Assembly (NCBI GenBank): GCA_964459445.1
Contig: CAYWMP010000002.1
Span: 4,293-68,292 of the forward strand
Direction of reading: 5' to 3'
DNA length: 64,000 nt
DNA from: an uncultured Desulfobacteraceae bacterium
GTDB lineage: Bacteria; Desulfobacterota; DSM-4660; Desulfatiglandales; HGW-15
Position 1 is the stretch's first letter. Every line of letters starts with the position of its first letter. This document shows positions 1 to 64,000 of this stretch, piece after piece. Under the pieces are notes generated by a model. That model ran no database searches. It worked only from the letters and a program-made list of their open reading frames with translations, and was not told the DNA's origin. A program made the translations under genes and the position numbers.

Positions 1-1597
1 CCATTTCGTTGGCTGCTTGACTGACTACCGCGATTTCGTTTGTGATTTCCCCAGCAACGGATGTACTCTGGGCCACATTTTGGTTGACCTCCTGGATGCT
101 ATTCGAGGCCTGAGCAAGATTAGAGGCGATCTCTTCCGTGGTCACGGATTGTTCCTCTACGGCCGTCGCAATGGTCGACACGATTTCGTTCACATTACCG
201 ATGACCTCTGAGATCTGTTTGATCTCAACAACGGTATCACCGGTCGAAGACTGAATGCCATCGATTTTGCCCTTGATCTCTTGGGTGGCCTCGGCTGTCT
301 GTCGGGCCAGCTCTTTTATCTCATTTGCAACAACGGCAAATCCCTTGCCGGCATCACCTGCCCTGGCGGCCTCTATTGTGGCATTGAGGGCCAGGAGATT
401 GGTTTGTTCCGAGATCTCCGTGATCACTTCAGTGACCTTGCTAATTTCATTGGCATCCGCACCAAGCCTATCGATCTTCTCAGAAGCCGTATGGGCGCTT
501 GACGCCGCATTTTGTGCTATGCGGCGCGCCTTTTCAGAGTTTGATGCGATCTCTTTGACTGTCGCCATCATTTCTTCGGCGGCCGCGGCCACCGTATTCA
601 CATTGGTTGCGGCCTGTTCACTTACAGCTGCTACGTTGTTCATATTAGAGCTCATTTCCTGGGCAGCAGTGGCCACATTGCTTGATTTCGAGGCTGAGTC
701 CCCAGAGTTCTGAGAAAACTGTTGAGAAATGACGATGAGTTCATTAGATGCACTACTCAGACTGCGCGAATTGGAGCCAATATCTTTGACAAAGCCGTCG
801 AGTTTTGAAAGGAAGGTATTGAACCATTTGGCCATCTCTCCCAATTCATCACTTGATGAGTCATCGAGCGTCTTTGTCAGGTCGCCTTCGCCCTCTGCTA
901 TGTCCTGCAATCCTGATACAGCCTGGTTTATGGGTTTGGTAATGCCTCTGTTGACAACCCAGTTCAGGAAAAAACCAAAGAACAGACCGAGACCCGTAAT
1001 GCCGAACAAGACGACGATAGTCATTTTATAGGCTTCTCCAGCGTCGCGGTGAGCTTGGCCTGCGAGATTGAGATTAATCTCGGTGAGCCGGTCAATATAT
1101 TTCCGCATCTCTTCGAATTTTTCCTTGGCCTGTCCCAATGTCAGGTCCACGGCCTCGCTACGGCCTTGCCTTGTATCAGCCTTGCGACCTTCAACGATCC
1201 GCCCGCTGACCGATTTCCATTCTTCTTTCGCCTTTTCGTATTTTGATATTAACGCCTTTTCCTCTTTCCCCTTTGCAATAGCCTTGTATTTCTCCCACCT
1301 TTCCTCGGACTGCTTTAAATTTTCTTCATAGTTTTCAACCAGTTTTTTGAAAACTTCGGACTTTGCATTGGCAAATATCATAGAGCGTTCCGAAACGAGC
1401 AACTGCTGGAGATCCCGGTCTGCCTGGAGTAGATAGTCGATACTAGGCAGGTTGATTTCGAAGATCTCATTTAAATCATTATTTATAAAAGTGACGCTCC
1501 TGTAACCGGCAAAACCGATGAATGCCATGAATAAAACCATGATCAAGAAGGTGAGAATCAATTTTTTCCCGATTTTCATGTTTTTAAAGAATCTCAT
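1..1597 (-). CDS. methyl-accepting chemotaxis protein (3' end lies outside the window)
   Basis: Absent from the ORF track because it is open at the window edge. Minus-strand translation from the ATG at 1597 gives [33 protein letters not shown] (a TM helix). A second TM helix and a HAMP region follow. At ~300-420 is the canonical MCP signalling hairpin [38 protein letters not shown]. The + strand ORFs here are antisense shadows. Confidence 0.9.
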
Positions 1598-1957
1598 GTC
1601 GTATTTACCCTTTCACTCTAGAGGTTTAGCAAGAAGGAGGGTTCATAAGAAAATCTCTTCGCATCTTATTCTATTTTGTCCACATTGAGACCGACAGTGA
1701 TGGCCCCAGTAACTTTGTCGTCATCTTTAAGCGGTAGATAAATATGCAATAATTAGGCCTAGGTGCTTATCTCATATTTAATAAAATGAGGGATTGGTCG
1801 GTGGGAAATAAAGTGGGGGTGAAAATTCAAATGATCATTTTTTGGGCCGGATATGTCCACACCCGTGCATGGATGTTCGAAGAGCAAGTGATGAGGGACT
1901 AGAATAGGTCACAGTGCCTTGCTAGAAGGCGAATGCTGACAATATATTTTTATGGAT

Positions 1958-2698
1958 TTACCGGACATTGTGTTTGATCTCTTTCTCGAATAACGAGTCA
2001 GGGAGCCCAGTGTTTATCCGGTAGTCGGAGAATTCGATGGTCATTTTTCCTTCTTTTGGTTGGGACTCTTCCGAGCCATCCTTCTCATCATTGGGGAGTC
2101 GATGGTGGGTTGGAAATCCCTTGAAATCGGCCATGTCTATCTTTGCATTGATTCTGATAGGCAACCAATATTTTTCGTGGAACAGGTTATATTCAAAGTC
2201 AATGTTTACGGTTGGACCTCGCAAAGACAACGTGTGCACCCTCCTGGGAATCCATCTCTCAGAATCGATCCAAAGGGTCAATTTCCTGACCTTTATCTCT
2301 TCCTTTCTAGGAACCAACTCTATGATATAGGCTTCAGTTTCCCCCAGAGTCTCTTTTCCCAGAAGGGACATATAGAAGTTTTCTCCGCTGAATCGATTCA
2401 GGTTGAGGAATACCACCTCTTTTGGAAGCATCGCAAATCCATTTGATTTCATTCGGATTTTGTCGGGTTGCTTGAAATAGATTTCCACGTTCATGGGCGG
2501 TACCCGCACCTTTTCCATGTCAATCTCGGCGTGGATTTTGACGGCGTAGTCCCTGATTTCTGAGAACGTGGAGCGAACGCGATCAAGAATATCATTGGCC
2601 GTGAGGTCAGAACCAAGTGCAGGCCAATCTGCGCTCCCAGCCAAAAGCAGGAGCAGGATGAATGACAAATAGGGTGAGGATTGAAATCTGCGTTTCAC
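1958..2698 (-). CDS. LolA-like / outer-membrane lipoprotein-sorting family protein (secreted)
   Basis: 246 aa with an N-terminal signal peptide (MKRRFQSSPYLSFILLLLLAGSA). It is beta-rich and resembles LolA-like sorting proteins. It overlaps the upstream ABC-2 permease gene by 4 nt. Confidence 0.5.
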   Translation of the reverse strand: MKRRFQSSPYLSFILLLLLAGSADWPALGSDLTANDILDRVRSTFSEIRDYAVKIHAEIDMEKVRVPPMNVEIYFKQPDKIRMKSNGFAMLPKEVVFLNLNRFSGENFYMSLLGKETLGETEAYIIELVPRKEEIKVRKLTLWIDSERWIPRRVHTLSLRGPTVNIDFEYNLFHEKYWLPIRINAKIDMADFKGFPTHHRLPNDEKDGSEESQPKEGKMTIEFSDYRINTGLPDSLFEKEIKHNVR

Positions 2699-3558
2699 GA
2701 TAGGATGTCTCTCCTATTAAAGATATAGAAAGCGATACCTAGGAACAAGGCTGTGTATCCCAAAAGGTATGCAATCGAAAGACCTATTTCTATTGATGGT
2801 AGGCGGTATAAAAAGGCTTTTCCCCACACCTTGGTGTAGGTTGTAAAGAGAAAGGGACGAATTTTTTCAAAAAGGGAAATGGGTGTCTCAGAGATGATAA
2901 ACGACACAATCACGATGGCCATGGTTCCCAGTATGGGACCGATGGCGTTGTCCACCATGACAGACAGCAGGATTGCCAAGGAGGCAACAACGCCCATGGC
3001 GATCATAGCGAGGGGGTAAGCGATTAAAAACCTCAATAGGGCCTGTTCCAGTGATAGGATGAGGAGTCCTTCCCCTCTTACCAGAAGATCGCCAATCCCG
3101 AACATGATGATCCCTAAACCAAGGCTCAAAGCAGCCAAGAACGCCACAAGCAGGAAAGTATAGATAAAGGTAACGGCCACCTTGGCAGCTAGTATCCTGG
3201 ATCTTGACGGCGGTCTGGTCAAGACCATCCTTAGGGTTCCTGAAGATGCTTCCCCAGCCACCTGGTCCCCGGCGACCAGCGCAATGAACAGGGGAATATG
3301 GACCAAGAGTGAGAACATCGCCATTTGAGAGACAAAGAGACCGTTCAATAAATTCCCGGAGATGAGGAAAGTCTCCTCCAGAGTCTGATAACCCTGCGAG
3401 TTCTTCAGAAACCCACCCTCATCCAGCTTGACGCCGATAAAGATTAAGGGCAGAACGACCCCGGTCGCGATAAAGCCTATATAGGTTCTCAGTTTAGAGA
3501 ATGTCTTGGTCCATTCGATCCGGATTAACCTAATCACGGCTATTCTCCAAGGTAACAA
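2695..3558 (-). CDS. ABC-2 type transporter permease
   Basis: 287 aa, polytopic and hydrophobic (about 6 TM segments) with no nucleotide-binding motifs. It lies downstream of an ABC ATPase gene. Confidence 0.7.
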   Translation of the reverse strand: MLPWRIAVIRLIRIEWTKTFSKLRTYIGFIATGVVLPLIFIGVKLDEGGFLKNSQGYQTLEETFLISGNLLNGLFVSQMAMFSLLVHIPLFIALVAGDQVAGEASSGTLRMVLTRPPSRSRILAAKVAVTFIYTFLLVAFLAALSLGLGIIMFGIGDLLVRGEGLLILSLEQALLRFLIAYPLAMIAMGVVASLAILLSVMVDNAIGPILGTMAIVIVSFIISETPISLFEKIRPFLFTTYTKVWGKAFLYRLPSIEIGLSIAYLLGYTALFLGIAFYIFNRRDILS

Positions 3559-3569
3559 CCCAGCAATAA

Positions 3570-3834
3570 TTAGACAGGATAAACATGATTGACGGGATGA
3601 TTTATTTCCTAAAGAAAACTTAAAGAACTATCAGGGGCGGCCAACTATCTTATTAGATCGTCGAAAAGTTTTATGTGGAAATACTCCACATTGTTTCCGA
3701 TAAATAATATCGGAATCCCGCTTTTAGCGGGACTTTTTAACGATTCCCGGATCCGTCCCTAGAATGTCTTGTTGATCCTGTTTACCTGCCGAAGCCTTGG
3801 CGCAGGTAGGTTATACTGTCAAATACTCTGTCCC
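3570..3834. repeat. copy A of a ~270-bp structured element with terminal inverted repeats (MITE-like)
   Basis: Aligns end to end with the reverse complement of 20555-20838. By-eye identity is ~65-70%, higher at the ends. Left end is tagacaggataaacatgattg. Right end is cctgtttacctgccgaagccttggcgcaggtaggttatactgtcaaata. The termini are inverted (GACAGGATAA / TTATaCTGTC). Internal hairpins include tacctgc..gcaggta and cccgcttttagcggg. Confidence 0.8.
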
Positions 3835-4751
3835 TGTGAACTTCTACTCTCCAAGATGGAAAGGTAGAAATCCTCTAATGACTTTCGAGGCTGGATAGCA
3901 AAGAGCTGAAAGCCTTCGCCGACCAGAAACGCCGCCATCTGCGGGATCTGCTGATGTTCGATTCTGACGAGTAGATCTTCAGGATTGCACTCCACTGCCT
4001 GAATCCATTCCTTGGCCTTCAAGGCCCCGGCAGCTTCCTGCGGTCGATCGATCTTCAGAACCACTTGCTCGCTTTTCGACATAAGCAACTCCTCAACACT
4101 GCCCTCCACCAGAAGCTTACCCTCATTGATGATTGCCATTTGGCGGCATACCTGTTCGACTTCATGGAGCAAATGAGACGATAAAAAGATTGTGAGCCCC
4201 TGTCGTGAGAGCTCGGCAATAAGCTGCCTGATTTCTTTCATGCCCTCTGGGTCGAGTCCGGAAGTGGGTTCGTCGAGAATAATCAACTCCGGGCTCCCAA
4301 GGAGGGCCTGGGCAATACCAAGACGCTGTTTCATGCCCTGGGAGTAGGTCTTTAACTTGTCATCGGCCCTGTGCAAAAGACCGACGATATCGAGGACCCT
4401 GTCGATGTCCGGATTTTCCGGATGAGAGTCTCTCAAACTGGCGTGTATTTCCAGGTTGCGGCGGGCTGAGAGGTATTTATAGAAGCTCGGCTTTTCTATG
4501 AGGGCGCCGATCTTGCTCAGGATGAATTGTCTATGATCTTGAAGTTTTCGATCGAACAGACTTATATGCCCCCTGGTGGGTTTGACCAGCCCCAACAGCA
4601 TGCGGATTGTGGTGCTTTTTCCTGCCCCATTCGGACCCAGAAATCCAAAGACGTCACCTCGGTTCACAATCAAATTGAGATCGGCAACGGCAGTGATTGT
4701 TTTGAACTGTTTGCTGAGGTTTGATGTAGAGATGATGGTATCACCATTCAT
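3819..4751 (-). CDS. ABC transporter ATP-binding protein (ABC-2 exporter type)
   Basis: Walker A GPNGAGKST, signature YSQGMKQRL, Walker B LIILDEPTSGLD, H-loop SSHLL. 310 aa. Confidence 0.9.
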   Translation of the reverse strand: MNGDTIISTSNLSKQFKTITAVADLNLIVNRGDVFGFLGPNGAGKSTTIRMLLGLVKPTRGHISLFDRKLQDHRQFILSKIGALIEKPSFYKYLSARRNLEIHASLRDSHPENPDIDRVLDIVGLLHRADDKLKTYSQGMKQRLGIAQALLGSPELIILDEPTSGLDPEGMKEIRQLIAELSRQGLTIFLSSHLLHEVEQVCRQMAIINEGKLLVEGSVEELLMSKSEQVVLKIDRPQEAAGALKAKEWIQAVECNPEDLLVRIEHQQIPQMAAFLVGEGFQLFAIQPRKSLEDFYLSILESRSSQGQSI

Positions 4752-5215
4752 ATTCGTTTATCCTCATGAGGCACGTTGCACTTCTTCAATATTTTCCTGT
4801 CATCTTCGCCCGGAACGATACCGGTGAGTACAGCCGTAAGAACAATGATTTCATCCTGATTTCTGAATTCCACCTCAGCTTTTGCATGGCCTTTATCGTC
4901 GATCTCAGTAATTTTGAAGTCACACCTTATGGTATCGCCGTAATACACCGGTTTTTGAAAGTCAAAATACATTCCCGAAGCCAACCAACCTATTTGACCG
5001 CCAATTTCGGTAAGAATACAAGCAACAAGAAGCCCGTGACAAATGCATTCGCTGAAATTTTTAACTTTGGCGAATCTCTCGTCAAAATGAACAGGATTAT
5101 AGTCTCTGGAAATATCTGCGAATTGCAGCATATCCTTCTCAGTGAATGTTCGCTCAACTGTAAAGATGTCTCCCACCTCTAACCCGTCAATGGTTTTCTG
5201 TCGTATGTATGACAT
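4748..5215 (-). CDS. MaoC-like (R)-specific enoyl-CoA hydratase / hot-dog dehydratase
   Basis: 155 aa with the YNPVHFD motif and hot-dog length typical of the MaoC/PhaJ family. Overlaps the downstream ATPase gene by 4 nt. Confidence 0.8.
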   Translation of the reverse strand: MSYIRQKTIDGLEVGDIFTVERTFTEKDMLQFADISRDYNPVHFDERFAKVKNFSECICHGLLVACILTEIGGQIGWLASGMYFDFQKPVYYGDTIRCDFKITEIDDKGHAKAEVEFRNQDEIIVLTAVLTGIVPGEDDRKILKKCNVPHEDKRI

Positions 5216-5487
5216 GGAAATTAAACCTCATTCCTCTACACTGATTTACTGCTAACCCTAACGCTGCAAAAGTCGAGGATGCAGTAGATCCAAGGCGTCA
5301 AGGGTGAAGCTGTAGTAAACTACCGCGAATCCTTGACAACAAAGGATATGCGGTATCCTCGGCTTTCCCGAAGGGCAAATAACATGACAAATTATACTCT
5401 ACTCTTGGATGGCGCCCATGGTCGATTCAAGAAACTTGAACTAATGACCTCGAAATCCTTGCTATCCTTGCTTTAAATACCCTCTTG

Positions 5488-6330
5488 TCATGTTATTTGT
5501 GCAACGATAGGGTCAAGCCATTTCACCATATATGCAAGGATCTGATTCTGTTCGGGTTCGTTTTGGAGTTCGTGATACAGACCTTCCCATATCTTCAGAC
5601 TGCAAAGTTCGCCTGCCTTTTCGGCAAATTCGCGACTGGCCTGTGAAGACGTGATAGGGTCTGAGCCACCATGCATCAGCAAAAGCGGCATTGATAGATC
5701 TGAAGCATGTTCCAGAGCCCATAGCCCGTGTTCGAGCAAACCGATCCCAAGGCGCGCCGAAATTCGGTCGTGAACCAACGGATCATCTTTATAAGCACGC
5801 ACTACATCGGGATCGTGCGATAAGCCGTCAGGGTCCAATTCATTGGATAGGGCGATGCTCGGCCACAATCGGCACAAGAACTTTCCCAGGGCCAACTTTA
5901 TGACTGGCGGTTCAAAGGCCGGTCGAAGGCTTGGGGCCGTGGCAATGACGCAAGGCAAATCGGGTTGAAGTCGAAGAACATATTCGAGCACAAGGCCTCC
6001 GCCCAGACTATGGCCGTAAAGAAAACGTGGTTCATTTGGATAGCGGTTGTGGGCATATTCCAAGTGCAAGGAAATGTCATCCAGCAATATCCCATAGGTG
6101 GGTGTATGCCCGCGTTTCCCTTGTGATTTGCCGTGACCGCGATGATCAAAGGCCACAAGTGCATAGCCGGCCCGGGTAAAAAAGGCGGCCACATGTTCGT
6201 AGCGTCCGCTGTGTTCGCCTAGACCGTGAACCAGGCAAACAATGGCCTTGCGTTCTCCCTCAGGTTCCCAACCTTGAGCATTAATCTCTAAACCGTCGTT
6301 TGTCTTCCAATCAAATTCAAAATGTTTCAT
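5488..6330 (-). CDS. alpha/beta hydrolase, lysophospholipase / monoacylglycerol lipase-like
   Basis: HGLGEHSGRYEH oxyanion region and the nucleophile elbow GHSLGG. 280 aa. Confidence 0.8.
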   Translation of the reverse strand: MKHFEFDWKTNDGLEINAQGWEPEGERKAIVCLVHGLGEHSGRYEHVAAFFTRAGYALVAFDHRGHGKSQGKRGHTPTYGILLDDISLHLEYAHNRYPNEPRFLYGHSLGGGLVLEYVLRLQPDLPCVIATAPSLRPAFEPPVIKLALGKFLCRLWPSIALSNELDPDGLSHDPDVVRAYKDDPLVHDRISARLGIGLLEHGLWALEHASDLSMPLLLMHGGSDPITSSQASREFAEKAGELCSLKIWEGLYHELQNEPEQNQILAYMVKWLDPIVAQIT

Positions 6331-6477
6331 GTTTTTTACCTTTTAAGTAGTTTGACAGGAAAGCTCATAATAGTCAGAAGGCAGCCCCTTGAGTCAACAG
6401 GAAATTTGGAACGAGGGTAGGGAAGCGAAGTAGTAGACAGTCTGAAGCGGGCAGTAAGCGGTCCCGCTGAACAACGA

Positions 6478-6583
6478 GCGGGATCTTCGCTACGCTCCGA
6501 TAGGCAGCAGGCGATAATAAGCAGACCAATGACCACTCGACGGTGCTCGTGACAGGCAAATGGCTAATGACTAATGACAAATG
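6478..6583. repeat. mosaic intergenic repeat (modules gcgggatcttcgct.., ccaatgaccac.cgacggtgctcg, gacaggcaaatgRcYaatgac)
   Basis: The same modules recur at 8640-8729, on the other side of the cyclase gene, in the same orientation but in permuted order. Confidence 0.75.
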
Positions 6584-6661
6584 CGTTTCCCATTGACTGC
6601 TGAACTTCACAACCATAGACTAGATGCTTTAAGAGGGTAGTATTTGGAAGAGATTTATGGA

Positions 6662-8608
6662 ATGAACGGGGAACGAGCCAAAAGAAAACTTGCAGCAATC
6701 CTGAGTGCGGATGTGAAGGGTTACAGCCGCCTTATGGGCGAGGATGAACTCGCTACGGTTGAAACCCTGAAGCTATACCGGGAGGTGATGGGTTCGCTCA
6801 TCCAGCAATACAATGGAAGAGTAGTAGATTCTCCTGGGGATAATCTCCTTGCGGACTTTGCCAGTGTCGTGGAAGCCGTAGAATGTGCAGTGAAAATCCA
6901 GGAGGAACTTAAATTAAGGAATGCTGAATTCCCCGAGGATCGAAGGATGGCGTTCCGTATCGGTGTAAACCTCGGGGATGTTTTAGAGGATGAAGGCCGG
7001 ATCTACGGAGATGGGGTCAATATCGCGGCGCGTGTTGAAAGTCTATCGGATGCAGGCGGGGTCTGCTTATCGGGAAGTGCCTATGACCAGGTCAAAAGCA
7101 AGCTGAAGCTGGAATTAGGATACGAATTCCTTGGAGAACAGTCGGTCAAGAATATCTCCGAACCGGTCCGCATATACAGGGTTTTAGCGGGGGCTAAAGA
7201 GGCCGGAACGGTTGTCTACAAGCACCGAAGAGATGATCCAAAACATAAACGGAGATCGACCATCATCGTACTCTTGATCTTGATTTTTGGAATAGCAGGT
7301 TTTGTAGCCTACAAACTCTACCAGACTTCAATTACTCCCCCTGTTGAGTTGGCCTCCATAGAAAAGATGGCCTTTCCTCTTCCAGACAAGCCCTCCATAG
7401 CTGTCCTGCCATTTGACAATATGAGTGGCGATCCGGAGCAGGAGTACATTGCTGATGGGTTCACCGAAAACATCATTACAGCCCTGTCTAAAATCCCGGA
7501 GATGTTTGTGATCGCCCGCTATTCTGTGTTCACGTACAAAGGCAAGCCCGTCAAGATTCAGAGGGTCAGCGAAGACCTGGGCGTACAGTATGTGCTGGAA
7601 GGGAGCGTTCAGAGGTCCGCCGATAGAATACGAATTGCCGCTCAGCTTATAGATGCCACAACAGGACATCACCTATGGGCTGATCGCTATGACCGTGATT
7701 TTAAGGACTTGTTCGATTTGCAGGATGAAATCACGATGGAGATCCTGACGGCTCTCCAGGTGAAATTAACAGAGGGCGAGCAAGCGGCCAGTTGGCAGAC
7801 CACAAACAACCTGGAGGCCTGGGGATATTTTGTCAAGGCAAGCGGTCATTTTGAACGCTTCCAAAGGGAGGACAACATCAGAGCGAAGGCACTGTTTGAG
7901 AAGGCCGTAAGTCTGGATCCAAACTATTCAGCGGCGTGGCTAATGCTGGCCTGGACGCACCTTATGGATGCTTACCTCGGATTTGGTGATTCTCGGGCCG
8001 AATCAATGACACAGGCCATGGCCCTTGCCGAAAAAGTTCGGGGAATGGTTGAAGGACAATCTGAAGCGCATGCATTGTGGAATACGATTCATCTTTTTCA
8101 GAAACAATACGAACTGGCCATAGCTGAGGGAAGAAAATCCGTCACTCTTGGGCCAAATAACTCCCTGGGGCATATCCTTTTTGCTTATACTATGCTCTTC
8201 GCCGGGGAGTTCAATGAAGCGATCGATTTAGCAGAGAGGGCGATTCGGCTTACCCCCTATTGTTCCAGTTGGTATTTCTTCGTATTGGGCAAGGCCTACC
8301 GCCAGGCGGGTCGATACGAGGAGGCGTTTGCAGCATTCGAGAAAGGCTTGGTGCGTGCACGTGAGAACAGGGGTAATCTTTTTCTTCCGTTGATCGGGCT
8401 CACGGATGTTAGTGTCCAACTCGGTCGGGATACTGAAGCCCGGAATTATGCAGCTGATATTTTGAAAATAGACCCGAACTTCAATTTGGAAGGCTTTAAG
8501 TATATCTATTTATATAAAGACCCAGCGCACCTGGAGCGCATCCTGGATAACATGAGGAAAGCAGGATTGCCGGAACGAGCTGGGGATGAAGTGAGTATTG
8601 AAGATTGA
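6662..8608 (+). CDS. class III adenylate/guanylate cyclase with TM helix, TolB-N-like module and TPR repeats
   Basis: The cyclase core shows LAAILSADVKGYSRLM and GDGVNIAARVES. One TM helix (IIVLLILIFGIAGFVAY) is followed by a C-terminal TPR-like region. The track start at 6644 is TTG; the ATG at 6662 (MNGERAKRK) is preferred. Confidence 0.85.
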   Translation: MNGERAKRKLAAILSADVKGYSRLMGEDELATVETLKLYREVMGSLIQQYNGRVVDSPGDNLLADFASVVEAVECAVKIQEELKLRNAEFPEDRRMAFRIGVNLGDVLEDEGRIYGDGVNIAARVESLSDAGGVCLSGSAYDQVKSKLKLELGYEFLGEQSVKNISEPVRIYRVLAGAKEAGTVVYKHRRDDPKHKRRSTIIVLLILIFGIAGFVAYKLYQTSITPPVELASIEKMAFPLPDKPSIAVLPFDNMSGDPEQEYIADGFTENIITALSKIPEMFVIARYSVFTYKGKPVKIQRVSEDLGVQYVLEGSVQRSADRIRIAAQLIDATTGHHLWADRYDRDFKDLFDLQDEITMEILTALQVKLTEGEQAASWQTTNNLEAWGYFVKASGHFERFQREDNIRAKALFEKAVSLDPNYSAAWLMLAWTHLMDAYLGFGDSRAESMTQAMALAEKVRGMVEGQSEAHALWNTIHLFQKQYELAIAEGRKSVTLGPNNSLGHILFAYTMLFAGEFNEAIDLAERAIRLTPYCSSWYFFVLGKAYRQAGRYEEAFAAFEKGLVRARENRGNLFLPLIGLTDVSVQLGRDTEARNYAADILKIDPNFNLEGFKYIYLYKDPAHLERILDNMRKAGLPERAGDEVSIED

Positions 8609-8639
8609 GTATTGAAGATTGACAAGTGAAGATCAGCAA

Positions 8640-8729
8640 GTGACAAATGACCACCCGACGGTGCTCGGGGCCCCGGTAGCGGGATCTTCGCTTCGCTACG
8701 ACAGGCAAATGACCAATGACAAAATAACC
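8640..8729. repeat. mosaic intergenic repeat, partner of 6478-6583
   Basis: gtgacaaatgaccacccgacggtgctcgg ... gcgggatcttcgcttcgctacgacaggcaaatgaccaatgacaaaataacc matches modules of 6478-6583. Confidence 0.75.
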
Positions 8730-9110
8730 AATTGGATTCCTTTCGGAGAAGGGGAGTATCTTGTTGAAAAGGCGTTTCTGTTTGCGCCGGACGATTCTGC
8801 CGTTTTGCTAGAGGACGCGGTTATAGAGATATCAGAAGATTCAAGAGGTCATCGCAGGATGATGGGTGATGGCCGTATCCAGACCATCCTATTGGTCGAA
8901 TTGATGGACGATCACGACGATATCGCCCTTGCTTTGGATTTGGGGGACGAGTTTAAGTATATCATGAAAGACCCCATCCTGAAGGGCGGAAAGGTGTTTT
9001 CCCCGAACGTAAAAGCCTCACTCCAATTCTCTCCCGATGAACCCTGGCGGCATATTCCCGAGGAAGAATTCGAAGCGCTTTGGAAGCGTCTTAAGGTGCT
9101 AGGAACTTGA
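8709..9110 (+). CDS. hypothetical protein
   Basis: The track ORF 8619-9110 begins inside the repeat. The likely start is the ATG at 8709 (MTNDKITNWIPFGEGEY), which is itself part of the repeat word aATGACcaatgac. No family recognised. Confidence 0.4.
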   Translation: MTNDKITNWIPFGEGEYLVEKAFLFAPDDSAVLLEDAVIEISEDSRGHRRMMGDGRIQTILLVELMDDHDDIALALDLGDEFKYIMKDPILKGGKVFSPNVKASLQFSPDEPWRHIPEEEFEALWKRLKVLGT

Positions 9111-9570
9111 TTCCTGGTTCCAGGCGAATAGCACTGACCTCCGATTCCTGACGTCCGACCCCTGACCTCCAACTCCTGTCTTTTCCCTTCCTTAAATCGG
9201 CATATTATGGTAGCTGTTCTTCTGGAAAGGGTCAAAGAGCCCTGAGCAAGGCCGCGGTGGAATTGTAACGACCCAACCCAACCTACCTTGTGGCATACCT
9301 AATTTTTCTACGTAATTTGTACGTTATTTTCAAGCATTGACATTTAGCGCAATTACCTCCATGTATTGAACAAAACCGTCACTTGGTCTTAATCGACTCA
9401 AAGGGGATGAAACCATGAAAAGGCTGGCGTTCTTTTTTCTCTCCCTCCCTGTTCTGATCATCTCCCGAGACTTCAAACGAAAATGAGAAAGCGGATGTTT
9501 GGAGCCCGCGAAGCCACACAACGTCCCTCATTTTCCATTTTCAGAGGAATAAAAGTGCCAAGCATTGAAC

Positions 9571-9625
<55 letters not shown>

Positions 9626-9786
9626 CCCCTATTCTTATCTGTAGATATTCAGAGAAAAACTTGCCAGGTTCCTTTGCGGCCAAGGCAGTGAAATGGAATA
9701 GATCCTCAGTTGTATCAATAAAACTGGAGGGCTTTTGTAATAAAAAGAGGATCAGTGCAGCCTTAGCTTAAGAAAGAGAGGCAATC

Positions 9787-12519
9787 ATGAATGATCATAA
9801 GAAGAATAGATCCAAATTTCCTGAAAAATTCCCGGCGTCTAATTCTTCAGGGGAGGGGTATATCCTGCATCCGACCTTTCATTCGCCTTTTCTCCTGTTG
9901 ATCATAATTGCTTTTTCAGTATTCATTTGCGAAGCTTTCATTATGGCGCTTTTATCAATTCTGCCACCTTTCCCTACCTGGTTTGAGGCCCTTTTCGATT
10001 CCTTCTTTCTTATTGTTCTGCTTTCTCCTTTATTTTACTTTTTCTTGTTCCGTCCGATGGTTAATCATATCTCCGAACGCAAACGGGCGGAGGAAAGGAT
10101 AGCGCACCTCAATGCGGTACTGCGCGCAATTCGCAACGTCAACCAGCTCATTACCAGAGAGAAGGATCGAGATCGTCTGCTGCAAGCTATTTGCGAAAGT
10201 CTCATCGGAACACGCGGCTATTATAACGCATGGATCGCCCTGCTTGATGAGTCCTGTAAGCTGGTGGCGACGGCGGAAGCGGGATTGGGCGAGGATTTCT
10301 TGCCCATGCTGGAGCAGTTGAACCGCGGCGAGCTGACCAAATGCGGTGGGAGTGCTCTGGAGCAATCGCAGGTTGTGGTCATCGAAGATCCATCTTCTGA
10401 CTGCTCTGACTGTCCATTAGTGGACAAGTACGGCGGCAGAGGCGGGATGAGCGTTAGGCTGAAAAACGGAGGAAAGATCTACGGTTTCCTGACGGTCTCC
10501 ACCCCCAAGGACCATGTGGCGGAAGAGGAGGAGCAGACTTTACTTAAAGAGGTTGCCAGCGATATCGCCCTGGCCCTGCACAGCATCAAAATGGAGGATG
10601 AGCGAAATCGGGCGCAGGGGGCGATGCGGGAGAGCGAGCAGAAATTCACGACTATTGCTGCTTCTGCCCAGGACGCTGTTATTATGATGGATAGTGAGGG
10701 AAATATTTCCTACTGGAATGCAGCAGCGCAAAAGATATTCGGCTATTCGGATCGAGAGGCCCTGGGTAAAGAATTGCATATACTTCTTGCGCCACAGCGC
10801 TACCACGAAGCTTACAGAAAGGGTTTTAGCCACTTCAAGAAAACAGGCCAGGGGCCTATGATTGGCAAAACGATTGAATTGATCGCATTGAGAAAGGACG
10901 GATCGGAATTTTCCATCGAGTTATCTCTATCATCAGTAAAACAAAACCACGAATGGTATGCCATAGGAATCATAAGAGATATTAGTGAGCGAAAGAGTGC
11001 CGAGGAAGCACTTATCCGTCTAAAGACAGCCGTGGAACATGCTTCGGAATGTATTGTCATAACCGATAAAGACGGTGCCATCCAGTATGCCAATCCCGCG
11101 TTTGAGCGCATCACCGGTCATACTCGCCAAGAGGCCGTCGGGCAGAATCCGCGCATTCTCAAAAGCGGTGAGCAAGACGAAGCCTTCTACAGGGTCCTGT
11201 GGGATACCATCACAACGGGTGAGGTGTGGACGGGGCATTTGATCAACAGGAAAAAAGACGGTACGCTCTACGAGGAAGATGCGTCCATTTCTCCCGTCAT
11301 AGACAACAGCGGCGCCGTTACCAACTACGTGGCCGTCAAGCGGGATGTGACCCGTGAAGTCAGGATGGAAACCCAGCTCCGGCAGGCCCAGAAGATGGAG
11401 GCCATCGGAACTTTGGCAGGAGGCATTGCCCATGACTTCAACAATGTCCTCTATCCAATTGTCGGGTATACAGAGATGAGCATAGACGATGTGACTCAGG
11501 GCAGCATAGTCCAACGCAACTTGAAAGAAGTGTTGAAGGCGGCAACGCGTGCCCAGGATCTGGTCCGGCAGATTCTAACTTTCAGCCGTCAGAGCGAGCA
11601 AGTCCGAAAGCCGCTAAAGCTTCAACCTATCATAAAAGACGCGTTAAAACTCCTGAGGGCATCATTGCCATCGACCATCAAGATAATTCAAAATATAGAC
11701 ACGGAATGTGGTGCGGTCGAGGCCGATCATGTCCAGATCCATCAGGTATTGATGAACCTTTGCACCAATGCCTTTCACGCCATGCGAGAAAAAGGGGGTG
11801 AATTGGAAGTGACCCTGACGGAGGCTGATATTGATTCCGGTGACTTGGCCTCCGATCTTGGACTGAAACCCGGGCCATATCTAAAACTGACAGTGAGTGA
11901 TACAGGCCACGGCATGGATCGAGATGTTGCGGCAAGGATTTTCGATCCATATTTTACCACCAAGGCCCCGGGCGCGGGCACCGGAATGGGCCTTTCAGTG
12001 GTGCACGGGATTGTCAAAAGCCATGGAGGAGATATCAAGGTTTACAGTGTGGAGGGCGAAGGGAGCGCCTTTCACGTGTATCTGCCGGAGATTGAAAGCA
12101 CTCCCTTGGCGCCTGAACCCATAGTCACAGAGCCGGTCCAGGGGGGTAATGAACATATTCTGCTCGTAGATGACGAAGAGCAGATTGTTGGCATGGTCAA
12201 ACAGATGTTGGAGCGCCTCGGCTACCAGGTCACGGCCCGGACCAGTAGCCTGGAGGCCCTGGAAGCATTTCGGGCGAAGCCGCCCAAATATGATCTTGTT
12301 ATCACTGACCAGACAATGCCGAATATGACAGGCGCCGAGTTGGCCCCAAAGCTTCTGGTCATCAGGCCTGATATTCCCATTATCATTTGTACCGGATTCA
12401 GTGAATTGATCACCGAAGACAAGGCAAAGGCCTTGGGAATTCGAGCTTATGTCATGAAGCCTGTGGTTATGAATGAGATAGCCAAGACTATCCGGAATGT
12501 GCTGGATGCCGAGGAATGA
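9787..12519 (+). CDS. hybrid sensor histidine kinase / response regulator (TM, GAF-like, 2x PAS, HisKA, HATPase, REC)
   Basis: 910 aa. H-box GGIAHDFNNVL. ATPase boxes DTGHGMD and GTGMGLS. C-terminal receiver ILLVDDEE..DLVITDQTMPNMTG. PAS-like segments follow the TM region. Confidence 0.9.
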   Translation: MNDHKKNRSKFPEKFPASNSSGEGYILHPTFHSPFLLLIIIAFSVFICEAFIMALLSILPPFPTWFEALFDSFFLIVLLSPLFYFFLFRPMVNHISERKRAEERIAHLNAVLRAIRNVNQLITREKDRDRLLQAICESLIGTRGYYNAWIALLDESCKLVATAEAGLGEDFLPMLEQLNRGELTKCGGSALEQSQVVVIEDPSSDCSDCPLVDKYGGRGGMSVRLKNGGKIYGFLTVSTPKDHVAEEEEQTLLKEVASDIALALHSIKMEDERNRAQGAMRESEQKFTTIAASAQDAVIMMDSEGNISYWNAAAQKIFGYSDREALGKELHILLAPQRYHEAYRKGFSHFKKTGQGPMIGKTIELIALRKDGSEFSIELSLSSVKQNHEWYAIGIIRDISERKSAEEALIRLKTAVEHASECIVITDKDGAIQYANPAFERITGHTRQEAVGQNPRILKSGEQDEAFYRVLWDTITTGEVWTGHLINRKKDGTLYEEDASISPVIDNSGAVTNYVAVKRDVTREVRMETQLRQAQKMEAIGTLAGGIAHDFNNVLYPIVGYTEMSIDDVTQGSIVQRNLKEVLKAATRAQDLVRQILTFSRQSEQVRKPLKLQPIIKDALKLLRASLPSTIKIIQNIDTECGAVEADHVQIHQVLMNLCTNAFHAMREKGGELEVTLTEADIDSGDLASDLGLKPGPYLKLTVSDTGHGMDRDVAARIFDPYFTTKAPGAGTGMGLSVVHGIVKSHGGDIKVYSVEGEGSAFHVYLPEIESTPLAPEPIVTEPVQGGNEHILLVDDEEQIVGMVKQMLERLGYQVTARTSSLEALEAFRAKPPKYDLVITDQTMPNMTGAELAPKLLVIRPDIPIIICTGFSELITEDKAKALGIRAYVMKPVVMNEIAKTIRNVLDAEE

Positions 12520-12530
12520 AATTGGTAAGA

Positions 12531-12650
12531 GTTCACCACGGAAAGACACGGAATATCACTGAAAAAAATGGGGAAGTTACTTTATTTTGAAAGGCTGAGA
12601 AGGATATTGTAATCCTGCTCCGTGAAACTCCGTGAGAATCCGTGGTTAAC
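12531..12650. repeat. word-repeat palindromic intergenic element (cacgga words)
   Basis: gttcaccacggaaagacacggaatatcac ... ctccgtgaaactccgtgagaatccgtggttaac. The arms are inverted complements around a ~65-nt core. Confidence 0.7.
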
Positions 12651-12676
12651 TATTACTGAAATTGGAGGAATGGGTT

Positions 12677-13045
12677 ATGGCACGGATTCTAATCATTGAA
12701 GATGATACCCAAACACGGGTGATGCTCCGTCAGATGTTAACACGCGAAGGATATGAAGTGGTTGATGCTCCTGACGGTAAGATGGGAACCAGGCTCTACC
12801 GGGAAGAACCCACCGATCTGGTGATCACAGACCTGATCATGCCTGAGAAGGAAGGTATTGAGACCATCAGAGAGCTCAAACAGGGCTATCCCGACATAAA
12901 GATCATCGCCATTTCAGGGGGAGGGCGAATCGAACCGGAGGAATATTTGTGTTTGGCCAAGAAATTAGGGGCAGAGCGGACATTTGCCAAACCCATCAGG
13001 CGGGAAGACCTGTTAGGGGCCATACGAGAACTTGTGGGCAGTTGA
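12677..13045 (+). CDS. single-domain CheY-like response regulator
   Basis: MARILIIEDD..DLVITDLIMPEKEG..KIIAISGG. GGAGGA lies 7 nt upstream of the ATG at 12677. Confidence 0.85.
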   Translation: MARILIIEDDTQTRVMLRQMLTREGYEVVDAPDGKMGTRLYREEPTDLVITDLIMPEKEGIETIRELKQGYPDIKIIAISGGGRIEPEEYLCLAKKLGAERTFAKPIRREDLLGAIRELVGS

Positions 13046-13110
13046 AAGTTTGCAGGCGTTCATCAGGTCTGGGCCAGGGGTTCAAAGGTTGATTGTTAAA
13101 GAGTCTCTAA

Positions 13111-13153
13111 CCTCTCGTTCGACCTAGAGGCTCTCGACAGGTGAACCCTGTGA
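13111..13153. repeat. dispersed 43-nt repeat cctctcgttcgacctRgaggctctcgacagg..
   Basis: Near-identical to 52366-52410. Confidence 0.75.
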
Positions 13154-13286
13154 GCAGAAATCAATCCCCAGCACCTTAAGATCCTCGGGGCATGATATCT
13201 GCCTATGAGACAGATTGGATCCGATATGAAAAGACTTGATTCAAGCGGAATTATTATGTACTAATTGTACAAATTGGAGGTGTGGA

Positions 13287-13538
13287 ATGTTGAATAAAAT
13301 TTCAACTGCTGATGCAAGAAAGAAATTTGCAAATATTATCAACCGAGTAGCTTATGGCAAAGAATCTTTTGTCTTGACCCGGAGAGGCGAGGCTCTTGCT
13401 GCTTTAGTTTCTGTAGAAGATTCTAAATTGCTTCAAGAAATTGAAGACCGAATGGATATCGAAGATGCATGGAAAGCACGAGAAGAGCCTGGAGAGAATG
13501 TTCCGTGGGAGACGCTTCGAGAGGAACTTGATCTTTGA
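13287..13538 (+). CDS. Phd/YefM-family type II antitoxin
   Basis: MLNKISTADARKKFANIINRVAYGKESFVLTRRGEALAALVSVED is a typical Phd/YefM N-terminus. GGAGG precedes the ATG at 13287. Confidence 0.75.
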   Translation: MLNKISTADARKKFANIINRVAYGKESFVLTRRGEALAALVSVEDSKLLQEIEDRMDIEDAWKAREEPGENVPWETLREELDL

Positions 13539-13594
13539 AATATAGAATCGAATTCAAAAGATCGGACATCGTAAAGATGTTTACAGGCATTTAA
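13535..13594 (+). pseudogene. remnant of a RelE/ParE-family toxin gene (19 codons)
   Basis: A TTGA start/stop overlap with the antitoxin gene. It encodes (L/M)KYRIEFKRS, typical of RelE/ParE N-termini, then stops after 19 codons. No toxin C-terminus is visible in any frame before 13677. Confidence 0.4.
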
Positions 13595-13676
13595 CGTAAA
13601 AAGGCACTTCTCTAAAGAAAATGACCCTCCAATAAATCGCCGCAAAAGTCCTTGCCACGAACGATTCCCGAGAGAA

Positions 13677-14615
13677 TCAATACCCTCTTTCAAAATCCAC
13701 GACATAGAGCAGAGGCTTTTTTGCGAGAAAACGTTGGTAGTTCTTTTGGAAAATCTGAAGGATATCCTTGGGGAAGCTTTGTGCGGCGACATGGGGTGTG
13801 ATAAAGGCATTTGGCAGATCCCAGAGAGGGCTGTCATCCGGTAACGGCTCCTCCTCGAAAACATCGAGCACAGCAGCGCGAATCATACGATTCCTGAGGG
13901 CGATGGCAAGATCCCCCTCCACGACGGCATTCCCGCGACCGACATTAATGAGCACAGCAGTTGACTTCATCTGCTTTAAGGTTTGTAAGTTCATAAGGCC
14001 TGTCGTTTCCGGAGTACGCGGGAGCACGAGAACGAGATAATCCAAAAAGCCGAGGAACTTGCCAAAGGAAGCGCCTGTATAGACTCGGTCGACAAAGGGG
14101 CTTTCTTCCGGCGTACGCTTATAGGCATTCACCCGCATGCCAAAATGGCGGGCTGTTTGTGCTAAGTGTTTTCCGATTGAACCTAGGCCGCATATGCCGA
14201 GTGTCAACCCTTGCAGGCTCCGATAGGGCAGGTTGACCCAGGTTTTGGTATTCTGGTTTTCTTTCGCATCAAGTAGGCGTCGTTCCAGGGCGAGTATGTA
14301 GCCAAATACATATTCGCACATCAAGGGTCCGAAAACATCTTTGACGCCGGTTAGAACGTAATCGCGCCGGAGGGCCTTTGAAAAGAGTGCGTCAACACCT
14401 GCGAAAGTGGATTGCACCCATTCCAAGCGCCTCCCTTCATGGAACACCTTTGCAACCATTGAGGGTTCGCCAAGCACAATATTGCAACTTCGGATAGCTT
14501 CTCGCGCGTCATCCTCATTAGAACAGAAGACGATTTCAAGGTCCGCAAGATCGTATTCCCTCAGTAATTCGCGATAGTCGTCCGCATCAGAGGTAAGTAT
14601 AAGTAAATGATTCAT
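13677..14615 (-). CDS. D-isomer-specific 2-hydroxyacid dehydrogenase, NAD-binding
   Basis: GLGSIGKHLA Rossmann motif, plus NVGRG, DVFEEEPLP and ITPHVA motifs. Confidence 0.85.
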   Translation of the reverse strand: MNHLLILTSDADDYRELLREYDLADLEIVFCSNEDDAREAIRSCNIVLGEPSMVAKVFHEGRRLEWVQSTFAGVDALFSKALRRDYVLTGVKDVFGPLMCEYVFGYILALERRLLDAKENQNTKTWVNLPYRSLQGLTLGICGLGSIGKHLAQTARHFGMRVNAYKRTPEESPFVDRVYTGASFGKFLGFLDYLVLVLPRTPETTGLMNLQTLKQMKSTAVLINVGRGNAVVEGDLAIALRNRMIRAAVLDVFEEEPLPDDSPLWDLPNAFITPHVAAQSFPKDILQIFQKNYQRFLAKKPLLYVVDFERGY

Positions 14616-14653
14616 TGGTCACAAAAGCGTTGGAATTATAAAAAAGGGTATAT

Positions 14654-15469
14654 TCATGAATTACCGTGAGGGCTGACTGAATTGAAAAAGGCGATCACCT
14701 TTTTGTTAAAGGTTTCGGCGCCCTCGATAAAGAGACAATGTCGGCATCCCGGGAAAAATTCCAATTCCGCCCCCGGCATAAGCTCTTTTAAAATTCGAGA
14801 ATTTTCAGACGGCACCAAAGGGTCATCATCGCCTGCCAGAATCAACGTGGGCGCCGAGATGTGATCAAGGCGATTCGAGGTATCGTGGTTTAGACAAGCG
14901 TTGAATTGTCTTAAAAAGGCATCGGGCGGTTGATAGTATCTGAGAGAAATCACGACGAAATCTTCAATCTTCTCCGGGTGTTGTTGGATAAAACTGTCCG
15001 AAAAATAGATATCCATATCCTTACGGAGAATCTCCCCAGGATTGAGCCCTTGATTGGCCGTGAATTTTGACAATCTTTCCTGGCTCATCATCACCGCTCG
15101 GTTTCCTCCACAGCTGGTACACCCTAAAATCAAACGGTTTACTTTTTCGGGATAATTAATGGCCAACTCCTGGGCGATATATCCTCCCATAGAGACGCCC
15201 AGAACGTGAGCGTTTTCAATACCCAAGGCTTCCATCAATTGGGCGGTATCGTCTGCAAAGAGACGGATTGAATAATCCGTCTCCGGCTTGTCCGAGCGGC
15301 CCGCACCCCTGTTATCAAAGGCAAGGACCCTGAAAAGTTTCGATAAAGTTGGTATCTGACAATACCACCATTCAATGTTTCTTCTGAGACCCATAATTAG
15401 AACCAAAGGCTCTCCTGTCCCATGGATTTCATAATATATCCCGATCCCATTGACCTTTGATTTCGGCAT
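14654..15469 (-). CDS. alpha/beta hydrolase
   Basis: Nucleophile elbow GVSMGG, a C-terminal CRHC..F His region, 271 aa. Confidence 0.8.
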   Translation of the reverse strand: MPKSKVNGIGIYYEIHGTGEPLVLIMGLRRNIEWWYCQIPTLSKLFRVLAFDNRGAGRSDKPETDYSIRLFADDTAQLMEALGIENAHVLGVSMGGYIAQELAINYPEKVNRLILGCTSCGGNRAVMMSQERLSKFTANQGLNPGEILRKDMDIYFSDSFIQQHPEKIEDFVVISLRYYQPPDAFLRQFNACLNHDTSNRLDHISAPTLILAGDDDPLVPSENSRILKELMPGAELEFFPGCRHCLFIEGAETFNKKVIAFFNSVSPHGNS

Positions 15470-15475
15470 CTGTTT

Positions 15476-16602
15476 TTATCCTTTTTTTGCTAAGGCCAGT
15501 TCGACTTCCTCCCTTACAATGCCGTTTTCTTTGTTTTTCTGGGTTTCCAAAGCCCTTTTTGCACGACTCCCGCCCAGACGCCCCAAAGCCCAGGCGGACA
15601 TACCGCGAACGATGTCGTGAGGACTGTTTGTCATGGCGCCAATCAAGGAGGGTATGTTATCCCGGTCGCCCAGGTTGCCCAATGCCCTGGCAGCGTTCAT
15701 CTGCCACTTGGAGACCTTTTTCCGTGATATGTAGAAGGTCAAGGGCCAAACCTTGTTCACATAATGCTCCTCGCTCATGGACAAAAGCGTGGTGAGTTCA
15801 AAATCAGAGGCCCGGGCCTCAAGTTGTTGGTTTTTTGGTAGAGCCTGGTTCATCCATGGCTGGTTTCGGGGGCAAACCGCCTGGCAGCGGTCGCAGCCGT
15901 AGACCCAGGTCCCCATGGGTTCCCTCAGTTTCATGGGCGTGAGGCCTTCACCATAATAGGAGTTGAAGGCGATGCAGAGCAGGGGATTCATTTTTTTGGG
16001 CTCATAGAGGGCGCCCGTAGGACAGGCCGCTATACAGGCATTCTTGCACCAGTCGGGGGGCAACCCAATTCAATAGTCGGCTCATCCGGTTCGATTTCAG
16101 CATCAATAATCAAAGGAATGCTCTCCAGCCAGGAGGCGCCCTTCATGCTATTTCCGGCATAAGCGAAACAATTTTTCCCATAGGTGACGATGCCGGCCCG
16201 GGCCGCTGACATGCGGGCGGAGAGTTCTTCGTCAAACCAAAGACGTATCCCTTCACCCTTCAGGAATTTAAAGTATGCCATGAGGCGTTGGTATTCCGCT
16301 CCCTTTTCCTTTCGTTCGTCAACCTGGTAGCATCTTCCAATCTTGCCGATCAATTGCGGAGGAAAGGTTCGCCGATGGTAATTCCGGATCAGGACAACCA
16401 GGGATTTTGCCCAGGGATGCTTTTCAGCGATCGCAGCTGCTTGCACCGTATTGAATCGATCGGTCTGAACCCAACCGTACATCTTCTTAGGCCGGGATTC
16501 GATCTCCTTGATATAGAGATCCAGGGGTTCGACGCCTGTAAAGCCCACATCTTCAAAACCCAGTTCCAGGGCCTTTTCTCTTAGCCTCTGTTTTAAATTC
16601 AT
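15476..16602 (-). pseudogene. QueG-like (DUF1730 / 4Fe-4S / HEAT) protein gene, split by a frameshift at a C6/G6 run
   Basis: ORFs 16030-16695 and 15476-16063 are consecutive parts of one protein: ...PTIELGCPP | PPDWCKNACIAACPTGAL..YGCDRCQAVCPRN..HEAT-like C-terminus. The frames change at gggggg 16055-16060. The likely start is the ATG at 16602 (MNLKQRLREKALELGF), preceded by GGAGGA. Confidence 0.7.
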
Positions 16603-16641
16603 TCGGATGTATCCTCCCCCAATGATCCACCATGCAAAGAA

Positions 16642-16726
16642 GTTCAATGGTTCTAGGTTCAATGGTTCAGATGTTAAAGGATCTTTTGAAATCAACCCTG
16701 AACTTTGAACGGGGAACTCGGAACTG
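16642..16726. repeat. word-repeat palindromic element (gttcaa / ctgaac words)
   Basis: gttcaatggttctaggttcaatggttcag ... ccctgaactttgaacggggaactcggaactg. The right arm resembles 52398-52430. Confidence 0.65.
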
Positions 16727-16793
16727 TTGCTTCTTGCCCTTCATGATTAATACCGAAATATGCGCAAAATACTTTTTTAACTGTCTATAGAAA

Positions 16794-17729
16794 TTATAAT
16801 TCTTGCTTGGCAAAACGCCTTGATCGAACTAATGAACCGATCATATTGAAGACAATCCTGGCCGCTGTCAAGGCAGCCAAACCGTTAGTGTCTTTCTCTG
16901 GTACGAATTCGACCAGATCGCATCCAACCATATTGGTCTTTTTCGCAATACCATGGAGCAAATCAAGGACCTGTTCATAGGATAACCCGCCGGGTGCCGG
17001 CGCCATAACCGCAGGCATGATGGATGGATCAAGACCGTCGCAATCAAGGGTTAACAGGCAGTTCTTTCCCTCCGGAATCAAATCCATTATCCATTCAACA
17101 CCTCGGTCATGGACCTCTTTTGCCGTAATGATTTGTGTGCCATAGGCCCTGGCTGCCGATACTTCTTCCTCTCGGGCGCTACCCACCCCTCGTATGCCGA
17201 CTTGAATCAGGTTGTCAATCCATGGCATTTCAGAGGCCCTTCGCATCGCACTGCTCAGACCTTCAGAGACGCCGTTGACCTCATGACACCAATCGATATG
17301 GGCATCCACTTGGACGATCGTGATCGGGTCGTATCCCTGAAAGGCCCGGAAAAAAGGGATCGGGACAGAATCATCTCCACCGAGGACAATGGGTACTGCT
17401 CCGGCGGTTAGTATAGCCGACACATTTTCTGTAATCCGTTTGCGATTGCCTGCCGGATCTGAAATACCAACAGGCAGATCCCCGCAGTCGACTACGCTGA
17501 TGTTGCGGTTGTCGAGCAAAGTCCCGCCCAGATCAAAGTCATAGCTGTCTATCCTTTCCGCATATCTATTGGCCGCCCTTCGAATCGCGATTGGGGCCTG
17601 GGCGGAATGGCTTGGCTCGCCGGGGTTATACCCGGTTCCCTGGGGAATGCCGATGATGGCAATATCCGCCGAAAGCTTAGAGAGGTCGGTACATGCCGGA
17701 AAACCGGCGAAGGTATCTATTTTGAGCAT
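16794..17729 (-). CDS. arginase/agmatinase/formiminoglutamase-family ureohydrolase
   Basis: Motifs VLGGDDS, VQVDAHIDW and LTLDCDGLDPS. 311 aa. Confidence 0.8.
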   Translation of the reverse strand: MLKIDTFAGFPACTDLSKLSADIAIIGIPQGTGYNPGEPSHSAQAPIAIRRAANRYAERIDSYDFDLGGTLLDNRNISVVDCGDLPVGISDPAGNRKRITENVSAILTAGAVPIVLGGDDSVPIPFFRAFQGYDPITIVQVDAHIDWCHEVNGVSEGLSSAMRRASEMPWIDNLIQVGIRGVGSAREEEVSAARAYGTQIITAKEVHDRGVEWIMDLIPEGKNCLLTLDCDGLDPSIMPAVMAPAPGGLSYEQVLDLLHGIAKKTNMVGCDLVEFVPEKDTNGLAALTAARIVFNMIGSLVRSRRFAKQEL

Positions 17730-17746
17730 ATCAACGAATAAGTGGG

Positions 17747-17941
17747 TCAGAGTTCAATAAGAAAGAGATTTGCGAAGGTCTGTTTCAAATTTTGAGATTT
17801 GAACACGACTTCAAATGAAATCACTGGGAAATGATGCCAGTAACCTTGAAGTGATAAACGACGGTAGGTTTTGATTGCAGCGGGGGTATCGCAGCCAATA
17901 TTTGGATGAACCGCTTCGTACACTTCAAACAGATCATTCAT
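17747..17941 (-). CDS. hypothetical small protein (64 aa)
   Basis: The ATG at 17941 lies 1 nt after the vapC stop codon (MNDLFEVYEAVHPNIG...). No family recognised. Confidence 0.25.
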   Translation of the reverse strand: MNDLFEVYEAVHPNIGCDTPAAIKTYRRLSLQGYWHHFPVISFEVVFKSQNLKQTFANLFLIEL

Positions 17942-17942
17942 G

Positions 17943-18389
17943 TTAAGGGTTCGTTTCCTTAACAAATATCGGGTTTTCCCAACGCAAATCGGGAAAGCGA
18001 CCGAAATCGCCGTCAGTAGAACAGAGTATCAGTCCGTGTTCAATAGCGAGGGTTGCCAGATGAGCATCTGGAATCAAATTCGCTCGCAAACTCTGATCAA
18101 TCAATATCCTTTTAAGAACTTCACGATGTTTTTCGGTGGGCTGTGGAATCCAAACTGGAGAGCAATCCAACCACTCTTCTACCTGTTTCCATGCCTTATC
18201 GACGGACTCGGGGCGTTCGAAAATGCGCGGATTTGTTACCAGCCGAATGAACGCAAGAAGGCTGGGCCATGGCAATCCGACAGCGGCAGTGCCGGTAAGC
18301 TGCTCATCAATCCACATCCGGGCCCGATCATGTTGAGAAAAGGTATTAACATGGGCGTAAATGAGCAGATTCGCGTCAATGAGAATCAC
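17943..18389 (-). CDS. vapC: PIN-domain toxin VapC
   Basis: MILIDANLLIYA ... IPDAHLATLAIEHGLILCSTDGDF gives the PIN acidic residues. Overlaps the upstream antitoxin gene by 4 nt. Confidence 0.85.
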   Translation of the reverse strand: MILIDANLLIYAHVNTFSQHDRARMWIDEQLTGTAAVGLPWPSLLAFIRLVTNPRIFERPESVDKAWKQVEEWLDCSPVWIPQPTEKHREVLKRILIDQSLRANLIPDAHLATLAIEHGLILCSTDGDFGRFPDLRWENPIFVKETNP

Positions 18390-18634
18390 CTGAAATCCTC
18401 ATTTTCCGCGATCGCTAAGGTCTCAGATATATCATCGAGGCTGCCCACCAAACAGCGCCCTAAAGATACTGATTGTGTTTTGTAGGGTTTAACACGTCGG
18501 GGTGGGCGGTTTATTTCATTAAGACCCTGTCGTAAAACTTCGTTGACCAGCGCTTTGTAACTAAGCTTACGGGTCTTGTGGATCCGCTCCAGAGCTGCAG
18601 CGACATCGTCGTCTATCGTAAGTGTCGTTCTCAT
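18386..18634 (-). CDS. vapB: VapB-type (ribbon-helix-helix) antitoxin
   Basis: MRTTLTIDDDVAAALERIHKTRKLSYKALVNEVLRQGL. 82 aa, overlapping vapC. Confidence 0.8.
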   Translation of the reverse strand: MRTTLTIDDDVAAALERIHKTRKLSYKALVNEVLRQGLNEINRPPRRVKPYKTQSVSLGRCLVGSLDDISETLAIAENEDFR

Positions 18635-18709
18635 GCATCAAAACATAATACATTTGATGCTTTGATGTCAAGTTCTAACGGATGAAATACTAAGGCTGCC
18701 GAAAAGGCC

Positions 18710-19474
18710 CTAAACATTGGCCAATGTGCCGCCATCCACATAAATGGTTTCACCGGTTATATAGCTGGAATCCTCTGAACAGAGGAATAGGACGGCCCCG
18801 ACGATCTCCTCAGGCTCTGCCAATCTGCCCTTAGGAATCTTGGACACCACGAGCTTTTCCATCTCCGGGTTGCTCCAGATCGGCTGGCTAAAGGCCGTTT
18901 TGGTCATACCCGGTCCCACGGCATTGACATTGACATTCAGAGGCGCCCATTCAACGGCCATACACTTGGTCAGCATATTCAAGGCCGCCTTGCTCGCATG
19001 GTAAACTCCCATGAGCGAGCCGCCGCGCACAGCACCGACCGTCGTGATATTGATAATCCTGCCTCCGCCCTGTTTCATCATGATCTTGGCGACAGCTCGG
19101 CTCAAAAGGAACACGGCCTTGCAATTGACCCCGAAAATCTTGTCCCAACCGTCTTCCCGCAGATCCATCAAGGGTCTCAAAAAGCTCCTCGCCGAGTTAT
19201 TGATGAGAATGTCAACACGCCCATAAGTGTTCATGGTAGCCTCTACCAGGGCTTCGATTTGCTCTCCCTGCATGAGGTCGGTCACAACAGGATGGGCCCC
19301 ACCACCTTTGGATTTGATTTCTTCAGCCACCTTTTCGAGATCTTCCTGAGTTCGAGAGGCCAAGACCACCTTGGCCCCGCACTCCGCGAGCCCCAAAGCG
19401 ATGGCCCTGCCGATACCTTTGCCTCCGCCGGTTACGATAGCCACTTGATCGTTTAAATCGTAATTCCTTCCCAT
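18710..19474 (-). CDS. SDR-family oxidoreductase (FabG-like)
   Basis: TGGGKGIGRAIA cofactor motif and YHASKAA catalytic motif. Confidence 0.85.
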   Translation of the reverse strand: MGRNYDLNDQVAIVTGGGKGIGRAIALGLAECGAKVVLASRTQEDLEKVAEEIKSKGGGAHPVVTDLMQGEQIEALVEATMNTYGRVDILINNSARSFLRPLMDLREDGWDKIFGVNCKAVFLLSRAVAKIMMKQGGGRIINITTVGAVRGGSLMGVYHASKAALNMLTKCMAVEWAPLNVNVNAVGPGMTKTAFSQPIWSNPEMEKLVVSKIPKGRLAEPEEIVGAVLFLCSEDSSYITGETIYVDGGTLANV

Positions 19475-19624
19475 GTTCTTTCTCCTTTCGGATTTCCTAA
19501 TCGTTCAACAGCAAAAGAGAGCCTTTCTATTAGCCACAGACCATTCGGACCCAGATGTCTAATTCATCGGGACATTGTTGTTTCTCTCGCAGAGCTCACA
19601 GAATCGCAGAGATATATCAAGATT

Positions 19625-19753
19625 GATTGCTTAGTTTGCCTGCAACGCAGGCCTCAATCCCAAACATGGGATTGAGAATGGAAAGAAGTGCTGAGGAAAA
19701 ATGAAATCTTTCATTTTTCCTCAGCACATCTTCCTTTATCATACTAAGCAATC
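19625..19753. repeat. nested perfect-hairpin element
   Basis: An 11-bp outer stem (gattgcttagt 19625-19635 / actaagcaatc 19743-19753) encloses three perfect hairpins. These are gcctgc-aac-gcaggc (19638-19652), ctcaatccca-aaca-tgggattgag (19653-19676), and a 19-bp-arm palindrome at 19688-19727. Confidence 0.8.
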
Positions 19754-19862
19754 GAATTTTCAGAATAGATCTCCGTGACCTCCGCCTGCCGGGCCATAGC
19801 TTCAGCGACGGCTGGAGGGCTCATGAGAAAAAAAGGGTGACGACCTTAAATTTTCAAATAAC

Positions 19863-20510
19863 TCAAGTTTCCAGTTGGTAACCCCATTCTTTTGCCATTT
19901 TCTCTCCTCTCTGAACTGCATAGCTCACAGCTGCAGGCGTCATGTCAAATTTCCTGGCCAAATCCACCATAGGCGTTCCCAATTCAACCACAGTCCAATA
20001 ACAGAGCAAATCCCTGGCCTGGACCCGGTCCTTTTGCCTCCCCCTTCCGGTTATGTAATCCTTCTCCATCTGGAATAGGATGGCGACCCTCTCAACAACC
20101 TTTTCAAAATCAAAGCCCAGACTTTTGAGTTTATATTTCCGGGAAAATTGATCTTCCGATTCCGAAAGTACATCACTTACGAAATCGCTCTCCCCTAATA
20201 TTCGTTGATCGCTTTTGATGCGATCCTTTCCGCTAAGCCTCATCTTTTTGACTTCATCCCATCCACCAAGGCTTCTTATCAAACCGCCTCCTACCAACTC
20301 AGGCTGTCTCCCCAAGGGAATGCCTTCTTTTACATAGGATATATACCCCTTTCTCGCTTCACCAATCCTTTTTCCAAAAAAACCTAAAACATATTCAACA
20401 TCTTGCCATTCCCTCTTTTTCTTCCCTATCAAGACGCTATGCCCGCAATAGGAGTAACGAACCAGTTCCTTCAATTCATCTACTATCTTTGCCCTCAAAG
20501 GATTTTTCAA
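19863..20510 (-). pseudogene. 5'-truncated IS200/RAYT-like (Y1) transposase gene retaining the DnaA-like HTH C-terminus
   Basis: Starts at (L)KNPLRAKIVDELKELVRYSYCGHSVLIGKKKREWQDV. In full-length homologues as I recall them, this segment follows the HUH/Tyr catalytic domain. An in-frame TAA lies two codons upstream. The C-terminus (RQKDRVQARDLLCYW..LARKFDMTPAAVSYAV) is HTH-like. Confidence 0.6.
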
Positions 20511-20554
20511 CCTTTATATCCCATGCCAACACTTATGAACGATACCAATTCATT

Positions 20555-20838
20555 GGGGCAAAATATTTGACAGGATAACCTACCTGCGCCAAGGCTTCGG
20601 TAGGTAAACAGGATTAATCCGCCATAATTCTGGCGGATAAACAAGATGTTTTCGGTAATAAAGCGGGAATCGTCAAAAAGCGACGCATAAAGCGGCGTTC
20701 CGATATAGCTATATTGGAACCCAAGTGCTCCACATGATGCTCTTTGACGATCTGCTCAAAAGACCAACCAACCATGATAATGTTTTGAAATTTTTGTGGA
20801 AGATAAGTCATCCTGGCAATCATGTTCATCCTGTCTGA
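20555..20838. repeat. copy B (inverted) of the ~270-bp TIR element
   Basis: The reverse complement aligns with 3570-3834. It includes cctgtttacctaccgaagccttggcgcaggtaggttatcctgtcaaata and tcagacaggatgaacatgattg. Confidence 0.8.
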
Positions 20839-20948
20839 TTATAACTGACCCGAAGCGGCGGTTTTATTATCTTGCAAATCTGCGTTAATCAGCGTCCCAT
20901 TGTTTTTTAAACCCTGCTAACTTAGCACTTCAACCGGAGGAATAGGAG

Positions 20949-21590
20949 TTGCCGACACAGAAGAAATCGGAGGTTCGCCGAAAACAGATCCTCAGTGCCG
21001 CTGAGCGGGTTTTCGCACAAAAGGGATTTCAGGAGTCCACTATTTCCGAGGTTGCGAGAGAAGCCGGCGTCTCGGATGCCACCATCTATGAATACTTCTC
21101 CACAAAGGAAGAGCTCCTGTTTTCGATCCCCGGTGAGACGGCTCGCAGGGGAAAGGAAAATCTGGAGGCGCTCCTTAAAATGGTTCGGGGTGCCGCTAAT
21201 AAACTGCGCGGTATCATCTACCATTATCTTACCTTTTACGAAACCCATCCCGACTATGCCGCCGTGGCCATGCTGATCCTGAAACAGAACAGGAAATTTC
21301 TTGAAACAGAGGCCTACAATGATGTCCGCGAGCTGTCCCGATTGATGATTGATATTATTGAGGATGGAATCTCCTCGGGTGAATTTAAATCCGACACAAA
21401 TCCCTATATGGTGCGGGCCGTGATCCTTGGTGCCATTGAACACATGGTGATCCGCCGCGTCCTTATGGGCAAGCCTGAGAACTTCGCCGAATTTGTTGAC
21501 CCGCTGACCGATTTAGTCTGCAAAGGCATCAGGAGCGAGGGAGAACAACAGCGATGGAACTTCAATGTGACCGTGACACCGTCTGAATAG
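20949..21590 (+). CDS. TetR/AcrR-family transcriptional regulator
   Basis: The N-terminal HTH is RRKQILSAAERVFAQKGFQESTISEVAREAGVSDATIYEYFSTKEELL. TTG start. Confidence 0.85.
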   Translation: MPTQKKSEVRRKQILSAAERVFAQKGFQESTISEVAREAGVSDATIYEYFSTKEELLFSIPGETARRGKENLEALLKMVRGAANKLRGIIYHYLTFYETHPDYAAVAMLILKQNRKFLETEAYNDVRELSRLMIDIIEDGISSGEFKSDTNPYMVRAVILGAIEHMVIRRVLMGKPENFAEFVDPLTDLVCKGIRSEGEQQRWNFNVTVTPSE

Positions 21591-21829
21591 CTAACAATAT
21601 ATTCCTCTCGCCCGCGATCTCCCTTTCAGTGGTGATCGCTCGAGGGCACAGAGGTTTATGAGAGAAACTGACAAAACGAAAGGAAAGGATCGCTTGAGAT
21701 CCCCAGCGGAGGCTGATCTGCGAGCGATCCTGAGATGAAAACACAAACCATATTTTTTTCTTGTCTTTAACTCTGAGATCTCTGTGGGCTCAGTGAGAGA
21801 CAAAAGGCCCTTCATGATATGAGGGATAT

Positions 21830-23158
21830 ATGAGCAAATCATTGGTGGCCATCGTACGATATGAAAAGCCTCTGGAATCGGTCCGGAAGGCCGTTGCGCT
21901 GTCAAAGGGATTTGACCATATCTCCTCTAATGCAAAGGTATTTATTAAACCGAATATTTGCTTTTGGACCAAGGCCGTCCCTTTCCCAAAATGGGGTGTG
22001 GTCACGACCTCCCGCGTGGTGGAAGATATGGTCGTTCTCCTTAAGGAGATTGGTGTTGATGACATTACTATCACCGAGGGGACGGTCACCTTGGATCCCA
22101 AAGACAAGGAGACCCCGGCCCATGCCTTTGAAACCCTGGGGTACGGGATCCTTAATAAGCGCTATGGTGTGAAATATATCAACGTGTTCGAGCGGCCCTT
22201 TGAGAAGCTCGATCTCGGGGACGGCGTAAGGCTCAGTTTCAACGCCGACGTCCTGTCGGGCGATCTGATTATCGATCTGCCTGTTTTAAAAACACACATC
22301 CAGACGGTTGTGAGTCTGGGGATCAAAAACCTGAAGGGTCTCATTGACATCAATTCACGCAAGAAATGCCACAGTGCTGATCCAGAAAAAGATCTCCACT
22401 TCATGGTCTCAAAACTCCCGGACAGACTTCCGCCGGTTTTCGTGCTGTTGGACGGCATCTACACATGCGAGAGGGGCCCTGCCTTTGACGGACGATTGCG
22501 TCGAAGCAACATCCTTGTGGCCTCCTCCGATCCCCTATCCGCTGACATGGTTGGAGCTAAGATCTTAGGCTATGAGCCCGCGCAGGTTCCGCACCTGGTA
22601 CACGTGGCAAAAAAACAGGGACGCGAGCTCGATCTCAGCCGTGTGACCTTGCTCGGAGTGGATTTGGATGAAGTAACATCCTTTCATGAGCACGACGTTG
22701 TCTACATGGAGGACGAAGACGGTGTTCTTCCAAAACCCATGAAAAAGCAGGGAATCAAAGGCCTGTCCTATCCCAAGTACGATCTGTCCATGTGCACCTA
22801 CTGCTCGGGAATAAACGGACTCATCATAAACGCGATCCGCTATGCCTGGAAAGGTGTGGCGTGGGATGATGTGGAGGTCCTAACGGGAAAAATGATGAAG
22901 CCCTCACCGGGAAAAAAGAAAACGATATTGGTCGGGAAATGTATTTATCAGGCGAACAAGGACAATCCGGATGTGCAAGAAATGATTCCGATCAAGGGAT
23001 GTCCACCCAAATCTGAGCATATTGTCAAGGCTCTTCACCAGGCTGGCATTGAAGTTAATCCGGCCCTTTTCGAAAACGTCGATCAATTGCCCGGTTTTTT
23101 CATGCAACTGTATGAAGGGAAACCTGAATTCGAGGCGGCCTTTTTTAAGATTCAATAG
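21830..23158 (+). CDS. DUF362-domain protein (putative Fe-S protein)
   Basis: VFIKPNICFW is typical of DUF362. C-terminal Cys residues: MCTYCSG, GKCIY, KGCPP. Confidence 0.65.
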   Translation: MSKSLVAIVRYEKPLESVRKAVALSKGFDHISSNAKVFIKPNICFWTKAVPFPKWGVVTTSRVVEDMVVLLKEIGVDDITITEGTVTLDPKDKETPAHAFETLGYGILNKRYGVKYINVFERPFEKLDLGDGVRLSFNADVLSGDLIIDLPVLKTHIQTVVSLGIKNLKGLIDINSRKKCHSADPEKDLHFMVSKLPDRLPPVFVLLDGIYTCERGPAFDGRLRRSNILVASSDPLSADMVGAKILGYEPAQVPHLVHVAKKQGRELDLSRVTLLGVDLDEVTSFHEHDVVYMEDEDGVLPKPMKKQGIKGLSYPKYDLSMCTYCSGINGLIINAIRYAWKGVAWDDVEVLTGKMMKPSPGKKKTILVGKCIYQANKDNPDVQEMIPIKGCPPKSEHIVKALHQAGIEVNPALFENVDQLPGFFMQLYEGKPEFEAAFFKIQ

Positions 23159-23176
23159 AAAGTCCTGGAGTAATAA

Positions 23177-24058
23177 ATGTTATCCGTACTCGTCATAGGC
23201 GCGGGATTCATGGGATCGGGCATTGCTCAAGTATGTGCCCAGGCCGGCTACGAGGTTCACCTAATGGATGTGAACAAAGAGAGCCTTTTGTCGGCCCAAA
23301 AGGGGATCGACTGGTCTTTGGCAAAGCTGGCGGAAAGGGGGAGTATCGGGGAATCGCCTGTCGCGGTCAGTGAACGAATCAGCCTTGAGACAGATTTGGA
23401 GGCCGCCAGACATGCGCAATGGGTCATTGAGTGCGCCGTTGAAATAGAAGAGGTCAAGGAGGAGATATTCAAAGAATTGGATAGCCTCGCGTCGGACCAA
23501 ACGCCCCTTGCCAGCAATACATCGACCATACCCATCACGAGGATCGCCCGATCGACCAGTCATCCCCATAGGGTTTTGGGCCTGCACTTCTTTGGCCCTG
23601 TGCCGATGATGGGTCTTGTTGAAGTTGTTAAAGGTGAGGACGCAGCGGAGGAAGTCTATGAACAGGGCGTTGCCTTTGTTCGTTCTCTAGGAAAAACCCC
23701 GGTCTGCGTTAAGCAGGACATTCCGGCATTCGTTATGAATCGGATTTTCTCCGCGGCTTTTAGGGAAGCCATTGGACTGGTGGAACGAGATGTCGTGACC
23801 GTGGAAGATGTGGACATCGGCATGCGATTAGGATACGGATGGTCTGCAGGTCCCTTTGAGATCGCCGATAACGCCGGGTTGGACACCTTCGCTTTGATCG
23901 CTGATTCCCTGAAAAAGTTGGGAGAGGATCATCTTGTTTTTGATTCAGACCTGATTGATCGCATGGTCAAAGACGGGCGTCTTGGCCGAAAGGCAGGGAA
24001 GGGATTTTATCAGTATACATCGGAAGGAAAACGCAAACCCCGGGAAGACAAACCATAA
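23177..24058 (+). CDS. 3-hydroxyacyl/3-hydroxybutyryl-CoA dehydrogenase
   Basis: VIGAGFMGSGIAQV Rossmann motif and 3HCDH C-terminal domain features. 293 aa. Confidence 0.85.
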   Translation: MLSVLVIGAGFMGSGIAQVCAQAGYEVHLMDVNKESLLSAQKGIDWSLAKLAERGSIGESPVAVSERISLETDLEAARHAQWVIECAVEIEEVKEEIFKELDSLASDQTPLASNTSTIPITRIARSTSHPHRVLGLHFFGPVPMMGLVEVVKGEDAAEEVYEQGVAFVRSLGKTPVCVKQDIPAFVMNRIFSAAFREAIGLVERDVVTVEDVDIGMRLGYGWSAGPFEIADNAGLDTFALIADSLKKLGEDHLVFDSDLIDRMVKDGRLGRKAGKGFYQYTSEGKRKPREDKP

Positions 24059-24197
24059 AGGATTCCTCTATTCACCGCAGAGTTCTCAGAGAGCGCAGAG
24101 AGGCTCATAAAACCTGGATGGTTCACTATATTAACATGTAAAGCCAAACGCTTTGGACATAGTTAAAGACAATTGACGGTGGATGAATCTAATAACC

Positions 24198-24335
24198 GGA
24201 GTAATGGAGTGTTGGGTCTTTAAACAGAATTCGAGTCGTAATATTCAAATTTTTGTCGAGTTCTAATTCCGCACATAAACTTTGAAAAAGAGTTTTTTCA
24301 TTACTCCATCAATCCAGTACTCTATTACTCCAACC
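24198..24335. repeat. word-repeat palindromic element (attactcc words)
   Basis: ggagtaatggagtgttgg ... cattactccatc..attactccaacc. Confidence 0.6.
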
Positions 24336-24357
24336 AATCATTCAAGGAGTGGTGCAC

Positions 24358-26490
24358 ATGGAAACGGAATACAAGACAATCAAAGTGACATTGAAAGACG
24401 GTGTGGCGGTCTTCACTATCGACAACCCCCCGGTGAATCAGTTATCATCACAGCTGGGTGAAGATTTCAGGGCAGCGATCACAGGGGCCTATGAAGATGA
24501 TGGGGTGAAGGCCATTGTCATAACGGGAACGGGCAGGAACTTTATTGCAGGTGCAGACATAACCCGACTCCAGACCGTGGAGGACAGGGATGAGATTCTT
24601 CAGATAGCTCTGGAAGGCGCAAGGTTCCTAAACAGTATTGAAATCGGTCCAAAGCCCGTTGTGGCGGCGATCAACGGCAATTGTCTCGGAGGCGGCCTCG
24701 AAACCGCCATGGTGTGCCATTACCGGGTTGCGGCAGAGGGGGTTAACCTGGGTCAACCGGAGGTGCAAATCGGCGTGATTCCAGGGGCCGGCGGTACCCA
24801 GAGACTGCCGCGGCTGATCGGATTGCCCAATGCCATGGAGATGATCACGGTCGGAAAACCAATCAAAGCGGAAAAGGCCTTCAGCCGCGGACTTGTGGAC
24901 GAAGTAGTCGAACCCGAGCAACTCGTGGATGCGGCCTTGAAGGCAGCAGGTTGGTTTCTTTCGGGCGAGCTCAATCAACAGATGCGTATGACGCGCAACA
25001 GGAATGACAGAATTCCAAGCGCCGCAGAAAAGATCGCATTGGTGAACTACGCCAAGTTTACGGCTTCTCAAAAGGCCAAAGGCTATATCGCACCTTTCAA
25101 GGCTATTGAGGCGATTGAGATGGGTCTGAGTTATGACATTGAGGCGGATATCGAAAAAGAGGTGGGCTTGTTTGCCGACTGCGCGGTCTCCGATGTGGCC
25201 AAGAACCTCATTGGAATTTTTTTAAACACCCGGGCTGCAGGCAGGCTGCCTCGAATCAAGGACGTCGAGCCGGCCAGGATAAAGAAGGTGGCCATGCTCG
25301 GTGGCGGTGTCATGGGCTCGGGGATCTTAAATCTCCTTTTAAAGGGCGGTTGTGAAGCGATTCTATGGGATATCAATGATGAGGCTATCGAAAAGGGAAT
25401 AGCGTCAATGCGCAAAACCTTTGATTTCCCCATAAAGAAAAAGAAGATGACCAAGGCCGATCTGGATAACATGATCGAGACCCAGTTCAAAAGGACAACC
25501 TCGCTGGAGGATTTAAAGGATGTGGACCTGGTTATTGAGGCCGTGCTGGAGGACATGAAGATCAAGCAGGATATCTGGAAACAGCTCGAAGACATCTGCC
25601 GTCCTGAGGCGATATTCGCGACAAACACCTCGGCCCTGCCCATCACGGAGATGGCCTCAATCCTTGAGGATCCGGGCAGGATGATAGGCCTGCACTTCTT
25701 TAACCCGGCCCACCGGATGCCACTCCTGGAAATCATTTGTGCAGAAAAGACATCCGACCAGACCTTGTCCACATGCGTTTCCTTTGCGAGAGCGATCAGA
25801 AAGATTCCGATTGTGGTGAACGACGGTCCGGGATTTTATGTCAGCAGGCAACTCGGCGGATTGATGAGTGGCGCAGTGTACCTGACGGCTGAGGGCGTGG
25901 ATGGGGCGGCCATCGAAAATGCCGTGACGGATTTCGGTATGCCCATGGGGCCCGCAACCCTCTCTGACCTCACGGGTATTGATATTAACTACCATGTCTC
26001 CAGGATCTTTGAGAAGCGGTTAGGGGAACGTTATAAAGTCCATCCTCTCACCGAGGCGATATACAACACGGGCTGCTACGGCCGAAAGACGGGCTCCGGT
26101 TATTTTGACTACAGTGGTGAAGAACCCGTCCCCAACCCGGTCGTTATGGAAGCGGTTCAGGGGTATCTTAAGGAGAAAGGTGTCGAGCCGAAGAAGATGT
26201 CAAAACAGGACATTGTGGATTTGATGCTGGCTTTGGGGATCAATGAGTCGGCCTTGATGATAGAAGAGGGGATCTGCGATAGGCCTCAGGACATGGATCT
26301 TGCCATGATTTACGGCACGGGATTTCCGCCCTATCGCGGGGGCATCCTGCGTTATGCCGACAAGTGGGGACTAAAAAATGTGTACGAGAAGCTGGCAGAT
26401 CTGGAGCAGCAGTACGGTCTCCGATTCAAACCGGCCGATCTGATCAAAGAGATGGCTGAAACCGATAGGACATTCTATCAAGAGCATTAG
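24358..26490 (+). CDS. fused enoyl-CoA hydratase / 3-hydroxyacyl-CoA dehydrogenase (FadB/FadJ-like)
   Basis: N-terminal crotonase (GRNFIAGADI, GGGLE). Central Rossmann motif MLGGGVMGSGI. AGGAG lies upstream of the ATG at 24358. Confidence 0.85.
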   Translation: METEYKTIKVTLKDGVAVFTIDNPPVNQLSSQLGEDFRAAITGAYEDDGVKAIVITGTGRNFIAGADITRLQTVEDRDEILQIALEGARFLNSIEIGPKPVVAAINGNCLGGGLETAMVCHYRVAAEGVNLGQPEVQIGVIPGAGGTQRLPRLIGLPNAMEMITVGKPIKAEKAFSRGLVDEVVEPEQLVDAALKAAGWFLSGELNQQMRMTRNRNDRIPSAAEKIALVNYAKFTASQKAKGYIAPFKAIEAIEMGLSYDIEADIEKEVGLFADCAVSDVAKNLIGIFLNTRAAGRLPRIKDVEPARIKKVAMLGGGVMGSGILNLLLKGGCEAILWDINDEAIEKGIASMRKTFDFPIKKKKMTKADLDNMIETQFKRTTSLEDLKDVDLVIEAVLEDMKIKQDIWKQLEDICRPEAIFATNTSALPITEMASILEDPGRMIGLHFFNPAHRMPLLEIICAEKTSDQTLSTCVSFARAIRKIPIVVNDGPGFYVSRQLGGLMSGAVYLTAEGVDGAAIENAVTDFGMPMGPATLSDLTGIDINYHVSRIFEKRLGERYKVHPLTEAIYNTGCYGRKTGSGYFDYSGEEPVPNPVVMEAVQGYLKEKGVEPKKMSKQDIVDLMLALGINESALMIEEGICDRPQDMDLAMIYGTGFPPYRGGILRYADKWGLKNVYEKLADLEQQYGLRFKPADLIKEMAETDRTFYQEH

Positions 26491-26529
26491 GAAGAGCGTA
26501 TCTGTTCCTGAGTTGGTTGAGTTTGTGGA

Positions 26530-26757
26530 AAACCCAAAATACAAATCCCAAATAACAAACAAATTCCAATGACCGAAATTCAAAATCCCAAACCGGCCAT
26601 ATGATTATGATAAAAGCGGCACTCGTAGCGCAGGCGTCATGTGCAGCAGGAATGAGTTGAAAAAGGCATTTCCATTGGCGGTGCAATAATCGAAATTGTT
26701 TGGGACATTGGTGCTTGAGATTTATTTGTAATTTGGTGCTTGGTTATTGGGATTTAA
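26530..26757. repeat. word-repeat palindromic element (aaatccca words)
   Basis: aaatcccaaataac (26543-26556) versus gttattgggattt (26743-26755). The arms extend as degenerate word repeats. Confidence 0.65.
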
Positions 26758-26831
26758 TAGCTTTATAGATAGATACGAAAGCCTTATTGGTGCAATGAAT
26801 TGCTAATAGCTTATCGATAGGAGGTAGTAAG

Positions 26832-28037
26832 ATGAAAGAAGTGGTTATAGCAGGGTATTTGAGGACGGCACAGTCCCGGTCCAGGCCAAGAGACCCGGCG
26901 AGGGACTGGTTCTGTAAAATGAGAGGCGACGAACTCCTGGCCAAGTTGCTTCCTGAGGTCATTGAGAGGACCGGAGTCGATCCAAAGGAAATTGACGATT
27001 TTCTTGTGGGATGTGCGACAGCCGTAGGAGAGCAATGGGCCTATGGCGGACGTTTTCCTATTTTCCTTGCGAACCTTCCCGAGACCATATCCGCCAAATT
27101 TGTGGATCAGCAATGCGGTTCGGCCATGGCGGCCATCCAAATAGGATTTATGGAAATTGCACAGGACTTCGCAGATATTGTCCTGGTGGGCGGCTACGAA
27201 CACATGACCCGAGTACCCATGGGCGGTTACCTGGTGGATCGTGGTTACATTGCACCCAACACGACTCTTTTCACGTATCCATCCCATCAGCATTGGGATA
27301 TGATGACGAGCATGAATATGGGCCTTACCGCTGAGAAGCTATTTTCCCAAACGGATTTTACCAGAGAAGATATGGATCGTTGGGGCGCGCGGTCCCATCA
27401 GTTGGCCGCCAAGGCTCAAGACGAAGGTTTTTTTGAAGGCGAAATCCTGCCCATTGAGGCGCCACAGGATGACGGGACCACCCTGAATGTGAACAAAGAT
27501 CAAGCCGTACGACACGATGCCACCTTTGAGGGCATGGCTGATCTCAGACCCGCCTTTAAGAAGGACGGCGTCATCACAGCAGGCAACTCATCTCCGCTGA
27601 ACGCGGCCGCCACTTCCATGGTGCTCATGTCAAAAGAAACGGCCATGAAAAAGGGGATTAAACCTTTGGCCACAGTCAGGTCCATCGGCTTTGCAGGTGT
27701 GGATCCCACTGTCATGGGCATAGGGCCCATTCCGGCCAGCCAAAAGGCCCTTGAAAAGGCGGGACTTCAGGCCTCGGATATCGACTTTTGGGAGATCAAC
27801 GAGGCCTTTAGCATCGTGGCCCTCAATTGTATTAAGGAATTGGGTTTGGAGCCTGACAGGGTTAATATCATGGGCGGCGGCACGGCCATCGGCCATTCTC
27901 TTGGGGCCACGGGCATCCGTTTGGTAGGCACCCTGGCTCGCGTCCTGGAAGCAAAGGGAGGGCGTTACGGATGTGCGAACGCGTGTGTCGGCGGCGGGCA
28001 GGGCGTGGCCACTATCATTGAGAGGGAGGAGTATTAG
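26832..28037 (+). CDS. acetyl-CoA C-acyltransferase (thiolase)
   Basis: QQCGSAM active-site Cys region, NEAF, and C-terminal GCANACVGGGQG. Confidence 0.9.
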   Translation: MKEVVIAGYLRTAQSRSRPRDPARDWFCKMRGDELLAKLLPEVIERTGVDPKEIDDFLVGCATAVGEQWAYGGRFPIFLANLPETISAKFVDQQCGSAMAAIQIGFMEIAQDFADIVLVGGYEHMTRVPMGGYLVDRGYIAPNTTLFTYPSHQHWDMMTSMNMGLTAEKLFSQTDFTREDMDRWGARSHQLAAKAQDEGFFEGEILPIEAPQDDGTTLNVNKDQAVRHDATFEGMADLRPAFKKDGVITAGNSSPLNAAATSMVLMSKETAMKKGIKPLATVRSIGFAGVDPTVMGIGPIPASQKALEKAGLQASDIDFWEINEAFSIVALNCIKELGLEPDRVNIMGGGTAIGHSLGATGIRLVGTLARVLEAKGGRYGCANACVGGGQGVATIIEREEY

Positions 28038-28136
28038 TTGCGGGTTACGGGTTGCGGGTTGCTTGCCCGCCTTCTTTCTGGCGGGCTCGTTGCTCGTTGC
28101 TGATAGACATCAGCATAAGAGCTTGGAGGGGGTACC

Positions 28137-29957
28137 ATGGGCATCAATTATTTTCGGAGAAATGACAGGGATTTGAAATTTGTGCTTTTTGAGCAGCTCG
28201 ATATTGACAAGCTTTTATCCTATGAGGCCTACAAGGATTTCTCTGTCGATGATTTCACCATGATTATCGATGAGGCTATCAAGGTCTGCAAAGAGGTCCT
28301 GGGGCCGGCCTATCAGGATGGCGATCGGGAAGGATGCACCTATGAGAGCGGTGAAGTCAAGGCCCCTGCCTCATTTCATGAATGCTGGAAGGTCATGGCC
28401 GAAAATGGCTGGTTGGCGGTTTCGAGTAGTCCCGAATTTGGGGGTCAAGGGTTGCCCTATACCCTGGGCGGCCTTGTAAGCGAACTTTTTACAGGTGCCA
28501 ACATGGCCTTTTTGTGCTTTCCGGGCCTGGCGGTGGGCAACGGTCACCTGATCGAAAACTTCGGCACAGACGAGGACAAGGCCCTGTTCGTTGAGAAAAT
28601 GTACACTGGCGTATGGGGCGGCACGATGTGCCTGACAGAGCCTGATTCCGGCTCCGACGTGGGCTGGTTGCTGACCAAGGCCGTCCCCGACCCGGATTCA
28701 GACGATCCCCGCATTTACAGGATAGAGGGCACAAAGCGATTTATCACCTGCGGCGAGCACGATCTGACCGAGAACATTATTCACTTGGTGCTTGCTCGTA
28801 TCGAAGGAGCGCCCCAGCGCACCAAGGGGATCAGTCTCTTTGCCGTGCCTAAGATATGGGTAAATCCTGACGGCTCCCTGGGCGAACCCAATGACGTCCT
28901 GTGCGCCGGCATTGAACATAAAATGGGGGCCAATGGATCGCCCACAGCCACGCTCAATTTCGGGGAAAATGGTGTGTGCAGGGGCATCCTTTTGGGTGAA
29001 CCCCACACGGGCATGGCCAAGATGTTCCAGATGATGAATGAAGCGCGAATCGGTTGCGGCGTTCAGGCCCTGGGACTGTCTGCAAGCGCCTATGACACGG
29101 CCAGCCAATATGCCAAGGAACGTGTCCAGGGTCCGCCAGCCACCAACCGTAAGGGGGATCGGGTTCAGATTATAAAGCATGAAGACGTACGGCGATTACT
29201 GATGAACCTCAAGGCCGGAACCGAGGCCATGCGTGCCATGCTGGGCAAAACCATGTTTCTTGTGGATGTCGCGGAACACGACCCGGAAGAAGAAGAAAGG
29301 AAAAAAGCGGGGAACCTCATAGAACTATTGACACCCCTGGTCAAGGCCTACTTTGCGGACTTCGGCTACATGCTGACACGCGACGCTATACAGGTTTTGG
29401 GCGGCGTAGGCTTTTGCAGCGAATTTCCCGTGGAGCAGTATGCCCGGGACATCAAGATCGTGTCCATCTGGGAAGGCACATCCTATATCCAATCCCTGGA
29501 TTTAGTGGGTAGAAAGCTCGGTTTGGACGGAGGCAAGGTCTTTCAGGATTGGATACAGGACGTAATGGGATTCACAGGGAAGCACAAGGAGGATGATGAT
29601 TTCGGACCGGACTTCAAACTCCTCTTCAAAGCGGCCCAGGCAACCGGGGATTTTGCCATGCGGTTTATGCAGTATTTCCAGAATGAAAGGCAACAACTCA
29701 TTCATTTGAGTTCTAATAACTTCCTGGATTGTTTTGCTGAAACGGTACTCGGGCAGTGCATCCTGGAGCAGGGATTGATCGCCCGGGAAAAACTGGTCAA
29801 GGTGGATAAAAATTCGGCGGATGGGATCTTTTACAGGGGAAAGATAGAGACTACCAAATACTTTTGCAGAAACATCCTGCCCAACGTGTTTGCGCGTCAC
29901 ACCGCTCTTAAACAGGAAGATACATCGGCGATTGATATCCCGGAGGAGGCCCTGTAA
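28137..29957 (+). CDS. long (606 aa) acyl-CoA dehydrogenase
   Basis: ACAD N-terminal, middle and C-terminal regions (CLTEPDSGSD, QVLGGVGF..YARD) plus a C-terminal extension. Confidence 0.85.
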   Translation: MGINYFRRNDRDLKFVLFEQLDIDKLLSYEAYKDFSVDDFTMIIDEAIKVCKEVLGPAYQDGDREGCTYESGEVKAPASFHECWKVMAENGWLAVSSSPEFGGQGLPYTLGGLVSELFTGANMAFLCFPGLAVGNGHLIENFGTDEDKALFVEKMYTGVWGGTMCLTEPDSGSDVGWLLTKAVPDPDSDDPRIYRIEGTKRFITCGEHDLTENIIHLVLARIEGAPQRTKGISLFAVPKIWVNPDGSLGEPNDVLCAGIEHKMGANGSPTATLNFGENGVCRGILLGEPHTGMAKMFQMMNEARIGCGVQALGLSASAYDTASQYAKERVQGPPATNRKGDRVQIIKHEDVRRLLMNLKAGTEAMRAMLGKTMFLVDVAEHDPEEEERKKAGNLIELLTPLVKAYFADFGYMLTRDAIQVLGGVGFCSEFPVEQYARDIKIVSIWEGTSYIQSLDLVGRKLGLDGGKVFQDWIQDVMGFTGKHKEDDDFGPDFKLLFKAAQATGDFAMRFMQYFQNERQQLIHLSSNNFLDCFAETVLGQCILEQGLIAREKLVKVDKNSADGIFYRGKIETTKYFCRNILPNVFARHTALKQEDTSAIDIPEEAL

Positions 29958-30055
29958 GATGTCATAAGGTTACAGTGTTAAGTGTTCAGGATTCAAAATT
30001 CAGGGTTTACTAACACCTAATACCCACAACCCGCGACTCGCAGTACGCAGCCTAC

Positions 30056-30922
30056 CTACGATTTATAAAGCACTCGGCAGGTATTCACCAACCTTCCAAT
30101 CTTTTCGATCTCAATGACAATCTCATCCCCGTCTTTCATGTAAATGGAAGGCTCTCTGAAAGTCCCCACGCCATGGGGTGTGCCCGTGAGTATGACATCC
30201 CCCGGATAGAGCGTAAAGTTTTGGGAGAGGAAGTGGATGAGTTTGGGCAGTTTGAAAATAATTTCATTGGTGTTGCTGTCCTGCATGAGTTCGCTATTCA
30301 ATCGGGATTTTATGGCCAGGGCATGGGGGTCCGGTATCTCATCTTGGGTCACGATCCAGGGCCCCAGGGGGCAAAATGTATCCAGGGTTTTCCCTCTCAC
30401 CCATTGGCCGTCTCCGAACTGAAGGTCTCTGGCACTGACGTCATTGGCGCAGGTATAGCCAAACACGGCGTCCATGGCCTCGTTTTCGGAACAATGGTAA
30501 ATAGACTTTCCCATAATGACGGCGAGTTCTGCCTCAAAATCCACCTTTTTCGTAACTTCCTCGTACCAGGTAATCACACCGTCGTGACCCAGGAGGCTGT
30601 TGGGGAATTTGGCAAAGATGAGGGGTTTTTCAGGGACCGTGCCTTTGCTTTCCCGGATATGGTCCATGTAGTTCAGGCCGATGCCGATGATCTTGGAAGG
30701 GCGAGTCACTGCCGGGGCAAATTGTACTTTCTCAAACGAAATGGCATCGGCCGAAGGTTGAAGATTTCGACCGCCCTCAATGAAGGCGGTCATGTCCCCG
30801 TCAAAATCCATCGGGACCAGCCCTCGATCCTCAACCATACCCAATCGAATATTCTGTCCATCGTAAAATTGTGCAATTTTCATAATGTCGTTCCCTACTA
30901 ATGGTATAATGATATTAGTCAA
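30056..30922 (-). CDS. fumarylacetoacetate hydrolase (FAH) family protein
   Basis: Typical FAH-family C-terminal domain (GIGLNY..H, FEAELAVIMG, GDVILTGTPHGVG). The start may be the ATG at 30883 (MKIAQFYDG). Confidence 0.8.
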   Translation of the reverse strand: MTNIIIPLVGNDIMKIAQFYDGQNIRLGMVEDRGLVPMDFDGDMTAFIEGGRNLQPSADAISFEKVQFAPAVTRPSKIIGIGLNYMDHIRESKGTVPEKPLIFAKFPNSLLGHDGVITWYEEVTKKVDFEAELAVIMGKSIYHCSENEAMDAVFGYTCANDVSARDLQFGDGQWVRGKTLDTFCPLGPWIVTQDEIPDPHALAIKSRLNSELMQDSNTNEIIFKLPKLIHFLSQNFTLYPGDVILTGTPHGVGTFREPSIYMKDGDEIVIEIEKIGRLVNTCRVLYKS

Positions 30923-31254
30923 AGGAAGAGTATTTGATCAGATACGCAATTGCCCATGTCCAACAATCTGATGAATAGCTTACTTTAGCTGAAGAAAATC
31001 TCCCAGATTAGATAAAAATTTTCCATAGATAGCAGCTACATTCAATCCAGGTATTTTGAAGGTTTTTTATCGTAAGGTTGCGCTCGGGTCTGCGCATGAT
31101 AGTAATGACTACCAAGTGTATTCTATTGAGAATTTGGGTTGATAGCATTGTCGAAAATGTCCCCTATCTATTCCCTCCCGGCAAAATTCAATTTTCAGGA
31201 AAGGGAATAGACGTTTGTCACGCTTATCAACTACGTCCCCCAAATCCCCTGAGG

Positions 31255-32250
31255 CTAGCCGATGCTGCAAGAGATACCCATTTTTATGAACAAATTCCGA
31301 AACCGTTCGACCTGCCCGGTCTCTGGAGTGGGCGTAGAATCATAGGGGAAATCGCGATCCAGCATTTCGTATTTTGATTTGCCGAAGCTATGAAATGGAA
31401 GCAGATTCACTTCTCTCAGTGAATCCAATTTTATAACAAAAGTGGCAATCGCCCGAATGACCTCGATATTGTCGTTAAAATCTGGAATAACCGGGACCCT
31501 AATGATTAAATCTTTTCCCAGTTCGGAAAGAAACACAACATTTTTCAGAATTACTCGGTTTGACACCCCGCTGAAGCGGCGGTGGCATTCCTCGTCAATA
31601 CACTTGATATCGTAAAGAAAGAGGTCATTCACAGCGGCAATCTGCGAAAGTTTTTTATGGTCGGTTATGTACCCGCAGGTTTCAATCGCTGTGTGAAGAT
31701 ATTGCTTTCGGCAAGACGCGAGCAAGGCTTGCAAAAATTGAAATTGGAGAAGGGGCTCCCCACCGGAGAAAGTTACCCCTCCGCCGGATCTCGTGTAGAA
31801 GGGAGCGGAATGCGTGACCTCCCCGATCACCCTCGAAACGGACATGGTTGTGCCGAACAGTTTTCGGGCACCGTTCTCGCAGGCGGCCACACACCTACCA
31901 CAACCGATACAGGCGCGCCGATCAAGCCGGATAATTTCCTCCAAAGTCACGGAAATTGCCTGCTCCGGGCATACCTCAATGCAACGCCCACAGCCTACGC
32001 AACGCTTCTGCAGAATCCCGAGTTCCGCCCGTGGACTTTGAGATTCGGGATTTGAACACCAGAGGCAGTTAAGGGGGCAGCCTTTAAGAAAGACAATCGT
32101 CCGGATACCGGGTCCATCATGGATGGAATAATCCTGGATATCGAATATCGTCCCCTCAATCTCTTGAAACCTGCTTTGGAGATGGCTTGTGTTACTTTGC
32201 ACGACGTGGAACTCTCCCCTTAGGGCTCGCACGAAATACCTGCACATCAT
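31255..32250 (-). CDS. glycyl-radical enzyme activating protein (radical SAM)
   Basis: GCPLNCLWCSNPE (CX3CX2C), preceded by HDGPGIRT. Two ferredoxin-type motifs: CVGCGRCIEVCP and CIGCGRCVAAC. The exact start is uncertain. Confidence 0.9.
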   Translation of the reverse strand: MMCRYFVRALRGEFHVVQSNTSHLQSRFQEIEGTIFDIQDYSIHDGPGIRTIVFLKGCPLNCLWCSNPESQSPRAELGILQKRCVGCGRCIEVCPEQAISVTLEEIIRLDRRACIGCGRCVAACENGARKLFGTTMSVSRVIGEVTHSAPFYTRSGGGVTFSGGEPLLQFQFLQALLASCRKQYLHTAIETCGYITDHKKLSQIAAVNDLFLYDIKCIDEECHRRFSGVSNRVILKNVVFLSELGKDLIIRVPVIPDFNDNIEVIRAIATFVIKLDSLREVNLLPFHSFGKSKYEMLDRDFPYDSTPTPETGQVERFRNLFIKMGISCSIG

Positions 32251-32296
32251 TTGTTTTCAGGTATGAGTTTAGGTTTTTGAAACGCGATCATACTAT

Positions 32297-32513
32297 GGGC
32301 ACTAGGGTCTTTTTTCAAGACGGCCGCCCAAATAGAGCCCGTGCTTCTTACCGCCCCCATGATTCGGCAGGTGGTTCCGGGAGAGGCACAAAAGGCTAAT
32401 GGCGCAGGAACGAGATGGCTCTGTGGGGATGCTTCCAAAACATGTTGGATGTGGGTGCCGTTCCACGACCTCCCAAGATATGGCGGCGCTCTTGAAAAAA
32501 GACCCCAGTGCCC
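32297..32513. repeat. 217-bp element bounded by 32-nt terminal inverted repeats (MITE-like)
   Basis: gggcactagggtcttttttcaagacggccgcc (32297-32328) is the near-perfect inverted complement of ggcggcgctcttgaaaaaagaccccagtgccc (32482-32513). Confidence 0.8.
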
Positions 32514-32576
32514 AATGATCACATCATTTCATAAATCTAAAATGTTACGTTTTCAGATATTCTTGTGCGAGATTTC

Positions 32577-35075
32577 TTAGAGCATCATATTTTCGGTTCT
32601 TCCAATAATGTCATCCTGAACTTTCGGGTCGAGTGCAGTAAAAAGGGCGCTGTACCCGGCCACTCGTACCATAAGATCCGGGTACTTTGCCGGGTGGTGC
32701 TTTGCCTCCCGAAGCGTTTCGCCGTCAACGATATTAAACTGAACGTGCATGCCTTTCAAATCCCCCAGAAAGGTGCGGATGAGGGAGGAGAACTTTCTCT
32801 TTCCTGTTTCATCTTTCAGTACAAGAGGAGAAAATTTCATGTTAAAAAGGTTCCCGCCGGAACAGAGTAGATTTGGTATTTTGGCAACCGATTTCATTGC
32901 TCGGAGGGGGCCCTTTCGGTCCATGCCATGGGTTGGGGAGGTCGTATCCGCAGTTGGTTCCCCATCTTGGCGACCATCCGGCGTAGCGCCTATATACTGA
33001 CCAAAGGGGATGTTCCCAGAAACCGTACTTGTCGATGCCTGCCAGGTGCATCCCCGAGGTCCCTTGCCGTATCTTGTCACTTTGTACTTGGGCAGTTCCC
33101 GGCAGAAAAGATCGAGGGCCGCGGCGGTTAAATTGTCCGCATAATCATCATCGTTTCCGTATTTGGGAACCTCAAGAAGCATTCTGCGAATCTCCTCGCC
33201 TGAGGGAGTGGTCGCTTGATCACTGAAATTCGTATCCATTGCATGAAGTAGCTGTGCTCCGGTCAGTTTCTCTTCCTTGTAGACAAGTTTTTTGATAGCA
33301 GCCAATGAGTCGCCCACATTGGCGAGTCCAACGATCAGCGGTCCACAAAAATCGTATACCGCGCCACCTTGCTTGATGGTTTTCCCTCTTCCAATACATT
33401 CTTCCACAAAACAAGAAACAAAAGGGTTAGGGACGAGTTCTTCCATGGAAGTGTCTATACTATTATCAAGGGTTACCTGGAGTTTAGTAAAAAAACGGGC
33501 TTGACGTTGCCAGTTCTCCAAAACTTCTTCGAATGAACCAAAAGAGGAAAGGTCGCCGTCCTGGGGATGCAGCCTGTGGCCGGTTTTCGGATCGCACCCA
33601 CCGTGCAGGGCGATTTCCAATATTTTAAGCATACTTATAAAAGAAGCCCCATTTGGCCGATACCCCTCCCTTCCCTCCACAATCGGTTCGACACAGCCAA
33701 CAACCGACCAGTTCACCGCATCTTCATAGTCGATGCCTCGATTCAAAAGGGACGGGATGACAGTCTCATCGCTGTACAGCCCCGGTTGTCCCCCACCGAG
33801 TCTGACAACGTCTATGACCTCCTGCAGAAACGCCTCAGACACGCCATCATGAAACCGGAAAGAAAGTGATGGCGCACTGAGCCTTATGGCCTTCTGAGTA
33901 CCCAGAATGAGGTAAGAAAGGAGATTGGTTGCATCTTTGCCGCCATAATGCTGACCACTGAAGGTTATATTTTGAAAAACCTGATAACCCGCGAAGAATT
34001 GGGTACTGTCCCAATCACGGATCTTATTCACTGTAAACAGTTTGAGCCAAAAGCACTGCAGCAGTTCGGCCGCCTCTTCGGTAGTGATCGCGCCTCGTTC
34101 GAAATCAGAAAGAAGATAGGGATAGAGCGTCTGATCCAATCGTCCAAGAGACATTGAATGACCGTTATTTTCGATCTGAAGGATAGCCTGTACGAACCAT
34201 AGCGATTGCAGGGCCTCATAAAAACTCCTCGCCGGATTGTAGGGAACTCGTTCACAGATTGCTGCAATCTTCTTCAGCTCATCTTGCCGCTTCGGATTCT
34301 TTTCCTTTGTAGCCAGCTCATTCGCAAGCGCTGCATACCGATTGGCAAAAATGACGGCGCCATCCAAGGCCAAAAGGGCTGCAGAGTAAAAACCTCTTTT
34401 CCGTACCGCCTCAGGCTCTGCCATATCCAAGGCCTCCAGGTTCTGTTTAATCTCCTCCACAAGTCCCTTAATGCCCTTGCTCAGCAGTTTTTTAAAATCG
34501 ATGGTGATATGGCCGTCCCCGCCCTGCATGAGCCAGTAACTGTTAATCACCATCATATCCGAGGCTTTCTGAACATCATCGGGGAGGATTGACAAAACCC
34601 GTTCGCAATGGGTTTTCGTGTGCCATTGGGGCAGAAGCTCTTTAAGTTCGGCGCGGACATCCGACCGAATCGCATACCGATCACCGGGACGTTCATCAAA
34701 ATAAAAGGGATTACCATCGAGCTCCCGTTCAATCCATTCGACTTCAAACTCCGGGAAAAGCTCAACACCACGCGGGTGTTTCGCCGTATTCCCCACCAGT
34801 AATTCACCGTCGAGAATATAAATGGACATATTTTCGAGCATGCGGGTAAGAGCCTTGGCCCTCTTCATAATGATGGAATCGCTCTGATACTCCTGGTAGG
34901 CCTGGGTGTAATGCCGTACGCGCTCAGAGGATATTTCCGGCATAAGATCAAGAAGATGATTCCGCAATCGGTCGATTCTTTCCGATCTTTTCTCTGCGAT
35001 TTTTTTGGCTGTAACGCCATCCGGCAGCCCCGGATCCCTCAACGTTTCGGCGGTTGATGCGCTAACCCCTTGCAT
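32577..35075 (-). CDS. glycyl radical enzyme, PFL2 / diol-dehydratase-like (eliminase-type), substrate unknown
   Basis: 832 aa. C-terminal glycyl radical motif VRVAGYSALF. Thiyl loop VVGCVEP carries the Glu typical of 1,2-eliminases. An activase gene lies downstream. Confidence 0.9.
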   Translation of the reverse strand: MQGVSASTAETLRDPGLPDGVTAKKIAEKRSERIDRLRNHLLDLMPEISSERVRHYTQAYQEYQSDSIIMKRAKALTRMLENMSIYILDGELLVGNTAKHPRGVELFPEFEVEWIERELDGNPFYFDERPGDRYAIRSDVRAELKELLPQWHTKTHCERVLSILPDDVQKASDMMVINSYWLMQGGDGHITIDFKKLLSKGIKGLVEEIKQNLEALDMAEPEAVRKRGFYSAALLALDGAVIFANRYAALANELATKEKNPKRQDELKKIAAICERVPYNPARSFYEALQSLWFVQAILQIENNGHSMSLGRLDQTLYPYLLSDFERGAITTEEAAELLQCFWLKLFTVNKIRDWDSTQFFAGYQVFQNITFSGQHYGGKDATNLLSYLILGTQKAIRLSAPSLSFRFHDGVSEAFLQEVIDVVRLGGGQPGLYSDETVIPSLLNRGIDYEDAVNWSVVGCVEPIVEGREGYRPNGASFISMLKILEIALHGGCDPKTGHRLHPQDGDLSSFGSFEEVLENWQRQARFFTKLQVTLDNSIDTSMEELVPNPFVSCFVEECIGRGKTIKQGGAVYDFCGPLIVGLANVGDSLAAIKKLVYKEEKLTGAQLLHAMDTNFSDQATTPSGEEIRRMLLEVPKYGNDDDYADNLTAAALDLFCRELPKYKVTRYGKGPRGCTWQASTSTVSGNIPFGQYIGATPDGRQDGEPTADTTSPTHGMDRKGPLRAMKSVAKIPNLLCSGGNLFNMKFSPLVLKDETGKRKFSSLIRTFLGDLKGMHVQFNIVDGETLREAKHHPAKYPDLMVRVAGYSALFTALDPKVQDDIIGRTENMML

Positions 35076-35224
35076 AGTAACCTCCCTTGGATTCGTAAAA
35101 AAAGTTGCATTTATACACTTCTGTTTTTGGCTATTTTGTTGTTATTTAAGCGAAAACTCTGTGATTTTTTGAATCCTTGTCCCTAAAGCTTCATAATGAA
35201 ATGTTGTAAACCCAATCTCAACCA

Positions 35225-35251
35225 GTGTCAATTTTGAATTCTGTTTGACAC
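35225..35251. promoter_or_regulatory. candidate operator palindrome in the divergent GRE / AKR promoter region
   Basis: GTGTCAA-N13-TTGACAC, ~150 nt upstream of the GRE start, in an AT-rich 325-bp spacer. Confidence 0.25.
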
Positions 35252-35399
35252 ACAATGGTAATTTCTCTAGAGTCCTTCAACGAAAAAGCAAGTTCTTATC
35301 ACCTCACCTCATCTACCTCACCAATTGCATATGAAAATGAACATAATATTTCATAACTAAAAACGTTAGGAAACAATCTTGGGAGCAGGAGGCAATCAT

Positions 35400-36257
35400 A
35401 TGATTCAAAAAATTCTGTTCGGGAAAACAAATCATCAGAGTTCCAGGGCCATTTTCGGTTCTGTAAGCCTAGGCGGAGTCAGTCAGTCTGAAGCTGATCG
35501 AGCGCTGGACCTCCTGTGGGAATACGGTGTAAACCATATTGATACGGCACCCAAATACGGAGAGGCCGAACTGCGGTTGGGACCATGGATGAAGCAGTAT
35601 CGCAATCAATTTTTCCTGGCCACCAAAACCAATGAACGAACCTATCAGGATGCAAAGGAGCAGTTTTATCGATCGCTGGAAAGACTCCAGGTGGACAGCG
35701 TTGATCTACTTCAGTTTCACAACCTGACGGATGTAGTCGAACGTGAAATCATCATGGGACCGGGCGGGGCGTTGGAATTCGTGATCGAAGCAAAAGAAAA
35801 GGGATTAACCCGATATATCGGCATCACCGGTCACGGCCTTCATTCCCCGCGGTTTCATATGCAGACCCTGGAACGATTTGCCTTTGATAGCGTATTGCTA
35901 CCTTGCAATTATTTGCTCTTGCAAGACCCGAATTACGCAGCCGAATTTGAAAATCTTCTTACTTACTGCCGGAATCATCACGTAGCGGTGCAGACAATCA
36001 AGTCGATCGCGCGGGGTTACTGGGGGGATAAGGGGTGGAGTCACAGCACCTGGTATGAACCCCTGTCAGACGAAAAGGCTATCACAAAAAATGTTCACTG
36101 GGTATTAGGTATTCCCGATATATTTCTCAACACGGTAGGCGATTTGCAGGAACTGCCCAAGGTTTTGAAAGCTGCCGATAGTTTTGAAAAACGCCCTTCC
36201 AACGAAGAAATGACCGAAACGGTTGAAAAAATGAATATGCAGAAGCTATTCAGTTAG
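35400..36257 (+). CDS. aldo/keto reductase
   Basis: AKR-like features (DTAPKYGEAE, LATK, GITGH). AGGAGG precedes the ATG at 35400. Confidence 0.8.
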   Translation: MIQKILFGKTNHQSSRAIFGSVSLGGVSQSEADRALDLLWEYGVNHIDTAPKYGEAELRLGPWMKQYRNQFFLATKTNERTYQDAKEQFYRSLERLQVDSVDLLQFHNLTDVVEREIIMGPGGALEFVIEAKEKGLTRYIGITGHGLHSPRFHMQTLERFAFDSVLLPCNYLLLQDPNYAAEFENLLTYCRNHHVAVQTIKSIARGYWGDKGWSHSTWYEPLSDEKAITKNVHWVLGIPDIFLNTVGDLQELPKVLKAADSFEKRPSNEEMTETVEKMNMQKLFS

Positions 36258-37069
36258 CCGTTCCGATTTTCTTTAACCCTATTCATAAATGCTTTTACGC
36301 GGTTTACATCAATATGGTTTTCAAACACGCCGTCGTATTTGAAGGTCGTCCCGACTACTGCCCCGTCGGCGATACCGAGCTGTTCTTCCACATTCTCAAG
36401 GCGCACACCCGTATTGGCGAATACAATTGTATCAGGCACGGCCTCTTTGACCTTTTTTAATACTTCCTTGTCCGTCTGCACCCCCGCCGTCAGCCCGGAG
36501 ACACACAAAGCATCCGGGCGGTAATTGAATACGGTCGATTTGGCAATGTCCACAATGTCGCGCTCTGCCAAATAGAGTGCCGCTTCCGGCACAATATTGA
36601 ACAACAGCTTTACATGTTGGGCTCCGATGGCGTGCTGATGGCGCACCACGGTCCCGCAGTCGGTATTCCATAAGCCGAAATCGCTGGCGTAAACGCCTGT
36701 GAAAACCTCGCGCACAAAAAGGGCATCGGTCGCAACAGCCAGATCTAGTGATGCTGCAGGATCCCAGAGAACATTGACGCCGAAGGGTATGTGAATTTCA
36801 GGCATCAGCTCGCCAATAATTCTCGCCATGGCAGCCACAGTGACCGTCTCCACCTTTTTCAGATAAGGCAAACTAAACTCATTTGAAAACATCACGGCAT
36901 CAACACCGCCTTCCTGAAGGGCCGCAAGATCCTTGCGTGCCCATTCGACGACGTCCTCCATTCCCTTTTGTATATCAAAGGAAGGATCGCCCGGAAGAGC
37001 GTCCAAATGGCACATGCCGATAATGGGTTTGCGACATCCAAATACTTCTTCTATCCAGTCTTTTCTCAT
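36254..37069 (-). CDS. BtpA/SgcQ-family TIM-barrel protein (paralogue 1)
   Basis: The N-terminus FGCRKPIIGMCHLDALPGDPSF matches the BtpA/SgcQ family as I recall it. It is paralogous to 37658-38479. Confidence 0.6.
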   Translation of the reverse strand: MRKDWIEEVFGCRKPIIGMCHLDALPGDPSFDIQKGMEDVVEWARKDLAALQEGGVDAVMFSNEFSLPYLKKVETVTVAAMARIIGELMPEIHIPFGVNVLWDPAASLDLAVATDALFVREVFTGVYASDFGLWNTDCGTVVRHQHAIGAQHVKLLFNIVPEAALYLAERDIVDIAKSTVFNYRPDALCVSGLTAGVQTDKEVLKKVKEAVPDTIVFANTGVRLENVEEQLGIADGAVVGTTFKYDGVFENHIDVNRVKAFMNRVKENRNG

Positions 37070-37166
37070 AGCGGTTTACCAGATCACTGGAAGCGCGAAG
37101 GGCTACCATGGAAATTCGCATTAATCAATGAGTGATGCTCCAATAAGATAGTACTTTAGACGCCTC

Positions 37167-37610
37167 TTAAAAGGGAACGCCGGAGACGAGGATTACATTG
37201 GCGTAGGGCGTGAATTCACCTGTTCTTACGATGGCCTTTACTTCTTCTCCCTCTTCAGCACCTCTTAGACCCAGGTGTTTGAATTTTTCGTGAGGGATTT
37301 TTTCCACCACAATAGCGTTGCCCTTATTATCCAAACCTTCAACAATCTGTATCAATTCCTTATATACTTCAGGACTTATTTCCTCTGTCTCATTGGCAAT
37401 AATTATCTTCTCTATTTCCAGATCATTTAAAACGACTTTCACCACATCTAAAAATCTCGGAAGATTATACCCCACCGCAACGTCAACTTTTTTTGTTAAA
37501 TCATGTACCGGAAAAGGGAATCCTCGATCAACAACGAATAACATATTCCCGTGTCCCATATCAGAAACCACTTGGAGTAATTCAGCATTTAAAATACCGG
37601 CCTTTTTCAT
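37167..37610 (-). CDS. RbsD/FucU-family sugar mutarotase/pyranase
   Basis: MKKAGILNAELLQVVSDMGHGNMLFVVDRGFPFP parallels the RbsD N-terminus (..GHTDTLVVCDAGLPIP). Confidence 0.8.
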   Translation of the reverse strand: MKKAGILNAELLQVVSDMGHGNMLFVVDRGFPFPVHDLTKKVDVAVGYNLPRFLDVVKVVLNDLEIEKIIIANETEEISPEVYKELIQIVEGLDNKGNAIVVEKIPHEKFKHLGLRGAEEGEEVKAIVRTGEFTPYANVILVSGVPF

Positions 37611-37657
37611 GAAATGATCCTCCTTTCTACGATTTTAAATTCCTAGGCCATAGGCCA

Positions 37658-38479
37658 TCAACGCAGTGTTTTGACCTGATCCATAAACGATTTTGTGCGT
37701 TCGAAGGAAACCGCATTCTGCCATTTCCCTTCTTCTTTGAATTCACTACCCACTATGGCCCCATCAATAATTTTGAAATAGTCCTTAGCATTATCTTTGT
37801 TAATTCCACTGCCGACAAAGACGGGCAAATCCACAGACGATTTCACAGCTTCGATGTCGGATAAACTTGGTTTTTCGCCCGTGGCGCCGCCGGTTATAAT
37901 CACGGCATCACCTTTGAATGCCTCTACATCATGGGCTTGTTCCTTTATACCCCTATCTGAAGTGATGAAATGACTTCCATGCTTTACAAGAACATCCCCT
38001 AGAATCCTGATTTTATCTCCGCCTATGGCATGTCTGTATCTTAAAGCCTTGGGACCGGAGGCCTCGACAATACCGGCATTCGATATATAGGTATTTGCTA
38101 ACTCGAAAACGCGTATCCATTTAGCACCAGAGGAAACACCGGCTGCCAGCGCCTGTATTGATCCATTAAGATGACAATTGATCCCCACCGGTATTCCGAC
38201 CGTTTGAATAACCGCATAGGCGCACACGGCTAGCGAGGCGGTGGTTTCATGCCCTATCTCGCTTCCCTTCAGGTAGGGATGATCCCACATGTTTTCAATC
38301 TGAAGGCCATCCACGCCGGCCTTCTCCAATAGCGTTGCCTCTTGAACAGCCGTGTCAATGACCGCGCTTATATCACCCTGAGCGTAGAAGGGTGATCCCG
38401 GCAAGGGACGCAGATGCACCATTCCAATGACGGGTTTAAAGGTACCGAAAATCTCATTAATCCATTGAACTGAATCCAT
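37658..38479 (-). CDS. BtpA/SgcQ-family TIM-barrel protein (paralogue 2)
   Basis: FGTFKPVIGMVHLRPLPGSPFY. Length and motif layout match 36254-37069. Confidence 0.6.
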   Translation of the reverse strand: MDSVQWINEIFGTFKPVIGMVHLRPLPGSPFYAQGDISAVIDTAVQEATLLEKAGVDGLQIENMWDHPYLKGSEIGHETTASLAVCAYAVIQTVGIPVGINCHLNGSIQALAAGVSSGAKWIRVFELANTYISNAGIVEASGPKALRYRHAIGGDKIRILGDVLVKHGSHFITSDRGIKEQAHDVEAFKGDAVIITGGATGEKPSLSDIEAVKSSVDLPVFVGSGINKDNAKDYFKIIDGAIVGSEFKEEGKWQNAVSFERTKSFMDQVKTLR

Positions 38480-38511
38480 TTTGATTTCTACCTGTCCGGG
38501 TTAAAGATTGC

Positions 38512-39477
38512 CTAATCTGTGATACTTCCCTTCCGCATCAGGTCCTCCACATCCTGTAATGTTCCCATGGATCGTGCCCCTACCTTTGTACAGCAGATAC
38601 CACCGCAGGCATTGGCGAATTTCCCTGATTCTTCCATATTGTATCCCTTTAACAGGCTGAAGATAAACCCTCCATGAAAGGCATCGCCGGCACCGGTTGT
38701 ATCGACAACAGGGACTCGGTATGGTGGAATTTTTAATTTAGTTTTACTATTCAAAACGAGACACCCTCTATCACCGAGTGTGACGGCAACCATGGAGGAT
38801 CCAAAGTCGAGCAACTTTTCTGCCTTTTCTTCAAGATCCTCCGAACCTATGAGCTCCTTTGCAGCCTTTTTGCACGGTATAAGGACATCAGCAAGCTCCA
38901 ATGCCCGACTCATTTCCTCTTTCGTCGCCAGTTTTGCTTCTTCGACGAAATAGGACGGTGGCACATCCAAATCAAATACGATTTTTACACCGTTTTCTTT
39001 GGCTATTTCCATGGCCCTGATTATAGGATTCAGGGGAATCAGGCAGGCCTCGGTGTGAAGCACTTTTGACGATTGTATATAGGCTTTATGCTTTTGCTCT
39101 ATCTCTTCAGCGTTCAGTTTCACCAAAACATTGGGAAACATGCTTATTGCTCTTTCGCCGTTTTGGTCTACCTGAATCCAGGTAAACATGGAATATTCCC
39201 CTTTCACGACCTCCGCATGGCTGTAGTCAATACCCTCGTTGTGAAAATCTTCCAGCAAAATTTTTCCGGCGTCATCATCTCCTAATTTTCCAAACCAACC
39301 GGTTTGAACTCCCAAGCGACCCAACTGCGTGATAACATTGCCGGCTACCCCGCCGGGGTGGATTTCATAACCTTCTGCCATTATTTTCTCATCAGCCGAA
39401 GGAATTGTCGGGAGCAGTGCAAAATAATCGACAGCCAGGGTTCCGATTGCTGCCACGTCAATGGATTTGTTCGACAT
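38512..39477 (-). CDS. PfkB-family carbohydrate kinase
   Basis: An N-terminal GxxxxD region and the C-terminal motif DTTGAGDAFHGGF. Confidence 0.85.
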   Translation of the reverse strand: MSNKSIDVAAIGTLAVDYFALLPTIPSADEKIMAEGYEIHPGGVAGNVITQLGRLGVQTGWFGKLGDDDAGKILLEDFHNEGIDYSHAEVVKGEYSMFTWIQVDQNGERAISMFPNVLVKLNAEEIEQKHKAYIQSSKVLHTEACLIPLNPIIRAMEIAKENGVKIVFDLDVPPSYFVEEAKLATKEEMSRALELADVLIPCKKAAKELIGSEDLEEKAEKLLDFGSSMVAVTLGDRGCLVLNSKTKLKIPPYRVPVVDTTGAGDAFHGGFIFSLLKGYNMEESGKFANACGGICCTKVGARSMGTLQDVEDLMRKGSITD

Positions 39478-39648
39478 AGGTCTTCCCCCCTGTATGCAAC
39501 AAAGTCAATATCGTATGAGTCATCTTGTTTTTCTGATTGCTATTAGGTGACATGTTAGAAACTGACAGAGGAAAGCAAGCTGGGCGTTCCTCCACAGATG
39601 TCACCGGCCTTGTATTCCCACAAAAAAGAGATCGAGGTAATTCGAAGG

Positions 39649-40137
39649 TTATACCTGAATGACGATCCTATCGCCCAGCTTTTTCATTTCAAGATCTTGT
39701 TCAGGTGTAGAGGCTTTTAAGAATACAAAATAATCGAGGACCCGGTCATCGAGCGGTCCGGCAGCAAAATGCCATACACCCTCGGGTAGGTAGATGAGCT
39801 CGCCTTTCATTACAGGAACGATCTGGATTTGATCCGTCACCGGCGTGTCCCCCGGCGGGGCCAGAGGGACAAACATGTCGGAATTTATCGGTATAAGTAT
39901 TTCACATGAAGAAAGATGTCGTTCCATTCTATCGAAAGACGTAAATGGTTTTTTAATTCGGCAGATGCCCACGTCATAACCTTCGGCATAACCGGGAAAT
40001 TTGCCCAGAGGATTCCAGAAATCGAGCAGGTCGTTACTGAAAAGCGGTTCGTCTTGAGGAACTTTTGTTATCCAGAACATGCCGGAAGTGGATTCATCGA
40101 TACTTTCTCGCTCAATACCTTTGATTATTTCGCCCAT
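39649..40137 (-). CDS. AllA (ureidoglycolate lyase)-like cupin-fold protein
   Basis: MERHLSSCEILIPIN resembles the ERHPLGSQAFIP motif of the AllA family. 162 aa. Confidence 0.4.
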   Translation of the reverse strand: MGEIIKGIERESIDESTSGMFWITKVPQDEPLFSNDLLDFWNPLGKFPGYAEGYDVGICRIKKPFTSFDRMERHLSSCEILIPINSDMFVPLAPPGDTPVTDQIQIVPVMKGELIYLPEGVWHFAAGPLDDRVLDYFVFLKASTPEQDLEMKKLGDRIVIQV

Positions 40138-40182
40138 TGCATTACTCGCTCATTATAGTTGGATTGGTAATAGGACGTCTCG

Positions 40183-41295
40183 CTAGTAAAGCGCTTCTTC
40201 GGTTTCAGGATGAAAAACCAGAATGGCTTCACGCTGCACCCATGCATTGACTATTTGATCTTTGGCAAATTTAGCGCTGGTTGGCGTAAGAATTGAAAAC
40301 TCAATGTCTCCGTTTCTCACGACGGTTATCGCTTTTTCACCGATAAACTCTGAAAAGACGGTAGCCCCTTCAATTTTACACGCTTCATTTTCTATTTTTT
40401 CCAAAGATATGTACTGGGGACGGATACCGACGGTAACGTGGGTTAAAGCTTCTTTTTTGATTCTATCGGCTTTATGATTATTAATTTCGAATTGGAGGTT
40501 TTGTGTTTTCTCTGCTTGAAGAACAACACCCGAATTATTGGTGACAACAGCGCATTCAAAAAAGTTAATGTGCGGTTCTCCCACAAATCCGGCTACGAAT
40601 TTGGTTTCCGGTCGATCATAAAGCTCGTTTCTGGTGCCGATCTGATGCAATTTGGCAAAATTCATGACTGCAATCCGATCGGCCATGGAAAGAGCATCGA
40701 TCTGGTCGTGGGTAACATAAATCATCGTGGCCTCCAAATCATAGTGAAGCCGCTTGATTTCATTTCTCATTTGAAATCGCAAATCAACGTCAGAATGCGA
40801 GATCGGCTCATCGAGCAAAAACACGGCCGGGTTTCTCACCAGGGCCCGGGCTAGTGATACCCGCTGTTGCTGGCCTCCGGAAAGCTGTGGTGGCCTTTTG
40901 GAAAGTATTTCTTCCAAACCGAAAACTTTAGCAATTTCATTTACCTTCTTCTCTTTATCCTCTTTTTCGAATCCCATCACATCCAGAGGAAACCCGATAT
41001 TTTTAGACACGGTCATGTGAGGATAAAGGGAATAACTCTCAAAGGCCATGGCCACATTACGTTCCATGGGAGAAAGATCATTTATTATCTTTTCATCCAA
41101 GAGGATTTCACCGCTGGTGATATCTTCGAGTCCGGCGATCATTCTCAAAGTTGATGTTTTGCCGCATCCTGACGGTCCCAGCAAGGCCACAAGTTCACCG
41201 TCTCTTATTTCTAAATTCAGATCGATGACGGCTTTAACTTCGGCTTTGCGCGAATGATAAACCTTATTGATGTTTTTAAAAGTAACCCGAGCCAT
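40183..41295 (-). CDS. MalK/UgpC-type ABC ATPase (second of two)
   Basis: GPSGCGKTS, LSGGQQQRVSLARAL, VFLLDEP, YVTHD, and a C-terminal TOBE-like domain. The Q-loop reads MAFESYSLYPH. Confidence 0.9.
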   Translation of the reverse strand: MARVTFKNINKVYHSRKAEVKAVIDLNLEIRDGELVALLGPSGCGKTSTLRMIAGLEDITSGEILLDEKIINDLSPMERNVAMAFESYSLYPHMTVSKNIGFPLDVMGFEKEDKEKKVNEIAKVFGLEEILSKRPPQLSGGQQQRVSLARALVRNPAVFLLDEPISHSDVDLRFQMRNEIKRLHYDLEATMIYVTHDQIDALSMADRIAVMNFAKLHQIGTRNELYDRPETKFVAGFVGEPHINFFECAVVTNNSGVVLQAEKTQNLQFEINNHKADRIKKEALTHVTVGIRPQYISLEKIENEACKIEGATVFSEFIGEKAITVVRNGDIEFSILTPTSAKFAKDQIVNAWVQREAILVFHPETEEALY

Positions 41296-41401
41296 TTTTC
41301 TTCCTTTTTGAGCAGATGAGTTGCTCTATCGCTGTTGTGCGCTTCCAATGCCCCGCAGGGGCCACTTCTTTCAAGCACAGCCTTGGAAAAAATCTAGATT
41401 A

Positions 41402-42517
41402 TTACTGTAAAGTAATCGCCAGGTTGTCCCTGGTATCCGAATCAAAGAAGTAAAACGCCCCGGCATCCAGATAAAGTTTGATTTTCTGGTTGTGATCGAT
41501 CTGGGCGCCTGGATCGACAAGGCCCACCAGCGACAGATTCCCCAAACTCGTCGTTAAAACCCCCTCGGATCCGAGGGGTTGAAATACATCAACCACGGCT
41601 TCAAACTCAATTTTGTTTCCGTCTGGAAGAATGGAAACATCCTGGGGCCTTACACCGAGGAGCAGCTTTTCTTTTTTGTATTTCTGCAATAGACCTTTTT
41701 GTTCCGGAAGAACCGAAACCTTGAAATTCGGATCTATTTGAGATTCCAGTATGATATTATCATTCTCACTGCGGATGAAACATTCGATGGCGTTAATTGC
41801 CGGTTGACCGACCTGTCGGGCCACCTCAAAATGTATGGGCCGATAGAAAATATTCTCCGGCGTATCCAACTGCAAGACTTTTCCGTGATGCAGGATCAGA
41901 ATTCTGTCCCCCAGACTCAAAGCTTCCGTATAGTCATGGGTCACGTATATGGTTGTCGCCTCTCTCAAGGCCTCGATTCTGTGAAATTCTTCTCTGAGCT
42001 CCACCCTGATTTTGGCATCGAGGTGGGCGAGGGGTTCATCCAGCAGATACACTTTGGGGTGCCTTACCATAGTCCTGCCAAGGGCTATTCTCTGTTTCTG
42101 ACCGCCACTTGCCTCTGCTGGAAACCTATCTAAAAGTGACTCGATATGAAGCATTGTAGCAATACCGACAACTTTGTCTTTTATCTGATCTTCGGTAAAT
42201 TCGCCCTTTTTCGCCCGCAGCGGATATGCCATATTTTCAAACACCGTCAGATGGGGGTACAGGGAATAGTTTTCAAAGGTCATGGAGACGTCGCGTTTGT
42301 AGGGTGGGACTTTGGTTATGTTTTCTCCATCCATCAGCAGGCGGCCCTCTGTGGGGTTAATCAGACCGCATGTTATTTTTAAAGTGGTGGTTTTCCCGGC
42401 ACCGGACGGCCCGAGAATAACTAAAAATTCCCCATCCCGGGTGACGAAGTTAATATTATTTACTGCAGTGACATCACCGTATATCTTGGTCACATTTTCA
42501 AACTCTAAAACTGCCAT
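41402..42517 (-). CDS. MalK/UgpC-type ABC ATPase (first of two)
   Basis: GPSGAGKTT, ASGGQKQRIALGR, VYLLDEP, YVTHD. The Q-loop reads MTFENYSLYPH. Confidence 0.9.
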   Translation of the reverse strand: MAVLEFENVTKIYGDVTAVNNINFVTRDGEFLVILGPSGAGKTTTLKITCGLINPTEGRLLMDGENITKVPPYKRDVSMTFENYSLYPHLTVFENMAYPLRAKKGEFTEDQIKDKVVGIATMLHIESLLDRFPAEASGGQKQRIALGRTMVRHPKVYLLDEPLAHLDAKIRVELREEFHRIEALREATTIYVTHDYTEALSLGDRILILHHGKVLQLDTPENIFYRPIHFEVARQVGQPAINAIECFIRSENDNIILESQIDPNFKVSVLPEQKGLLQKYKKEKLLLGVRPQDVSILPDGNKIEFEAVVDVFQPLGSEGVLTTSLGNLSLVGLVDPGAQIDHNQKIKLYLDAGAFYFFDSDTRDNLAITLQ

Positions 42518-42529
42518 GAATTCTCCTTA

Positions 42530-43375
42530 TTATCCTTTCACAACGCCTAGGGACAAACCTCGAATCATATAGCGCCGTAACCATATAAACAATATTATCG
42601 GGGGGATGATGATCAACAGCGTAAAGGCCGCGACCTGGTTCCACAAATCCATACTGCCATGGGCAAACGTTGGAATGATCAGGGGATAGGTAACGACCTG
42701 GCTGCCGACAAGAACATTGGCGAAGAGAAATTCATTCCAGGCAAATATCCAGCAGAGTATAACGACAGAAACCAGCCCGGGTTTTACCAGTGGCAGCGTC
42801 ACTTTAAAAAAGGTTCTGAAGGGGCTGTACCCATCGACATAGGATGCTTCTTCGAGTTCTACCGGAACATCTCCGAAAAACATCATCATCAGCCACACCG
42901 AAAGGGGGAGATTAAATACAAGATAGGTGATAATCAGGGAAAAATAGGTGTCCAATAATCCGAAGAAATTGAAAATAAAGAATATAGGCAAAATAATTGA
43001 CACCGGAGGAAACATCCGCACGGAAAGAATCCAGAAAGACAGGTTTTCGCCGCCTGCCTTTTTGGGCCAGCGAGCAAAGGCATAGCCGGCCAAGGAGCCG
43101 AAAAAGACCGAAAGGATCGTCGTAGAAACGGATACGATAACGCTGTTAACTACGGATTTGGTGGCCATTCGATTATGATAGATGGCTGTATAGGCAATGG
43201 TGGAGAATTTCTTGGGGAAAAACGTTGGAGGAATGGAGTTGACTTCCGCCATTTCTTTGAAAGAAGTATTTAAGGCCCAGTATATAGGAAAGACCATAAA
43301 GACAAAAAATATACCCAAAAAAACGAGCCCCAGGATTTTGGCGAGTTTTAAGTGTCTGACGAATTGTCGGTTCAA
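42530..43375 (-). CDS. carbohydrate ABC transporter permease (MalG-like)
   Basis: EAA loop LEEASYVDGYSPFRTFFKVTLPLVKPG. About 6 TM segments. Confidence 0.85.
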   Translation of the reverse strand: MNRQFVRHLKLAKILGLVFLGIFFVFMVFPIYWALNTSFKEMAEVNSIPPTFFPKKFSTIAYTAIYHNRMATKSVVNSVIVSVSTTILSVFFGSLAGYAFARWPKKAGGENLSFWILSVRMFPPVSIILPIFFIFNFFGLLDTYFSLIITYLVFNLPLSVWLMMMFFGDVPVELEEASYVDGYSPFRTFFKVTLPLVKPGLVSVVILCWIFAWNEFLFANVLVGSQVVTYPLIIPTFAHGSMDLWNQVAAFTLLIIIPPIILFIWLRRYMIRGLSLGVVKG

Positions 43376-43387
43376 GTTTTTCCTCCC

Positions 43388-44323
43388 TTAATGGATTTTT
43401 TGGGCATACATCACCTTTTTCATGAACTTGATAAAAAAAGTGATAATCACAACGGACCCCAATGCGATGACCCATACCATAGCGGTGGCCTGGCCGATAT
43501 TGAACTGTTGCACGCCGACCAGATACCCCAGGTAGGAGGGCAGCTCCGAAGCGCCCCCCGGTCCGCCGGAGGTCATCACCGTCACCTTGTCAATAAACTT
43601 GTAGGCATCAATAAATCTCAAAATAAACGCAATCGCGATCAGCTCCCGCAGCATGGGCAGGGTAATGCGCGTCAGTGTCATCCAAGGGGTGGCCCCGTCC
43701 ACCCGGGCGGCTTCATAAACGCTTTCAGGAAGCGATATCCTGCCGGAATAGATGATCATCAGAGGCAGCGACGTCCATTCCCAAACATCGGCTATCACAA
43801 TGGAGGTCAGGGCCAGCTTGGACCCCAGCCAGTTAATGGGATGCATTCCGAAAAGATCGTGCAAGATAGTGTTGACCACCCCGCCCATGGGATTCAAGAT
43901 AAACCGCCACAAAACACCGACCACCGAGGGGGGCATCATCATCGGGAGAATAAAAATCACCAATAATATGAGCTGCAACCTTTTGTTTTTTATATACTCA
44001 TACAACAAAAGCGCTATGACGATGGCCAGGACCATTTCCAGCAGCACCCCAAATGACATATAGAACGCGAGATGCTTGATGGATTCCCAAAATCTCTCCG
44101 ATGTAAACAACCACTTATAGTTGCCCCATCCAAACCATTTGGCTGCACCCACGATGGGGTTGTACTGATGGAAGCTGTAATAAAGGGACCAGAACATGGG
44201 GTAAATAACGACTGCCACAAGTGTAAAGAAAGCAGGCAGCACCAGTAAGAAAGGGGTTTTGTTGCTTACGATGACGAGATCTTCTTTCGGTGGTTTTACT
44301 TTTTTTGCCATAACAACCGCCAA
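43388..44323 (-). CDS. carbohydrate ABC transporter permease (MalF-like)
   Basis: EAA loop VYEAARVDGATPWMTLTRITLPMLR. Confidence 0.85.
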   Translation of the reverse strand: MAVVMAKKVKPPKEDLVIVSNKTPFLLVLPAFFTLVAVVIYPMFWSLYYSFHQYNPIVGAAKWFGWGNYKWLFTSERFWESIKHLAFYMSFGVLLEMVLAIVIALLLYEYIKNKRLQLILLVIFILPMMMPPSVVGVLWRFILNPMGGVVNTILHDLFGMHPINWLGSKLALTSIVIADVWEWTSLPLMIIYSGRISLPESVYEAARVDGATPWMTLTRITLPMLRELIAIAFILRFIDAYKFIDKVTVMTSGGPGGASELPSYLGYLVGVQQFNIGQATAMVWVIALGSVVIITFFIKFMKKVMYAQKIH

Positions 44324-44645
44324 TCGGATTATGAAAAAACTTTTTTCGTCTGCCCTGTTAAACCTTCGGTTGTTTAACCGGGGTTATTTCGTGCTTTCGT
44401 GATTAATTTATCCTTTTTGGTTCTCCGCTATAGGCGGAACCGGGTTAGAGTTATTAATCCGCAGTATTGTGGATCGGATAAAATGGGGCTGTGGAAGCTT
44501 GAACGTCCCGCCTTTGTTCAAGGTAATTTGGCACCCCTTTTGAGGCAAAACCTTCAGGGGGTAATTTTCTAATGGCTAATTGTCTAGAAGGAATAGAATC
44601 CGTTCTTATATTTCACCCATTCTTAGAATGGTAAATGGTGGAATA

Positions 44646-44676
44646 GGCAGGGCCCTGAAAAAAACAAGGCCCTGCC
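44646..44676 (-). other. GC-rich stem-loop 9 nt after the binding-protein stop codon
   Basis: ggcagggcc-N13-ggccctgcc. No U-tract follows on the minus strand, so it is not a canonical intrinsic terminator. It may be an mRNA stabiliser or a partial terminator. Confidence 0.5.
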
Positions 44677-44685
44677 GCACGGATC

Positions 44686-46236
44686 TTACCAGTATCCCAT
44701 TTTCTTGGCGGTCTTGACAAAAACCGCATACTGGCGTTTCTGGCTGTCAATGCCGTATTTTTGGACGATCTTTATCCATTCTTCTGCCGTTTTCTCAAGC
44801 GCCTGTTTTGATGTAAGCTCCTTGGTAACGGCCCTGGCCACATTCCTCCCAAGTGCTTCAGCATACTCCACGGCACCAGTCCAATTGAACTGCGGATAGC
44901 CGACCTTTACATTGTCGAGCCCGGCTTGAAGGTGGCCCTTTGCCGTATCCAGACTCTTGAATATCCCTGCGTTTGTCTGCCATTGATCGGAGATGCCTCG
45001 CAGCGGATTGGGTTTTAGATACTCTTCCGGAGTTTCGTAATGGACTTTCATGTAGGGATCGGAGCCGCTGTATTCATCGGCGACATAATGTACACTGTAG
45101 TCCTGATGGCTTAGCCTGTAGATGAAGTAAAAGGCGGCCTCTTTCCTCTCCTTCGGAATCTTTTTTGGAATGGAACAAATGCGGTCATAAAGCAACAGGG
45201 ATCGGTGAACCACCTCATTGCCTTTTCTCCAACCGGGCACGATGGTGGCGGCCTGATCGTCGGCCATTTCCGGTACCTGCTGGGCGGTAAATTCCGCTAA
45301 ATCGATCCACCATAGGGCCATGAGGGTACTGCCGTTCTGCCAGGTCTTAATGGTCTCATCGATGCCCATGCTCTCACCACCAGGCGGTGACCACCGGATG
45401 ACCCGTTTCCACATTTCGAGGGCCTCGACGGCTTCGTCACTGGCGATCAGGGGATTCATGCCTTCATCAAAGTACTTGGCGCCGTTGGCGACAGCCAGGT
45501 CAAAAAAGAAACCCCAGGCAAAGGCCGGCGGATTGACGACCATCTGGGATCCGTAGATGCCGTCAGGTGTCGCTTCAGTCAGGAACTGGGCGACTTTAAG
45601 ATAATCTTCCCATGTCTCAGGCGGTTTCAGCTCCATCTTGAATTGTTTTTCGAACTTCTTCTTCATATCCTTGTCGTTAAAGTATGAAGGCCTGTAGTGC
45701 AACAGGTGAATATCGCCATCCACCATGAGTCCGTAAGTTTTATCGCCCCAAAAGTTATAGAAGTTCTTGTAGGCGGGCATGACCTGGTCCCAGTACTCCT
45801 CGGTTCCCTGGTATTTTGCAAGATATCCGTCCAGGGGCTCAAGGGCTTCCATGTTGACAAAGTCTCCCAAATACATGGGTGAATACACCATAAAGTCCCA
45901 CCTGGGCTTGGCGGTTAACAACTGGGGTACGATCTTGGCATGACCTTCACCGATCTTAAACATCTCACGGTTGCCGACACCGACACCGCATTCCTTGGTA
46001 ATATGGGGTGCGACGAATTCGATGGTGTTGATCCAGTTGGAATCCTGAACGTAGTTAAGGTTGATTCCCTCAAACTTTTTGTTGTTAAGAGGGACTGGAA
46101 GTTTACCGGAACTGGCCAACGTTTTGGAAGGTGATCCAAGCATTGAGCCGGCCAAAGCTGCTCCACCGGCAAGCTTTCCGGATGTCTTGATGAACTCTCT
46201 GCGACCCATCTTCTTTGATAATAACCTGTCACTCAT
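44686..46236 (-). CDS. ABC transporter substrate-binding protein (family 1) with twin-arginine signal
   Basis: MSDRLLSKKMGRREFIKTSGKLAGGAALAGS. AGGAGG lies 7 nt upstream of the ATG at 46236. About 516 aa. Confidence 0.8.
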   Translation of the reverse strand: MSDRLLSKKMGRREFIKTSGKLAGGAALAGSMLGSPSKTLASSGKLPVPLNNKKFEGINLNYVQDSNWINTIEFVAPHITKECGVGVGNREMFKIGEGHAKIVPQLLTAKPRWDFMVYSPMYLGDFVNMEALEPLDGYLAKYQGTEEYWDQVMPAYKNFYNFWGDKTYGLMVDGDIHLLHYRPSYFNDKDMKKKFEKQFKMELKPPETWEDYLKVAQFLTEATPDGIYGSQMVVNPPAFAWGFFFDLAVANGAKYFDEGMNPLIASDEAVEALEMWKRVIRWSPPGGESMGIDETIKTWQNGSTLMALWWIDLAEFTAQQVPEMADDQAATIVPGWRKGNEVVHRSLLLYDRICSIPKKIPKERKEAAFYFIYRLSHQDYSVHYVADEYSGSDPYMKVHYETPEEYLKPNPLRGISDQWQTNAGIFKSLDTAKGHLQAGLDNVKVGYPQFNWTGAVEYAEALGRNVARAVTKELTSKQALEKTAEEWIKIVQKYGIDSQKRQYAVFVKTAKKMGYW

Positions 46237-46379
46237 TGTTAACCTCCTTTCTTTGTCATTCTTTTGTTGAATTTCATCGTTCCCCATTAAGGCCAATTTA
46301 TAGTATATACTAATATCTTAAAAAGTAAATTGGAAATTAGAAAATAACCAAATTTTTATCAAGAATAAACCAGACTTAG

Positions 46380-47351
46380 CTATACTACTTTGACGACGCC
46401 TTCAATGATTTCTTCAACGGTCGGGATGCAGGCGCTTTCCAGCTCTACATTAAAGGGAATGGATGTATCTTTGCCGCATATCCGCATCACCGGACCGTCC
46501 AGATCGTCATAGGCCTCCTCCATGATCATCGCGGCAATATCTCCCCCGATGCCGCCCCGCTTACAGGCCTCGTGCACGATAATCACCCGGCCCGTCTTTC
46601 TGGCAGAGGCCAGCACCGTCTCGCTGTCTAGGGGTTTGATGGTTCTCAGATCAACAACCTCGACGCTGATGCCCTCTTTTTCAAGCAACTCGGCGGCCTC
46701 CAGGCACTTCAAGGTCATATGGGAATAGGTTACAAGGGTGACGTCATCACCGCTTTTTTTTATGTCTGCTTCTCCGAGGGGGATGACATATTGCGCTTCG
46801 GGCACATCTCCTTCGGTCATGTACAGCAACTTATGCTCGATGAATATCACCGGCTGATCATCGCGGATGGAAGCCACCAATAATCCGTAAGCATCAGCGG
46901 GCGTCGACGGCATGACAACCTTTAAGCCCGGGATATGATAGAACAGCGCTTCCAGGCTTTGTGAATGTTGCGCTGCAAGGCCGTTTCCGACCCCGCCCTG
47001 GGTCCTTAAGACCATAGGTACGTGCCCCTGGCCTCCGGACATGAATTCGTATTTGGCCGCTTGATTAACAAGCTGGTCCATGGTGAGAAGTATAAAGTCG
47101 ACAAATAAAATTTCCACTACAGGGCGTGTGCCTACAAGGGCGGCGCCAACCGCCGCTCCGGTAAATGAGGCTTCGGCGATCGGGGTGTCAATCACCCGCT
47201 CGGCACCGAATTCCTTGAGCAGTCCTTCTGTTACTTTATAGGATCCGCCGCGTTGGGCGACATTTTCTCCCATGACAAACACCAGGTTGTCGCGTCTCAT
47301 TTCCTCGAAAAGGGCCCGGTTTAAGGCCTCACGGTACATTATTTCGGTCAT
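46380..47351 (-). CDS. TPP-dependent 2-oxoacid/acetoin dehydrogenase E1 component, beta subunit
   Basis: MTEIMYREALNRALFEEM..DTPIAEASFTG.. is a typical PdhB/AcoB sequence. The track start at 47435 overlaps the alpha gene; the ATG at 47351 is preferred. Confidence 0.85.
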   Translation of the reverse strand: MTEIMYREALNRALFEEMRRDNLVFVMGENVAQRGGSYKVTEGLLKEFGAERVIDTPIAEASFTGAAVGAALVGTRPVVEILFVDFILLTMDQLVNQAAKYEFMSGGQGHVPMVLRTQGGVGNGLAAQHSQSLEALFYHIPGLKVVMPSTPADAYGLLVASIRDDQPVIFIEHKLLYMTEGDVPEAQYVIPLGEADIKKSGDDVTLVTYSHMTLKCLEAAELLEKEGISVEVVDLRTIKPLDSETVLASARKTGRVIIVHEACKRGGIGGDIAAMIMEEAYDDLDGPVMRICGKDTSIPFNVELESACIPTVEEIIEGVVKVV

Positions 47352-47373
47352 ATACAACTCCTGTTCGGTTTCA

Positions 47374-48375
47374 TCAGAAGTCAGGTATGCTTGCCAAAAA
47401 TTCATCCACGGATGGTTGGGGGCTGTTCTGGGCAAATTCGACGGCTTCGTTCAATTTACGATCTACCTGTTCCTCGATTTTTTTTGCTTTTTGCTTGTCT
47501 TTTATTTTGCCCCGTAAAATATGAATTGGATCCCTGGCTTTCCATTTCGCCAAAATTTCTTGATCCATATAGAGGCCCTGATCGTTTACGTGATGACCCG
47601 CGTGCCGATAGGTCTCGGCCTCAATCAGTGTCGGTCCCTGTCCATCGAGGGCCCTTGCGGAGGCTTTTAGGGTTGCCTGATAAACGGCGACCGCGTCGTT
47701 ACCGTCGACGACCATTCCAGGCATACCGTAGGCTTCCCCTTTGCACGCCATGTCGCACTCGCCGAAAGAGCATTCGAAGGGCGTTGATGAGGCATAGTGA
47801 TTGTTTTCCAGCATAAAGATGACCGGCAGTTTATAGAGCGCCGCCAGATTCATCGACTCAGCGAAAACGCCGTTATTGGCGGCGCCATCGCTGAAAAAAC
47901 ATACCACGACCTGTTTGCTCTTTTTGACCTTGATTCCCATTGCCGCTCCGACCGCAATGGGGATCCCCCCGCCGACAATCCCGTTAGCTCCCAGATTATT
48001 ATCCGCTTTGCTTGAGATGTGCATGGATCCCCCCAGACCTCTGCAGTATCCGGTTTCTCTACCCATAATCTCAGCCACCATCCGTTTTAAATCTCCCCCT
48101 TTGGATATACAGTGCCCGTGTCCGCGATGAGTGCTGACGATATATCCTTCGGCGCCGATGGCCGCACATGCCCCAGCTGCAATGGCTTCCTCACCCAGAT
48201 AGGGGTGCAGGAATCCCCGAATATGGCCCGCGCGATATAGCTTCGTGCACGTATATTCAAACTGGCGCGTGGCGTAGGCATTGCGATACATTTGCAAAAG
48301 TATCTTTTCGTCGATAAGCGGCGCAGATGGCCTGGATTTGGCGGTCTTTTTGGCGTGCGATTTTTTCCCCATTTT
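47374..48375 (-). CDS. TPP-dependent 2-oxoacid/acetoin dehydrogenase E1 component, alpha subunit
   Basis: TPP motif FFSDGAANNGVFAESMNLAALYKLPVIFMLENNHYA and YRHAGHH. Start probably at MGKKSHAKK. Confidence 0.85.
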   Translation of the reverse strand, partial: KMGKKSHAKKTAKSRPSAPLIDEKILLQMYRNAYATRQFEYTCTKLYRAGHIRGFLHPYLGEEAIAAGACAAIGAEGYIVSTHRGHGHCISKGGDLKRMVAEIMGRETGYCRGLGGSMHISSKADNNLGANGIVGGGIPIAVGAAMGIKVKKSKQVVVCFFSDGAANNGVFAESMNLAALYKLPVIFMLENNHYASSTPFECSFGECDMACKGEAYGMPGMVVDGNDAVAVYQATLKASARALDGQGPTLIEAETYRHAGHHVNDQGLYMDQEILAKWKARDPIHILRGKIKDKQKAKKIEEQVDRKLNEAVEFAQNSPQPSVDEFLASIPDF

Positions 48376-48520
48376 TCCTTCTCTTCGGTAATGAAATAAG
48401 GATAGTATGCTTTTCAGACTATAAACCAATAACCCCTAAGTTGGCTTTAACTCGATCTGGGTTTAACTATCGACAATAACGGATAACAAACAATAAACAT
48501 GGCGTGTTTTGCGTGGAACA

Positions 48521-50068
48521 TTATGAAATAGCGTCCGTCATTTTATGCATCAAATCGGACAGGCGGGAATAGGTTTCGACATATTGATCGAAGTAGAATT
48601 TGTAAGCTTCATGATTTGCGGATTGCGGCTCGATGCGCTCGTGTATTTTCACCATCTTTCCGGCGGCTTGACTCACCGTAGGATACAGGCCGGCTGCGAC
48701 GCTGGCTAAAATTGCGGATCCAAGCAACGGCGCATCCTGTACCTTGGGGATGTGGATCGGTATCCCGCTCACGTCGGCGTGAATTTGCATCCAGAGTCGA
48801 CTTTTTGTGGGACCTCCACAGGCATAAATTTCTTCCGCTTCATAGCCGGCTTCGCGAAACCGTCGAAAAATAAACTCGGTGCCGTAGGCAATGCCCTCCA
48901 TTATCGCCCTGAAGATGTGTTCCGGTGTGTGGCGCAGAGATAAGCCCCAGATGGCCCCTCTCAGATTGGGGTCGACCAGCGGTGTCCGGTTGCCCTGAAA
49001 TGAATCCAGAACGATGAGTCCTTCGGACCCCGGTGGAATTTGCTCAGCCCCTTCCCTCATTAAATCATAGAGGCTCTTTTGCAGTGCCTCGGCCTCCTTT
49101 GCCTTGTGGCCGAGAAAATGGTTTTTATACCATTGGATGATTGATCCCGTGGATATTTGTCCTCCCTCCACCGTATACAGTCCTCGAACAACTGCATTAG
49201 GATAGGTGCCGAAAATCCCTTTGCGGTGGAAATCCTTCCGGGACATCCCCAGATGAAGATGAGAGGATCCTGTGATAAAAGCGAGGCGGCCGGGCTCAAT
49301 GACATTCAAACCAATCATGCCGACAAAGGCATCGGCGCCTCCCTGGGCCACGCTTGTTCCCTCCCTTAAACCCAGTTCCGAGGCCGCCGAAGCAGAGAGC
49401 TGGCCGACGGGCTGATCCATATCCAGCACGTCGGGCGGAAATTTGGCAATCAGATCATCCAGCCCGATGGTTTCGTAAAAAGAGGCCGGAAAACCGCCTT
49501 CCTCATCGTCGAAATACCAGCGGATGGAAGCATTGTTGATGCTGGCCGTCAATCTGCCGGTTAGGCGGTAATTTATGAAATCGAGGTACTCACAGACAAC
49601 TTCGGCCTGAGAAAAGATCTCCGGCTCATTCCTTTTCACCCACAGGGTTTTGCAGGGCATCCATTCGGCGGACACGTTGCCGTAGCCGTTATACTTTAAA
49701 GCCGCGTGCCCGCTTTCGGCAATCTGGCGGGCCTCGCGTCCCGCCCGCACATCCATCCACAACAGGGCCTTACGAAGGGGGGTCATCTTGCGATCCAGGA
49801 AAACAACCGTGCAGCAGGTAGCGTCCAATCCGATCCCTTTCACCGCTTCAGGAGGCACATCCGAATTCTTCAACAGATCCTGCATCACCTGCTTGAGGGC
49901 TGCCCACCAATCCTCGGGATCCTGCTCCGCCCATCCCGATTGTGGAAAGTGGGTCTCATAAGCCTTTTGCCTTGCCAGAATCAGATTTCCGTCCAGATCA
50001 AAAAGACCGGCACGAATTGATTCCGTACCCCCATCGATCCCAATTACATATACGTCTTGATCAGTCAT
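48521..50068 (-). CDS. FGGY-family carbohydrate kinase (ribulo/xylulo/fuculokinase-like)
   Basis: IGIDGGTESIRAGLFD N-terminal motif and the C-terminal GGPTKSRLWMQIHADV. Confidence 0.85.
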   Translation of the reverse strand: MTDQDVYVIGIDGGTESIRAGLFDLDGNLILARQKAYETHFPQSGWAEQDPEDWWAALKQVMQDLLKNSDVPPEAVKGIGLDATCCTVVFLDRKMTPLRKALLWMDVRAGREARQIAESGHAALKYNGYGNVSAEWMPCKTLWVKRNEPEIFSQAEVVCEYLDFINYRLTGRLTASINNASIRWYFDDEEGGFPASFYETIGLDDLIAKFPPDVLDMDQPVGQLSASAASELGLREGTSVAQGGADAFVGMIGLNVIEPGRLAFITGSSHLHLGMSRKDFHRKGIFGTYPNAVVRGLYTVEGGQISTGSIIQWYKNHFLGHKAKEAEALQKSLYDLMREGAEQIPPGSEGLIVLDSFQGNRTPLVDPNLRGAIWGLSLRHTPEHIFRAIMEGIAYGTEFIFRRFREAGYEAEEIYACGGPTKSRLWMQIHADVSGIPIHIPKVQDAPLLGSAILASVAAGLYPTVSQAAGKMVKIHERIEPQSANHEAYKFYFDQYVETYSRLSDLMHKMTDAIS

Positions 50069-50457
50069 AGGTTCCTTCCTTCATTCAGTCTTTGTTTTTT
50101 GAGTTTTTACCATCTCTTGCAAGACTAAATCAAGGCCGGCGAGAAGGGTATCCGCAATATTAGAAAAAATTTCCCAAATTTATATTCATCATCAACAGCG
50201 ACGGTCCCTACTCAAAGAAAACTTCTATTGATGAGCTCAAAAAAGCATCATGTCCTTTATCCTTGTGGATAAACCCATAGATCATAAAATACTGGTTGAA
50301 TGGGTTTCAGAAATTTCCAACACAGGCTTGCCTACATAAATGGAATGTGATACCCAAATTGCGTGAAAGCCAACTGGGAGTTATTCGTTGCTTGTTGCTC
50401 GTTTTTATTAAAAAATAGAATTCTGCACAATGAGACGTGATCGAAGGAGGAGGACCA

Positions 50458-51462
50458 ATGAAAAAAATAATTAACAGCCCTGAAGATTTTGTACCGGAAA
50501 TGTTGGATGGCCTGCTAAAGGCTCATCCGGATCAGTTGTCCTATGCAGAAGAAATCCATGCGATTGTACGGGCCGATGCACCGGTTAAAGGGAAAGTCGG
50601 CCTGGCAACAGGTGGTGGGTCCGGCCATTTGCCCGTGTTTTTGGGTTATGTCGGCAAGGGGATGCTGGATGGATGCGCGGTCGGTGATGTCTTTCAATCC
50701 CCCAGTGCGGAGCAGATGTTGGCCGTAACCCGGCGCATCAATGGCGGCAAGGGTGTCGTGTATATCTACGGCAACTACGGGGGGGATGTCATGAACTTTG
50801 ATATGGCCGCCGAAATGGCGGACATGGAGGATATCCCTGTTCGGACGGTTCTGGTTAAAGACGATGTGGCCTCGGCGCCGCCGGCGGAGGCTGACCGGCG
50901 CAGGGGAGTTGCCGGAATGGTATTTGCCTTCAAGGTTGCAGGAGCCAAAGCAGATCGCGGGGGATCGGCAGAGGAAGTTGCGGAGATCGCCGCGAAAGCG
51001 CTGGCCAACATCCGAACCATGGGTGTGGCGCTTTCGCCGTGCACTGTGCCCAGAGCCGGAAAGCCTACCTTCACCATCGCAGATGATGAAATGGAAATCG
51101 GCATGGGTATTCATGGTGAGCCCGGCATGAAACGTGAAAAGCTGCAAACGGCCGATCAGATTGCCGAGCGTATGGCGAATGCCATTCTCGATGACATGCA
51201 ACCTGCTTCCGGTGACCGTCTGGCCGTGATGGTCAACAGCTTGGGCGCCACACCTCCAGAAGAGCTCTATATTCTCTTTCGCAAGGCCCATGAAATTATC
51301 ACAGCAAGAGGTTTGACCGTTCACCGAACCTTCATCGGGGAATATGCCACTTCAATGGAAATGGCCGGGGCCTCCTTTACTTTCTTCCGGTTGGATGGTG
51401 AACTGGCCGACCTACTGGACGCGCCGGCCCATACCCCGTTTTTCACCAAAGTCGGTGATTGA
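50458..51462 (+). CDS. dhaK: dihydroxyacetone kinase subunit DhaK
   Basis: MKKIINSPEDFVPEMLDG.. and the GGGSGHLP motif. GGAGGAGG precedes the ATG at 50458. Confidence 0.9.
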   Translation: MKKIINSPEDFVPEMLDGLLKAHPDQLSYAEEIHAIVRADAPVKGKVGLATGGGSGHLPVFLGYVGKGMLDGCAVGDVFQSPSAEQMLAVTRRINGGKGVVYIYGNYGGDVMNFDMAAEMADMEDIPVRTVLVKDDVASAPPAEADRRRGVAGMVFAFKVAGAKADRGGSAEEVAEIAAKALANIRTMGVALSPCTVPRAGKPTFTIADDEMEIGMGIHGEPGMKREKLQTADQIAERMANAILDDMQPASGDRLAVMVNSLGATPPEELYILFRKAHEIITARGLTVHRTFIGEYATSMEMAGASFTFFRLDGELADLLDAPAHTPFFTKVGD

Positions 51463-51533
51463 ACTAAGCGCTCTTCAGGCGGGCAGGAGGATAGGGGGCC
51501 GATAAACGATAACGTACTTTTAAGGGTGGTGCC

Positions 51534-52169
51534 ATGACTGATTCCGCGGTGATTCGTTCTCAGCAGGTCATTGAGGCGTTGAAACGGGTAGCTGACGCTC
51601 TGGAAACCCAGCATGAGTATTTGACCGAGCTTGACCAGGCCATGGGAGATGGAGACCTGGGTATCACCGCTTCTAAAATTTCTGCTGCCCTTAAGGAATA
51701 TGCCGCCGGATCGACCGGCGATGATCTTGGCCAGTATTTGGCTTCGGCCGGGATGGCCGTCAACCGGGCCGCCCCCAGCACCATGGGCACTCTGCTGGCC
51801 ACGGCCCTGATGAGGGCGGGAAAAGAAACTAGTGGGCTTGACGCATTAAGCGGGAAACATCTGGTGGTCATGCTCGAAGCGGCAGACCAGGGTATTCAGG
51901 AGCGGGGCAAGGCCAAACCCGGAGATAAAACCATCGTGGATGCCCTTCATCCGGCCGCGCAAACCCTTAAAAGTGCCCTTGAAGAGGAAGCTGACCTCAA
52001 GAAAGCTGGAGACAAGATGCTGGCAGCAGCCGAAAAAGGCCTTGAGGATGTAACCCCGCTCCAAAGCCGCATCGGGCGAGCAAGTTGGGTTGGAGAGCGG
52101 ACCAAAGGTCTGGTGGATCCCGGGTGTGCTTTATTTGTGGTTATTCTCAAGGCAATTTTAAATACCTAA
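51534..52169 (+). CDS. dhaL: dihydroxyacetone kinase subunit DhaL
   Basis: LTELDQAMGDGDLGIT and PGDKTIVDAL motifs. Confidence 0.85.
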   Translation: MTDSAVIRSQQVIEALKRVADALETQHEYLTELDQAMGDGDLGITASKISAALKEYAAGSTGDDLGQYLASAGMAVNRAAPSTMGTLLATALMRAGKETSGLDALSGKHLVVMLEAADQGIQERGKAKPGDKTIVDALHPAAQTLKSALEEEADLKKAGDKMLAAAEKGLEDVTPLQSRIGRASWVGERTKGLVDPGCALFVVILKAILNT

Positions 52170-52241
52170 CCAAACATATTTGAAATTTCCTTCAACTTTG
52201 AATCAACGTTTATCATTGTTTCGAAGCCTCAGGTAATGCAA

Positions 52242-52420
52242 GTGTTCAGTGGTTCAGCGTTCAGCGCCGCCTCTGGCCGCCTAAGCGGCCAGTTTGATCA
52301 AAAAACTGACTCCAGCGTTGCTTAGTCAGATACGAGGAAAGAAAAACTGATTCCTTGCCTCAGCTCCCTCTCGTTCGACCTGGAGGCTCTCGACAGGCTG
52401 AACTCTGAACCACTGAACAC
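52242..52420. repeat. 179-bp element with perfect 16-bp terminal inverted repeats (gttcag words)
   Basis: gtgttcagtggttcag (52242-52257) versus ctgaaccactgaacac (52405-52420). The core carries the 43-nt repeat shared with 13111-13153. Confidence 0.8.
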
Positions 52421-52503
52421 TCGGAACACCTTTGGTTTGTCAACGCTCGTCAGATTTGTTTGACTCGTTTAGTCAAGGAATCGTGGTGTAAGGAGCTAAT
52501 GGA

Positions 52504-52959
52504 TTATTTCAGACCACTGTGGCCGAAACCCCCGTCTCCCCGCTCAGTGGCATCAAGACTATCCACTTCAACGATCCGAGCCTTATATACCTTGTTGACG
52601 ATCATCTGCGCTATACGGTCGCCACGATTAATAGCATAGGGCGCCCGCCCCCAATTGACAAGAATGAGCCCAATCTCGCCCCGGTAATCCGAATCAATGG
52701 TACCCGGAGAATTCGCCATCCCGACCCCGTATTTCAAAGACAGACCGCTACGGGGACGTATCTGTGCCTCATACCCAGCGGGTATGGACACGGCCAATCC
52801 AGTGGGAATGAGTTTTATCTCTCCAGGATTTAAGATTGTCTTTTTCTCTATGACAGCCCTCAGATCCATTCCGGCCGAGCCGGATGTTTCATAGTCCGGC
52901 AAAGGGACATCATCCATAGGGCGAACGCGTTTGACTTTGATGGTGATCCGATCATTCAA
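52504..52959 (-). CDS. dut: dUTP diphosphatase
   Basis: SAGMDLRA, RSGL and GTIDSDYRGE motifs. Confidence 0.9.
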   Translation of the reverse strand: MNDRITIKVKRVRPMDDVPLPDYETSGSAGMDLRAVIEKKTILNPGEIKLIPTGLAVSIPAGYEAQIRPRSGLSLKYGVGMANSPGTIDSDYRGEIGLILVNWGRAPYAINRGDRIAQMIVNKVYKARIVEVDSLDATERGDGGFGHSGLK

Positions 52960-53153
52960 TCTCTGAAATCTCCTACGTCATGTCAAAGGGTATCACCATG
53001 ACCTGTGTTAATGGATACGTCTCCATCTATTTTTTTGGCGGGAATATTGACCCATTTGTCCCTTGCCGGCAGAGCCGATCATCTGTCTATCAGGGTGATT
53101 TCTTTGAGACGTTTCTGGCAATAGCTCTTTGGTCAAGCGTGTATAGTGCGGAG

Positions 53154-54431
53154 TTAATTGAATTGAAGATAATTCAAATCCAGAGCCGCTTCGTCCACCG
53201 GCCCCAGGGTGACCAACGATATCCCGTTGCTCTTAAAGGCGTCTCGAGCCACGGTTACCACCTCATCCACCGTAACCTTCTCCAACTCGGACACGATTTC
53301 TTCATAGCTCACATACTTGCCATAGATATACTCATTTTTGGCAAGGCGCATCATCCGACTATCCGGACTTTCCGATGATAGCAATATGCCGCCCACGAGG
53401 TGTTCACGGGCCGCATCCAGATCGACCTGGGTGATTCCCTGCTGTTGTATCTTTCTGATTTCCCGATTGATCACCTTAAGCACGCGGTTTACGGCGCCTG
53501 GATCGGTCGCAACATAGACCCCCATGAGACCGGTATCCACATAGGCCGAAAGAAAGGAATACACGGAATAGGCCAATCCCCTCTTCTCCCGTATTTCCTG
53601 AAACAATAGGGAACTCATGCTTCCGCCAAGGATGGTGTTCAATATGGCGGCGGCGAATCTCAGGTGGGCCTTGAGATGGGGCGCCTCCCCTCCCAGACAA
53701 AGATGAACTTGCTCCAGGTCCTTTTGATGGCACAGGGTGCCGGCATTTGGTTTGGGAACAGCCATCGGAGGCTCATTGTTCGAGCTTCCCAGAGAATTGA
53801 ACAATGGCCTGAAAAATTCGACGATCGCATCATGGTCTACATTTCCCGCTGCCGTGATGGCGATTCTATCCGGCGTATAGAAACGATCAATATAGCTGAG
53901 TACGGTCTCTTTATTAATGGCGGCTACCGTTTCATCTGTTCCCAGAACGGACATGCCGAGAGCGTGGTTCTTCCAGAAGAGCTCATTGAAAAGGACATGA
54001 ATGTGCTCTTCAGGTGAATCCTCAACCATATTGATTTCCTGGAGGATGACTTGCCTTTCCCTATCCATGTCCCCCGGATCAAAGGTGGAATTTAGGAAAA
54101 TATCAGATAGCACATCTGCAAGCGTGGCGAAGTGTTTGTCGAGAACCCTCGAGTGGAAGCAGGTGTTCTCTTTACCTGTAAAGGCATTGGAGAAGCCTCC
54201 GATGGCATCAAGCTCTTTGGCGATCTCCAGAGCGGTCCGCGCCTGTGTTCCCTTGAAAATCATGTGCTCGATAAAATGGGAGATGCCGTTTTCCTTCTCC
54301 ACCTCTTCTCTTGACCCTACATTCACCCAAATACCTAAGGCCACGGACCGAAAATGATCCAGCCTTTCCGAGACGATCCTAATCCCGTTTTCCAATTGGG
54401 TTTTACGATACTGTGTCAAGATTTTCTCCAA
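53154..54431 (-). CDS. M16-family (pitrilysin-like) zinc peptidase
   Basis: HFIEHMIFKGT (the HxxEH motif). 425 aa. Its 5' end overlaps the pnp 3' end by 29 nt. Confidence 0.85.
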   Translation of the reverse strand: MEKILTQYRKTQLENGIRIVSERLDHFRSVALGIWVNVGSREEVEKENGISHFIEHMIFKGTQARTALEIAKELDAIGGFSNAFTGKENTCFHSRVLDKHFATLADVLSDIFLNSTFDPGDMDRERQVILQEINMVEDSPEEHIHVLFNELFWKNHALGMSVLGTDETVAAINKETVLSYIDRFYTPDRIAITAAGNVDHDAIVEFFRPLFNSLGSSNNEPPMAVPKPNAGTLCHQKDLEQVHLCLGGEAPHLKAHLRFAAAILNTILGGSMSSLLFQEIREKRGLAYSVYSFLSAYVDTGLMGVYVATDPGAVNRVLKVINREIRKIQQQGITQVDLDAAREHLVGGILLSSESPDSRMMRLAKNEYIYGKYVSYEEIVSELEKVTVDEVVTVARDAFKSNGISLVTLGPVDEAALDLNYLQFN

Positions 54432-56502
54432 ATGCTGCCTTGCGTGACAGGGCTATTTTTCCGTTTTTGTCAATATCGAGAACCTTAACCAGGACTTCAT
54501 CGCCTTCTTTGAGGATATCGGTCACCTTATTAACCCTTTCCCTGTCCAACTGGGAAATGTGAATCAATCCGTCTGTTCCGGGGAATATTTCCACAAAGGC
54601 CCCAAAGTCCATGATCTTGACTACCTTCCCAAGGTAGTTTTTGCCTATCTCCGCGTCCTGGGTGATTCGCCGAATCATATCAAGGGCAAGATTCACTCTT
54701 TCGGCGTCCGCCCCCGCAACAACAACCTTCCCCTCGTCATCCACATCGATCTTGGCTTCGCTGGTCGTGCTGATTTCCCTTATCACCTTACCCCCCGGCC
54801 CGATAAGGGTTCGGACCTTCTCCGGTTTTATCTTGAGTGTGACAATGACCGGTGCATATTGTGAGACTTCGCTTCTTGGAACGGGGATGGCTTGATCCAT
54901 TGCGTCCAGGATATGGAGCCTTGCTTCCTTTGCCTGGCTCAGGGCCTGTTGCATCACATCCCTCGTGATCCCGTCAATTTTGATATCCATCTGTAGAGCG
55001 GTAATGCCGTCACGCGTCCCCGCCACTTTGAAGTCCATATCACCGTAGTGATCCTCGTCGCCGATGATATCCGTGAGAACGACGATCTTTTCACCATCGG
55101 TTACAAGGCCCATGGCCACGCCTGCAACGGCTTCTTTAATGGGAACCCCGGCATCCATGAGTGACAGGGAGCCCCCGCAAACACTGGCCATGGAGGAGGA
55201 GCCGTTGGATTCGAGGATCTCTGAAACCACGCGAACGGTATAATCAAAATCTTCCTTTTCAGGAAGCACGGGCAAAAGGGACCGTCGCGCCAAAGCGCCA
55301 TGACCGATTTCCCTCCGGCCTGGTCCCCCCAGTCTTCTGGCTTCTCCCACGGAATAGGGAGGGAAGTTGTAATGGAATATGAAGTTTCTGAAAGTGATAC
55401 CGTATATGGTTTCCATCCTTTGATCGTCCATACCGGTGCCCAGGGTAGTCAGGACCATGGCCTGTGTCTCCCCCCTTGTGAAAAGGGCGGATCCATGGAC
55501 CCGAGGCAAAACCCCAACCAGACAATCCAGGGATCTGACCTCCGTGAAGGAGCGCCCGTCCATTCTTTTTCCCTCTTCAAGGATCAGCCGCCGCACCATC
55601 TTCTTTTCAAGGTCGTGTAGAATTTCTTTGGCCTCTCCGGCCTTGGCCTCTTCATCTTCGGAGAGGCTGCCCAGGACCTTGATTGCGACATCGTCCCTTC
55701 CCTTTTGCCGCAGTTGCTTGTCCGCAGTCGTAACGACCGTCTCGAACAGGGGCTTTGCCATGCCCGCTATTCTGTTATGGAAGGCCTCATCCTTGATTGG
55801 AGGCGCCACCTGTCTCTTGGCTTTGCCGACCTCCCTCTTCATTTGCTCTTGCACGTCAAGCATGGGTTGAAGGGCCTCATGTCCGTAAAAGATGGCCTCT
55901 ATCATATCCGATTCCGAAGCGAAAGTTGCCCCTCCTTCAACCATGACGACCGCAGATCGATTTCCAGCAACAATAAGATTGATATCGCTCTCTTCCTGTT
56001 CGGATCGGGTCGGATTCGCCACAAACTTCCCTTCGACCCTCGACACCCTGACAGCCGCAATGGGGCCGTCGAAAGGAACATCCGAGATCTCAAGAGCCGT
56101 TGATGCCCCCAGGATGGCCAATACGTCCGCCTCATTCTCTTTATCCGTAGAAAGTACGCTTGCGATGACTTGCGTCTCGTAGAAATAGCCGTCCGGGAAA
56201 AGAGGTCGCAGGGGCCTATCTATGAGCCTGGCTGTTAATGTTTCCTTCTCACTCGGTCTTCCTATGTCCCTGCGAAAGTAATTGCCCGGGATTCTCCCGC
56301 CGGCATAGGACATCTCCTGGTATTCTACGGTCAAGGGCAAAAAGTCTATGCCTTCGCGCACCTGATCCGTCGATACCGCTGTGACCAGGACAACCGTCTC
56401 TCCGAGCGTGACGACCGCAGAACCACTCGCCTGCCTGGCTATTCGACCGGTTTCTAAATGTAATGACTGACCGTTTATTTCAACTGAATATTGCTTAATC
56501 AT
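54403..56502 (-). CDS. pnp: polyribonucleotide nucleotidyltransferase (PNPase)
   Basis: Two RNase PH domains followed by KH and S1 (GKVVKIMDFGAFVEI). The preferred start is MIKQYSVEING at 56502. Confidence 0.95.
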   Translation of the reverse strand: MIKQYSVEINGQSLHLETGRIARQASGSAVVTLGETVVLVTAVSTDQVREGIDFLPLTVEYQEMSYAGGRIPGNYFRRDIGRPSEKETLTARLIDRPLRPLFPDGYFYETQVIASVLSTDKENEADVLAILGASTALEISDVPFDGPIAAVRVSRVEGKFVANPTRSEQEESDINLIVAGNRSAVVMVEGGATFASESDMIEAIFYGHEALQPMLDVQEQMKREVGKAKRQVAPPIKDEAFHNRIAGMAKPLFETVVTTADKQLRQKGRDDVAIKVLGSLSEDEEAKAGEAKEILHDLEKKMVRRLILEEGKRMDGRSFTEVRSLDCLVGVLPRVHGSALFTRGETQAMVLTTLGTGMDDQRMETIYGITFRNFIFHYNFPPYSVGEARRLGGPGRREIGHGALARRSLLPVLPEKEDFDYTVRVVSEILESNGSSSMASVCGGSLSLMDAGVPIKEAVAGVAMGLVTDGEKIVVLTDIIGDEDHYGDMDFKVAGTRDGITALQMDIKIDGITRDVMQQALSQAKEARLHILDAMDQAIPVPRSEVSQYAPVIVTLKIKPEKVRTLIGPGGKVIREISTTSEAKIDVDDEGKVVVAGADAERVNLALDMIRRITQDAEIGKNYLGKVVKIMDFGAFVEIFPGTDGLIHISQLDRERVNKVTDILKEGDEVLVKVLDIDKNGKIALSRKAAFGENLDTVS

Positions 56503-56585
56503 ATGAGTACCCATCCTTCCGATGATTAGTGAATTCACTCTGACTACCCCAAATAGAGGCCCCCGGTTTTAAGAACCGATCAAGC

Positions 56586-56855
56586 CTATTTTCGGAGTCC
56601 GAGTTCTTTGATAATGCTTTGATATCTCTTGAGGTCTCTCTTCTTGACATAATTAAGGAGTCTTCTTCTCTGACCCACCAGTTTCAGCAGGCCTCTGCGC
56701 GAATGATGATCTTTCTTGTGAACCTTGAAATGATCGGTCAAGTAATTGATGCGATTGCTTAGAAGGGCTATTTGGACTTCCGGTGAACCTGTGTCCTTGT
56801 CGTGGACCTTATACTGGTCGATGATTTGCCTCTTGGCATCTGGATTCAAAACCAC
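56586..56855 (-). CDS. rpsO: 30S ribosomal protein S15
   Basis: [37 protein letters not shown]. Confidence 0.95.
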
Positions 56856-57082
56856 TTTCCGTACCTCCTTCAGGAATTAATTAGCGTCCATCCAGAAATG
56901 GTAATTTTTCGCAATTTCTGCATCAGACTTATCCCGCACTTTCATGAAAATGTGGGGTCTTCGGCTTGAACATGCAAAACTATCTCATTTCTGGAAGGAC
57001 GCAAGTTAATGATTGAAATGAATATAAACTCGTAAATTTAACGTTTCATAGGGAATGCAAAACCGCCCCCGCTCGGAAGTCT

Positions 57083-58018
57083 TTAGGTAAATACTCTCTC
57101 TATCCTCGACAGATCCCCCTTATGAGCGTTGCTATTTGAAATTTCTACCAGGGCGATGAGGTCTCCTCCGCTTATCGCCTTGATTGGGCCCCCCTCCCAT
57201 TTGGCGAGCTCGCTATGGCCTATTAACTCATCAGTTTTGGGCTGATAGCCGTTCCTGATTTTCTGGGCCATTTCTTTTCCGATTTCGATTTCTTTCAACT
57301 GGCGCAGCGCATTGCGAAGAGGAATCATGTTGCTGCGATATCCCTCTTTCGCGCTCTTCGGATCCGAAGCCTTTAGCGCCAAGGACTCCTCCACCGAGAA
57401 AGGGAAGCTGGATAGCCGCCTCAAAGCCACGAGATGTCCGCCCGGCCCCAATCGCCTCCCCAAATCATTGCCAAGGGTCCGAATATAGGTCCCCTTGGAA
57501 CAGGCCACCTCAAAAGTCACATCCGGCAAATTCATGGAAATGATTTCCAGTTGACGCACCCTCACCTTTCTTTTCTGAAGAGCCACGTCAAGGCCTTTTC
57601 TCGCCAAGTCGTAGGCCCTTTTCCCCTTTACTTTCAGGGCTGAAAAGCTCGGTGGGGTCTGCTCGATCTCCCCGATGAATTCACCCGCCATTTCCTCGAT
57701 AAAAGCCCGATCAAGCTCTGGCACGGACCTGGTCTTCAGGATTTTGCCTGTGAGATCCTGGGTGTCGGTTTCCACCCCCAATCTCAAGGTGGCTCTGTAG
57801 GTTTTTTCACCCGCCATAAGATAGGGCGAAAGTTTTGTGCCTTGCCCCAGTAAAATTATCAATAGACCGGTGGCAAAAGGATCCAACGTGCCTGCATGGC
57901 CCACCTTTTTTATGCCCAAGATCTTCTTGATCCGATTGACCACTTGAAATGAGGTCTCATCCTCAACCTTATCAATCAGAAGTATGCCGTCATCAGGGTT
58001 AGCCATAGGGTCAATCAT
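57083..58018 (-). CDS. truB: tRNA pseudouridine(55) synthase
   Basis: VGHAGTLDPFATGLL catalytic Asp motif. Confidence 0.9.
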   Translation of the reverse strand: MIDPMANPDDGILLIDKVEDETSFQVVNRIKKILGIKKVGHAGTLDPFATGLLIILLGQGTKLSPYLMAGEKTYRATLRLGVETDTQDLTGKILKTRSVPELDRAFIEEMAGEFIGEIEQTPPSFSALKVKGKRAYDLARKGLDVALQKRKVRVRQLEIISMNLPDVTFEVACSKGTYIRTLGNDLGRRLGPGGHLVALRRLSSFPFSVEESLALKASDPKSAKEGYRSNMIPLRNALRQLKEIEIGKEMAQKIRNGYQPKTDELIGHSELAKWEGGPIKAISGGDLIALVEISNSNAHKGDLSRIERVFT

Positions 58019-58383
58019 TCTTCGATGGCCGTGGACGGATGCACCTTGAGCTTTTTGAATAATTTCTCCATCTGATCCCCCTTCTCCAGGGTAGGATCAT
58101 ACTTAAAAATGATGTCCGGGACATACTTCATATCCAGGCGATGGCCGATTTCCCGCCTTATGAAACCCTTTGCTCTATCCAGTCCCGCTTGAACACTTTT
58201 GATATCCTCTTCGCTCCCCATAATGCTGTAAAAGGCCCTGGCGTGCTTGAGATCATTACTGACATGAATCCCCGTCAGCGTCACACCCTTGATCCTTGGG
58301 TCTCTTACCCTTCTCAGCAATAGCTCTGCTAGCTCTCGCATGATCTGATCGCCGACCCGCACTGACCTTTTTCCGGCAAGCAT
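58015..58383 (-). CDS. rbfA: ribosome-binding factor A
   Basis: RSVRVGDQIMRELAELLLRRVRDPRI. Lies between infB and truB. Confidence 0.9.
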   Translation of the reverse strand: MLAGKRSVRVGDQIMRELAELLLRRVRDPRIKGVTLTGIHVSNDLKHARAFYSIMGSEEDIKSVQAGLDRAKGFIRREIGHRLDMKYVPDIIFKYDPTLEKGDQMEKLFKKLKVHPSTAIEE

Positions 58384-58436
58384 TCTATTTCACCATACTC
58401 CCTTAAACAGACACCGTGACATCCTTCATCTGCCTA

Positions 58437-58724
58437 TTAGACATTCAAAATCTCCATCTTAGTATCCACAATCTCAGCCAGGTACAGGGATTCCAAGTAA
58501 TCCAAAACATTGTTCAGGGAAGCATCGATATGTCGTCGATCATTTCCAACCGAACTCACTCCCAACTCGATCTTTTGCCATTTATCATTAGAGCCGGTCT
58601 CTGCAATGGCCACATTGAACTTGTGCTTCACCTTGTCGACCATGCTCTTTACAATCTTTCTTTTACCCTTCAATGAACGGTTATCATGCAAGAGGAGGTC
58701 AATTTTCAAAATGCCGACAACCAT
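58437..58724 (-). CDS. DUF503 (YlxP-like) protein
   Basis: 95 aa with LHDNRSLKGKRKIV. Its position between infB and rbfA matches Bacillus ylxP. Confidence 0.7.
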   Translation of the reverse strand: MVVGILKIDLLLHDNRSLKGKRKIVKSMVDKVKHKFNVAIAETGSNDKWQKIELGVSSVGNDRRHIDASLNNVLDYLESLYLAEIVDTKMEILNV

Positions 58725-58798
58725 AATTGTGCCAATTTAGCCTTTTTCGATTCTACATATTCTAGGCAATGTCTTTATAGGGACGAAGACGGAAAAAA

Positions 58799-58869
58799 AG
58801 CTAAGGGCTTAAGGCTCAAAGCTTAAGTCAATGTGTCTTTCCCTTGTGCCTTACGTCTTACACCTTGGG
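58799..58869. repeat. word-repeat palindromic element (cttaag / ccttac words)
   Basis: aagctaagggcttaaggctcaaagcttaag ... cccttgtgccttacgtcttacaccttggg. It sits inside the infB-rbfA operon spacer. Confidence 0.55.
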
Positions 58870-58941
58870 CCCGTCTGCTTTGATTCCCGAGGCCCTTCAC
58901 ATTCAAAAATCATAATAAAGCGCTGTGATACAAACCATGAT

Positions 58942-61593
58942 CTATAACTCTGCCGCCACTTCCTGGATCTGATAAACCTCAAATACGTCGCCTTGCTTAA
59001 TATCCTGGAAATTCTCCAGCCCTATACCGCATTCATAGCCGGTCTGGACGTCTTTGACATCCTCCTTAAATCGTCTGAGAGATGCCACCTTCCCATCGTA
59101 AATCACGACATCATCCCTCAAGAGGCGAACATGGGCATTTCTTTCAACATGCCCGTCCGTGACATAACAACCCGCCACCGTTCCTATCTTGGGCACTCGA
59201 AACACATCTTTAATATCCACACGCCCTATGATGTTTTCCTTTAAGATCGGCTCAAGCAATCCGGTCATGGCCAATTTAATATCCTTTATGACATCGTAGA
59301 TTACGTCATAATAGCGAATATCGACCTTTTCCTTTTCCGCGATTTCGGTCACCCTTGGATTCGCCCTGACATTGAAACCGATGATGATGGCTTTTGAGGC
59401 TGTTGCGAGCATGACGTCCGATTCCGTTATGCCCCCGGTAGAAGAATGGATCATCCTAAGTTTCACCTCTTGGGTAGACAACTTGGTCAAGGCGTCCGCC
59501 AGGGCCTCGAGTGAGCCCTGTACATCTGCTTTTAGGACGATGCTGAGTTCTTTCACTTCTCCTTCTTTTATCTTCTCAAACAGATCATCCAGGCTGACGA
59601 TACCCGTGCGGGCGATCTCCTTTTGTCTTGCCTGGGTCTGTCGTGCCTCAATAATCTGTTTTGCGCCCTTCTCATCCTGAACCACGATAAACTCATCCCC
59701 CGCCATCGGAACGCCGGAAATACCATAGACCTCGGCCGGCATGGAGGGTCCTGCTGATTTCATGCGCTTTCCGCGGCTATTGAGCATGGCCCTTACTCGA
59801 CCATGGTTTTCCCCGCAGATAAAGTAGTCCCCCTGCTTGAGCGTCCCTCCCTTGATGAGCACTGTGGCAATGGGTCCTTTGCTTTTGTCCAGCCTTGCTT
59901 CAATGATGGTGCCCCTTGCCGACTTGTCCGGATTCGCCTTGAGTTCCAGCAACTCGGACTGCAATTGGATGAGTTCCAACAATTCATCTACACCCTGTCC
60001 TGTCTTGGCGGAAATATTGCCGTAAATGGTCTCCCCGCCCCAATCTTCGGGAGTTAACTCAAGTTCCGCCAATTCCCTCTTCACCTTGTCGGGATTTGCG
60101 TTAGCCTTATCGATCTTGTTGACGGCTACTATAATGGGGATGTCTGCGGCGCGGGCGTGGTTGACCGCCTCCTTGGTTTGAGGCATAACACCGTCATCGG
60201 CCGCAACAACCAGGACTATGAGATCGGTGACCTTTGCCCCCCTTGCCCGCATGGCCGTAAACGCTTCGTGCCCCGGTGTATCGAGAAAGACGATATTTGC
60301 ACTTTCCTTTTCAACATAATAGGCGCCAATATGCTGAGTAATCCCACCCGATTCACCGGCGATGATGTTGGACTCCCTGATGTAGTCCAACAGAGATGTC
60401 TTACCATGGTCAACATGACCCATGATGGTCACGACAGGCGGTCTTGGTTGCAATTCTTCCGGTTTATCCTCATCCTCGGCGAGAAAGCCTTCCATCTCAA
60501 ATTGATCCAATTCGAGCTCATAACCAAATTCATCCGCTACCAGTGAGGCTGTTTCAAAATCGATGGATTGATTGATGCCTGCCGGAGCGCCCAAGGCCAT
60601 CAGTTTTCTGATGAGTTCTGCTGCTTTGGTGCCCATCGCCTTTGCAAGTTCGGCAACGGTTACCTGTTCTTGAACCTTTATCCTCCTTTTGATGGCCTTT
60701 GGTACGGTTATCTCGGTTTGCTTTAGTTTTTTTCTGGATTCCTTGCCGACATCCTTCTTTTTGCGCCGGACCGGCCTCCCCTCATAGAGATCGGCGCGCT
60801 CAAACACTTCCAATTTACGATGCCGGACAACCCCCTTGGGCGTGGCCTCTCCTTTTCCTCGCTTTTTCTTATCCTTCTTTTTACGGCCCGGTTTTCCCTT
60901 CTTCTCCTCCGGCGCAGCGGGTTCGGGTTGGACCGGCATTTTTTTGGCCTTAGCAGGGGTGGGGCTTTTTGTTTCGACTTCTTTGGCGGCCTTTTTCTGC
61001 AATAGCGTCTTTAGTGGACCTTCCAAGGGGCCCTTGATGATCTTGGCGGGCTTACCGGATTTTTTCTTTTTCGCCTTCTTTCCCTTTTCAACAGGCTTTT
61101 CCTTGACTTCAGGCTCCGCTTCCAACGCTTCTTCAGCTTCCAGACCGGTGGTCTCTTTCGTGGGAACAGCCCTGCCTTCCAAATCCTTCTTCTCTACTTC
61201 TTCCGGTCCAACCTTTGCTTCTTCAATCCCTTTCTTTTTCTTTGCCCTCTTTGCAGTTTTCTTTGGGGTTGGAACTGCTTCCTTAATTGCTTCTTCCGGG
61301 GGTGTCGCAGGCGCTTCCTTTCCCAGTTCCTCTTCAACCTCAACGACAGGCTTCGCGGGTTCTTTCCTGACTGTCTTTTTTCGGCGACGTATGACTGTCG
61401 GTTTGATCCGTTTTTCTACTATGACTTCAGACACAACGCCCGCAACGATATCTTTGGCCTTGGCCACTGCGCCCTCATCCAGAGTGCTCATGTAATTCTT
61501 GATACTCATCCCTCCGTCCTGCAACTTTACAACGAGCTCCTTGCTGTCCAAATTGAGCTCTCTGGCTAACTCATAGACCCTGACTTTCGCCAT
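58942..61593 (-). CDS. infB: translation initiation factor IF-2
   Basis: GTPase motifs [14 protein letters not shown] and NKID. The N-terminal region is Lys/Glu/Pro-rich. Confidence 0.95.
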
Positions 61594-61645
61594 TTAATCC
61601 CCCAAACACGTTCTCTTAGTATCGTCTGATTCCTATGTCCCTTGT

Positions 61646-61951
61646 TTACTGATAATCGAAATCCATCTTTCTACTGCTGACGGCAATGTCCTCTGCGTCC
61701 TTAAGAGCGAGACTCGCATCTATCGCCTTTTCGCTCTTCAGCGTCCTTTGGAGGCGCCTGTTATTTTTCAATAGATCAATGCAAGTCCTATTCTCACACA
61801 CATAGGCGCCTCTACCCGGTCGCCTCCCATGAATATCTCTTTCAAGTTGACCTTTTTCGTTCAAAACGAGCCGAACAAGTTCGTATTTTTTTCGCTTGGA
61901 ACCGCAGGATATGCATGTCCTGATAGGGATATGCTTCTTAGCCGTCCCCAT
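61646..61951 (-). CDS. ylxR: YlxR/DUF448-family RNA-binding protein
   Basis: IPIRTCISCGSKRKKYELVRL and RGAYVC. Overlaps the nusA 3' end by 14 nt. Confidence 0.8.
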   Translation of the reverse strand: MGTAKKHIPIRTCISCGSKRKKYELVRLVLNEKGQLERDIHGRRPGRGAYVCENRTCIDLLKNNRRLQRTLKSEKAIDASLALKDAEDIAVSSRKMDFDYQ

Positions 61952-63413
61952 TTTTCTCTTCGGAGGCCTCGTCCTCTATTCCCTTTTCCTCTTTTTCAGG
62001 TTTCTCTGTCTCGGAATCCTCTGCCTCAGGTTCTTCTATCTCGGGTTCCCCTGTCTTGGATTCTTCCGTCTCGGGCACCTCAGTCTCGGATTCCACCGAG
62101 TCCTCCACCTCTTCTTCCGCTGCCGCCCTCTCTTTGGCTTCTCTCTCCCTTTCTCTTTCAGCCTCTTCTTCCGCCTTCTTTAGCACCACATAGCCTTCGG
62201 CAGACTCGATGAGTTTTTTCGCCTTCTCCTCCCCTATCCCTTCGATATGGACCAATTCGGCAATCTCCGTCTGCGCGATATCTTCAGCAGACCTGAATCC
62301 CTCTTGATAAAGGTTCGAAGCGGTAGCCTCCCCGACCCCATCCAGCTGTAACAGGGAATTATAGGCGTCTTTCAGGGCACGATTGTAATTTGTCTCACTG
62401 GCAACATCCAGCTTCCAACCCGACAGTTTCGATGCAAGCCGGACATTCTGTCCCCGCTTGCCTATGGCCAATGATAATTGATCGTCCGGGACCACAACCT
62501 CCATGGCCCGATTCTCTTCATCGACAATTACCCGGACGATCTCTGAAGGGGCTAATGCATTGCATATGAACTTTGCGGGATCAGAATCCCAGGGCACGAT
62601 GTCTATTTTTTCACCACGCAGTTCCTGTACGACGGCCTGGACCCTTGAGCCGCGCATTCCCACGCATGCGCCGACCGGATCCACATCACTGTCTCTGGAG
62701 GACACAGCAATCTTGGCCCGGCTCCCAGGTTCTCTGGAGACCTGGATAATGGATACAATCCCTTCGGATATCTCTGGAACTTCATTCTCGAATAAAGCAC
62801 CAAGAAAATTAGGGTGTGTGCGGGACAAAATAATCTGGGGGCCCCTGCTGAACTGCCTCACGTCCAAAATGTAAGCCCTGACGCGATCACCCTGTTTGTA
62901 TGACTCCTTTGGTATCTGCTCCTTAACGGGGAGTTCTGCTTCGGCCCTTCCCAAATTGGCGATGATGGCGCCCTTGTCGAACCTTGAGACTATGCCGTGA
63001 ATAATCTCGCCCTTCCTATCCTTGAAATCGTCGTAAACAATATTCCTTTCGGCTTCACGAAGGCGCTGCATGATGACCTGTTTCGCGGATTGTGCCGCGA
63101 TTCTGCCGAATTCATCCGTATCCATCTTTACCCCAAGGCTGTCCCCTACTGCCGAGTCGGGATCAACGGATTTGGCTTCTTCCAATGAGATTTCCATGCT
63201 ATCGTTTGTGACACTATCCACCACATCCTTGAACTCAAAGACTTCAATTTCTCCGACCTCGTCATTGAAATTGACCTCAAGGTCATGCTCGATGCCCAGC
63301 CTCTTTTTGGCTGCGGCACGCACGGCTTCTTCTAGTGTCTGGATCAAAATTTCTCGATCCACGCCCTTCTCTCGGCTTACTTGGTCAATGACCCTTTTTA
63401 GTTCAGAAACCAT
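61938..63413 (-). CDS. nusA: transcription termination/antitermination factor NusA with acidic C-terminal tail
   Basis: N-terminal domain, S1, KH1/KH2 (GACVGMRGSRVQ), one HhH pair, then ~80 aa rich in Glu/Asp. Confidence 0.95.
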   Translation of the reverse strand: MVSELKRVIDQVSREKGVDREILIQTLEEAVRAAAKKRLGIEHDLEVNFNDEVGEIEVFEFKDVVDSVTNDSMEISLEEAKSVDPDSAVGDSLGVKMDTDEFGRIAAQSAKQVIMQRLREAERNIVYDDFKDRKGEIIHGIVSRFDKGAIIANLGRAEAELPVKEQIPKESYKQGDRVRAYILDVRQFSRGPQIILSRTHPNFLGALFENEVPEISEGIVSIIQVSREPGSRAKIAVSSRDSDVDPVGACVGMRGSRVQAVVQELRGEKIDIVPWDSDPAKFICNALAPSEIVRVIVDEENRAMEVVVPDDQLSLAIGKRGQNVRLASKLSGWKLDVASETNYNRALKDAYNSLLQLDGVGEATASNLYQEGFRSAEDIAQTEIAELVHIEGIGEEKAKKLIESAEGYVVLKKAEEEAEREREREAKERAAAEEEVEDSVESETEVPETEESKTGEPEIEEPEAEDSETEKPEKEEKGIEDEASEEKNGDG

Positions 63414-63458
63414 CTTTCATTTACTCCAGAGATTGTTGATGTTTTGGGATATCGAACC

Positions 63459-63932
63459 TCATTTCTCGAAATCATATAAAAGATTCGCCTTTTCTAACTC
63501 GGACCAAAGCAAGTCTGTCAATCCGGACTCGGTCTCAAGGTAGAGCGTCTTTCCTTTGAAGTTTTTAAGATAACCTGTGAAGTTTCGCCGACCGTCCTTC
63601 GGGACAAGCGTTTTAACCTTTATCTTCTTGCCGATGGCCCAAACGAAATCCTTTTCTTTCTTCAGGGGTCTGTTGAGACCGGGGGATGAAACTTCAAGGA
63701 CATATTCATGATCAATGATATCCTTTACATCGATTAGGTCTCCAACCTCCCTGCTGATCCTGACACAATCATCGATCGTTACGCCACCGTCCTGGTCCAC
63801 AAACAACCTTAGGACCCATTTTCCATGCTTGGACAAATAGTCTATATCGACCAATTCGAAACCCAAATCATCGAGAATGGGTTCCACAAGATCGGTAACG
63901 GCCTGCCCTATCGAAGAAACCTTGGTTTCCAT
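63459..63932 (-). CDS. rimP: ribosome maturation factor RimP
   Basis: LVEPILDDLGFELVDIDY..GKWVLRLFVD. Lies immediately upstream of nusA. Confidence 0.9.
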   Translation of the reverse strand: METKVSSIGQAVTDLVEPILDDLGFELVDIDYLSKHGKWVLRLFVDQDGGVTIDDCVRISREVGDLIDVKDIIDHEYVLEVSSPGLNRPLKKEKDFVWAIGKKIKVKTLVPKDGRRNFTGYLKNFKGKTLYLETESGLTDLLWSELEKANLLYDFEK

Positions 63933-63936
63933 TATT

Positions 63937-63964
63937 AAAAAAAAAGCGGGTGCGTGAGACCCGC
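63937..63964 (-). terminator. intrinsic terminator/attenuator hairpin abutting the rimP start codon
   Basis: The minus-strand RNA reads GCGGGU-cucacgc-ACCCGC, then U9, then AAUA-AUG (the rimP start). Confidence 0.7.
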
Positions 63965-64000
63965 TTCCTGACTGCAGACTGAATTGTTTCTTGTCTGTTA

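Follow-up and report, generated by a model that had tools for sequence, protein, structure and literature searches.

The glycyl radical enzymes (GREs) YbiW and PflD of E. coli define a described 'radical glycolysis', for which both the enzyme chemistry and the downstream aldolase/hydroxyacetone logic have been published. A published structure of a DUF4867 protein contains a 2His-2Glu site, and such proteins come from sulfoglycolysis clusters, where ring opening or isomerisation has been proposed as their role. No enzymology was found in the literature for the BtpA/SgcQ family, and a 2026 paper states that the substrate and functions of the sgc operon remain to be established. Here we describe a locus of an uncultured Desulfobacteraceae bacterium in which members or relatives of all these families are encoded together.

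Gene content and boundaries of the locus

The locus occupies 22 kb of a 64,000-nucleotide stretch of DNA, which is the whole sequence analysed (the window). All 19 of its genes, as listed and ordered in an earlier sequence-only reading, were confirmed in position, strand and family using the ORF list, Pfam and NCBIfam:

30056–30922, minus strand: fumarylacetoacetate hydrolase (FAH) family protein (Pfam FAA_hydrolase, 245.5 bits)
31255–32250, minus strand: GRE activase (TIGR02494; Radical_SAM and Fer4 families)
32577–35075, minus strand: GRE (Pfam PFL-like, 675.9 bits, and Gly_radical, 105.3 bits)
35379–36257, plus strand: aldo-keto reductase, AKR (Pfam Aldo_ket_red, 88.2 bits)
36254–37069, minus strand: BtpA1 (PF03437, 308.8 bits; TIGR00259, 328.6 bits)
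37167–37610, minus strand: RbsD/FucU family protein (NF008761 D-ribose pyranase, 138.9 bits)
37658–38479, minus strand: BtpA2 (PF03437, 244.9 bits)
38512–39477, minus strand: PfkB kinase (PfkB, 188.5 bits)
39649–40137, minus strand: cupin (Pfam Ureidogly_lyase, PF04115, 24.2 bits against a cut-off of 23)
40183–41295 and 41402–42517, minus strand: two MalK/UgpC-type ABC ATPases (ABC_tran; UgpC/MalK-like)
42530–43375 and 43388–44323, minus strand: two CUT1-type permeases (BPD_transp_1)
44686–46296, minus strand: solute-binding protein (SBP_bac_1, 47.3 bits; twin-arginine signal)
46380–47435, minus strand: E1 beta (Transket_pyr and Transketolase_C)
47374–48429, minus strand: E1 alpha (E1_dh, 249 bits)
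48521–50068, minus strand: FGGY kinase (FGGY_N/C)
50437–51462, plus strand: DhaK (Dak1, 417 bits)
51534–52169, plus strand: DhaL (Dak2, 141 bits)

The AKR gene is divergent from that of the GRE and convergent with btpA1, and dhaK-dhaL is divergent from the FGGY kinase gene. Beta-oxidation genes flank the locus on the left, and dut, an M16 peptidase gene and pnp on the right. The listed starts of several ORFs are probably too long, the likely starts being Met21 (solute-binding protein), Met29 (E1 beta), Met19 (E1 alpha), Met8 (AKR and DhaK) and Met14 (FAH). Sizeable gaps separate the binding protein and permease genes (362 bp), surround the activase gene (326–332 bp) and separate the cupin and PfkB genes (171 bp), so that several transcription units are possible. 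The description of the locus as regulator-less holds for the window, since its intergenic gaps contain neither a regulator gene nor a regulator-like ORF of at least 35 aa. No Rfam elements were detected in the window, and a LacI-family gene is present in the orthologous loci L007, L015 and L030. The absence of a recognisable isomerase or aldolase from the locus was likewise borne out by Pfam.

Conservation of the locus in other genomes

Nine genes, encoding the Tat-dependent binding protein, both permeases, both ATPases, the cupin, PfkB, BtpA2 and RbsD, form a core that is collinear in five other loci (L007, L008, L009/L019, L015 and L020) at 57–87% identity. Two of the five are in named Spirochaetota MAGs, and all named relatives of the locus are Spirochaetota MAGs. 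The best conserved protein is the extracellular solute-binding protein, which is large at about 516 aa, carries the twin-arginine motif GRREFIK, is 80–87% identical in L007, L008, L015 and L020 and 75% in L009, and has no informative relatives in the PDB. The permeases are 80–87% identical in the core loci and PfkB 60–71%. Both ATPases, only 35% identical to each other, are kept in all core loci (66–76%). BtpA2 orthologues (70–79%) always adjoin PfkB.

The accessory blocks that recur beside the core or each other are GRE plus activase, DhaKL, FGGY and E1 alpha/beta. Linkage of GRE and activase is seen in L007, where the GRE adjoins the core, in L023, where the cupin is followed directly by a 57% identical GRE, and in L030, where the core is missing; the activase is 56% identical to that of L003/L007 and 52% to that of L030. 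After the core, L008, L015 and L020 carry DhaL-DhaK; the FGGY kinase is linked in L008 and L015 (53–56% identity) and in L018, and an E1 alpha/beta pair lies beside a binding protein-ABC-cupin set on JGI contig 3300042731. The cupin family is very rare: of 1.84 billion cluster representatives, only three matched at E≤1e-30. The longest contigs of the GRE clusters have exactly the same lengths as those of the cupin clusters (8559 and 5660 bp), from which we infer that the two genes sit on the same contigs. The core keeps its gene order in five further loci and most accessory blocks turn up again beside it or beside one another, so that the genes form one conserved catabolic locus and not a chance juxtaposition, a possibility that the sequence-only reading had raised.

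It is nevertheless conceivable, if unlikely, that a conserved sugar ABC/kinase operon here lies beside independent GRE, PDH-type E1, pentulokinase and dihydroxyacetone kinase units that make up no single pathway. Such a mosaic would fit the accessory content, which differs from genome to genome: L008, L015 and L020 contain no GRE within the available sequence, L030 contains the GRE but not the core, and L013 has PfkB-BtpA2 alone. The sizeable intergenic gaps and the opposite strand of DhaKL and AKR would fit as well. Furthermore, BtpA1, AKR and FAH occur only in this window among the loci compared, and may therefore be unrelated passengers; related loci hold no BtpA1 orthologue and no FAH counterpart, and the AKR is found only in near-identical Logan contigs. 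Against this, GRE, E1, DhaKL and FGGY are each found again, next to the core or to one another, in one or more further genomes. Their identity there is only 35–73%, and neighbours that stay together at such divergence suggest linkage that has been retained rather than recent common ancestry. In addition, the cupin family, although extremely rare, is adjacent to a GRE in at least three settings (L007, L023 and the window).

Predicted functions of the core and accessory proteins

Several proteins point to metabolism of a pentose of the ribose type. RbsD fits the D-ribose pyranase model NF008761 (cut-off 93), and scores only 28.3 bits against the L-fucose mutarotase model (cut-off 141). It is 79–82% identical in L007, L008, L015 and L020 and 60% in L030 and Mesotoga, and no other gene is linked to the GRE as constantly. 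In L030, rbsD and rbsR-rbsK flank a 72% identical GRE orthologue, and the ribokinase there passes its equivalog model (345 bits, cut-off 299.65). A canonical rbs operon of Mesotoga (rbsR-rbsD-btpA-rbsK-rbsACB) carries a 51% identical BtpA2 homologue. The FGGY kinase appears closest to the pentulose (ribulose/xylulose) kinases, with 360.9 bits against the ribulokinase model (cut-off 428), 309 bits against the pentulose-kinase subfamily (cut-off 408.7) and only 168 bits against GlpK. In L018, a 53% identical FGGY kinase accompanies a 51% identical GRE, a ribulose-phosphate 3-epimerase and a Zn-ADH. D-ribose itself may not be the substrate, because PfkB is not a ribokinase equivalog (159 bits, cut-off 299.65) and the transporter is of the CUT1 and not the RbsABC type. 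PfkB is equally remote from its PDB matches among ribokinases, at about 100 bits, and from sulfofructose kinase, at 95 bits. The extra enzymes of the locus are not required for canonical catabolism of ribose.

The cupin, the BtpA/SgcQ proteins and the E1 pair had been singled out as families with no assigned chemistry, and this assessment stands. The cupin has an invariant metal motif, Glu72-His74-Glu79-His123 (alignment A1). Foldseek searches with its predicted structure (AF2, pLDDT 92.3) retrieved AllA at TM 0.76–0.78 and DUF4867 at TM about 0.5, and we classify the modelled protein as an AllA/DUF4867-like 2His-2Glu metalloprotein. The two BtpA proteins both belong to that family, as first read, but represent unlike subtypes with 32% identity. 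BtpA1 is orthologous to SgcQ of E. coli (69% identity) and has neither of the motifs NCHLNG and KHGSH found in the conserved core enzyme BtpA2. In Foldseek, the model of BtpA2 (AF2, pLDDT 91.7) matched only remote ribulose-phosphate-binding barrels (TM 0.54–0.61), and its His, Glu and Lys residues are conserved (alignment A2), consistent with a predicted TIM barrel that has phosphate-binding loops and is rich in these residues.

The E1 proteins are assigned by homology as a ThDP-dependent E1 heterotetramer of the PDH/acetoin-dehydrogenase type. E1 beta passes the PDH E1 beta subfamily model, E1 alpha scores 327.8 bits (cut-off 393.85) with human PDH E1 alpha as its closest PDB entry, and the larger window ORFs, when scanned, yielded neither an E2 nor an E3. 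DhaK (404.8 bits against the dhaK1 model, cut-off 406.25) and DhaL (129.6 bits, cut-off 138.3) are predicted to form a two-subunit dihydroxyacetone/triose kinase. In the PDB the AKR is matched best by 9yeb, 'Oxidoreductase' (251 bits), and then, weakly, by L-galactose dehydrogenases. FAH, encoded downstream of the GRE activase, has the fumarylacetoacetate hydrolase fold; among NCBIfam models it comes closest to 2,4-didehydro-3-deoxy-L-rhamnonate hydrolase (207 bits, cut-off 500), and its PDB relatives are HpaG and L-2,4-diketo-3-deoxyrhamnonate hydrolase.

The glycyl radical enzyme and the proposed pathway

Judged from its sequence, the GRE is a CXE-type eliminase/isomerase of an uncharacterised clade. 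It carries the motifs GCVEP, GDGH, NGHS and RVAGYS, scores 800.6 bits against TIGR01774 (cut-off 678), and lies below every equivalog cut-off in NCBIfam. Its orthologues form a clade at 61% identity or more, after which identity drops to 53%, and all GREs in the clade have kinases encoded alongside. The activase is a radical SAM protein with a ferredoxin-like insert (353 bits against TIGR02494, cut-off 174). The dehydratase residues Cys461, Glu463, His189 (equivalent to His164) and GHS are kept in the GRE. Phe replaces Tyr339 of glycerol dehydratase, and, as in YbiW, small residues replace its Tyr640. A GYRxxG loop, an R.G.GP.G insertion, Arg473 and Lys568 are also common to the GRE and YbiW. 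These loops are no proof of phosphate binding, since they are missing from PflD, whose substrate is a sugar phosphate.

An ABC/kinase version of the E. coli pathway, already published as to its YbiW/PflD chemistry and aldolase/hydroxyacetone logic, would have an anhydro- or other ether-bridged sugar imported, phosphorylated and converted by the GRE to a 1-deoxy-ketose phosphate, which a BtpA aldolase or E1 would cleave, with AKR and DhaKL disposing of the hydroxyacetone-type fragment. YbiW is the top PDB match of the GRE (648.8 bits), the shared loops, Arg473/Lys568 and the accompanying kinases would agree with such a route, and an acetoin-dehydrogenase-like E1 might suit a 1-deoxy-2-ketose. 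However, the GRE is 41% identical to YbiW, no better than its 40% to glycerol dehydratase (PflD, 37%), and a non-reducing anhydro-alditol would leave a pyranase without a function, although RbsD is the most constant partner of the GRE. No FSA-type aldolase is present, and BtpA has no profile similarity to FsaA. We regard this route as improbable.

The sequence-only reading was right about a conserved catabolic locus that lacks a recognisable isomerase or aldolase and includes families without assigned chemistry, but its deoxyhexose and sulfoquinovose/DHPS analogies are not supported. In these routes a kinase and an undescribed aldolase would yield lactaldehyde or sulfolactaldehyde, AKR would reduce it to 1,2-propanediol or DHPS, and the GRE would dehydrate or desulfonate the diol. 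The retained dehydratase residues, the Phe at the Tyr339 position, the divergent AKR gene, the equal closeness of PfkB to sulfofructose kinase and to ribokinases and the DUF4867 relatives of the cupin would fit, but such a route is very doubtful: the GRE scores 561–571 bits against the HpsG/HpfG models (cut-off 1000) and shows no extra Arg/Gln(/Arg) in either of the regions that bind the sulfonate in C-S lyases; its pocket resembles that of YbiW and not glycerol dehydratase; AKR is not conserved with it; the L030 GRE has only rbsD, rbsR and rbsK as neighbours, with no aldolase or reductase nearby; the mutarotase is RbsD and not FucU; and Pfam revealed no genes for FucI/RhaA, FucA/RhaD, class II aldolase, YihS/T/U, sulfoquinovosidase, a BMC shell or aldehyde dehydrogenase.

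The reading we favour, and to which we give about an even chance, is a single catabolic island for a reducing sugar of the pentose/ribose type, with a fixed nine-gene core and interchangeable accessory blocks, conserved in parts across several uncultured anaerobes. We infer the substrate and the order of steps as follows. The ABC system would import a sugar that is probably ribose-like, RbsD would interconvert its pyranose and furanose forms, and the 2His-2Glu cupin may open or isomerise the ring, by analogy with its DUF4867 relatives. PfkB would phosphorylate the sugar, and BtpA2 may epimerise the sugar phosphate or split it in a retro-aldol reaction, in either case by enediolate chemistry. 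Triose and pentulose products that carry no phosphate could be recaptured by DhaKL and the FGGY kinase. The GRE, as a putative 1,2-eliminase/isomerase, would most likely act beside a carbinol carbon, removing a hydroxyl or breaking a C-O bond of a sugar-derived, possibly phosphorylated substrate rather than of free 1,2-propanediol. Its carbonyl product would be reduced by AKR and may also be handled by the SgcQ-type BtpA1, while FAH could hydrolyse a C-C bond of a GRE-derived product and the E1 pair would use ThDP to cleave a C-C bond in an alpha-hydroxyketone or 2-oxo compound. As several of these steps would be carried by families whose chemistry has not been worked out, the locus offers a concrete route to assigning them a function.

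Organisation of the locus

All nineteen genes that the sequence-only reading had placed in this locus were recovered by an ORF list, Pfam and NCBIfam at the same coordinates, on the same strands and in the same families; for several of the ORFs the true start probably lies a few codons further in.

Genes of the locus
30056-30922, minus strand, FAH
31255-32250, minus strand, activase
32577-35075, minus strand, glycyl radical enzyme (GRE)
35379-36257, plus strand, AKR
36254-37069, minus strand, BtpA1
37167-37610, minus strand, RbsD
37658-38479, minus strand, BtpA2
38512-39477, minus strand, PfkB kinase
39649-40137, minus strand, cupin
40183-42517, minus strand, two ATPases
42530-44323, minus strand, two permeases
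44686-46296, minus strand, binding protein
46380-48429, minus strand, E1 beta and alpha
48521-50068, minus strand, FGGY kinase
50437-52169, plus strand, DhaK and DhaL

From FGGY (50068) to BtpA1 (36254), 14 minus-strand genes form one run with gaps of 12-362 bp, and DhaK-DhaL diverges from FGGY. The AKR gene is divergent from the GRE and overlaps convergently with the 3' end of BtpA1. GRE, activase and FAH all lie on the minus strand, the activase being flanked by unusually long non-coding spacers of 326 bp (32251-32576) and 332 bp (30923-31254), in which we found neither an Rfam match nor a convincing ORF. The earlier description of the locus as regulator-less holds, as it has no regulator gene and its intergenic gaps contain no small regulator-like ORF. 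An Rfam scan of the window revealed no riboswitch or RNA gene. Predicted promoters and terminators in the locus were as numerous as expected from shuffled sequence, so that no operon boundaries can be drawn. The nearest signalling genes, 17-23 kb away, encode a 654-aa adenylate/guanylate cyclase-TPR protein (6644-8608, plus strand) and a 910-aa GAF-PAS hybrid histidine kinase with a receiver domain (9787-12519, plus strand).

The locus is bounded on the left by beta-oxidation genes and on the right by dut, an M16 peptidase gene and pnp. The adjoining beta-oxidation cluster (21830-29957, plus strand) encodes a DUF362 protein, a 3-hydroxyacyl-CoA dehydrogenase, a FadB-like bifunctional enzyme, a thiolase and a 606-aa acyl-CoA dehydrogenase with a PF12806 C-terminal domain. 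A housekeeping run (52504-64000, minus strand) marks the right edge of the island; dut, the M16 peptidase gene and pnp were confirmed with Pfam, and the ORFs beyond pnp resemble truB, rbfA, infB and nusA by size and order alone.

Conserved core and variable accessory genes

The cupin is very rare, and was therefore used as a marker to collect related loci. A word-indexed search returned 20 clusters, only three loci were present among 185,579 species representatives, and the family proper comprises only three clusters at 50% identity with E<=1e-30 among 1.84 billion representatives. Whether the genes are co-localised in related genomes had been proposed as a check on the locus, and a nine-gene core was indeed found to be collinear in five other loci, in the order binding protein, two permeases, two ATPases, cupin, PfkB, BtpA2 and RbsD.

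Loci elsewhere that contain the collinear core
L007/L011, Spirochaetota MAG
L008/L010, Spirochaetota MAG
L009/L019, metagenome contig
L015, GCA_054039655.1
L020, JGI contig Ga0209427

Identity to the window proteins across the five loci is 75-87% for the binding protein, 80-87% for the permeases, 66-76% for the ATPases, 49-59% for the cupin, 60-71% for PfkB, 70-74% for BtpA2 and 79-82% for RbsD. The named relatives of the locus are all Spirochaetota MAGs. The exact GRE sequence also occurs, in the same gene setting, on Logan contigs of the same organism.

The transporter belongs to the CUT1 class (SBP_bac_1, BPD_transp_1 and MalK-like ATPases). Its binding protein is unusually large (516 aa), carries a twin-arginine signal and matched only generic sugar-binding proteins, weakly, among PDB sequences. 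CUT1 sugar importers normally use one ATPase as a homodimer, and two distinct ATPases are unusual. The two MalK/UgpC-type ATPases encoded here (40183-42517, minus strand) are 35% identical to each other, and both are kept in every core locus.

Around this core the genes vary. In L007 a GRE and activase (73% and 56% identity) stand directly upstream of the core with a LacI gene between, and in the related locus L023 a 57% GRE follows immediately after the cupin. Two further GRE clusters match cupin clusters in the length of their longest contig (8559 and 5660 bp), and the members of each pair presumably sit on the same contig. On a JGI contig this transporter-cupin set has E1 alpha and beta ahead of it, DhaL-DhaK follows the core in L008, L015 and L020, and an FGGY homologue (53-56% identity) is present in L008 and L015. 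BtpA1, AKR and FAH are missing from all the related loci. Conversely, an OYE-like reductase with ETF (L007 and L008) and AP_endonuc_2 isomerase/3-epimerase-like proteins (L015 and L020) are absent from the window. The locus is thus a fixed core with interchangeable accessories, of which the window has the largest set. A mosaic of independent operons would account for the variable accessories and the large gaps, but the same linkage is repeated at low sequence identity, and we consider such a mosaic unlikely.

The OYE-like set comprises a 650-aa FMN/FAD reductase, ETF beta and Fer4-ETF alpha, and is located directly upstream of the core in L003/L007 (L003 5436-9658) and in L008 (1-3945); L020 has an ETF alpha upstream of its core (30-1094). 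It may serve as a reductive, non-radical substitute for the GRE branch. The comparable position of the OYE/ETF reductase in relatives lacking the GRE hints that dehydration plus reduction is a recurrent need of the pathway.

Three other loci lie further from this plan. In GCA_964583615.1 (L013, 8908-10822) only PfkB (69%) and BtpA2 (79%) are present; transporter, cupin and RbsD are all missing, and an IF-2B-family (MtnA/ribose-1,5-bisphosphate isomerase-like) gene lies a few genes away. The minimal functional unit would appear to be the kinase together with BtpA2. A GRE-rich sugar island (L005 1-22493 and L006; JGI Ga0452209_000015/Ga0452208_000226) contains three GRE paralogues and two activases among three CUT1 binding-protein/permease sets, together with three URO-D-family (PF01208) genes and a PfkB plus GatZ/KbaZ pair. 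The MAG that carries L007 has a second GRE, 68% identical to that of the window (L004 504-20323, Spirochaetota MAG CAZFTJ010000003.1), so that the GRE clade has diversified within one genome. Ahead of this second GRE stand GntR, SDR, 2-hydroxyacid dehydrogenase and FGGY genes, with MTTB-family methyltransferase, B12-binding and URO-D genes nearby.

Enzymes of the locus

A 2026 review defines the CXE class of glycyl radical 1,2-eliminases/isomerases, for which we required a C-terminal RVxG[YF], a Cys in a GCxE loop with the Glu two residues on, and a nearby radical-SAM activase. The GRE has RVAGYS at residues 804-809 and GCVEP with Cys461 and Glu463, scores 105.3 bits against Gly_radical, and retains NGHS and the equivalent of His164 of glycerol dehydratase (GD). 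Its activase, a radical-SAM protein (TIGR02494, 353 bits), is encoded one gene downstream. Within the class the GRE falls below every NCBIfam equivalog cut-off and is equidistant from YbiW (41% identity), glycerol dehydratase (40%) and PflD (37%). It belongs to a sharply bounded clade (at least 61% identity, the next protein being at 53%), on which we found nothing in the glycyl-radical literature of 2024-2026.

The substrate pocket differs from that of GD, in which we take His281/Ser282, Tyr339, Asp447 and Tyr640 to be pocket residues. Equivalents of His164, His281 and Ser282 are kept, whereas Tyr339 is replaced by Phe, Asp447 by Gly/Asn and Tyr640 by Ser, and there is a 6-7-residue insertion absent from GD. 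The review names His164, Cys433 and Glu435 of GD. With these pocket changes and no equivalog model passed, the GRE does not group with B12-independent glycerol/propanediol dehydratases. It shares with them the TIGR01774 subfamily model and the Cys, Glu, His and GHS residues, and DhaKL plus a reductase in one locus recalls anaerobic glycerol fermentation. The locus departs from the dha regulon in that its GRE is only 40% identical and that genes for glycerol dehydrogenase, 1,3-propanediol dehydrogenase and a microcompartment shell are missing; neither shell proteins, aldehyde/alcohol dehydrogenases nor dhaT were found in the 19 genes or on either side of them. As the main reading we rejected a classical glycerol (dha) regulon made up of DhaKL, GRE and AKR, because the pocket differs from GD, glycerol dehydrogenase is missing and the FGGY kinase is far from GlpK.

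Nor does the GRE have the features of sulfonate-cleaving enzymes, as judged from its sequence. Against the HpsG, HpfG and IslA group it scores 571 bits (NF048009) and 561.5 bits (NF048011), with cut-offs of 1000. The sulfonate clamp of these enzymes consists of two Arg and one Gln according to the review. Our GRE keeps His where IslA has Gln and has no extra Arg in either clamp region, the positions being approximate since they were transferred through an offset in numbering.

Among PDB entries the GRE matches YbiW best. The two have in common a GYRxxG loop that follows the Cys loop, an R.G.GP.G insertion of 7 residues, Arg473 and Lys568, all missing from PflD. These features suggest a larger, possibly anionic substrate. 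They were rejected as proof of phosphate binding, since PflD also acts on a sugar phosphate and lacks them. YbiW and PflD are published as anhydro-sugar-6-phosphate C-O lyases, acting on 1,5-anhydroglucitol-6-P or 1,5-anhydromannitol-6-P and cleaving the C-O bond next to the carbinol carbon of a sugar phosphate. The present locus resembles the E. coli YbiW/YbiY and PflD/PflC systems with FsaA/FsaB in placing a CXE-type GRE with its own activase among sugar uptake and phosphorylation genes, but differs in having an ABC transporter and kinases in place of a PTS, in lacking an FSA aldolase, and in the ties of its GRE to RbsD, ribokinase and pentulokinase genes. A YbiW-like anhydro-sugar route, to which the PDB match and the shared loops would point, would leave the constantly present pyranase with no role, as anhydro-alditols are non-reducing; we regard this route as improbable.

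The two BtpA proteins are only 32% identical and represent different subtypes. Both exceed the family cut-offs (PF03437 308.8 and TIGR00259 328.6 bits for BtpA1; 244.9 and 229.1 bits for BtpA2) and fall far below the photosystem I BtpA equivalog (149.5 and 193.4 bits, cut-off 400). BtpA1, which had no match among PDB sequences, is 69% identical over 265 residues to SgcQ of the E. coli sgc operon, shares its subtype motifs and likewise lies in a sugar-uptake locus. An identity of 69% is unusually high between an uncultured anaerobe and an enterobacterium. The sgc genes lie within the KpLE2 cryptic prophage island, which makes horizontal spread of the SgcQ-type gene plausible. In a 2026 paper the substrate of sgc is explicitly given as unknown, and SgcQ has no known function; we found no enzymology of BtpA/SgcQ/PF03437 proteins in the searchable literature. 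The sgc operon differs in its PTS and RPE paralogue SgcE, and the core enzyme here is BtpA2, of the other subtype, whose NCHLNG and VKHGSH motifs are missing from SgcQ and BtpA1.

The predicted structure of BtpA2 (pLDDT 91.7) is a TIM barrel with only remote likeness (TM 0.54-0.61) to the ribulose-phosphate-binding barrels TrpA, HisF, ThiE, NanE, PRAI, HPS and RPE. Its phosphate loops are rich in Gly, and the catalytic face of the barrel carries conserved His, Glu, Asp and Lys residues. Going by this model, BtpA2 would be a sugar-phosphate enzyme with enediolate chemistry, whether epimerase, isomerase or aldolase. Profile comparison of BtpA with E. coli SgcE (RPE family) aligned the C-terminal phosphate-binding segment only (probability <1%), and that with FsaA gave nothing. 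A. tumefaciens reportedly uses a tagatose kinase and a GatZ/KbaZ-type tagatose-6-P 4-epimerase, and one JGI contig carries PfkB with a GatZ/KbaZ-like gene in the place held here by PfkB and BtpA2. By this analogy BtpA2 could be a sugar-phosphate epimerase, the likeness being one of gene position only, as the window has no GatZ/KbaZ gene.

The predicted structure of the cupin (pLDDT 92.3) superposes on AllA (TM 0.76-0.78) and next on DUF4867 (TM about 0.5), and its invariant Glu72, His74, Glu79 and His123 match the 2His-2Glu metal site of a DUF4867 crystal structure. DUF4867 proteins (SftX/SqvB) are found in sugar-catabolic clusters with FGGY kinases and have no proven activity; their role is called "enigmatic" by authors who propose ketose ring opening or mutarotation. 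The fold and metal motif are common to AllA, DUF4867 and our cupin, but the latter has no DUF4867 Pfam match, and the locus has no allantoin genes. It scores a borderline 24.2 bits against AllA PF04115 (cut-off 23), has no NCBIfam match, and among PDB sequences hits only AllA (E 0.04). It is thus a divergent relative rather than an AllA orthologue, and more distant cupin relatives bridge the two Pfam families.

The kinases are less distinctive. PfkB is generic, as distant from ribokinases (about 100 bits) as from sulfofructose kinase (94.8 bits), and FGGY is closest to pentulose kinases (fuculokinase model 96.5 bits, cut-off 470.9). DhaK (404.8 bits, cut-off 406.25) and DhaL (129.6 bits, cut-off 138.3) fall just under their equivalog cut-offs, and no DhaM phosphoryl donor was found in the window. 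The E1 pair is PDH/acetoin-dehydrogenase-like and does not make up a recognisable complex: E1 beta passes a subfamily model only (427.6 bits, cut-off 321), E1 alpha scores 327.8 bits against a cut-off of 393.85, and no E2 or E3 partner was found among the larger ORFs of the 64-kb window, to which the search was confined.

Substrate, proposed pathway and significance

The sequence-only reading had compared the locus with deoxyhexose and sulfosugar routes, and had pointed out the absence of an isomerase and an aldolase. The latter was borne out, as no such Pfam family occurs in the locus, and the former comparisons failed. From the fucose/rhamnose set (FucU mutarotase, FucI/RhaA isomerase, FGGY fuculo-/rhamnulokinase, class II aldolase and lactaldehyde reductase), the isomerase and aldolase families are missing and RbsD scores 28.3 bits against the L-fucose mutarotase model (cut-off 141). 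From the sulfo-EMP set of sulfoquinovose degradation (YihQRSTUV: sulfoquinovosidase, YihS isomerase, YihV kinase, YihT aldolase and YihU reductase), only a generic PfkB is present in the locus.

The evidence favours a pentose/ribose-type substrate over a deoxyhexose or a sulfosugar. RbsD passes the D-ribose pyranase equivalog (NF008761, 138.9 bits, cut-off 93). In L030, a related locus, a 72% GRE orthologue and its activase lie between rbsD (60%) and rbsR-rbsK, and the kinase there is a true ribokinase equivalog (345 bits, cut-off 299.65). Mesotoga has a 51% BtpA2 homologue inside rbsR-rbsD-btpA-rbsK-rbsA-rbsC-rbsB, and the neighbours of a 51% GRE in a Christensenellaceae genome are a 53% FGGY homologue, a ribulose-phosphate 3-epimerase and a Zn-ADH. 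The additional proteins of L015, closest to L-rhamnose/xylose isomerases and D-psicose 3-epimerase, are compatible with ribose-ribulose-xylulose or allose-psicose-fructose interconversions. The C3-diol model of the sequence-only reading, in which the GRE would act on a C3 diol, is weakened by the low scores of the GRE and other proteins against the expected families and by the ribose context of L030, and we give it very little credence.

As in the canonical rbsDACBK-R operon, the pyranase is an RbsD equivalog, and relatives of the GRE and BtpA2 occur inside genuine rbs loci of other genomes. The substrate is doubtfully D-ribose itself, because the kinase is not an RbsK equivalog (TIGR02152 159.1 bits, cut-off 299.65), uptake is by a CUT1 system, which has two ATPases and a Tat binding protein of 516 aa, instead of RbsABC (CUT2), and the many extra enzymes would all be needless for ordinary ribose catabolism. 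The substrate may just as well be a ribose analogue or a rare sugar.

From the gene families, conserved linkage, catalytic motifs and folds we infer a substrate class, a set of reactions and their order. The sugar would be taken up by the ABC system, interconverted between pyranose and furanose by RbsD, opened or isomerised by the cupin in a metal-dependent step and phosphorylated by PfkB, after which BtpA2 would perform enediolate chemistry on the sugar phosphate; DhaKL and FGGY would recapture unphosphorylated triose and pentulose fragments. In a side branch of radical "deoxygenation", the GRE would catalyse 1,2-elimination on a sugar-derived, possibly phosphorylated substrate, and its carbonyl product might be processed by AKR, BtpA1, FAH and E1. 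We hold the general outline to have an even chance of being right, and any specific reaction to be much less probable.

In a bolder version, enzymes of the GRE clade would dehydrate a pentose or pentitol phosphate directly by radical chemistry, and the product would then be split into C3 and C2 units. The GRE might, for instance, abstract the C3-H of ribose-5-phosphate in the manner of ribonucleotide reductase, with loss of the 2-hydroxyl, to yield 2-deoxy-3-keto-pentose-5-phosphate; the split could follow from AKR reduction and a BtpA/SgcQ-type aldolase, from FAH-type hydrolysis or from the orphan E1. We regard this version as a long shot. If true, it would constitute a radical, transketolase-independent route of pentose fermentation, and would give the first chemistry for the BtpA/SgcQ family, including E. 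coli SgcQ, and for AllA/DUF4867-like cupins.

To our knowledge, GRE-dependent sugar catabolism has one recent example only, YbiW/PflD, and we know of no reaction assigned to the long-standing BtpA/SgcQ (PF03437) and AllA/DUF4867-like cupin families. Compared with YbiW/PflD, the GRE clade, the uptake system, the central steps by families with no assigned chemistry and the extremely rare cupin are all new here. The locus and its relatives place these families beside a dedicated binding protein, a pyranase, three kinases and a ThDP enzyme, and tie them elsewhere to canonical ribose genes; this tight, conserved context reduces the candidates to a short, testable list of substrates and reactions. 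The locus is therefore a good experimental entry point for PF03437, E. coli SgcQ included. If confirmed, the pathway would be a new way in which fermenters of sediments or the gut, most of them Spirochaetota, use pentose-type sugars anaerobically, and would make it possible to annotate thousands of BtpA-family genes.

What the first reader, a model, noticed from the sequence alone, without database searches (positions are those of the whole stretch)
36254..40137. Two BtpA/SgcQ-family paralogues embedded between a PfkB kinase and an RbsD/FucU mutarotase
BtpA/SgcQ TIM-barrel proteins have no established enzymatic function. Here two diverged paralogues (36254-37069 and 37658-38479) flank a sugar mutarotase gene. 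They follow a PfkB kinase and an AllA-like cupin in one tightly spaced minus-strand operon with an ABC importer. This context argues that they act on a phosphosugar, for example as aldolase, isomerase or epimerase. That would be the step otherwise missing from the locus.
Basis: inference. Interest (0 to 1): 0.65.

Follow-up and report, generated by a model that had tools for sequence, protein, structure and literature searches.

The report
Kinase-linked BtpA and SgcQ barrel enzymes
Two genes of the uncharacterised BtpA/SgcQ barrel family sit in one sugar-uptake operon: one is the standard type, which lies next to a PfkB sugar kinase in about half of 79 other species, and the other is a close relative of E. 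coli SgcQ, so both probably process phosphorylated sugars although the reaction is still unknown.

Summary
36254-37069 and 37658-38479 (minus strand) both match BtpA/SgcQ far above threshold and flank an RbsD pyranase. Upstream on the same strand lie a PfkB kinase, a small cupin and a CUT1 ABC importer.

They are not two copies of one enzyme. BtpA-2 (37658-38479) is the canonical type. In 79 loci from bacteria and archaea a PfkB kinase is directly adjacent in 40 (odds ratio 22 against genes at least 4 kb away). Ribose- or nucleoside-type transporters, RbsD and nucleoside phosphorylases are often present too.

BtpA-1 (36254-37069) is 69% identical to E. coli SgcQ. It replaces most polar residues conserved in the canonical type. 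Its usual module is M29 peptidase-like, FGGY kinase and SgcQ, with a convergent aldo-keto reductase and DhaKL. The window keeps only the reductase and DhaKL of that module.

The model is a phosphate-binding (βα)8 barrel with no close solved relative and no published enzymatic function. Best reading: kinase-coupled phosphosugar enzymes, isomerase/epimerase slightly favoured over aldolase. A glycyl radical enzyme system lies next to the same cassette in two genomes. Interest is moderate; these are new members of a known, uncharacterised family.

The parts
37658..38479 (-). BtpA-2: canonical BtpA-type (βα)8 barrel, 273 aa, probable partner of the adjacent PfkB kinase
   Evidence: Pfam BtpA E = 1.2e-72 and TIGR00259 229 bits. 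The AF2 model has pLDDT 88.7 and is an eight-stranded barrel. It carries the family signature H22 E62 N63 D66 E78 N105 R123 R147 R149 D162 K166 H167 T200 G223 S224 K248. The 74%-identical orthologue in L007 sits in the same cassette.
36254..37069 (-). BtpA-1: SgcQ-type barrel, 271 aa, orthologue of E. coli SgcQ
   Evidence: 69% identical to E. coli K-12 SgcQ but only 32% to BtpA-2. Pfam BtpA E = 3.8e-92. Its signature is H S N S V. W R R Q N E A A N T K, so most canonical polar residues are replaced. Relatives of 77-90% identity lie in M29-FGGY-SgcQ modules.
37167..37610 (-). RbsD/FucU-family pyranase (mutarotase), 147 aa
   Evidence: Pfam RbsD_FucU E = 1.7e-36. NCBIfam D-ribose pyranase 138.9 bits, above its cut-off of 93. 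RbsD is directly adjacent to BtpA in 6 of 79 other loci.
38512..39477 (-). PfkB-family sugar kinase, 321 aa, not a canonical ribokinase
   Evidence: Pfam PfkB E = 2.4e-55, but below all NCBIfam equivalog cut-offs. The best PDB matches are ribokinases and sulfofructose kinase, both around 95-100 bits. At the positions of E. coli RbsK N14/D16/K43/N46/E143/D255 it reads A/D/V/N/gap/D.
39649..40137 (-). Small cupin-like protein, 162 aa, function unknown (weak ureidoglycolate-lyase similarity)
   Evidence: Pfam Ureidogly_lyase E = 2.9e-05 over residues 68-160 only. The PDB match is E = 0.04. It is conserved at the same position in L007/L095.
40183..46296 (-). CUT1-type ABC importer: SBP (44686-46296), two permeases (43388-44323, 42530-43375), two MalK/UgpC-like ATPases (41402-42517, 40183-41295)
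   Evidence: Pfam SBP_bac_1, BPD_transp_1 (two genes) and ABC_tran (two genes). NCBIfam UgpC/MalK-like and GlcU/GlcT-like, all below cut-off. L007 has the same gene order.
35379..36257 (+). Aldo-keto reductase, convergent with BtpA-1 (4-bp overlap); conserved neighbour of the SgcQ type
   Evidence: Pfam Aldo_ket_red. 78% identical to the AKR that is convergent with the SgcQ-type gene in L092. The same arrangement occurs in the P0001 contig and in L100.
50437..52169 (+). DhaK (50437-51462) and DhaL (51534-52169), dihydroxyacetone-kinase subunits; the other conserved neighbour of SgcQ-type genes in related genomes
   Evidence: NCBIfam DhaK 404.8 bits (cut-off 406.25) and DhaL 129.6 bits (cut-off 138.3), both just below cut-off. 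DhaK is 60% identical to Dak1 of L092. Dak1-Dak2 lie beside M29-FGGY-SgcQ in the P0001 contig, L092/L093 and L100.
46380..50068 (-). Upstream co-directional genes: PDH-like E1 beta (46380-47435), E1 alpha (47374-48429), FGGY pentulose-type kinase (48521-50068)
   Evidence: The FGGY kinase is only 31% identical to the SgcQ-associated FGGY of L001, but 53% identical to the FGGY that accompanies a related glycyl radical enzyme in L097.
30056..35075 (-). Neighbouring glycyl radical enzyme system: GRE (32577-35075), 91-aa ORF (32247-32522), activase (31255-32250), FAA-hydrolase-family protein (30056-30922); possibly linked to the cassette
   Evidence: Pfam and NCBIfam matches. The best PDB matches are YbiW, glycerol dehydratase and diol dehydratase at about equal scores. 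A GRE orthologue (74%) and activase (52%) lie directly upstream of the same cassette in L095/L007.

Best explanation
Both genes encode soluble (βα)8-barrel enzymes. They bind a sugar phosphate through the standard phosphate-binding loops after strands 7 and 8, and they act directly after a sugar kinase.

**BtpA-2** is the canonical type. It works on the product of the adjacent PfkB kinase, which is a ribose-like sugar that the ABC system imports and RbsD makes available in the furanose form.

**Most likely chemistry (inferred, not shown).** The enzyme abstracts a proton next to the sugar carbonyl. It would therefore be an aldose-ketose isomerase or an epimerase that turns the kinase product into a pentose-phosphate-pathway intermediate. 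The conserved residues H22, E62, D162, K166 and H167 on the catalytic face would carry this out.

**BtpA-1** is an SgcQ orthologue. Its phosphate site and H, N, R and K core are kept, but its acid/base residues are exchanged. It most likely performs a related reaction on a different phosphosugar. It belongs to a second module (SgcQ, aldo-keto reductase, DhaKL). The PfkB-BtpA-RbsD importer cassette appears to have been inserted into that module here.
For: **Shown**
- Both proteins belong to the family.
- The barrel model is confident (pLDDT 88.7).
- Strands 6-8 align to the phosphate-binding loops of TrpA, HisF and GGGPS.
- The structural neighbours are HisF, NanE, TrpA, PriA/HisA, TrpF, ThiE and GGGPS. 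These are phosphate-binding barrels, and many of them are isomerases or epimerases.
- The conserved polar residues lie at strand C-termini.
- A PfkB kinase is directly adjacent in 40 of 79 loci from bacteria and archaea, and co-directional in 45. Within those loci PfkB makes up 40 of 277 genes within 1.5 kb but 4 of 535 genes at least 4 kb away (p = 9e-16).
- Recurrent partners are ribose-type ABC importers, RbsD or a mutarotase-like DUF4432, GntR/LacI regulators, and nucleoside phosphorylase or Bmp genes.
- In the seven RbsD-BtpA-PfkB-RbsACB operons (L009, L011, L014, L017, L025, L026, L052) no other catabolic enzyme is present. In the six of them that were checked, the kinase keeps the full E. 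coli ribokinase sugar-site signature.
- BtpA-1 is 69% identical to SgcQ.
- The E. coli sgc operon supplies phosphorylation by a PTS and contains an RPE-like epimerase.
- The window AKR and DhaK are 78% and 60% identical to the AKR and Dak1 that flank the SgcQ-type gene in L092. The same layout recurs in L100 and the P0001 contig.
- The L007/L095 genome has the same cassette without an SgcQ-type gene.

**Inferred**
- The reaction type.
- The identity of the sugar.
- The insertion history.
Against: - No experiment or solved structure exists for any family member.
- Structural neighbours have TM-scores of only 0.5-0.6 at 12-17% identity, so they do not fix the chemistry.
- If the substrate in the ribokinase operons is ribose 5-phosphate, an isomerase would duplicate the housekeeping RpiA/RpiB.
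- A conserved D162-K166 pair in the canonical type would equally suit a Schiff-base aldolase.
- The surroundings here would fit an aldolase that releases a small carbonyl product. These are the reductase, DhaKL and a YbiW-like glycyl radical enzyme. The island 30056-52169 contains no recognised aldolase.
- The window kinase lacks the ribokinase sugar-site residues, so the sugar is not plain ribose.
- Co-transcription of BtpA-1 with the cassette is inferred from a 97-nt gap only.
Confidence: 0.4

Rival explanations
1. Aldolase or C-C lyase. BtpA-2, and perhaps the SgcQ type, cleaves the kinase product into glyceraldehyde 3-phosphate or DHAP plus a small aldehyde or ketone. Examples would be a DERA- or FSA-like cleavage of a pentose 5-phosphate or of a 1-deoxyketose phosphate. 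The small product would then be reduced by the aldo-keto reductase, phosphorylated by DhaKL, or be connected with the glycyl radical enzyme.
For: - A kinase plus one barrel enzyme is the whole catabolic content of many operons.
- The canonical type has a conserved Asp162/Lys166 pair at the end of strand 5.
- SgcQ-type genes in related genomes are flanked by an aldo-keto reductase and DhaKL.
- A GRE whose best solved match is YbiW lies next to the cassette in two genomes. In the characterised YbiW/PflD pathway the next step is an aldolase (PMC13450708).
- The island has no other aldolase candidate.
- TrpA, a structural neighbour, performs a retro-aldol-type cleavage (reaction from own knowledge).
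Against: - K166 is not kept in the SgcQ type or in several intermediate subtypes. No lysine in the barrel centre is family-wide.
- There is no profile similarity to DeoC (hhalign probability 1.5%).
- No class I aldolase appears among the top 50 structural matches. The only aldolase is class II YdjI at rank 47.
- No aldehyde-handling gene is a recurrent neighbour of canonical BtpA.
- DeoC co-occurs with BtpA in three loci, which argues against a simple DERA replacement.
- The AKR and DhaKL could simply form a glycerol/dihydroxyacetone branch.
Confidence: 0.27
2. Another enzymatic reaction on a ribosyl or glycated phosphate ester. One example is an Amadori-type rearrangement or deglycase acting on a phosphorylated riboside or ketosamine (analogous to HisA/TrpF, or functionally to FrlB after the FrlD kinase). 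Another is a reaction on ribose 1,5-bisphosphate made from nucleoside-derived ribose 1-phosphate.
For: - Metallopeptidase-like genes recur next to family members: M20 twice per locus in three Bacillales loci (L028, L030, L031), M29 with the SgcQ type, and M42 SgcX in E. coli.
- GntR/UTRA regulators occur in 8 loci.
- DeoD-like nucleoside phosphorylase occurs within 10 kb in 9 loci, with Bmp nucleoside-type binding proteins. An ADP-ribosylglycohydrolase lies two genes upstream of the PfkB-BtpA pair in L029.
- Most BtpA-linked kinases lack the ribokinase residues that contact the sugar.
- Three conserved arginines plus K248 would suit a second anionic group.
- HisA/PriA/TrpF are among the best structural matches.
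Against: - The cleanest operons have a true-ribokinase signature and RbsD, which points to a free sugar rather than a conjugate.
- No conserved partner supplies or removes an aglycone.
- The support is all circumstantial.
Confidence: 0.15
3. Non-catalytic role. The proteins would act as assembly or stability factors ('membrane complex biogenesis protein', as BtpA was named in cyanobacteria), as a PTS chaperone, or as a nucleoside triphosphatase as E. coli SgcQ is labelled. A variant is that only BtpA-1 is a non-catalytic, sugar-phosphate-binding subunit or regulator.
For: - The database names say so, and a 2026 paper calls SgcQ 'PTS chaperone-like'.
- The SgcQ type has lost E62, D66, D162, K166 and H167 of the canonical set.
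- E. coli sgc deletion mutants (ΔsgcC and ΔsgcX from the Keio collection) show no growth defect on 190 carbon sources.
Against: - Neither protein reaches the cyanobacterial BtpA equivalog cut-off (149 and 193 bits against 400).
- The organisms concerned are non-photosynthetic, and the genes sit in cytoplasmic sugar operons next to kinases.
- A complete phosphate-binding motif and a strongly conserved polar face are typical of enzymes.
- The SgcQ type is about 70% identical between E. coli and this window and has gained other acidic residues, so its site is remodelled rather than decayed.
- There is no P-loop or other NTPase feature in the Pfam results.
Confidence: 0.08

Closest known systems
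E. coli SgcQ (b4303) of the sgcXBCQAER operon
   Same: BtpA-1 is 69% identical over its full length. Both lie in sugar-uptake operons where the sugar is phosphorylated (by a PTS in E. coli). The DeoR regulator of the Atribacteria-type module matches SgcR at E = 9e-45. A metallopeptidase-like gene accompanies the SgcQ type in E. coli (M42) and in related modules elsewhere (M29).
   Different: The window has no PTS, no SgcX/M29 gene, no SgcE and no SgcR. Instead the gene follows a PfkB-BtpA-RbsD cassette and keeps AKR and DhaKL neighbours. The function of SgcQ itself is unknown.
Cyanobacterial BtpA (photosystem I biogenesis/stability factor; NCBIfam NF045918)
   Same: It belongs to the same Pfam/TIGRFAM family. 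BtpA-2 is the closer of the two (193 against 149 bits) and shares the canonical residue signature.
   Different: Both score far below the equivalog cut-off of 400. The host is non-photosynthetic and the context is a cytoplasmic sugar operon. The thylakoid role (own knowledge: Bartsevich and Pakrasi 1997; Zak et al. 1999) gives no mechanism that would apply here.
Ribulose-phosphate-binding / standard phosphate-binding (βα)8 barrels: HisA/HisF, TrpA/TrpF, NanE, GGGPS, ThiE, RPE
   Same: They share the fold and the glycine-rich phosphate loops after strands 7 and 8. All act on phosphorylated, mostly ribose- or ribulose-derived substrates.
   Different: Identity is only 12-17% and TM-scores are 0.5-0.6. 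The N-terminal half shows no sequence match. The catalytic residues of those families cannot be mapped. hhalign against the RPE homologue SgcE gives a probability of 0.4%.
Kinase plus barrel-enzyme pairs of sugar catabolism: KdgK-Eda, DeoK-DeoC, YihV-YihT, and the isomerase and epimerase of the als (allose) operon, RpiB and AlsE
   Same: The logic is the same: import, mutarotase, PfkB-type kinase, then one barrel enzyme that delivers central metabolites (own knowledge of those pathways; operon content).
   Different: BtpA is not a sequence member of any of those barrel families (Pfam gives only BtpA; DeoC comparison). Its product is unknown.
Anhydroglycolysis (GRE isomerases YbiW/PflD followed by FSA aldolase)
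   Same: A GRE whose best solved match is YbiW lies beside sugar kinases, a sugar importer and barrel enzymes of unknown function.
   Different: Glycerol and diol dehydratases score almost the same as YbiW (645 and 635 against 649 bits). No FSA/transaldolase-family gene is present. A link between the GRE and BtpA is only positional (two genomes, plus a more distant GRE in L029).

Membership tests
BtpA/SgcQ family (Pfam PF03437, TIGR00259) | Full-length match to the family HMM above the curated cut-off | tested here: met
   BtpA-1 scores 308.8 bits (Pfam, cut-off 30) and 328.6 bits (TIGR00259, cut-off 153.4). BtpA-2 scores 244.9 and 229.1 bits.
BtpA/SgcQ family, canonical active-site type | Signature H22 E62 N63 D66 E78 N105 R123 R147 R149 D162 K166 H167 T200 G223 S224 K248 (derived here from 94 sequences) | tested here: met
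   BtpA-2 carries all of these residues. BtpA-1 keeps only H, N63, R123, R147 and K248. The feature is therefore met for BtpA-2 and not met for BtpA-1.
SgcQ orthologue group | High full-length identity to E. coli SgcQ and the SgcQ-type signature (S62, S66, N162, E166, A167, N223, T224) | tested here: met
   BtpA-1 is 69% identical to SgcQ with the same signature. BtpA-2 is 30% identical.
SgcQ orthologue group | Usual neighbourhood: phosphorylating uptake (PTS, or ABC plus FGGY kinase), an M42/M29 peptidase-like gene, a DeoR regulator | tested here: not met
   The window has no M29, M42, SgcR or SgcE homologue. Its FGGY kinase is only 31% identical to the SgcQ-associated one. Only the AKR and DhaKL neighbours seen in related genomes are kept.
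Photosystem I biogenesis protein BtpA (NF045918 equivalog) | Score above the equivalog cut-off of 400 bits | tested here: not met
   149.5 bits (BtpA-1) and 193.4 bits (BtpA-2).
Standard phosphate-binding (βα)8 barrels | Eight-stranded barrel with glycine-rich loops after strands 7 and 8 that align to the phosphate loops of TrpA/HisF/GGGPS | tested here: met
   AF2 model with pLDDT 88.7. The profile aligns 'GSG' and 'DGAIVGS' to TrpA, HisF and GGGPS. Foldseek neighbours agree. Actual phosphate binding was not tested.
Class I (Schiff-base) aldolases, e.g. DeoC/LacD, KDPG aldolase, transaldolase/FSA | Family HMM match, and an invariant catalytic lysine in the barrel | tested here: not met
   Pfam finds no aldolase family. 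hhalign against E. coli DeoC gives a probability of 1.5%. K166 is conserved only in the canonical type and is E, G or another residue in other subtypes. This does not exclude aldolase chemistry for BtpA-2.
Ribulose-phosphate 3-epimerase family | Family HMM match and His/Asp metal ligands | tested here: not met
   There is no Pfam match. hhalign against SgcE gives a probability of 0.4% and aligns only strands 7-8. Metal ligands cannot be mapped.
Ribokinase (for the partner kinase) | Equivalog score, plus the sugar-site residues N14 D16 K43 N46 E143 D255 of E. coli RbsK (residue list from own knowledge of the RbsK structure) | tested here: not met
   TIGR02152 scores 159 bits against a cut-off of 299.65. 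The window kinase reads A D V N gap D at those positions. The kinases of the RbsD-BtpA-PfkB-RbsACB operons in other genomes do meet the signature.
Ureidoglycolate lyase (AllA) (for the cupin) | Full-length family match above cut-off | tested here: inconclusive
   Pfam scores 24.2 bits against a cut-off of 23, but only residues 68-160 match. NCBIfam scores 21 bits against 212. The PDB match is E = 0.04.

The most novel reading that the evidence does not exclude
Canonical BtpA may be the unrecognised second enzyme of a widespread two-step route, a PfkB kinase followed by BtpA. This route would take ribose- or nucleoside-derived pentose into central metabolism without the classical non-oxidative pentose-phosphate pathway. 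One possible reaction is cleavage of a pentose 5-phosphate into glyceraldehyde 3-phosphate plus a C2 aldehyde. That would explain why the pair occurs alone in many archaea. In this window the route would be coupled to a new sugar-related glycyl radical enzyme and to a neofunctionalised SgcQ paralogue.
Probability: 0.12. Interest if true: 0.8.

Novelty: new member of a known kind. Interest (0 to 1): 0.52.

Why it matters
BtpA/SgcQ is a widespread family, with about 2,600 clusters at 50% identity in bacteria, archaea and phototrophs. It has had no enzymatic function since the 1990s, and E. coli sgcQ was still unassigned in 2026.

The comparison made here turns a vague 'membrane complex biogenesis' label into a concrete, cheap experiment. 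The steps are to take a BtpA next to a true ribokinase, make the kinase product and see what BtpA does to it. It also shows that the family has at least two active-site types with different partners, so results for one type should not be carried over to the other.

If the reaction is a new entry into pentose metabolism, it would matter for archaeal and anaerobe carbon metabolism and for annotation of thousands of genomes. If it is a plain isomerase or epimerase, the gain is a corrected annotation.

Tried and rejected
- **Single-sequence AF2 of BtpA-1** gave an unusable model (pLDDT 48).
- **PDB searches.** Sequence and profile searches found no solved family member, only the phosphate-loop region of TrpA, HisF and GGGPS.
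- **Foldseek** gave only generic phosphate-binding barrels.
- **Literature searches** for BtpA, SgcQ, PF03437 and COG0434, with or without kinase, ribose or TIM-barrel terms, found no functional study. Searches on the pentose bisphosphate pathway did not mention the family.
- **Domain fusions.** The long ORFs in L019, L083 and L089 are only over-extended starts.
- **DERA replacement** is weakened, because DeoC homologues lie near BtpA in L018, L024 and L027.
- **The window FGGY kinase as the usual SgcQ partner** is rejected. It is 31% identical to that partner, whereas true orthologues are 68% identical to each other.
- **Heteromer of a canonical and an SgcQ-type subunit as a general rule** is rejected. 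In the eight other loci with two BtpA genes, both copies are canonical.
- **Promoter and terminator scans** were uninformative.
- **PDB searches with the kinase, the cupin and the binding protein** did not reveal the ligand.

Full report
**1. The observation**

The minus strand carries an unbroken run of genes:
- a solute-binding protein (44686-46296)
- two permeases and two ATPases (40183-44323)
- a small cupin (39649-40137)
- a PfkB kinase (38512-39477)
- BtpA-2 (37658-38479)
- RbsD (37167-37610)
- BtpA-1 (36254-37069)

Both BtpA genes match Pfam PF03437 over the whole profile, with E = 1.2e-72 and 3.8e-92. Both pass TIGR00259. RbsD passes the D-ribose pyranase equivalog. The kinase is a clear PfkB member but stays below every equivalog cut-off. 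The cupin's likeness to ureidoglycolate lyase is weak and partial. The two BtpA proteins are 32% identical.

The co-directional run continues upstream with PDH-like E1 beta/alpha and an FGGY kinase. DhaK and DhaL are transcribed divergently from it. Downstream, an aldo-keto reductase converges on BtpA-1 with a 4-bp overlap. A glycyl radical enzyme (GRE), its activase and an FAA-hydrolase-family gene follow.

The sugar island spans about 30056-52169. On the left it meets thiolase and acyl-CoA dehydrogenase genes. On the right it meets an M16 peptidase and polynucleotide phosphorylase; the ORFs beyond these were not annotated and are only presumed, from their order and sizes, to be the rpsO-truB-rbfA-infB-nusA cluster. 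Promoter and terminator scans were no better than shuffles.

**2. Two different subfamilies**

BtpA-1 is 69% identical to E. coli K-12 SgcQ. BtpA-2 is only 30% identical to it.

I aligned 94 family members from 80 species plus the window. This shows a nearly invariant canonical signature, numbered as in BtpA-2: H22, E62, N63, D66, E78, N105, R123, R147, R149, D162, K166, H167, T200, G223, S224 and K248. BtpA-2 has all of these residues.

BtpA-1 and its close relatives read S, S, V, W, Q, N, E, A, A, N and T at eleven of these positions. They keep only H22, N63, R123, R147 and K248.

A search of the 50%-identity library found about 2,600 family clusters. Some have intermediate active-site types. 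Only H22, N63, R123, mostly R147, K248 and the glycine loops are family-wide.

SgcQ-type proteins are unusually conserved. They are 75-90% identical among Desulfobacterales, Atribacteria and Anaerolineae, and about 70% identical to E. coli.

**3. Fold**

With a 54-sequence alignment, AlphaFold2 gives a confident eight-stranded barrel for BtpA-2 (pLDDT 88.7). All conserved polar residues lie at strand C-termini or in the following loops.

The profile matches solved structures only in strands 6-8. There, 'GSG' and 'DGAIVGS' align to the phosphate loops of TrpA, HisF and GGGPS. Foldseek finds HisF, NanE, TrpA, PriA/HisA, GGGPS, ThiE and TrpF at TM 0.5-0.6 and 12-17% identity.

So the fold is a standard phosphate-binding barrel with no close solved relative. 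hhalign shows no relation to DeoC or to the RPE homologue SgcE beyond the phosphate loops.

**4. Context of the canonical type**

I scanned one genome per species and kept 80 loci. I called co-directional gene chains around BtpA in 79 of them.

| Feature | Count |
|---|---|
| PfkB kinase directly adjacent | 40 loci |
| PfkB kinase in the co-directional chain | 45 loci |
| PfkB share of genes within 1.5 kb of BtpA | 40 of 277 |
| PfkB share of genes at least 4 kb away | 4 of 535 (odds ratio 22, p = 9e-16) |

Recurrent layouts:
- **A.** RbsD-BtpA-PfkB-RbsA-RbsC-RbsB with a LacI or GntR regulator (Thermotogota, Clostridia, Chloroflexota)
- **B.** Nucleoside-type loci with Bmp binding proteins, nucleoside phosphorylases and often two BtpA genes
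- **C.** Bacillales (Brevibacillus, Neobacillus, Bacillus): M20-ABC-BtpA-PfkB-M20
- **D.** A mutarotase-like DUF4432 with BtpA and PfkB (Christensenella)
- **E.** DUF434/DUF5616 with BtpA
- **F.** PfkB-BtpA alone (many archaea, Acidobacteriota, Chloroflexota)

In 10 of the 44 BtpA-linked kinases aligned, the kinase keeps all six sugar-site residues of E. coli ribokinase. These include all six layout-A operons that were aligned. The residue list comes from my own knowledge of the RbsK structure; the alignment is. The window kinase and most others differ at N14, K43 and E143, so their sugars differ. The BtpA active-site signature nevertheless stays constant.

**5. Context of the SgcQ type**

| Source | Neighbourhood |
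|---|---|
| E. coli | PTS, M42 SgcX, RPE-like SgcE, DeoR SgcR |
| Atribacteria | DeoR (SgcR-like, E = 9e-45), ribose-type ABC, M29, FGGY, SgcQ, inositol-monophosphatase family, DUF386 |
| Four related contigs (the P0001 contig, L092, L093, L100; the one taxonomic name on record for these is Deltaproteobacteria, for P0039 = L092/L093) | M29-FGGY-SgcQ with a convergent aldo-keto reductase, and Dak1-Dak2 beside or inside the ABC operon |

The window's reductase is 78% identical to the corresponding L092 gene, and its DhaK is 60% identical. But M29 is absent, and the window FGGY is only 31% identical to the SgcQ-linked FGGY.

The closest relative of the window's BtpA-2 cassette (L007/L095, 74% identity) has the same LacI-CUT1-cupin-PfkB-BtpA-RbsD order with no SgcQ-type gene.

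I infer that a PfkB-BtpA-RbsD importer cassette has been placed inside, or fused to, an SgcQ-AKR-DhaKL locus. In the eight other loci with two BtpA genes, both copies are canonical. The mixed pair in this window is therefore unusual.

**6. The neighbouring glycyl radical enzyme**

The GRE's best solved matches score almost equally: YbiW 649 bits, glycerol dehydratase 645 bits and diol dehydratase 635 bits. YbiW and PflD open anhydrohexitol 6-phosphates to 1-deoxyfructose 6-phosphate, which aldolases then cleave (PMC13450708).

- An orthologous GRE (74%) and activase (52%) lie directly upstream of the same cassette in L095.
- Relatives pair with FGGY kinases (L096, L097).
- The window FGGY is 53% identical to the FGGY of L097.
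- A more distant GRE follows PfkB-BtpA in L029.

This suggests a sugar-phosphate GRE that may share a pathway with the cassette. The evidence is positional only.

**7. Mechanism**

Shown:
- family membership
- the phosphate-binding barrel
- a conserved polar catalytic face
- a tight genomic coupling to PfkB kinases and to ribose- or nucleoside-type uptake

Inferred: BtpA-2 acts on the kinase product.

I favour proton-transfer chemistry, meaning an isomerase or epimerase (0.40), for these reasons:
- The nearest folds are of that kind.
- No lysine or metal set is family-wide.
- The minimal operons need no aldehyde-handling gene.
- E. coli pairs SgcQ with an RPE-like epimerase.

An aldolase is nearly as likely (0.27):
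- The canonical type has a D162/K166 pair.
- The island has a reductase, DhaKL and a YbiW-like GRE, but no other aldolase.

Other phosphosugar chemistry rates 0.15. This covers an Amadori-type or deglycase reaction, or action on ribose 1,5-bisphosphate. The recurrent peptidase-like and nucleoside genes prompt it. A non-catalytic role rates 0.08.

**8. Known or new**

The family is known and named but functionally unassigned. A 2026 study of E. coli still lists sgcABCEQX as putative and found no growth defect in ΔsgcC and ΔsgcX deletion mutants on 190 carbon sources. The window adds new members, an unusual mixed pair, and a clear and testable kinase-coupling hypothesis. It does not add a new kind of system.

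Noticed in passing
window 30056-35075 (GRE 32577-35075, activase 31255-32250); L095 10001-13438; L096; L097: The glycyl radical enzyme is below every NCBIfam equivalog cut-off. Its best solved matches (YbiW, glycerol dehydratase, diol dehydratase) score almost equally. Its clade repeatedly sits next to FGGY kinases, sugar ABC importers, an RPE-like epimerase or dehydrogenases. It may be a new sugar- or polyol-phosphate GRE.
   Followed up: partly
window 32247-32522 (-): A 91-aa ORF lies between the GRE and its activase and overlaps the activase start by 4 bp. It has no Pfam match. It could be a small GRE subunit or a spurious ORF.
   Followed up: no
window 46380-48429 (-): PDH-like E1 alpha and beta genes lie between an FGGY kinase and the sugar importer, and no E2 or E3 gene was found among the island genes that were annotated. 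Such a TPP enzyme could cleave acetoin-like 1-deoxyketose phosphates (speculation). L007 instead has a split transketolase about 7 kb downstream of the cassette.
   Followed up: no
window 40183-42517 (-): A CUT1-type importer with two different MalK/UgpC-like ATPase genes in tandem. The same pair is present in L007/L095. One shared ATPase is more usual for this transporter class.
   Followed up: no
window 38512-39477; L018 8015-8983; L029 8978-9940: The window kinase shares an unusual sugar-site pattern (A-D-V-N-gap-D at the RbsK positions 14/16/43/46/143/255) with BtpA-linked kinases of two spirochaetes. This suggests a common, non-ribose substrate.
   Followed up: partly
L029 5025-17013: A Spirochaetes locus reads MTTB-family methyltransferase, ADP-ribosylglycohydrolase, URO-D-like, PfkB, BtpA, two MFS transporters, GRE, activase. 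A ribosyl-hydrolase two genes upstream of the PfkB-BtpA pair hints at a riboside substrate.
   Followed up: partly
L057 9133-10810; L063 9113-10789; L064 9161-10816; also L024, L027, L041, L046, L061: Eight loci carry two canonical BtpA genes. In three of them the genes are in direct tandem inside nucleoside-type (Bmp, PNP) operons. This could mean a hetero-oligomer or two substrates.
   Followed up: partly
L028, L030, L031 (Brevibacillus, Neobacillus, Bacillus); L001, L092, L100; L091 10531-11652: Metallopeptidase-like genes of three different families (M20, M29, M42) recur beside BtpA/SgcQ genes. This is unexplained and may point to sugar-amino acid conjugates as substrates.
   Followed up: no
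window 35379-36257 (+) and 36254-37069 (-): The aldo-keto reductase and the SgcQ-type gene converge and overlap by 4 bp at their stop codons. The convergent pairing is conserved in L092, L100 and the P0001 contig.
   Followed up: yes
L091 8112-8918 (E. coli sgcQ): RefSeq still names SgcQ 'putative nucleoside triphosphatase'. Nothing in the Pfam results or the predicted fold obtained here for its 69%-identical window orthologue and for BtpA-2 supports an NTPase.
   Followed up: partly
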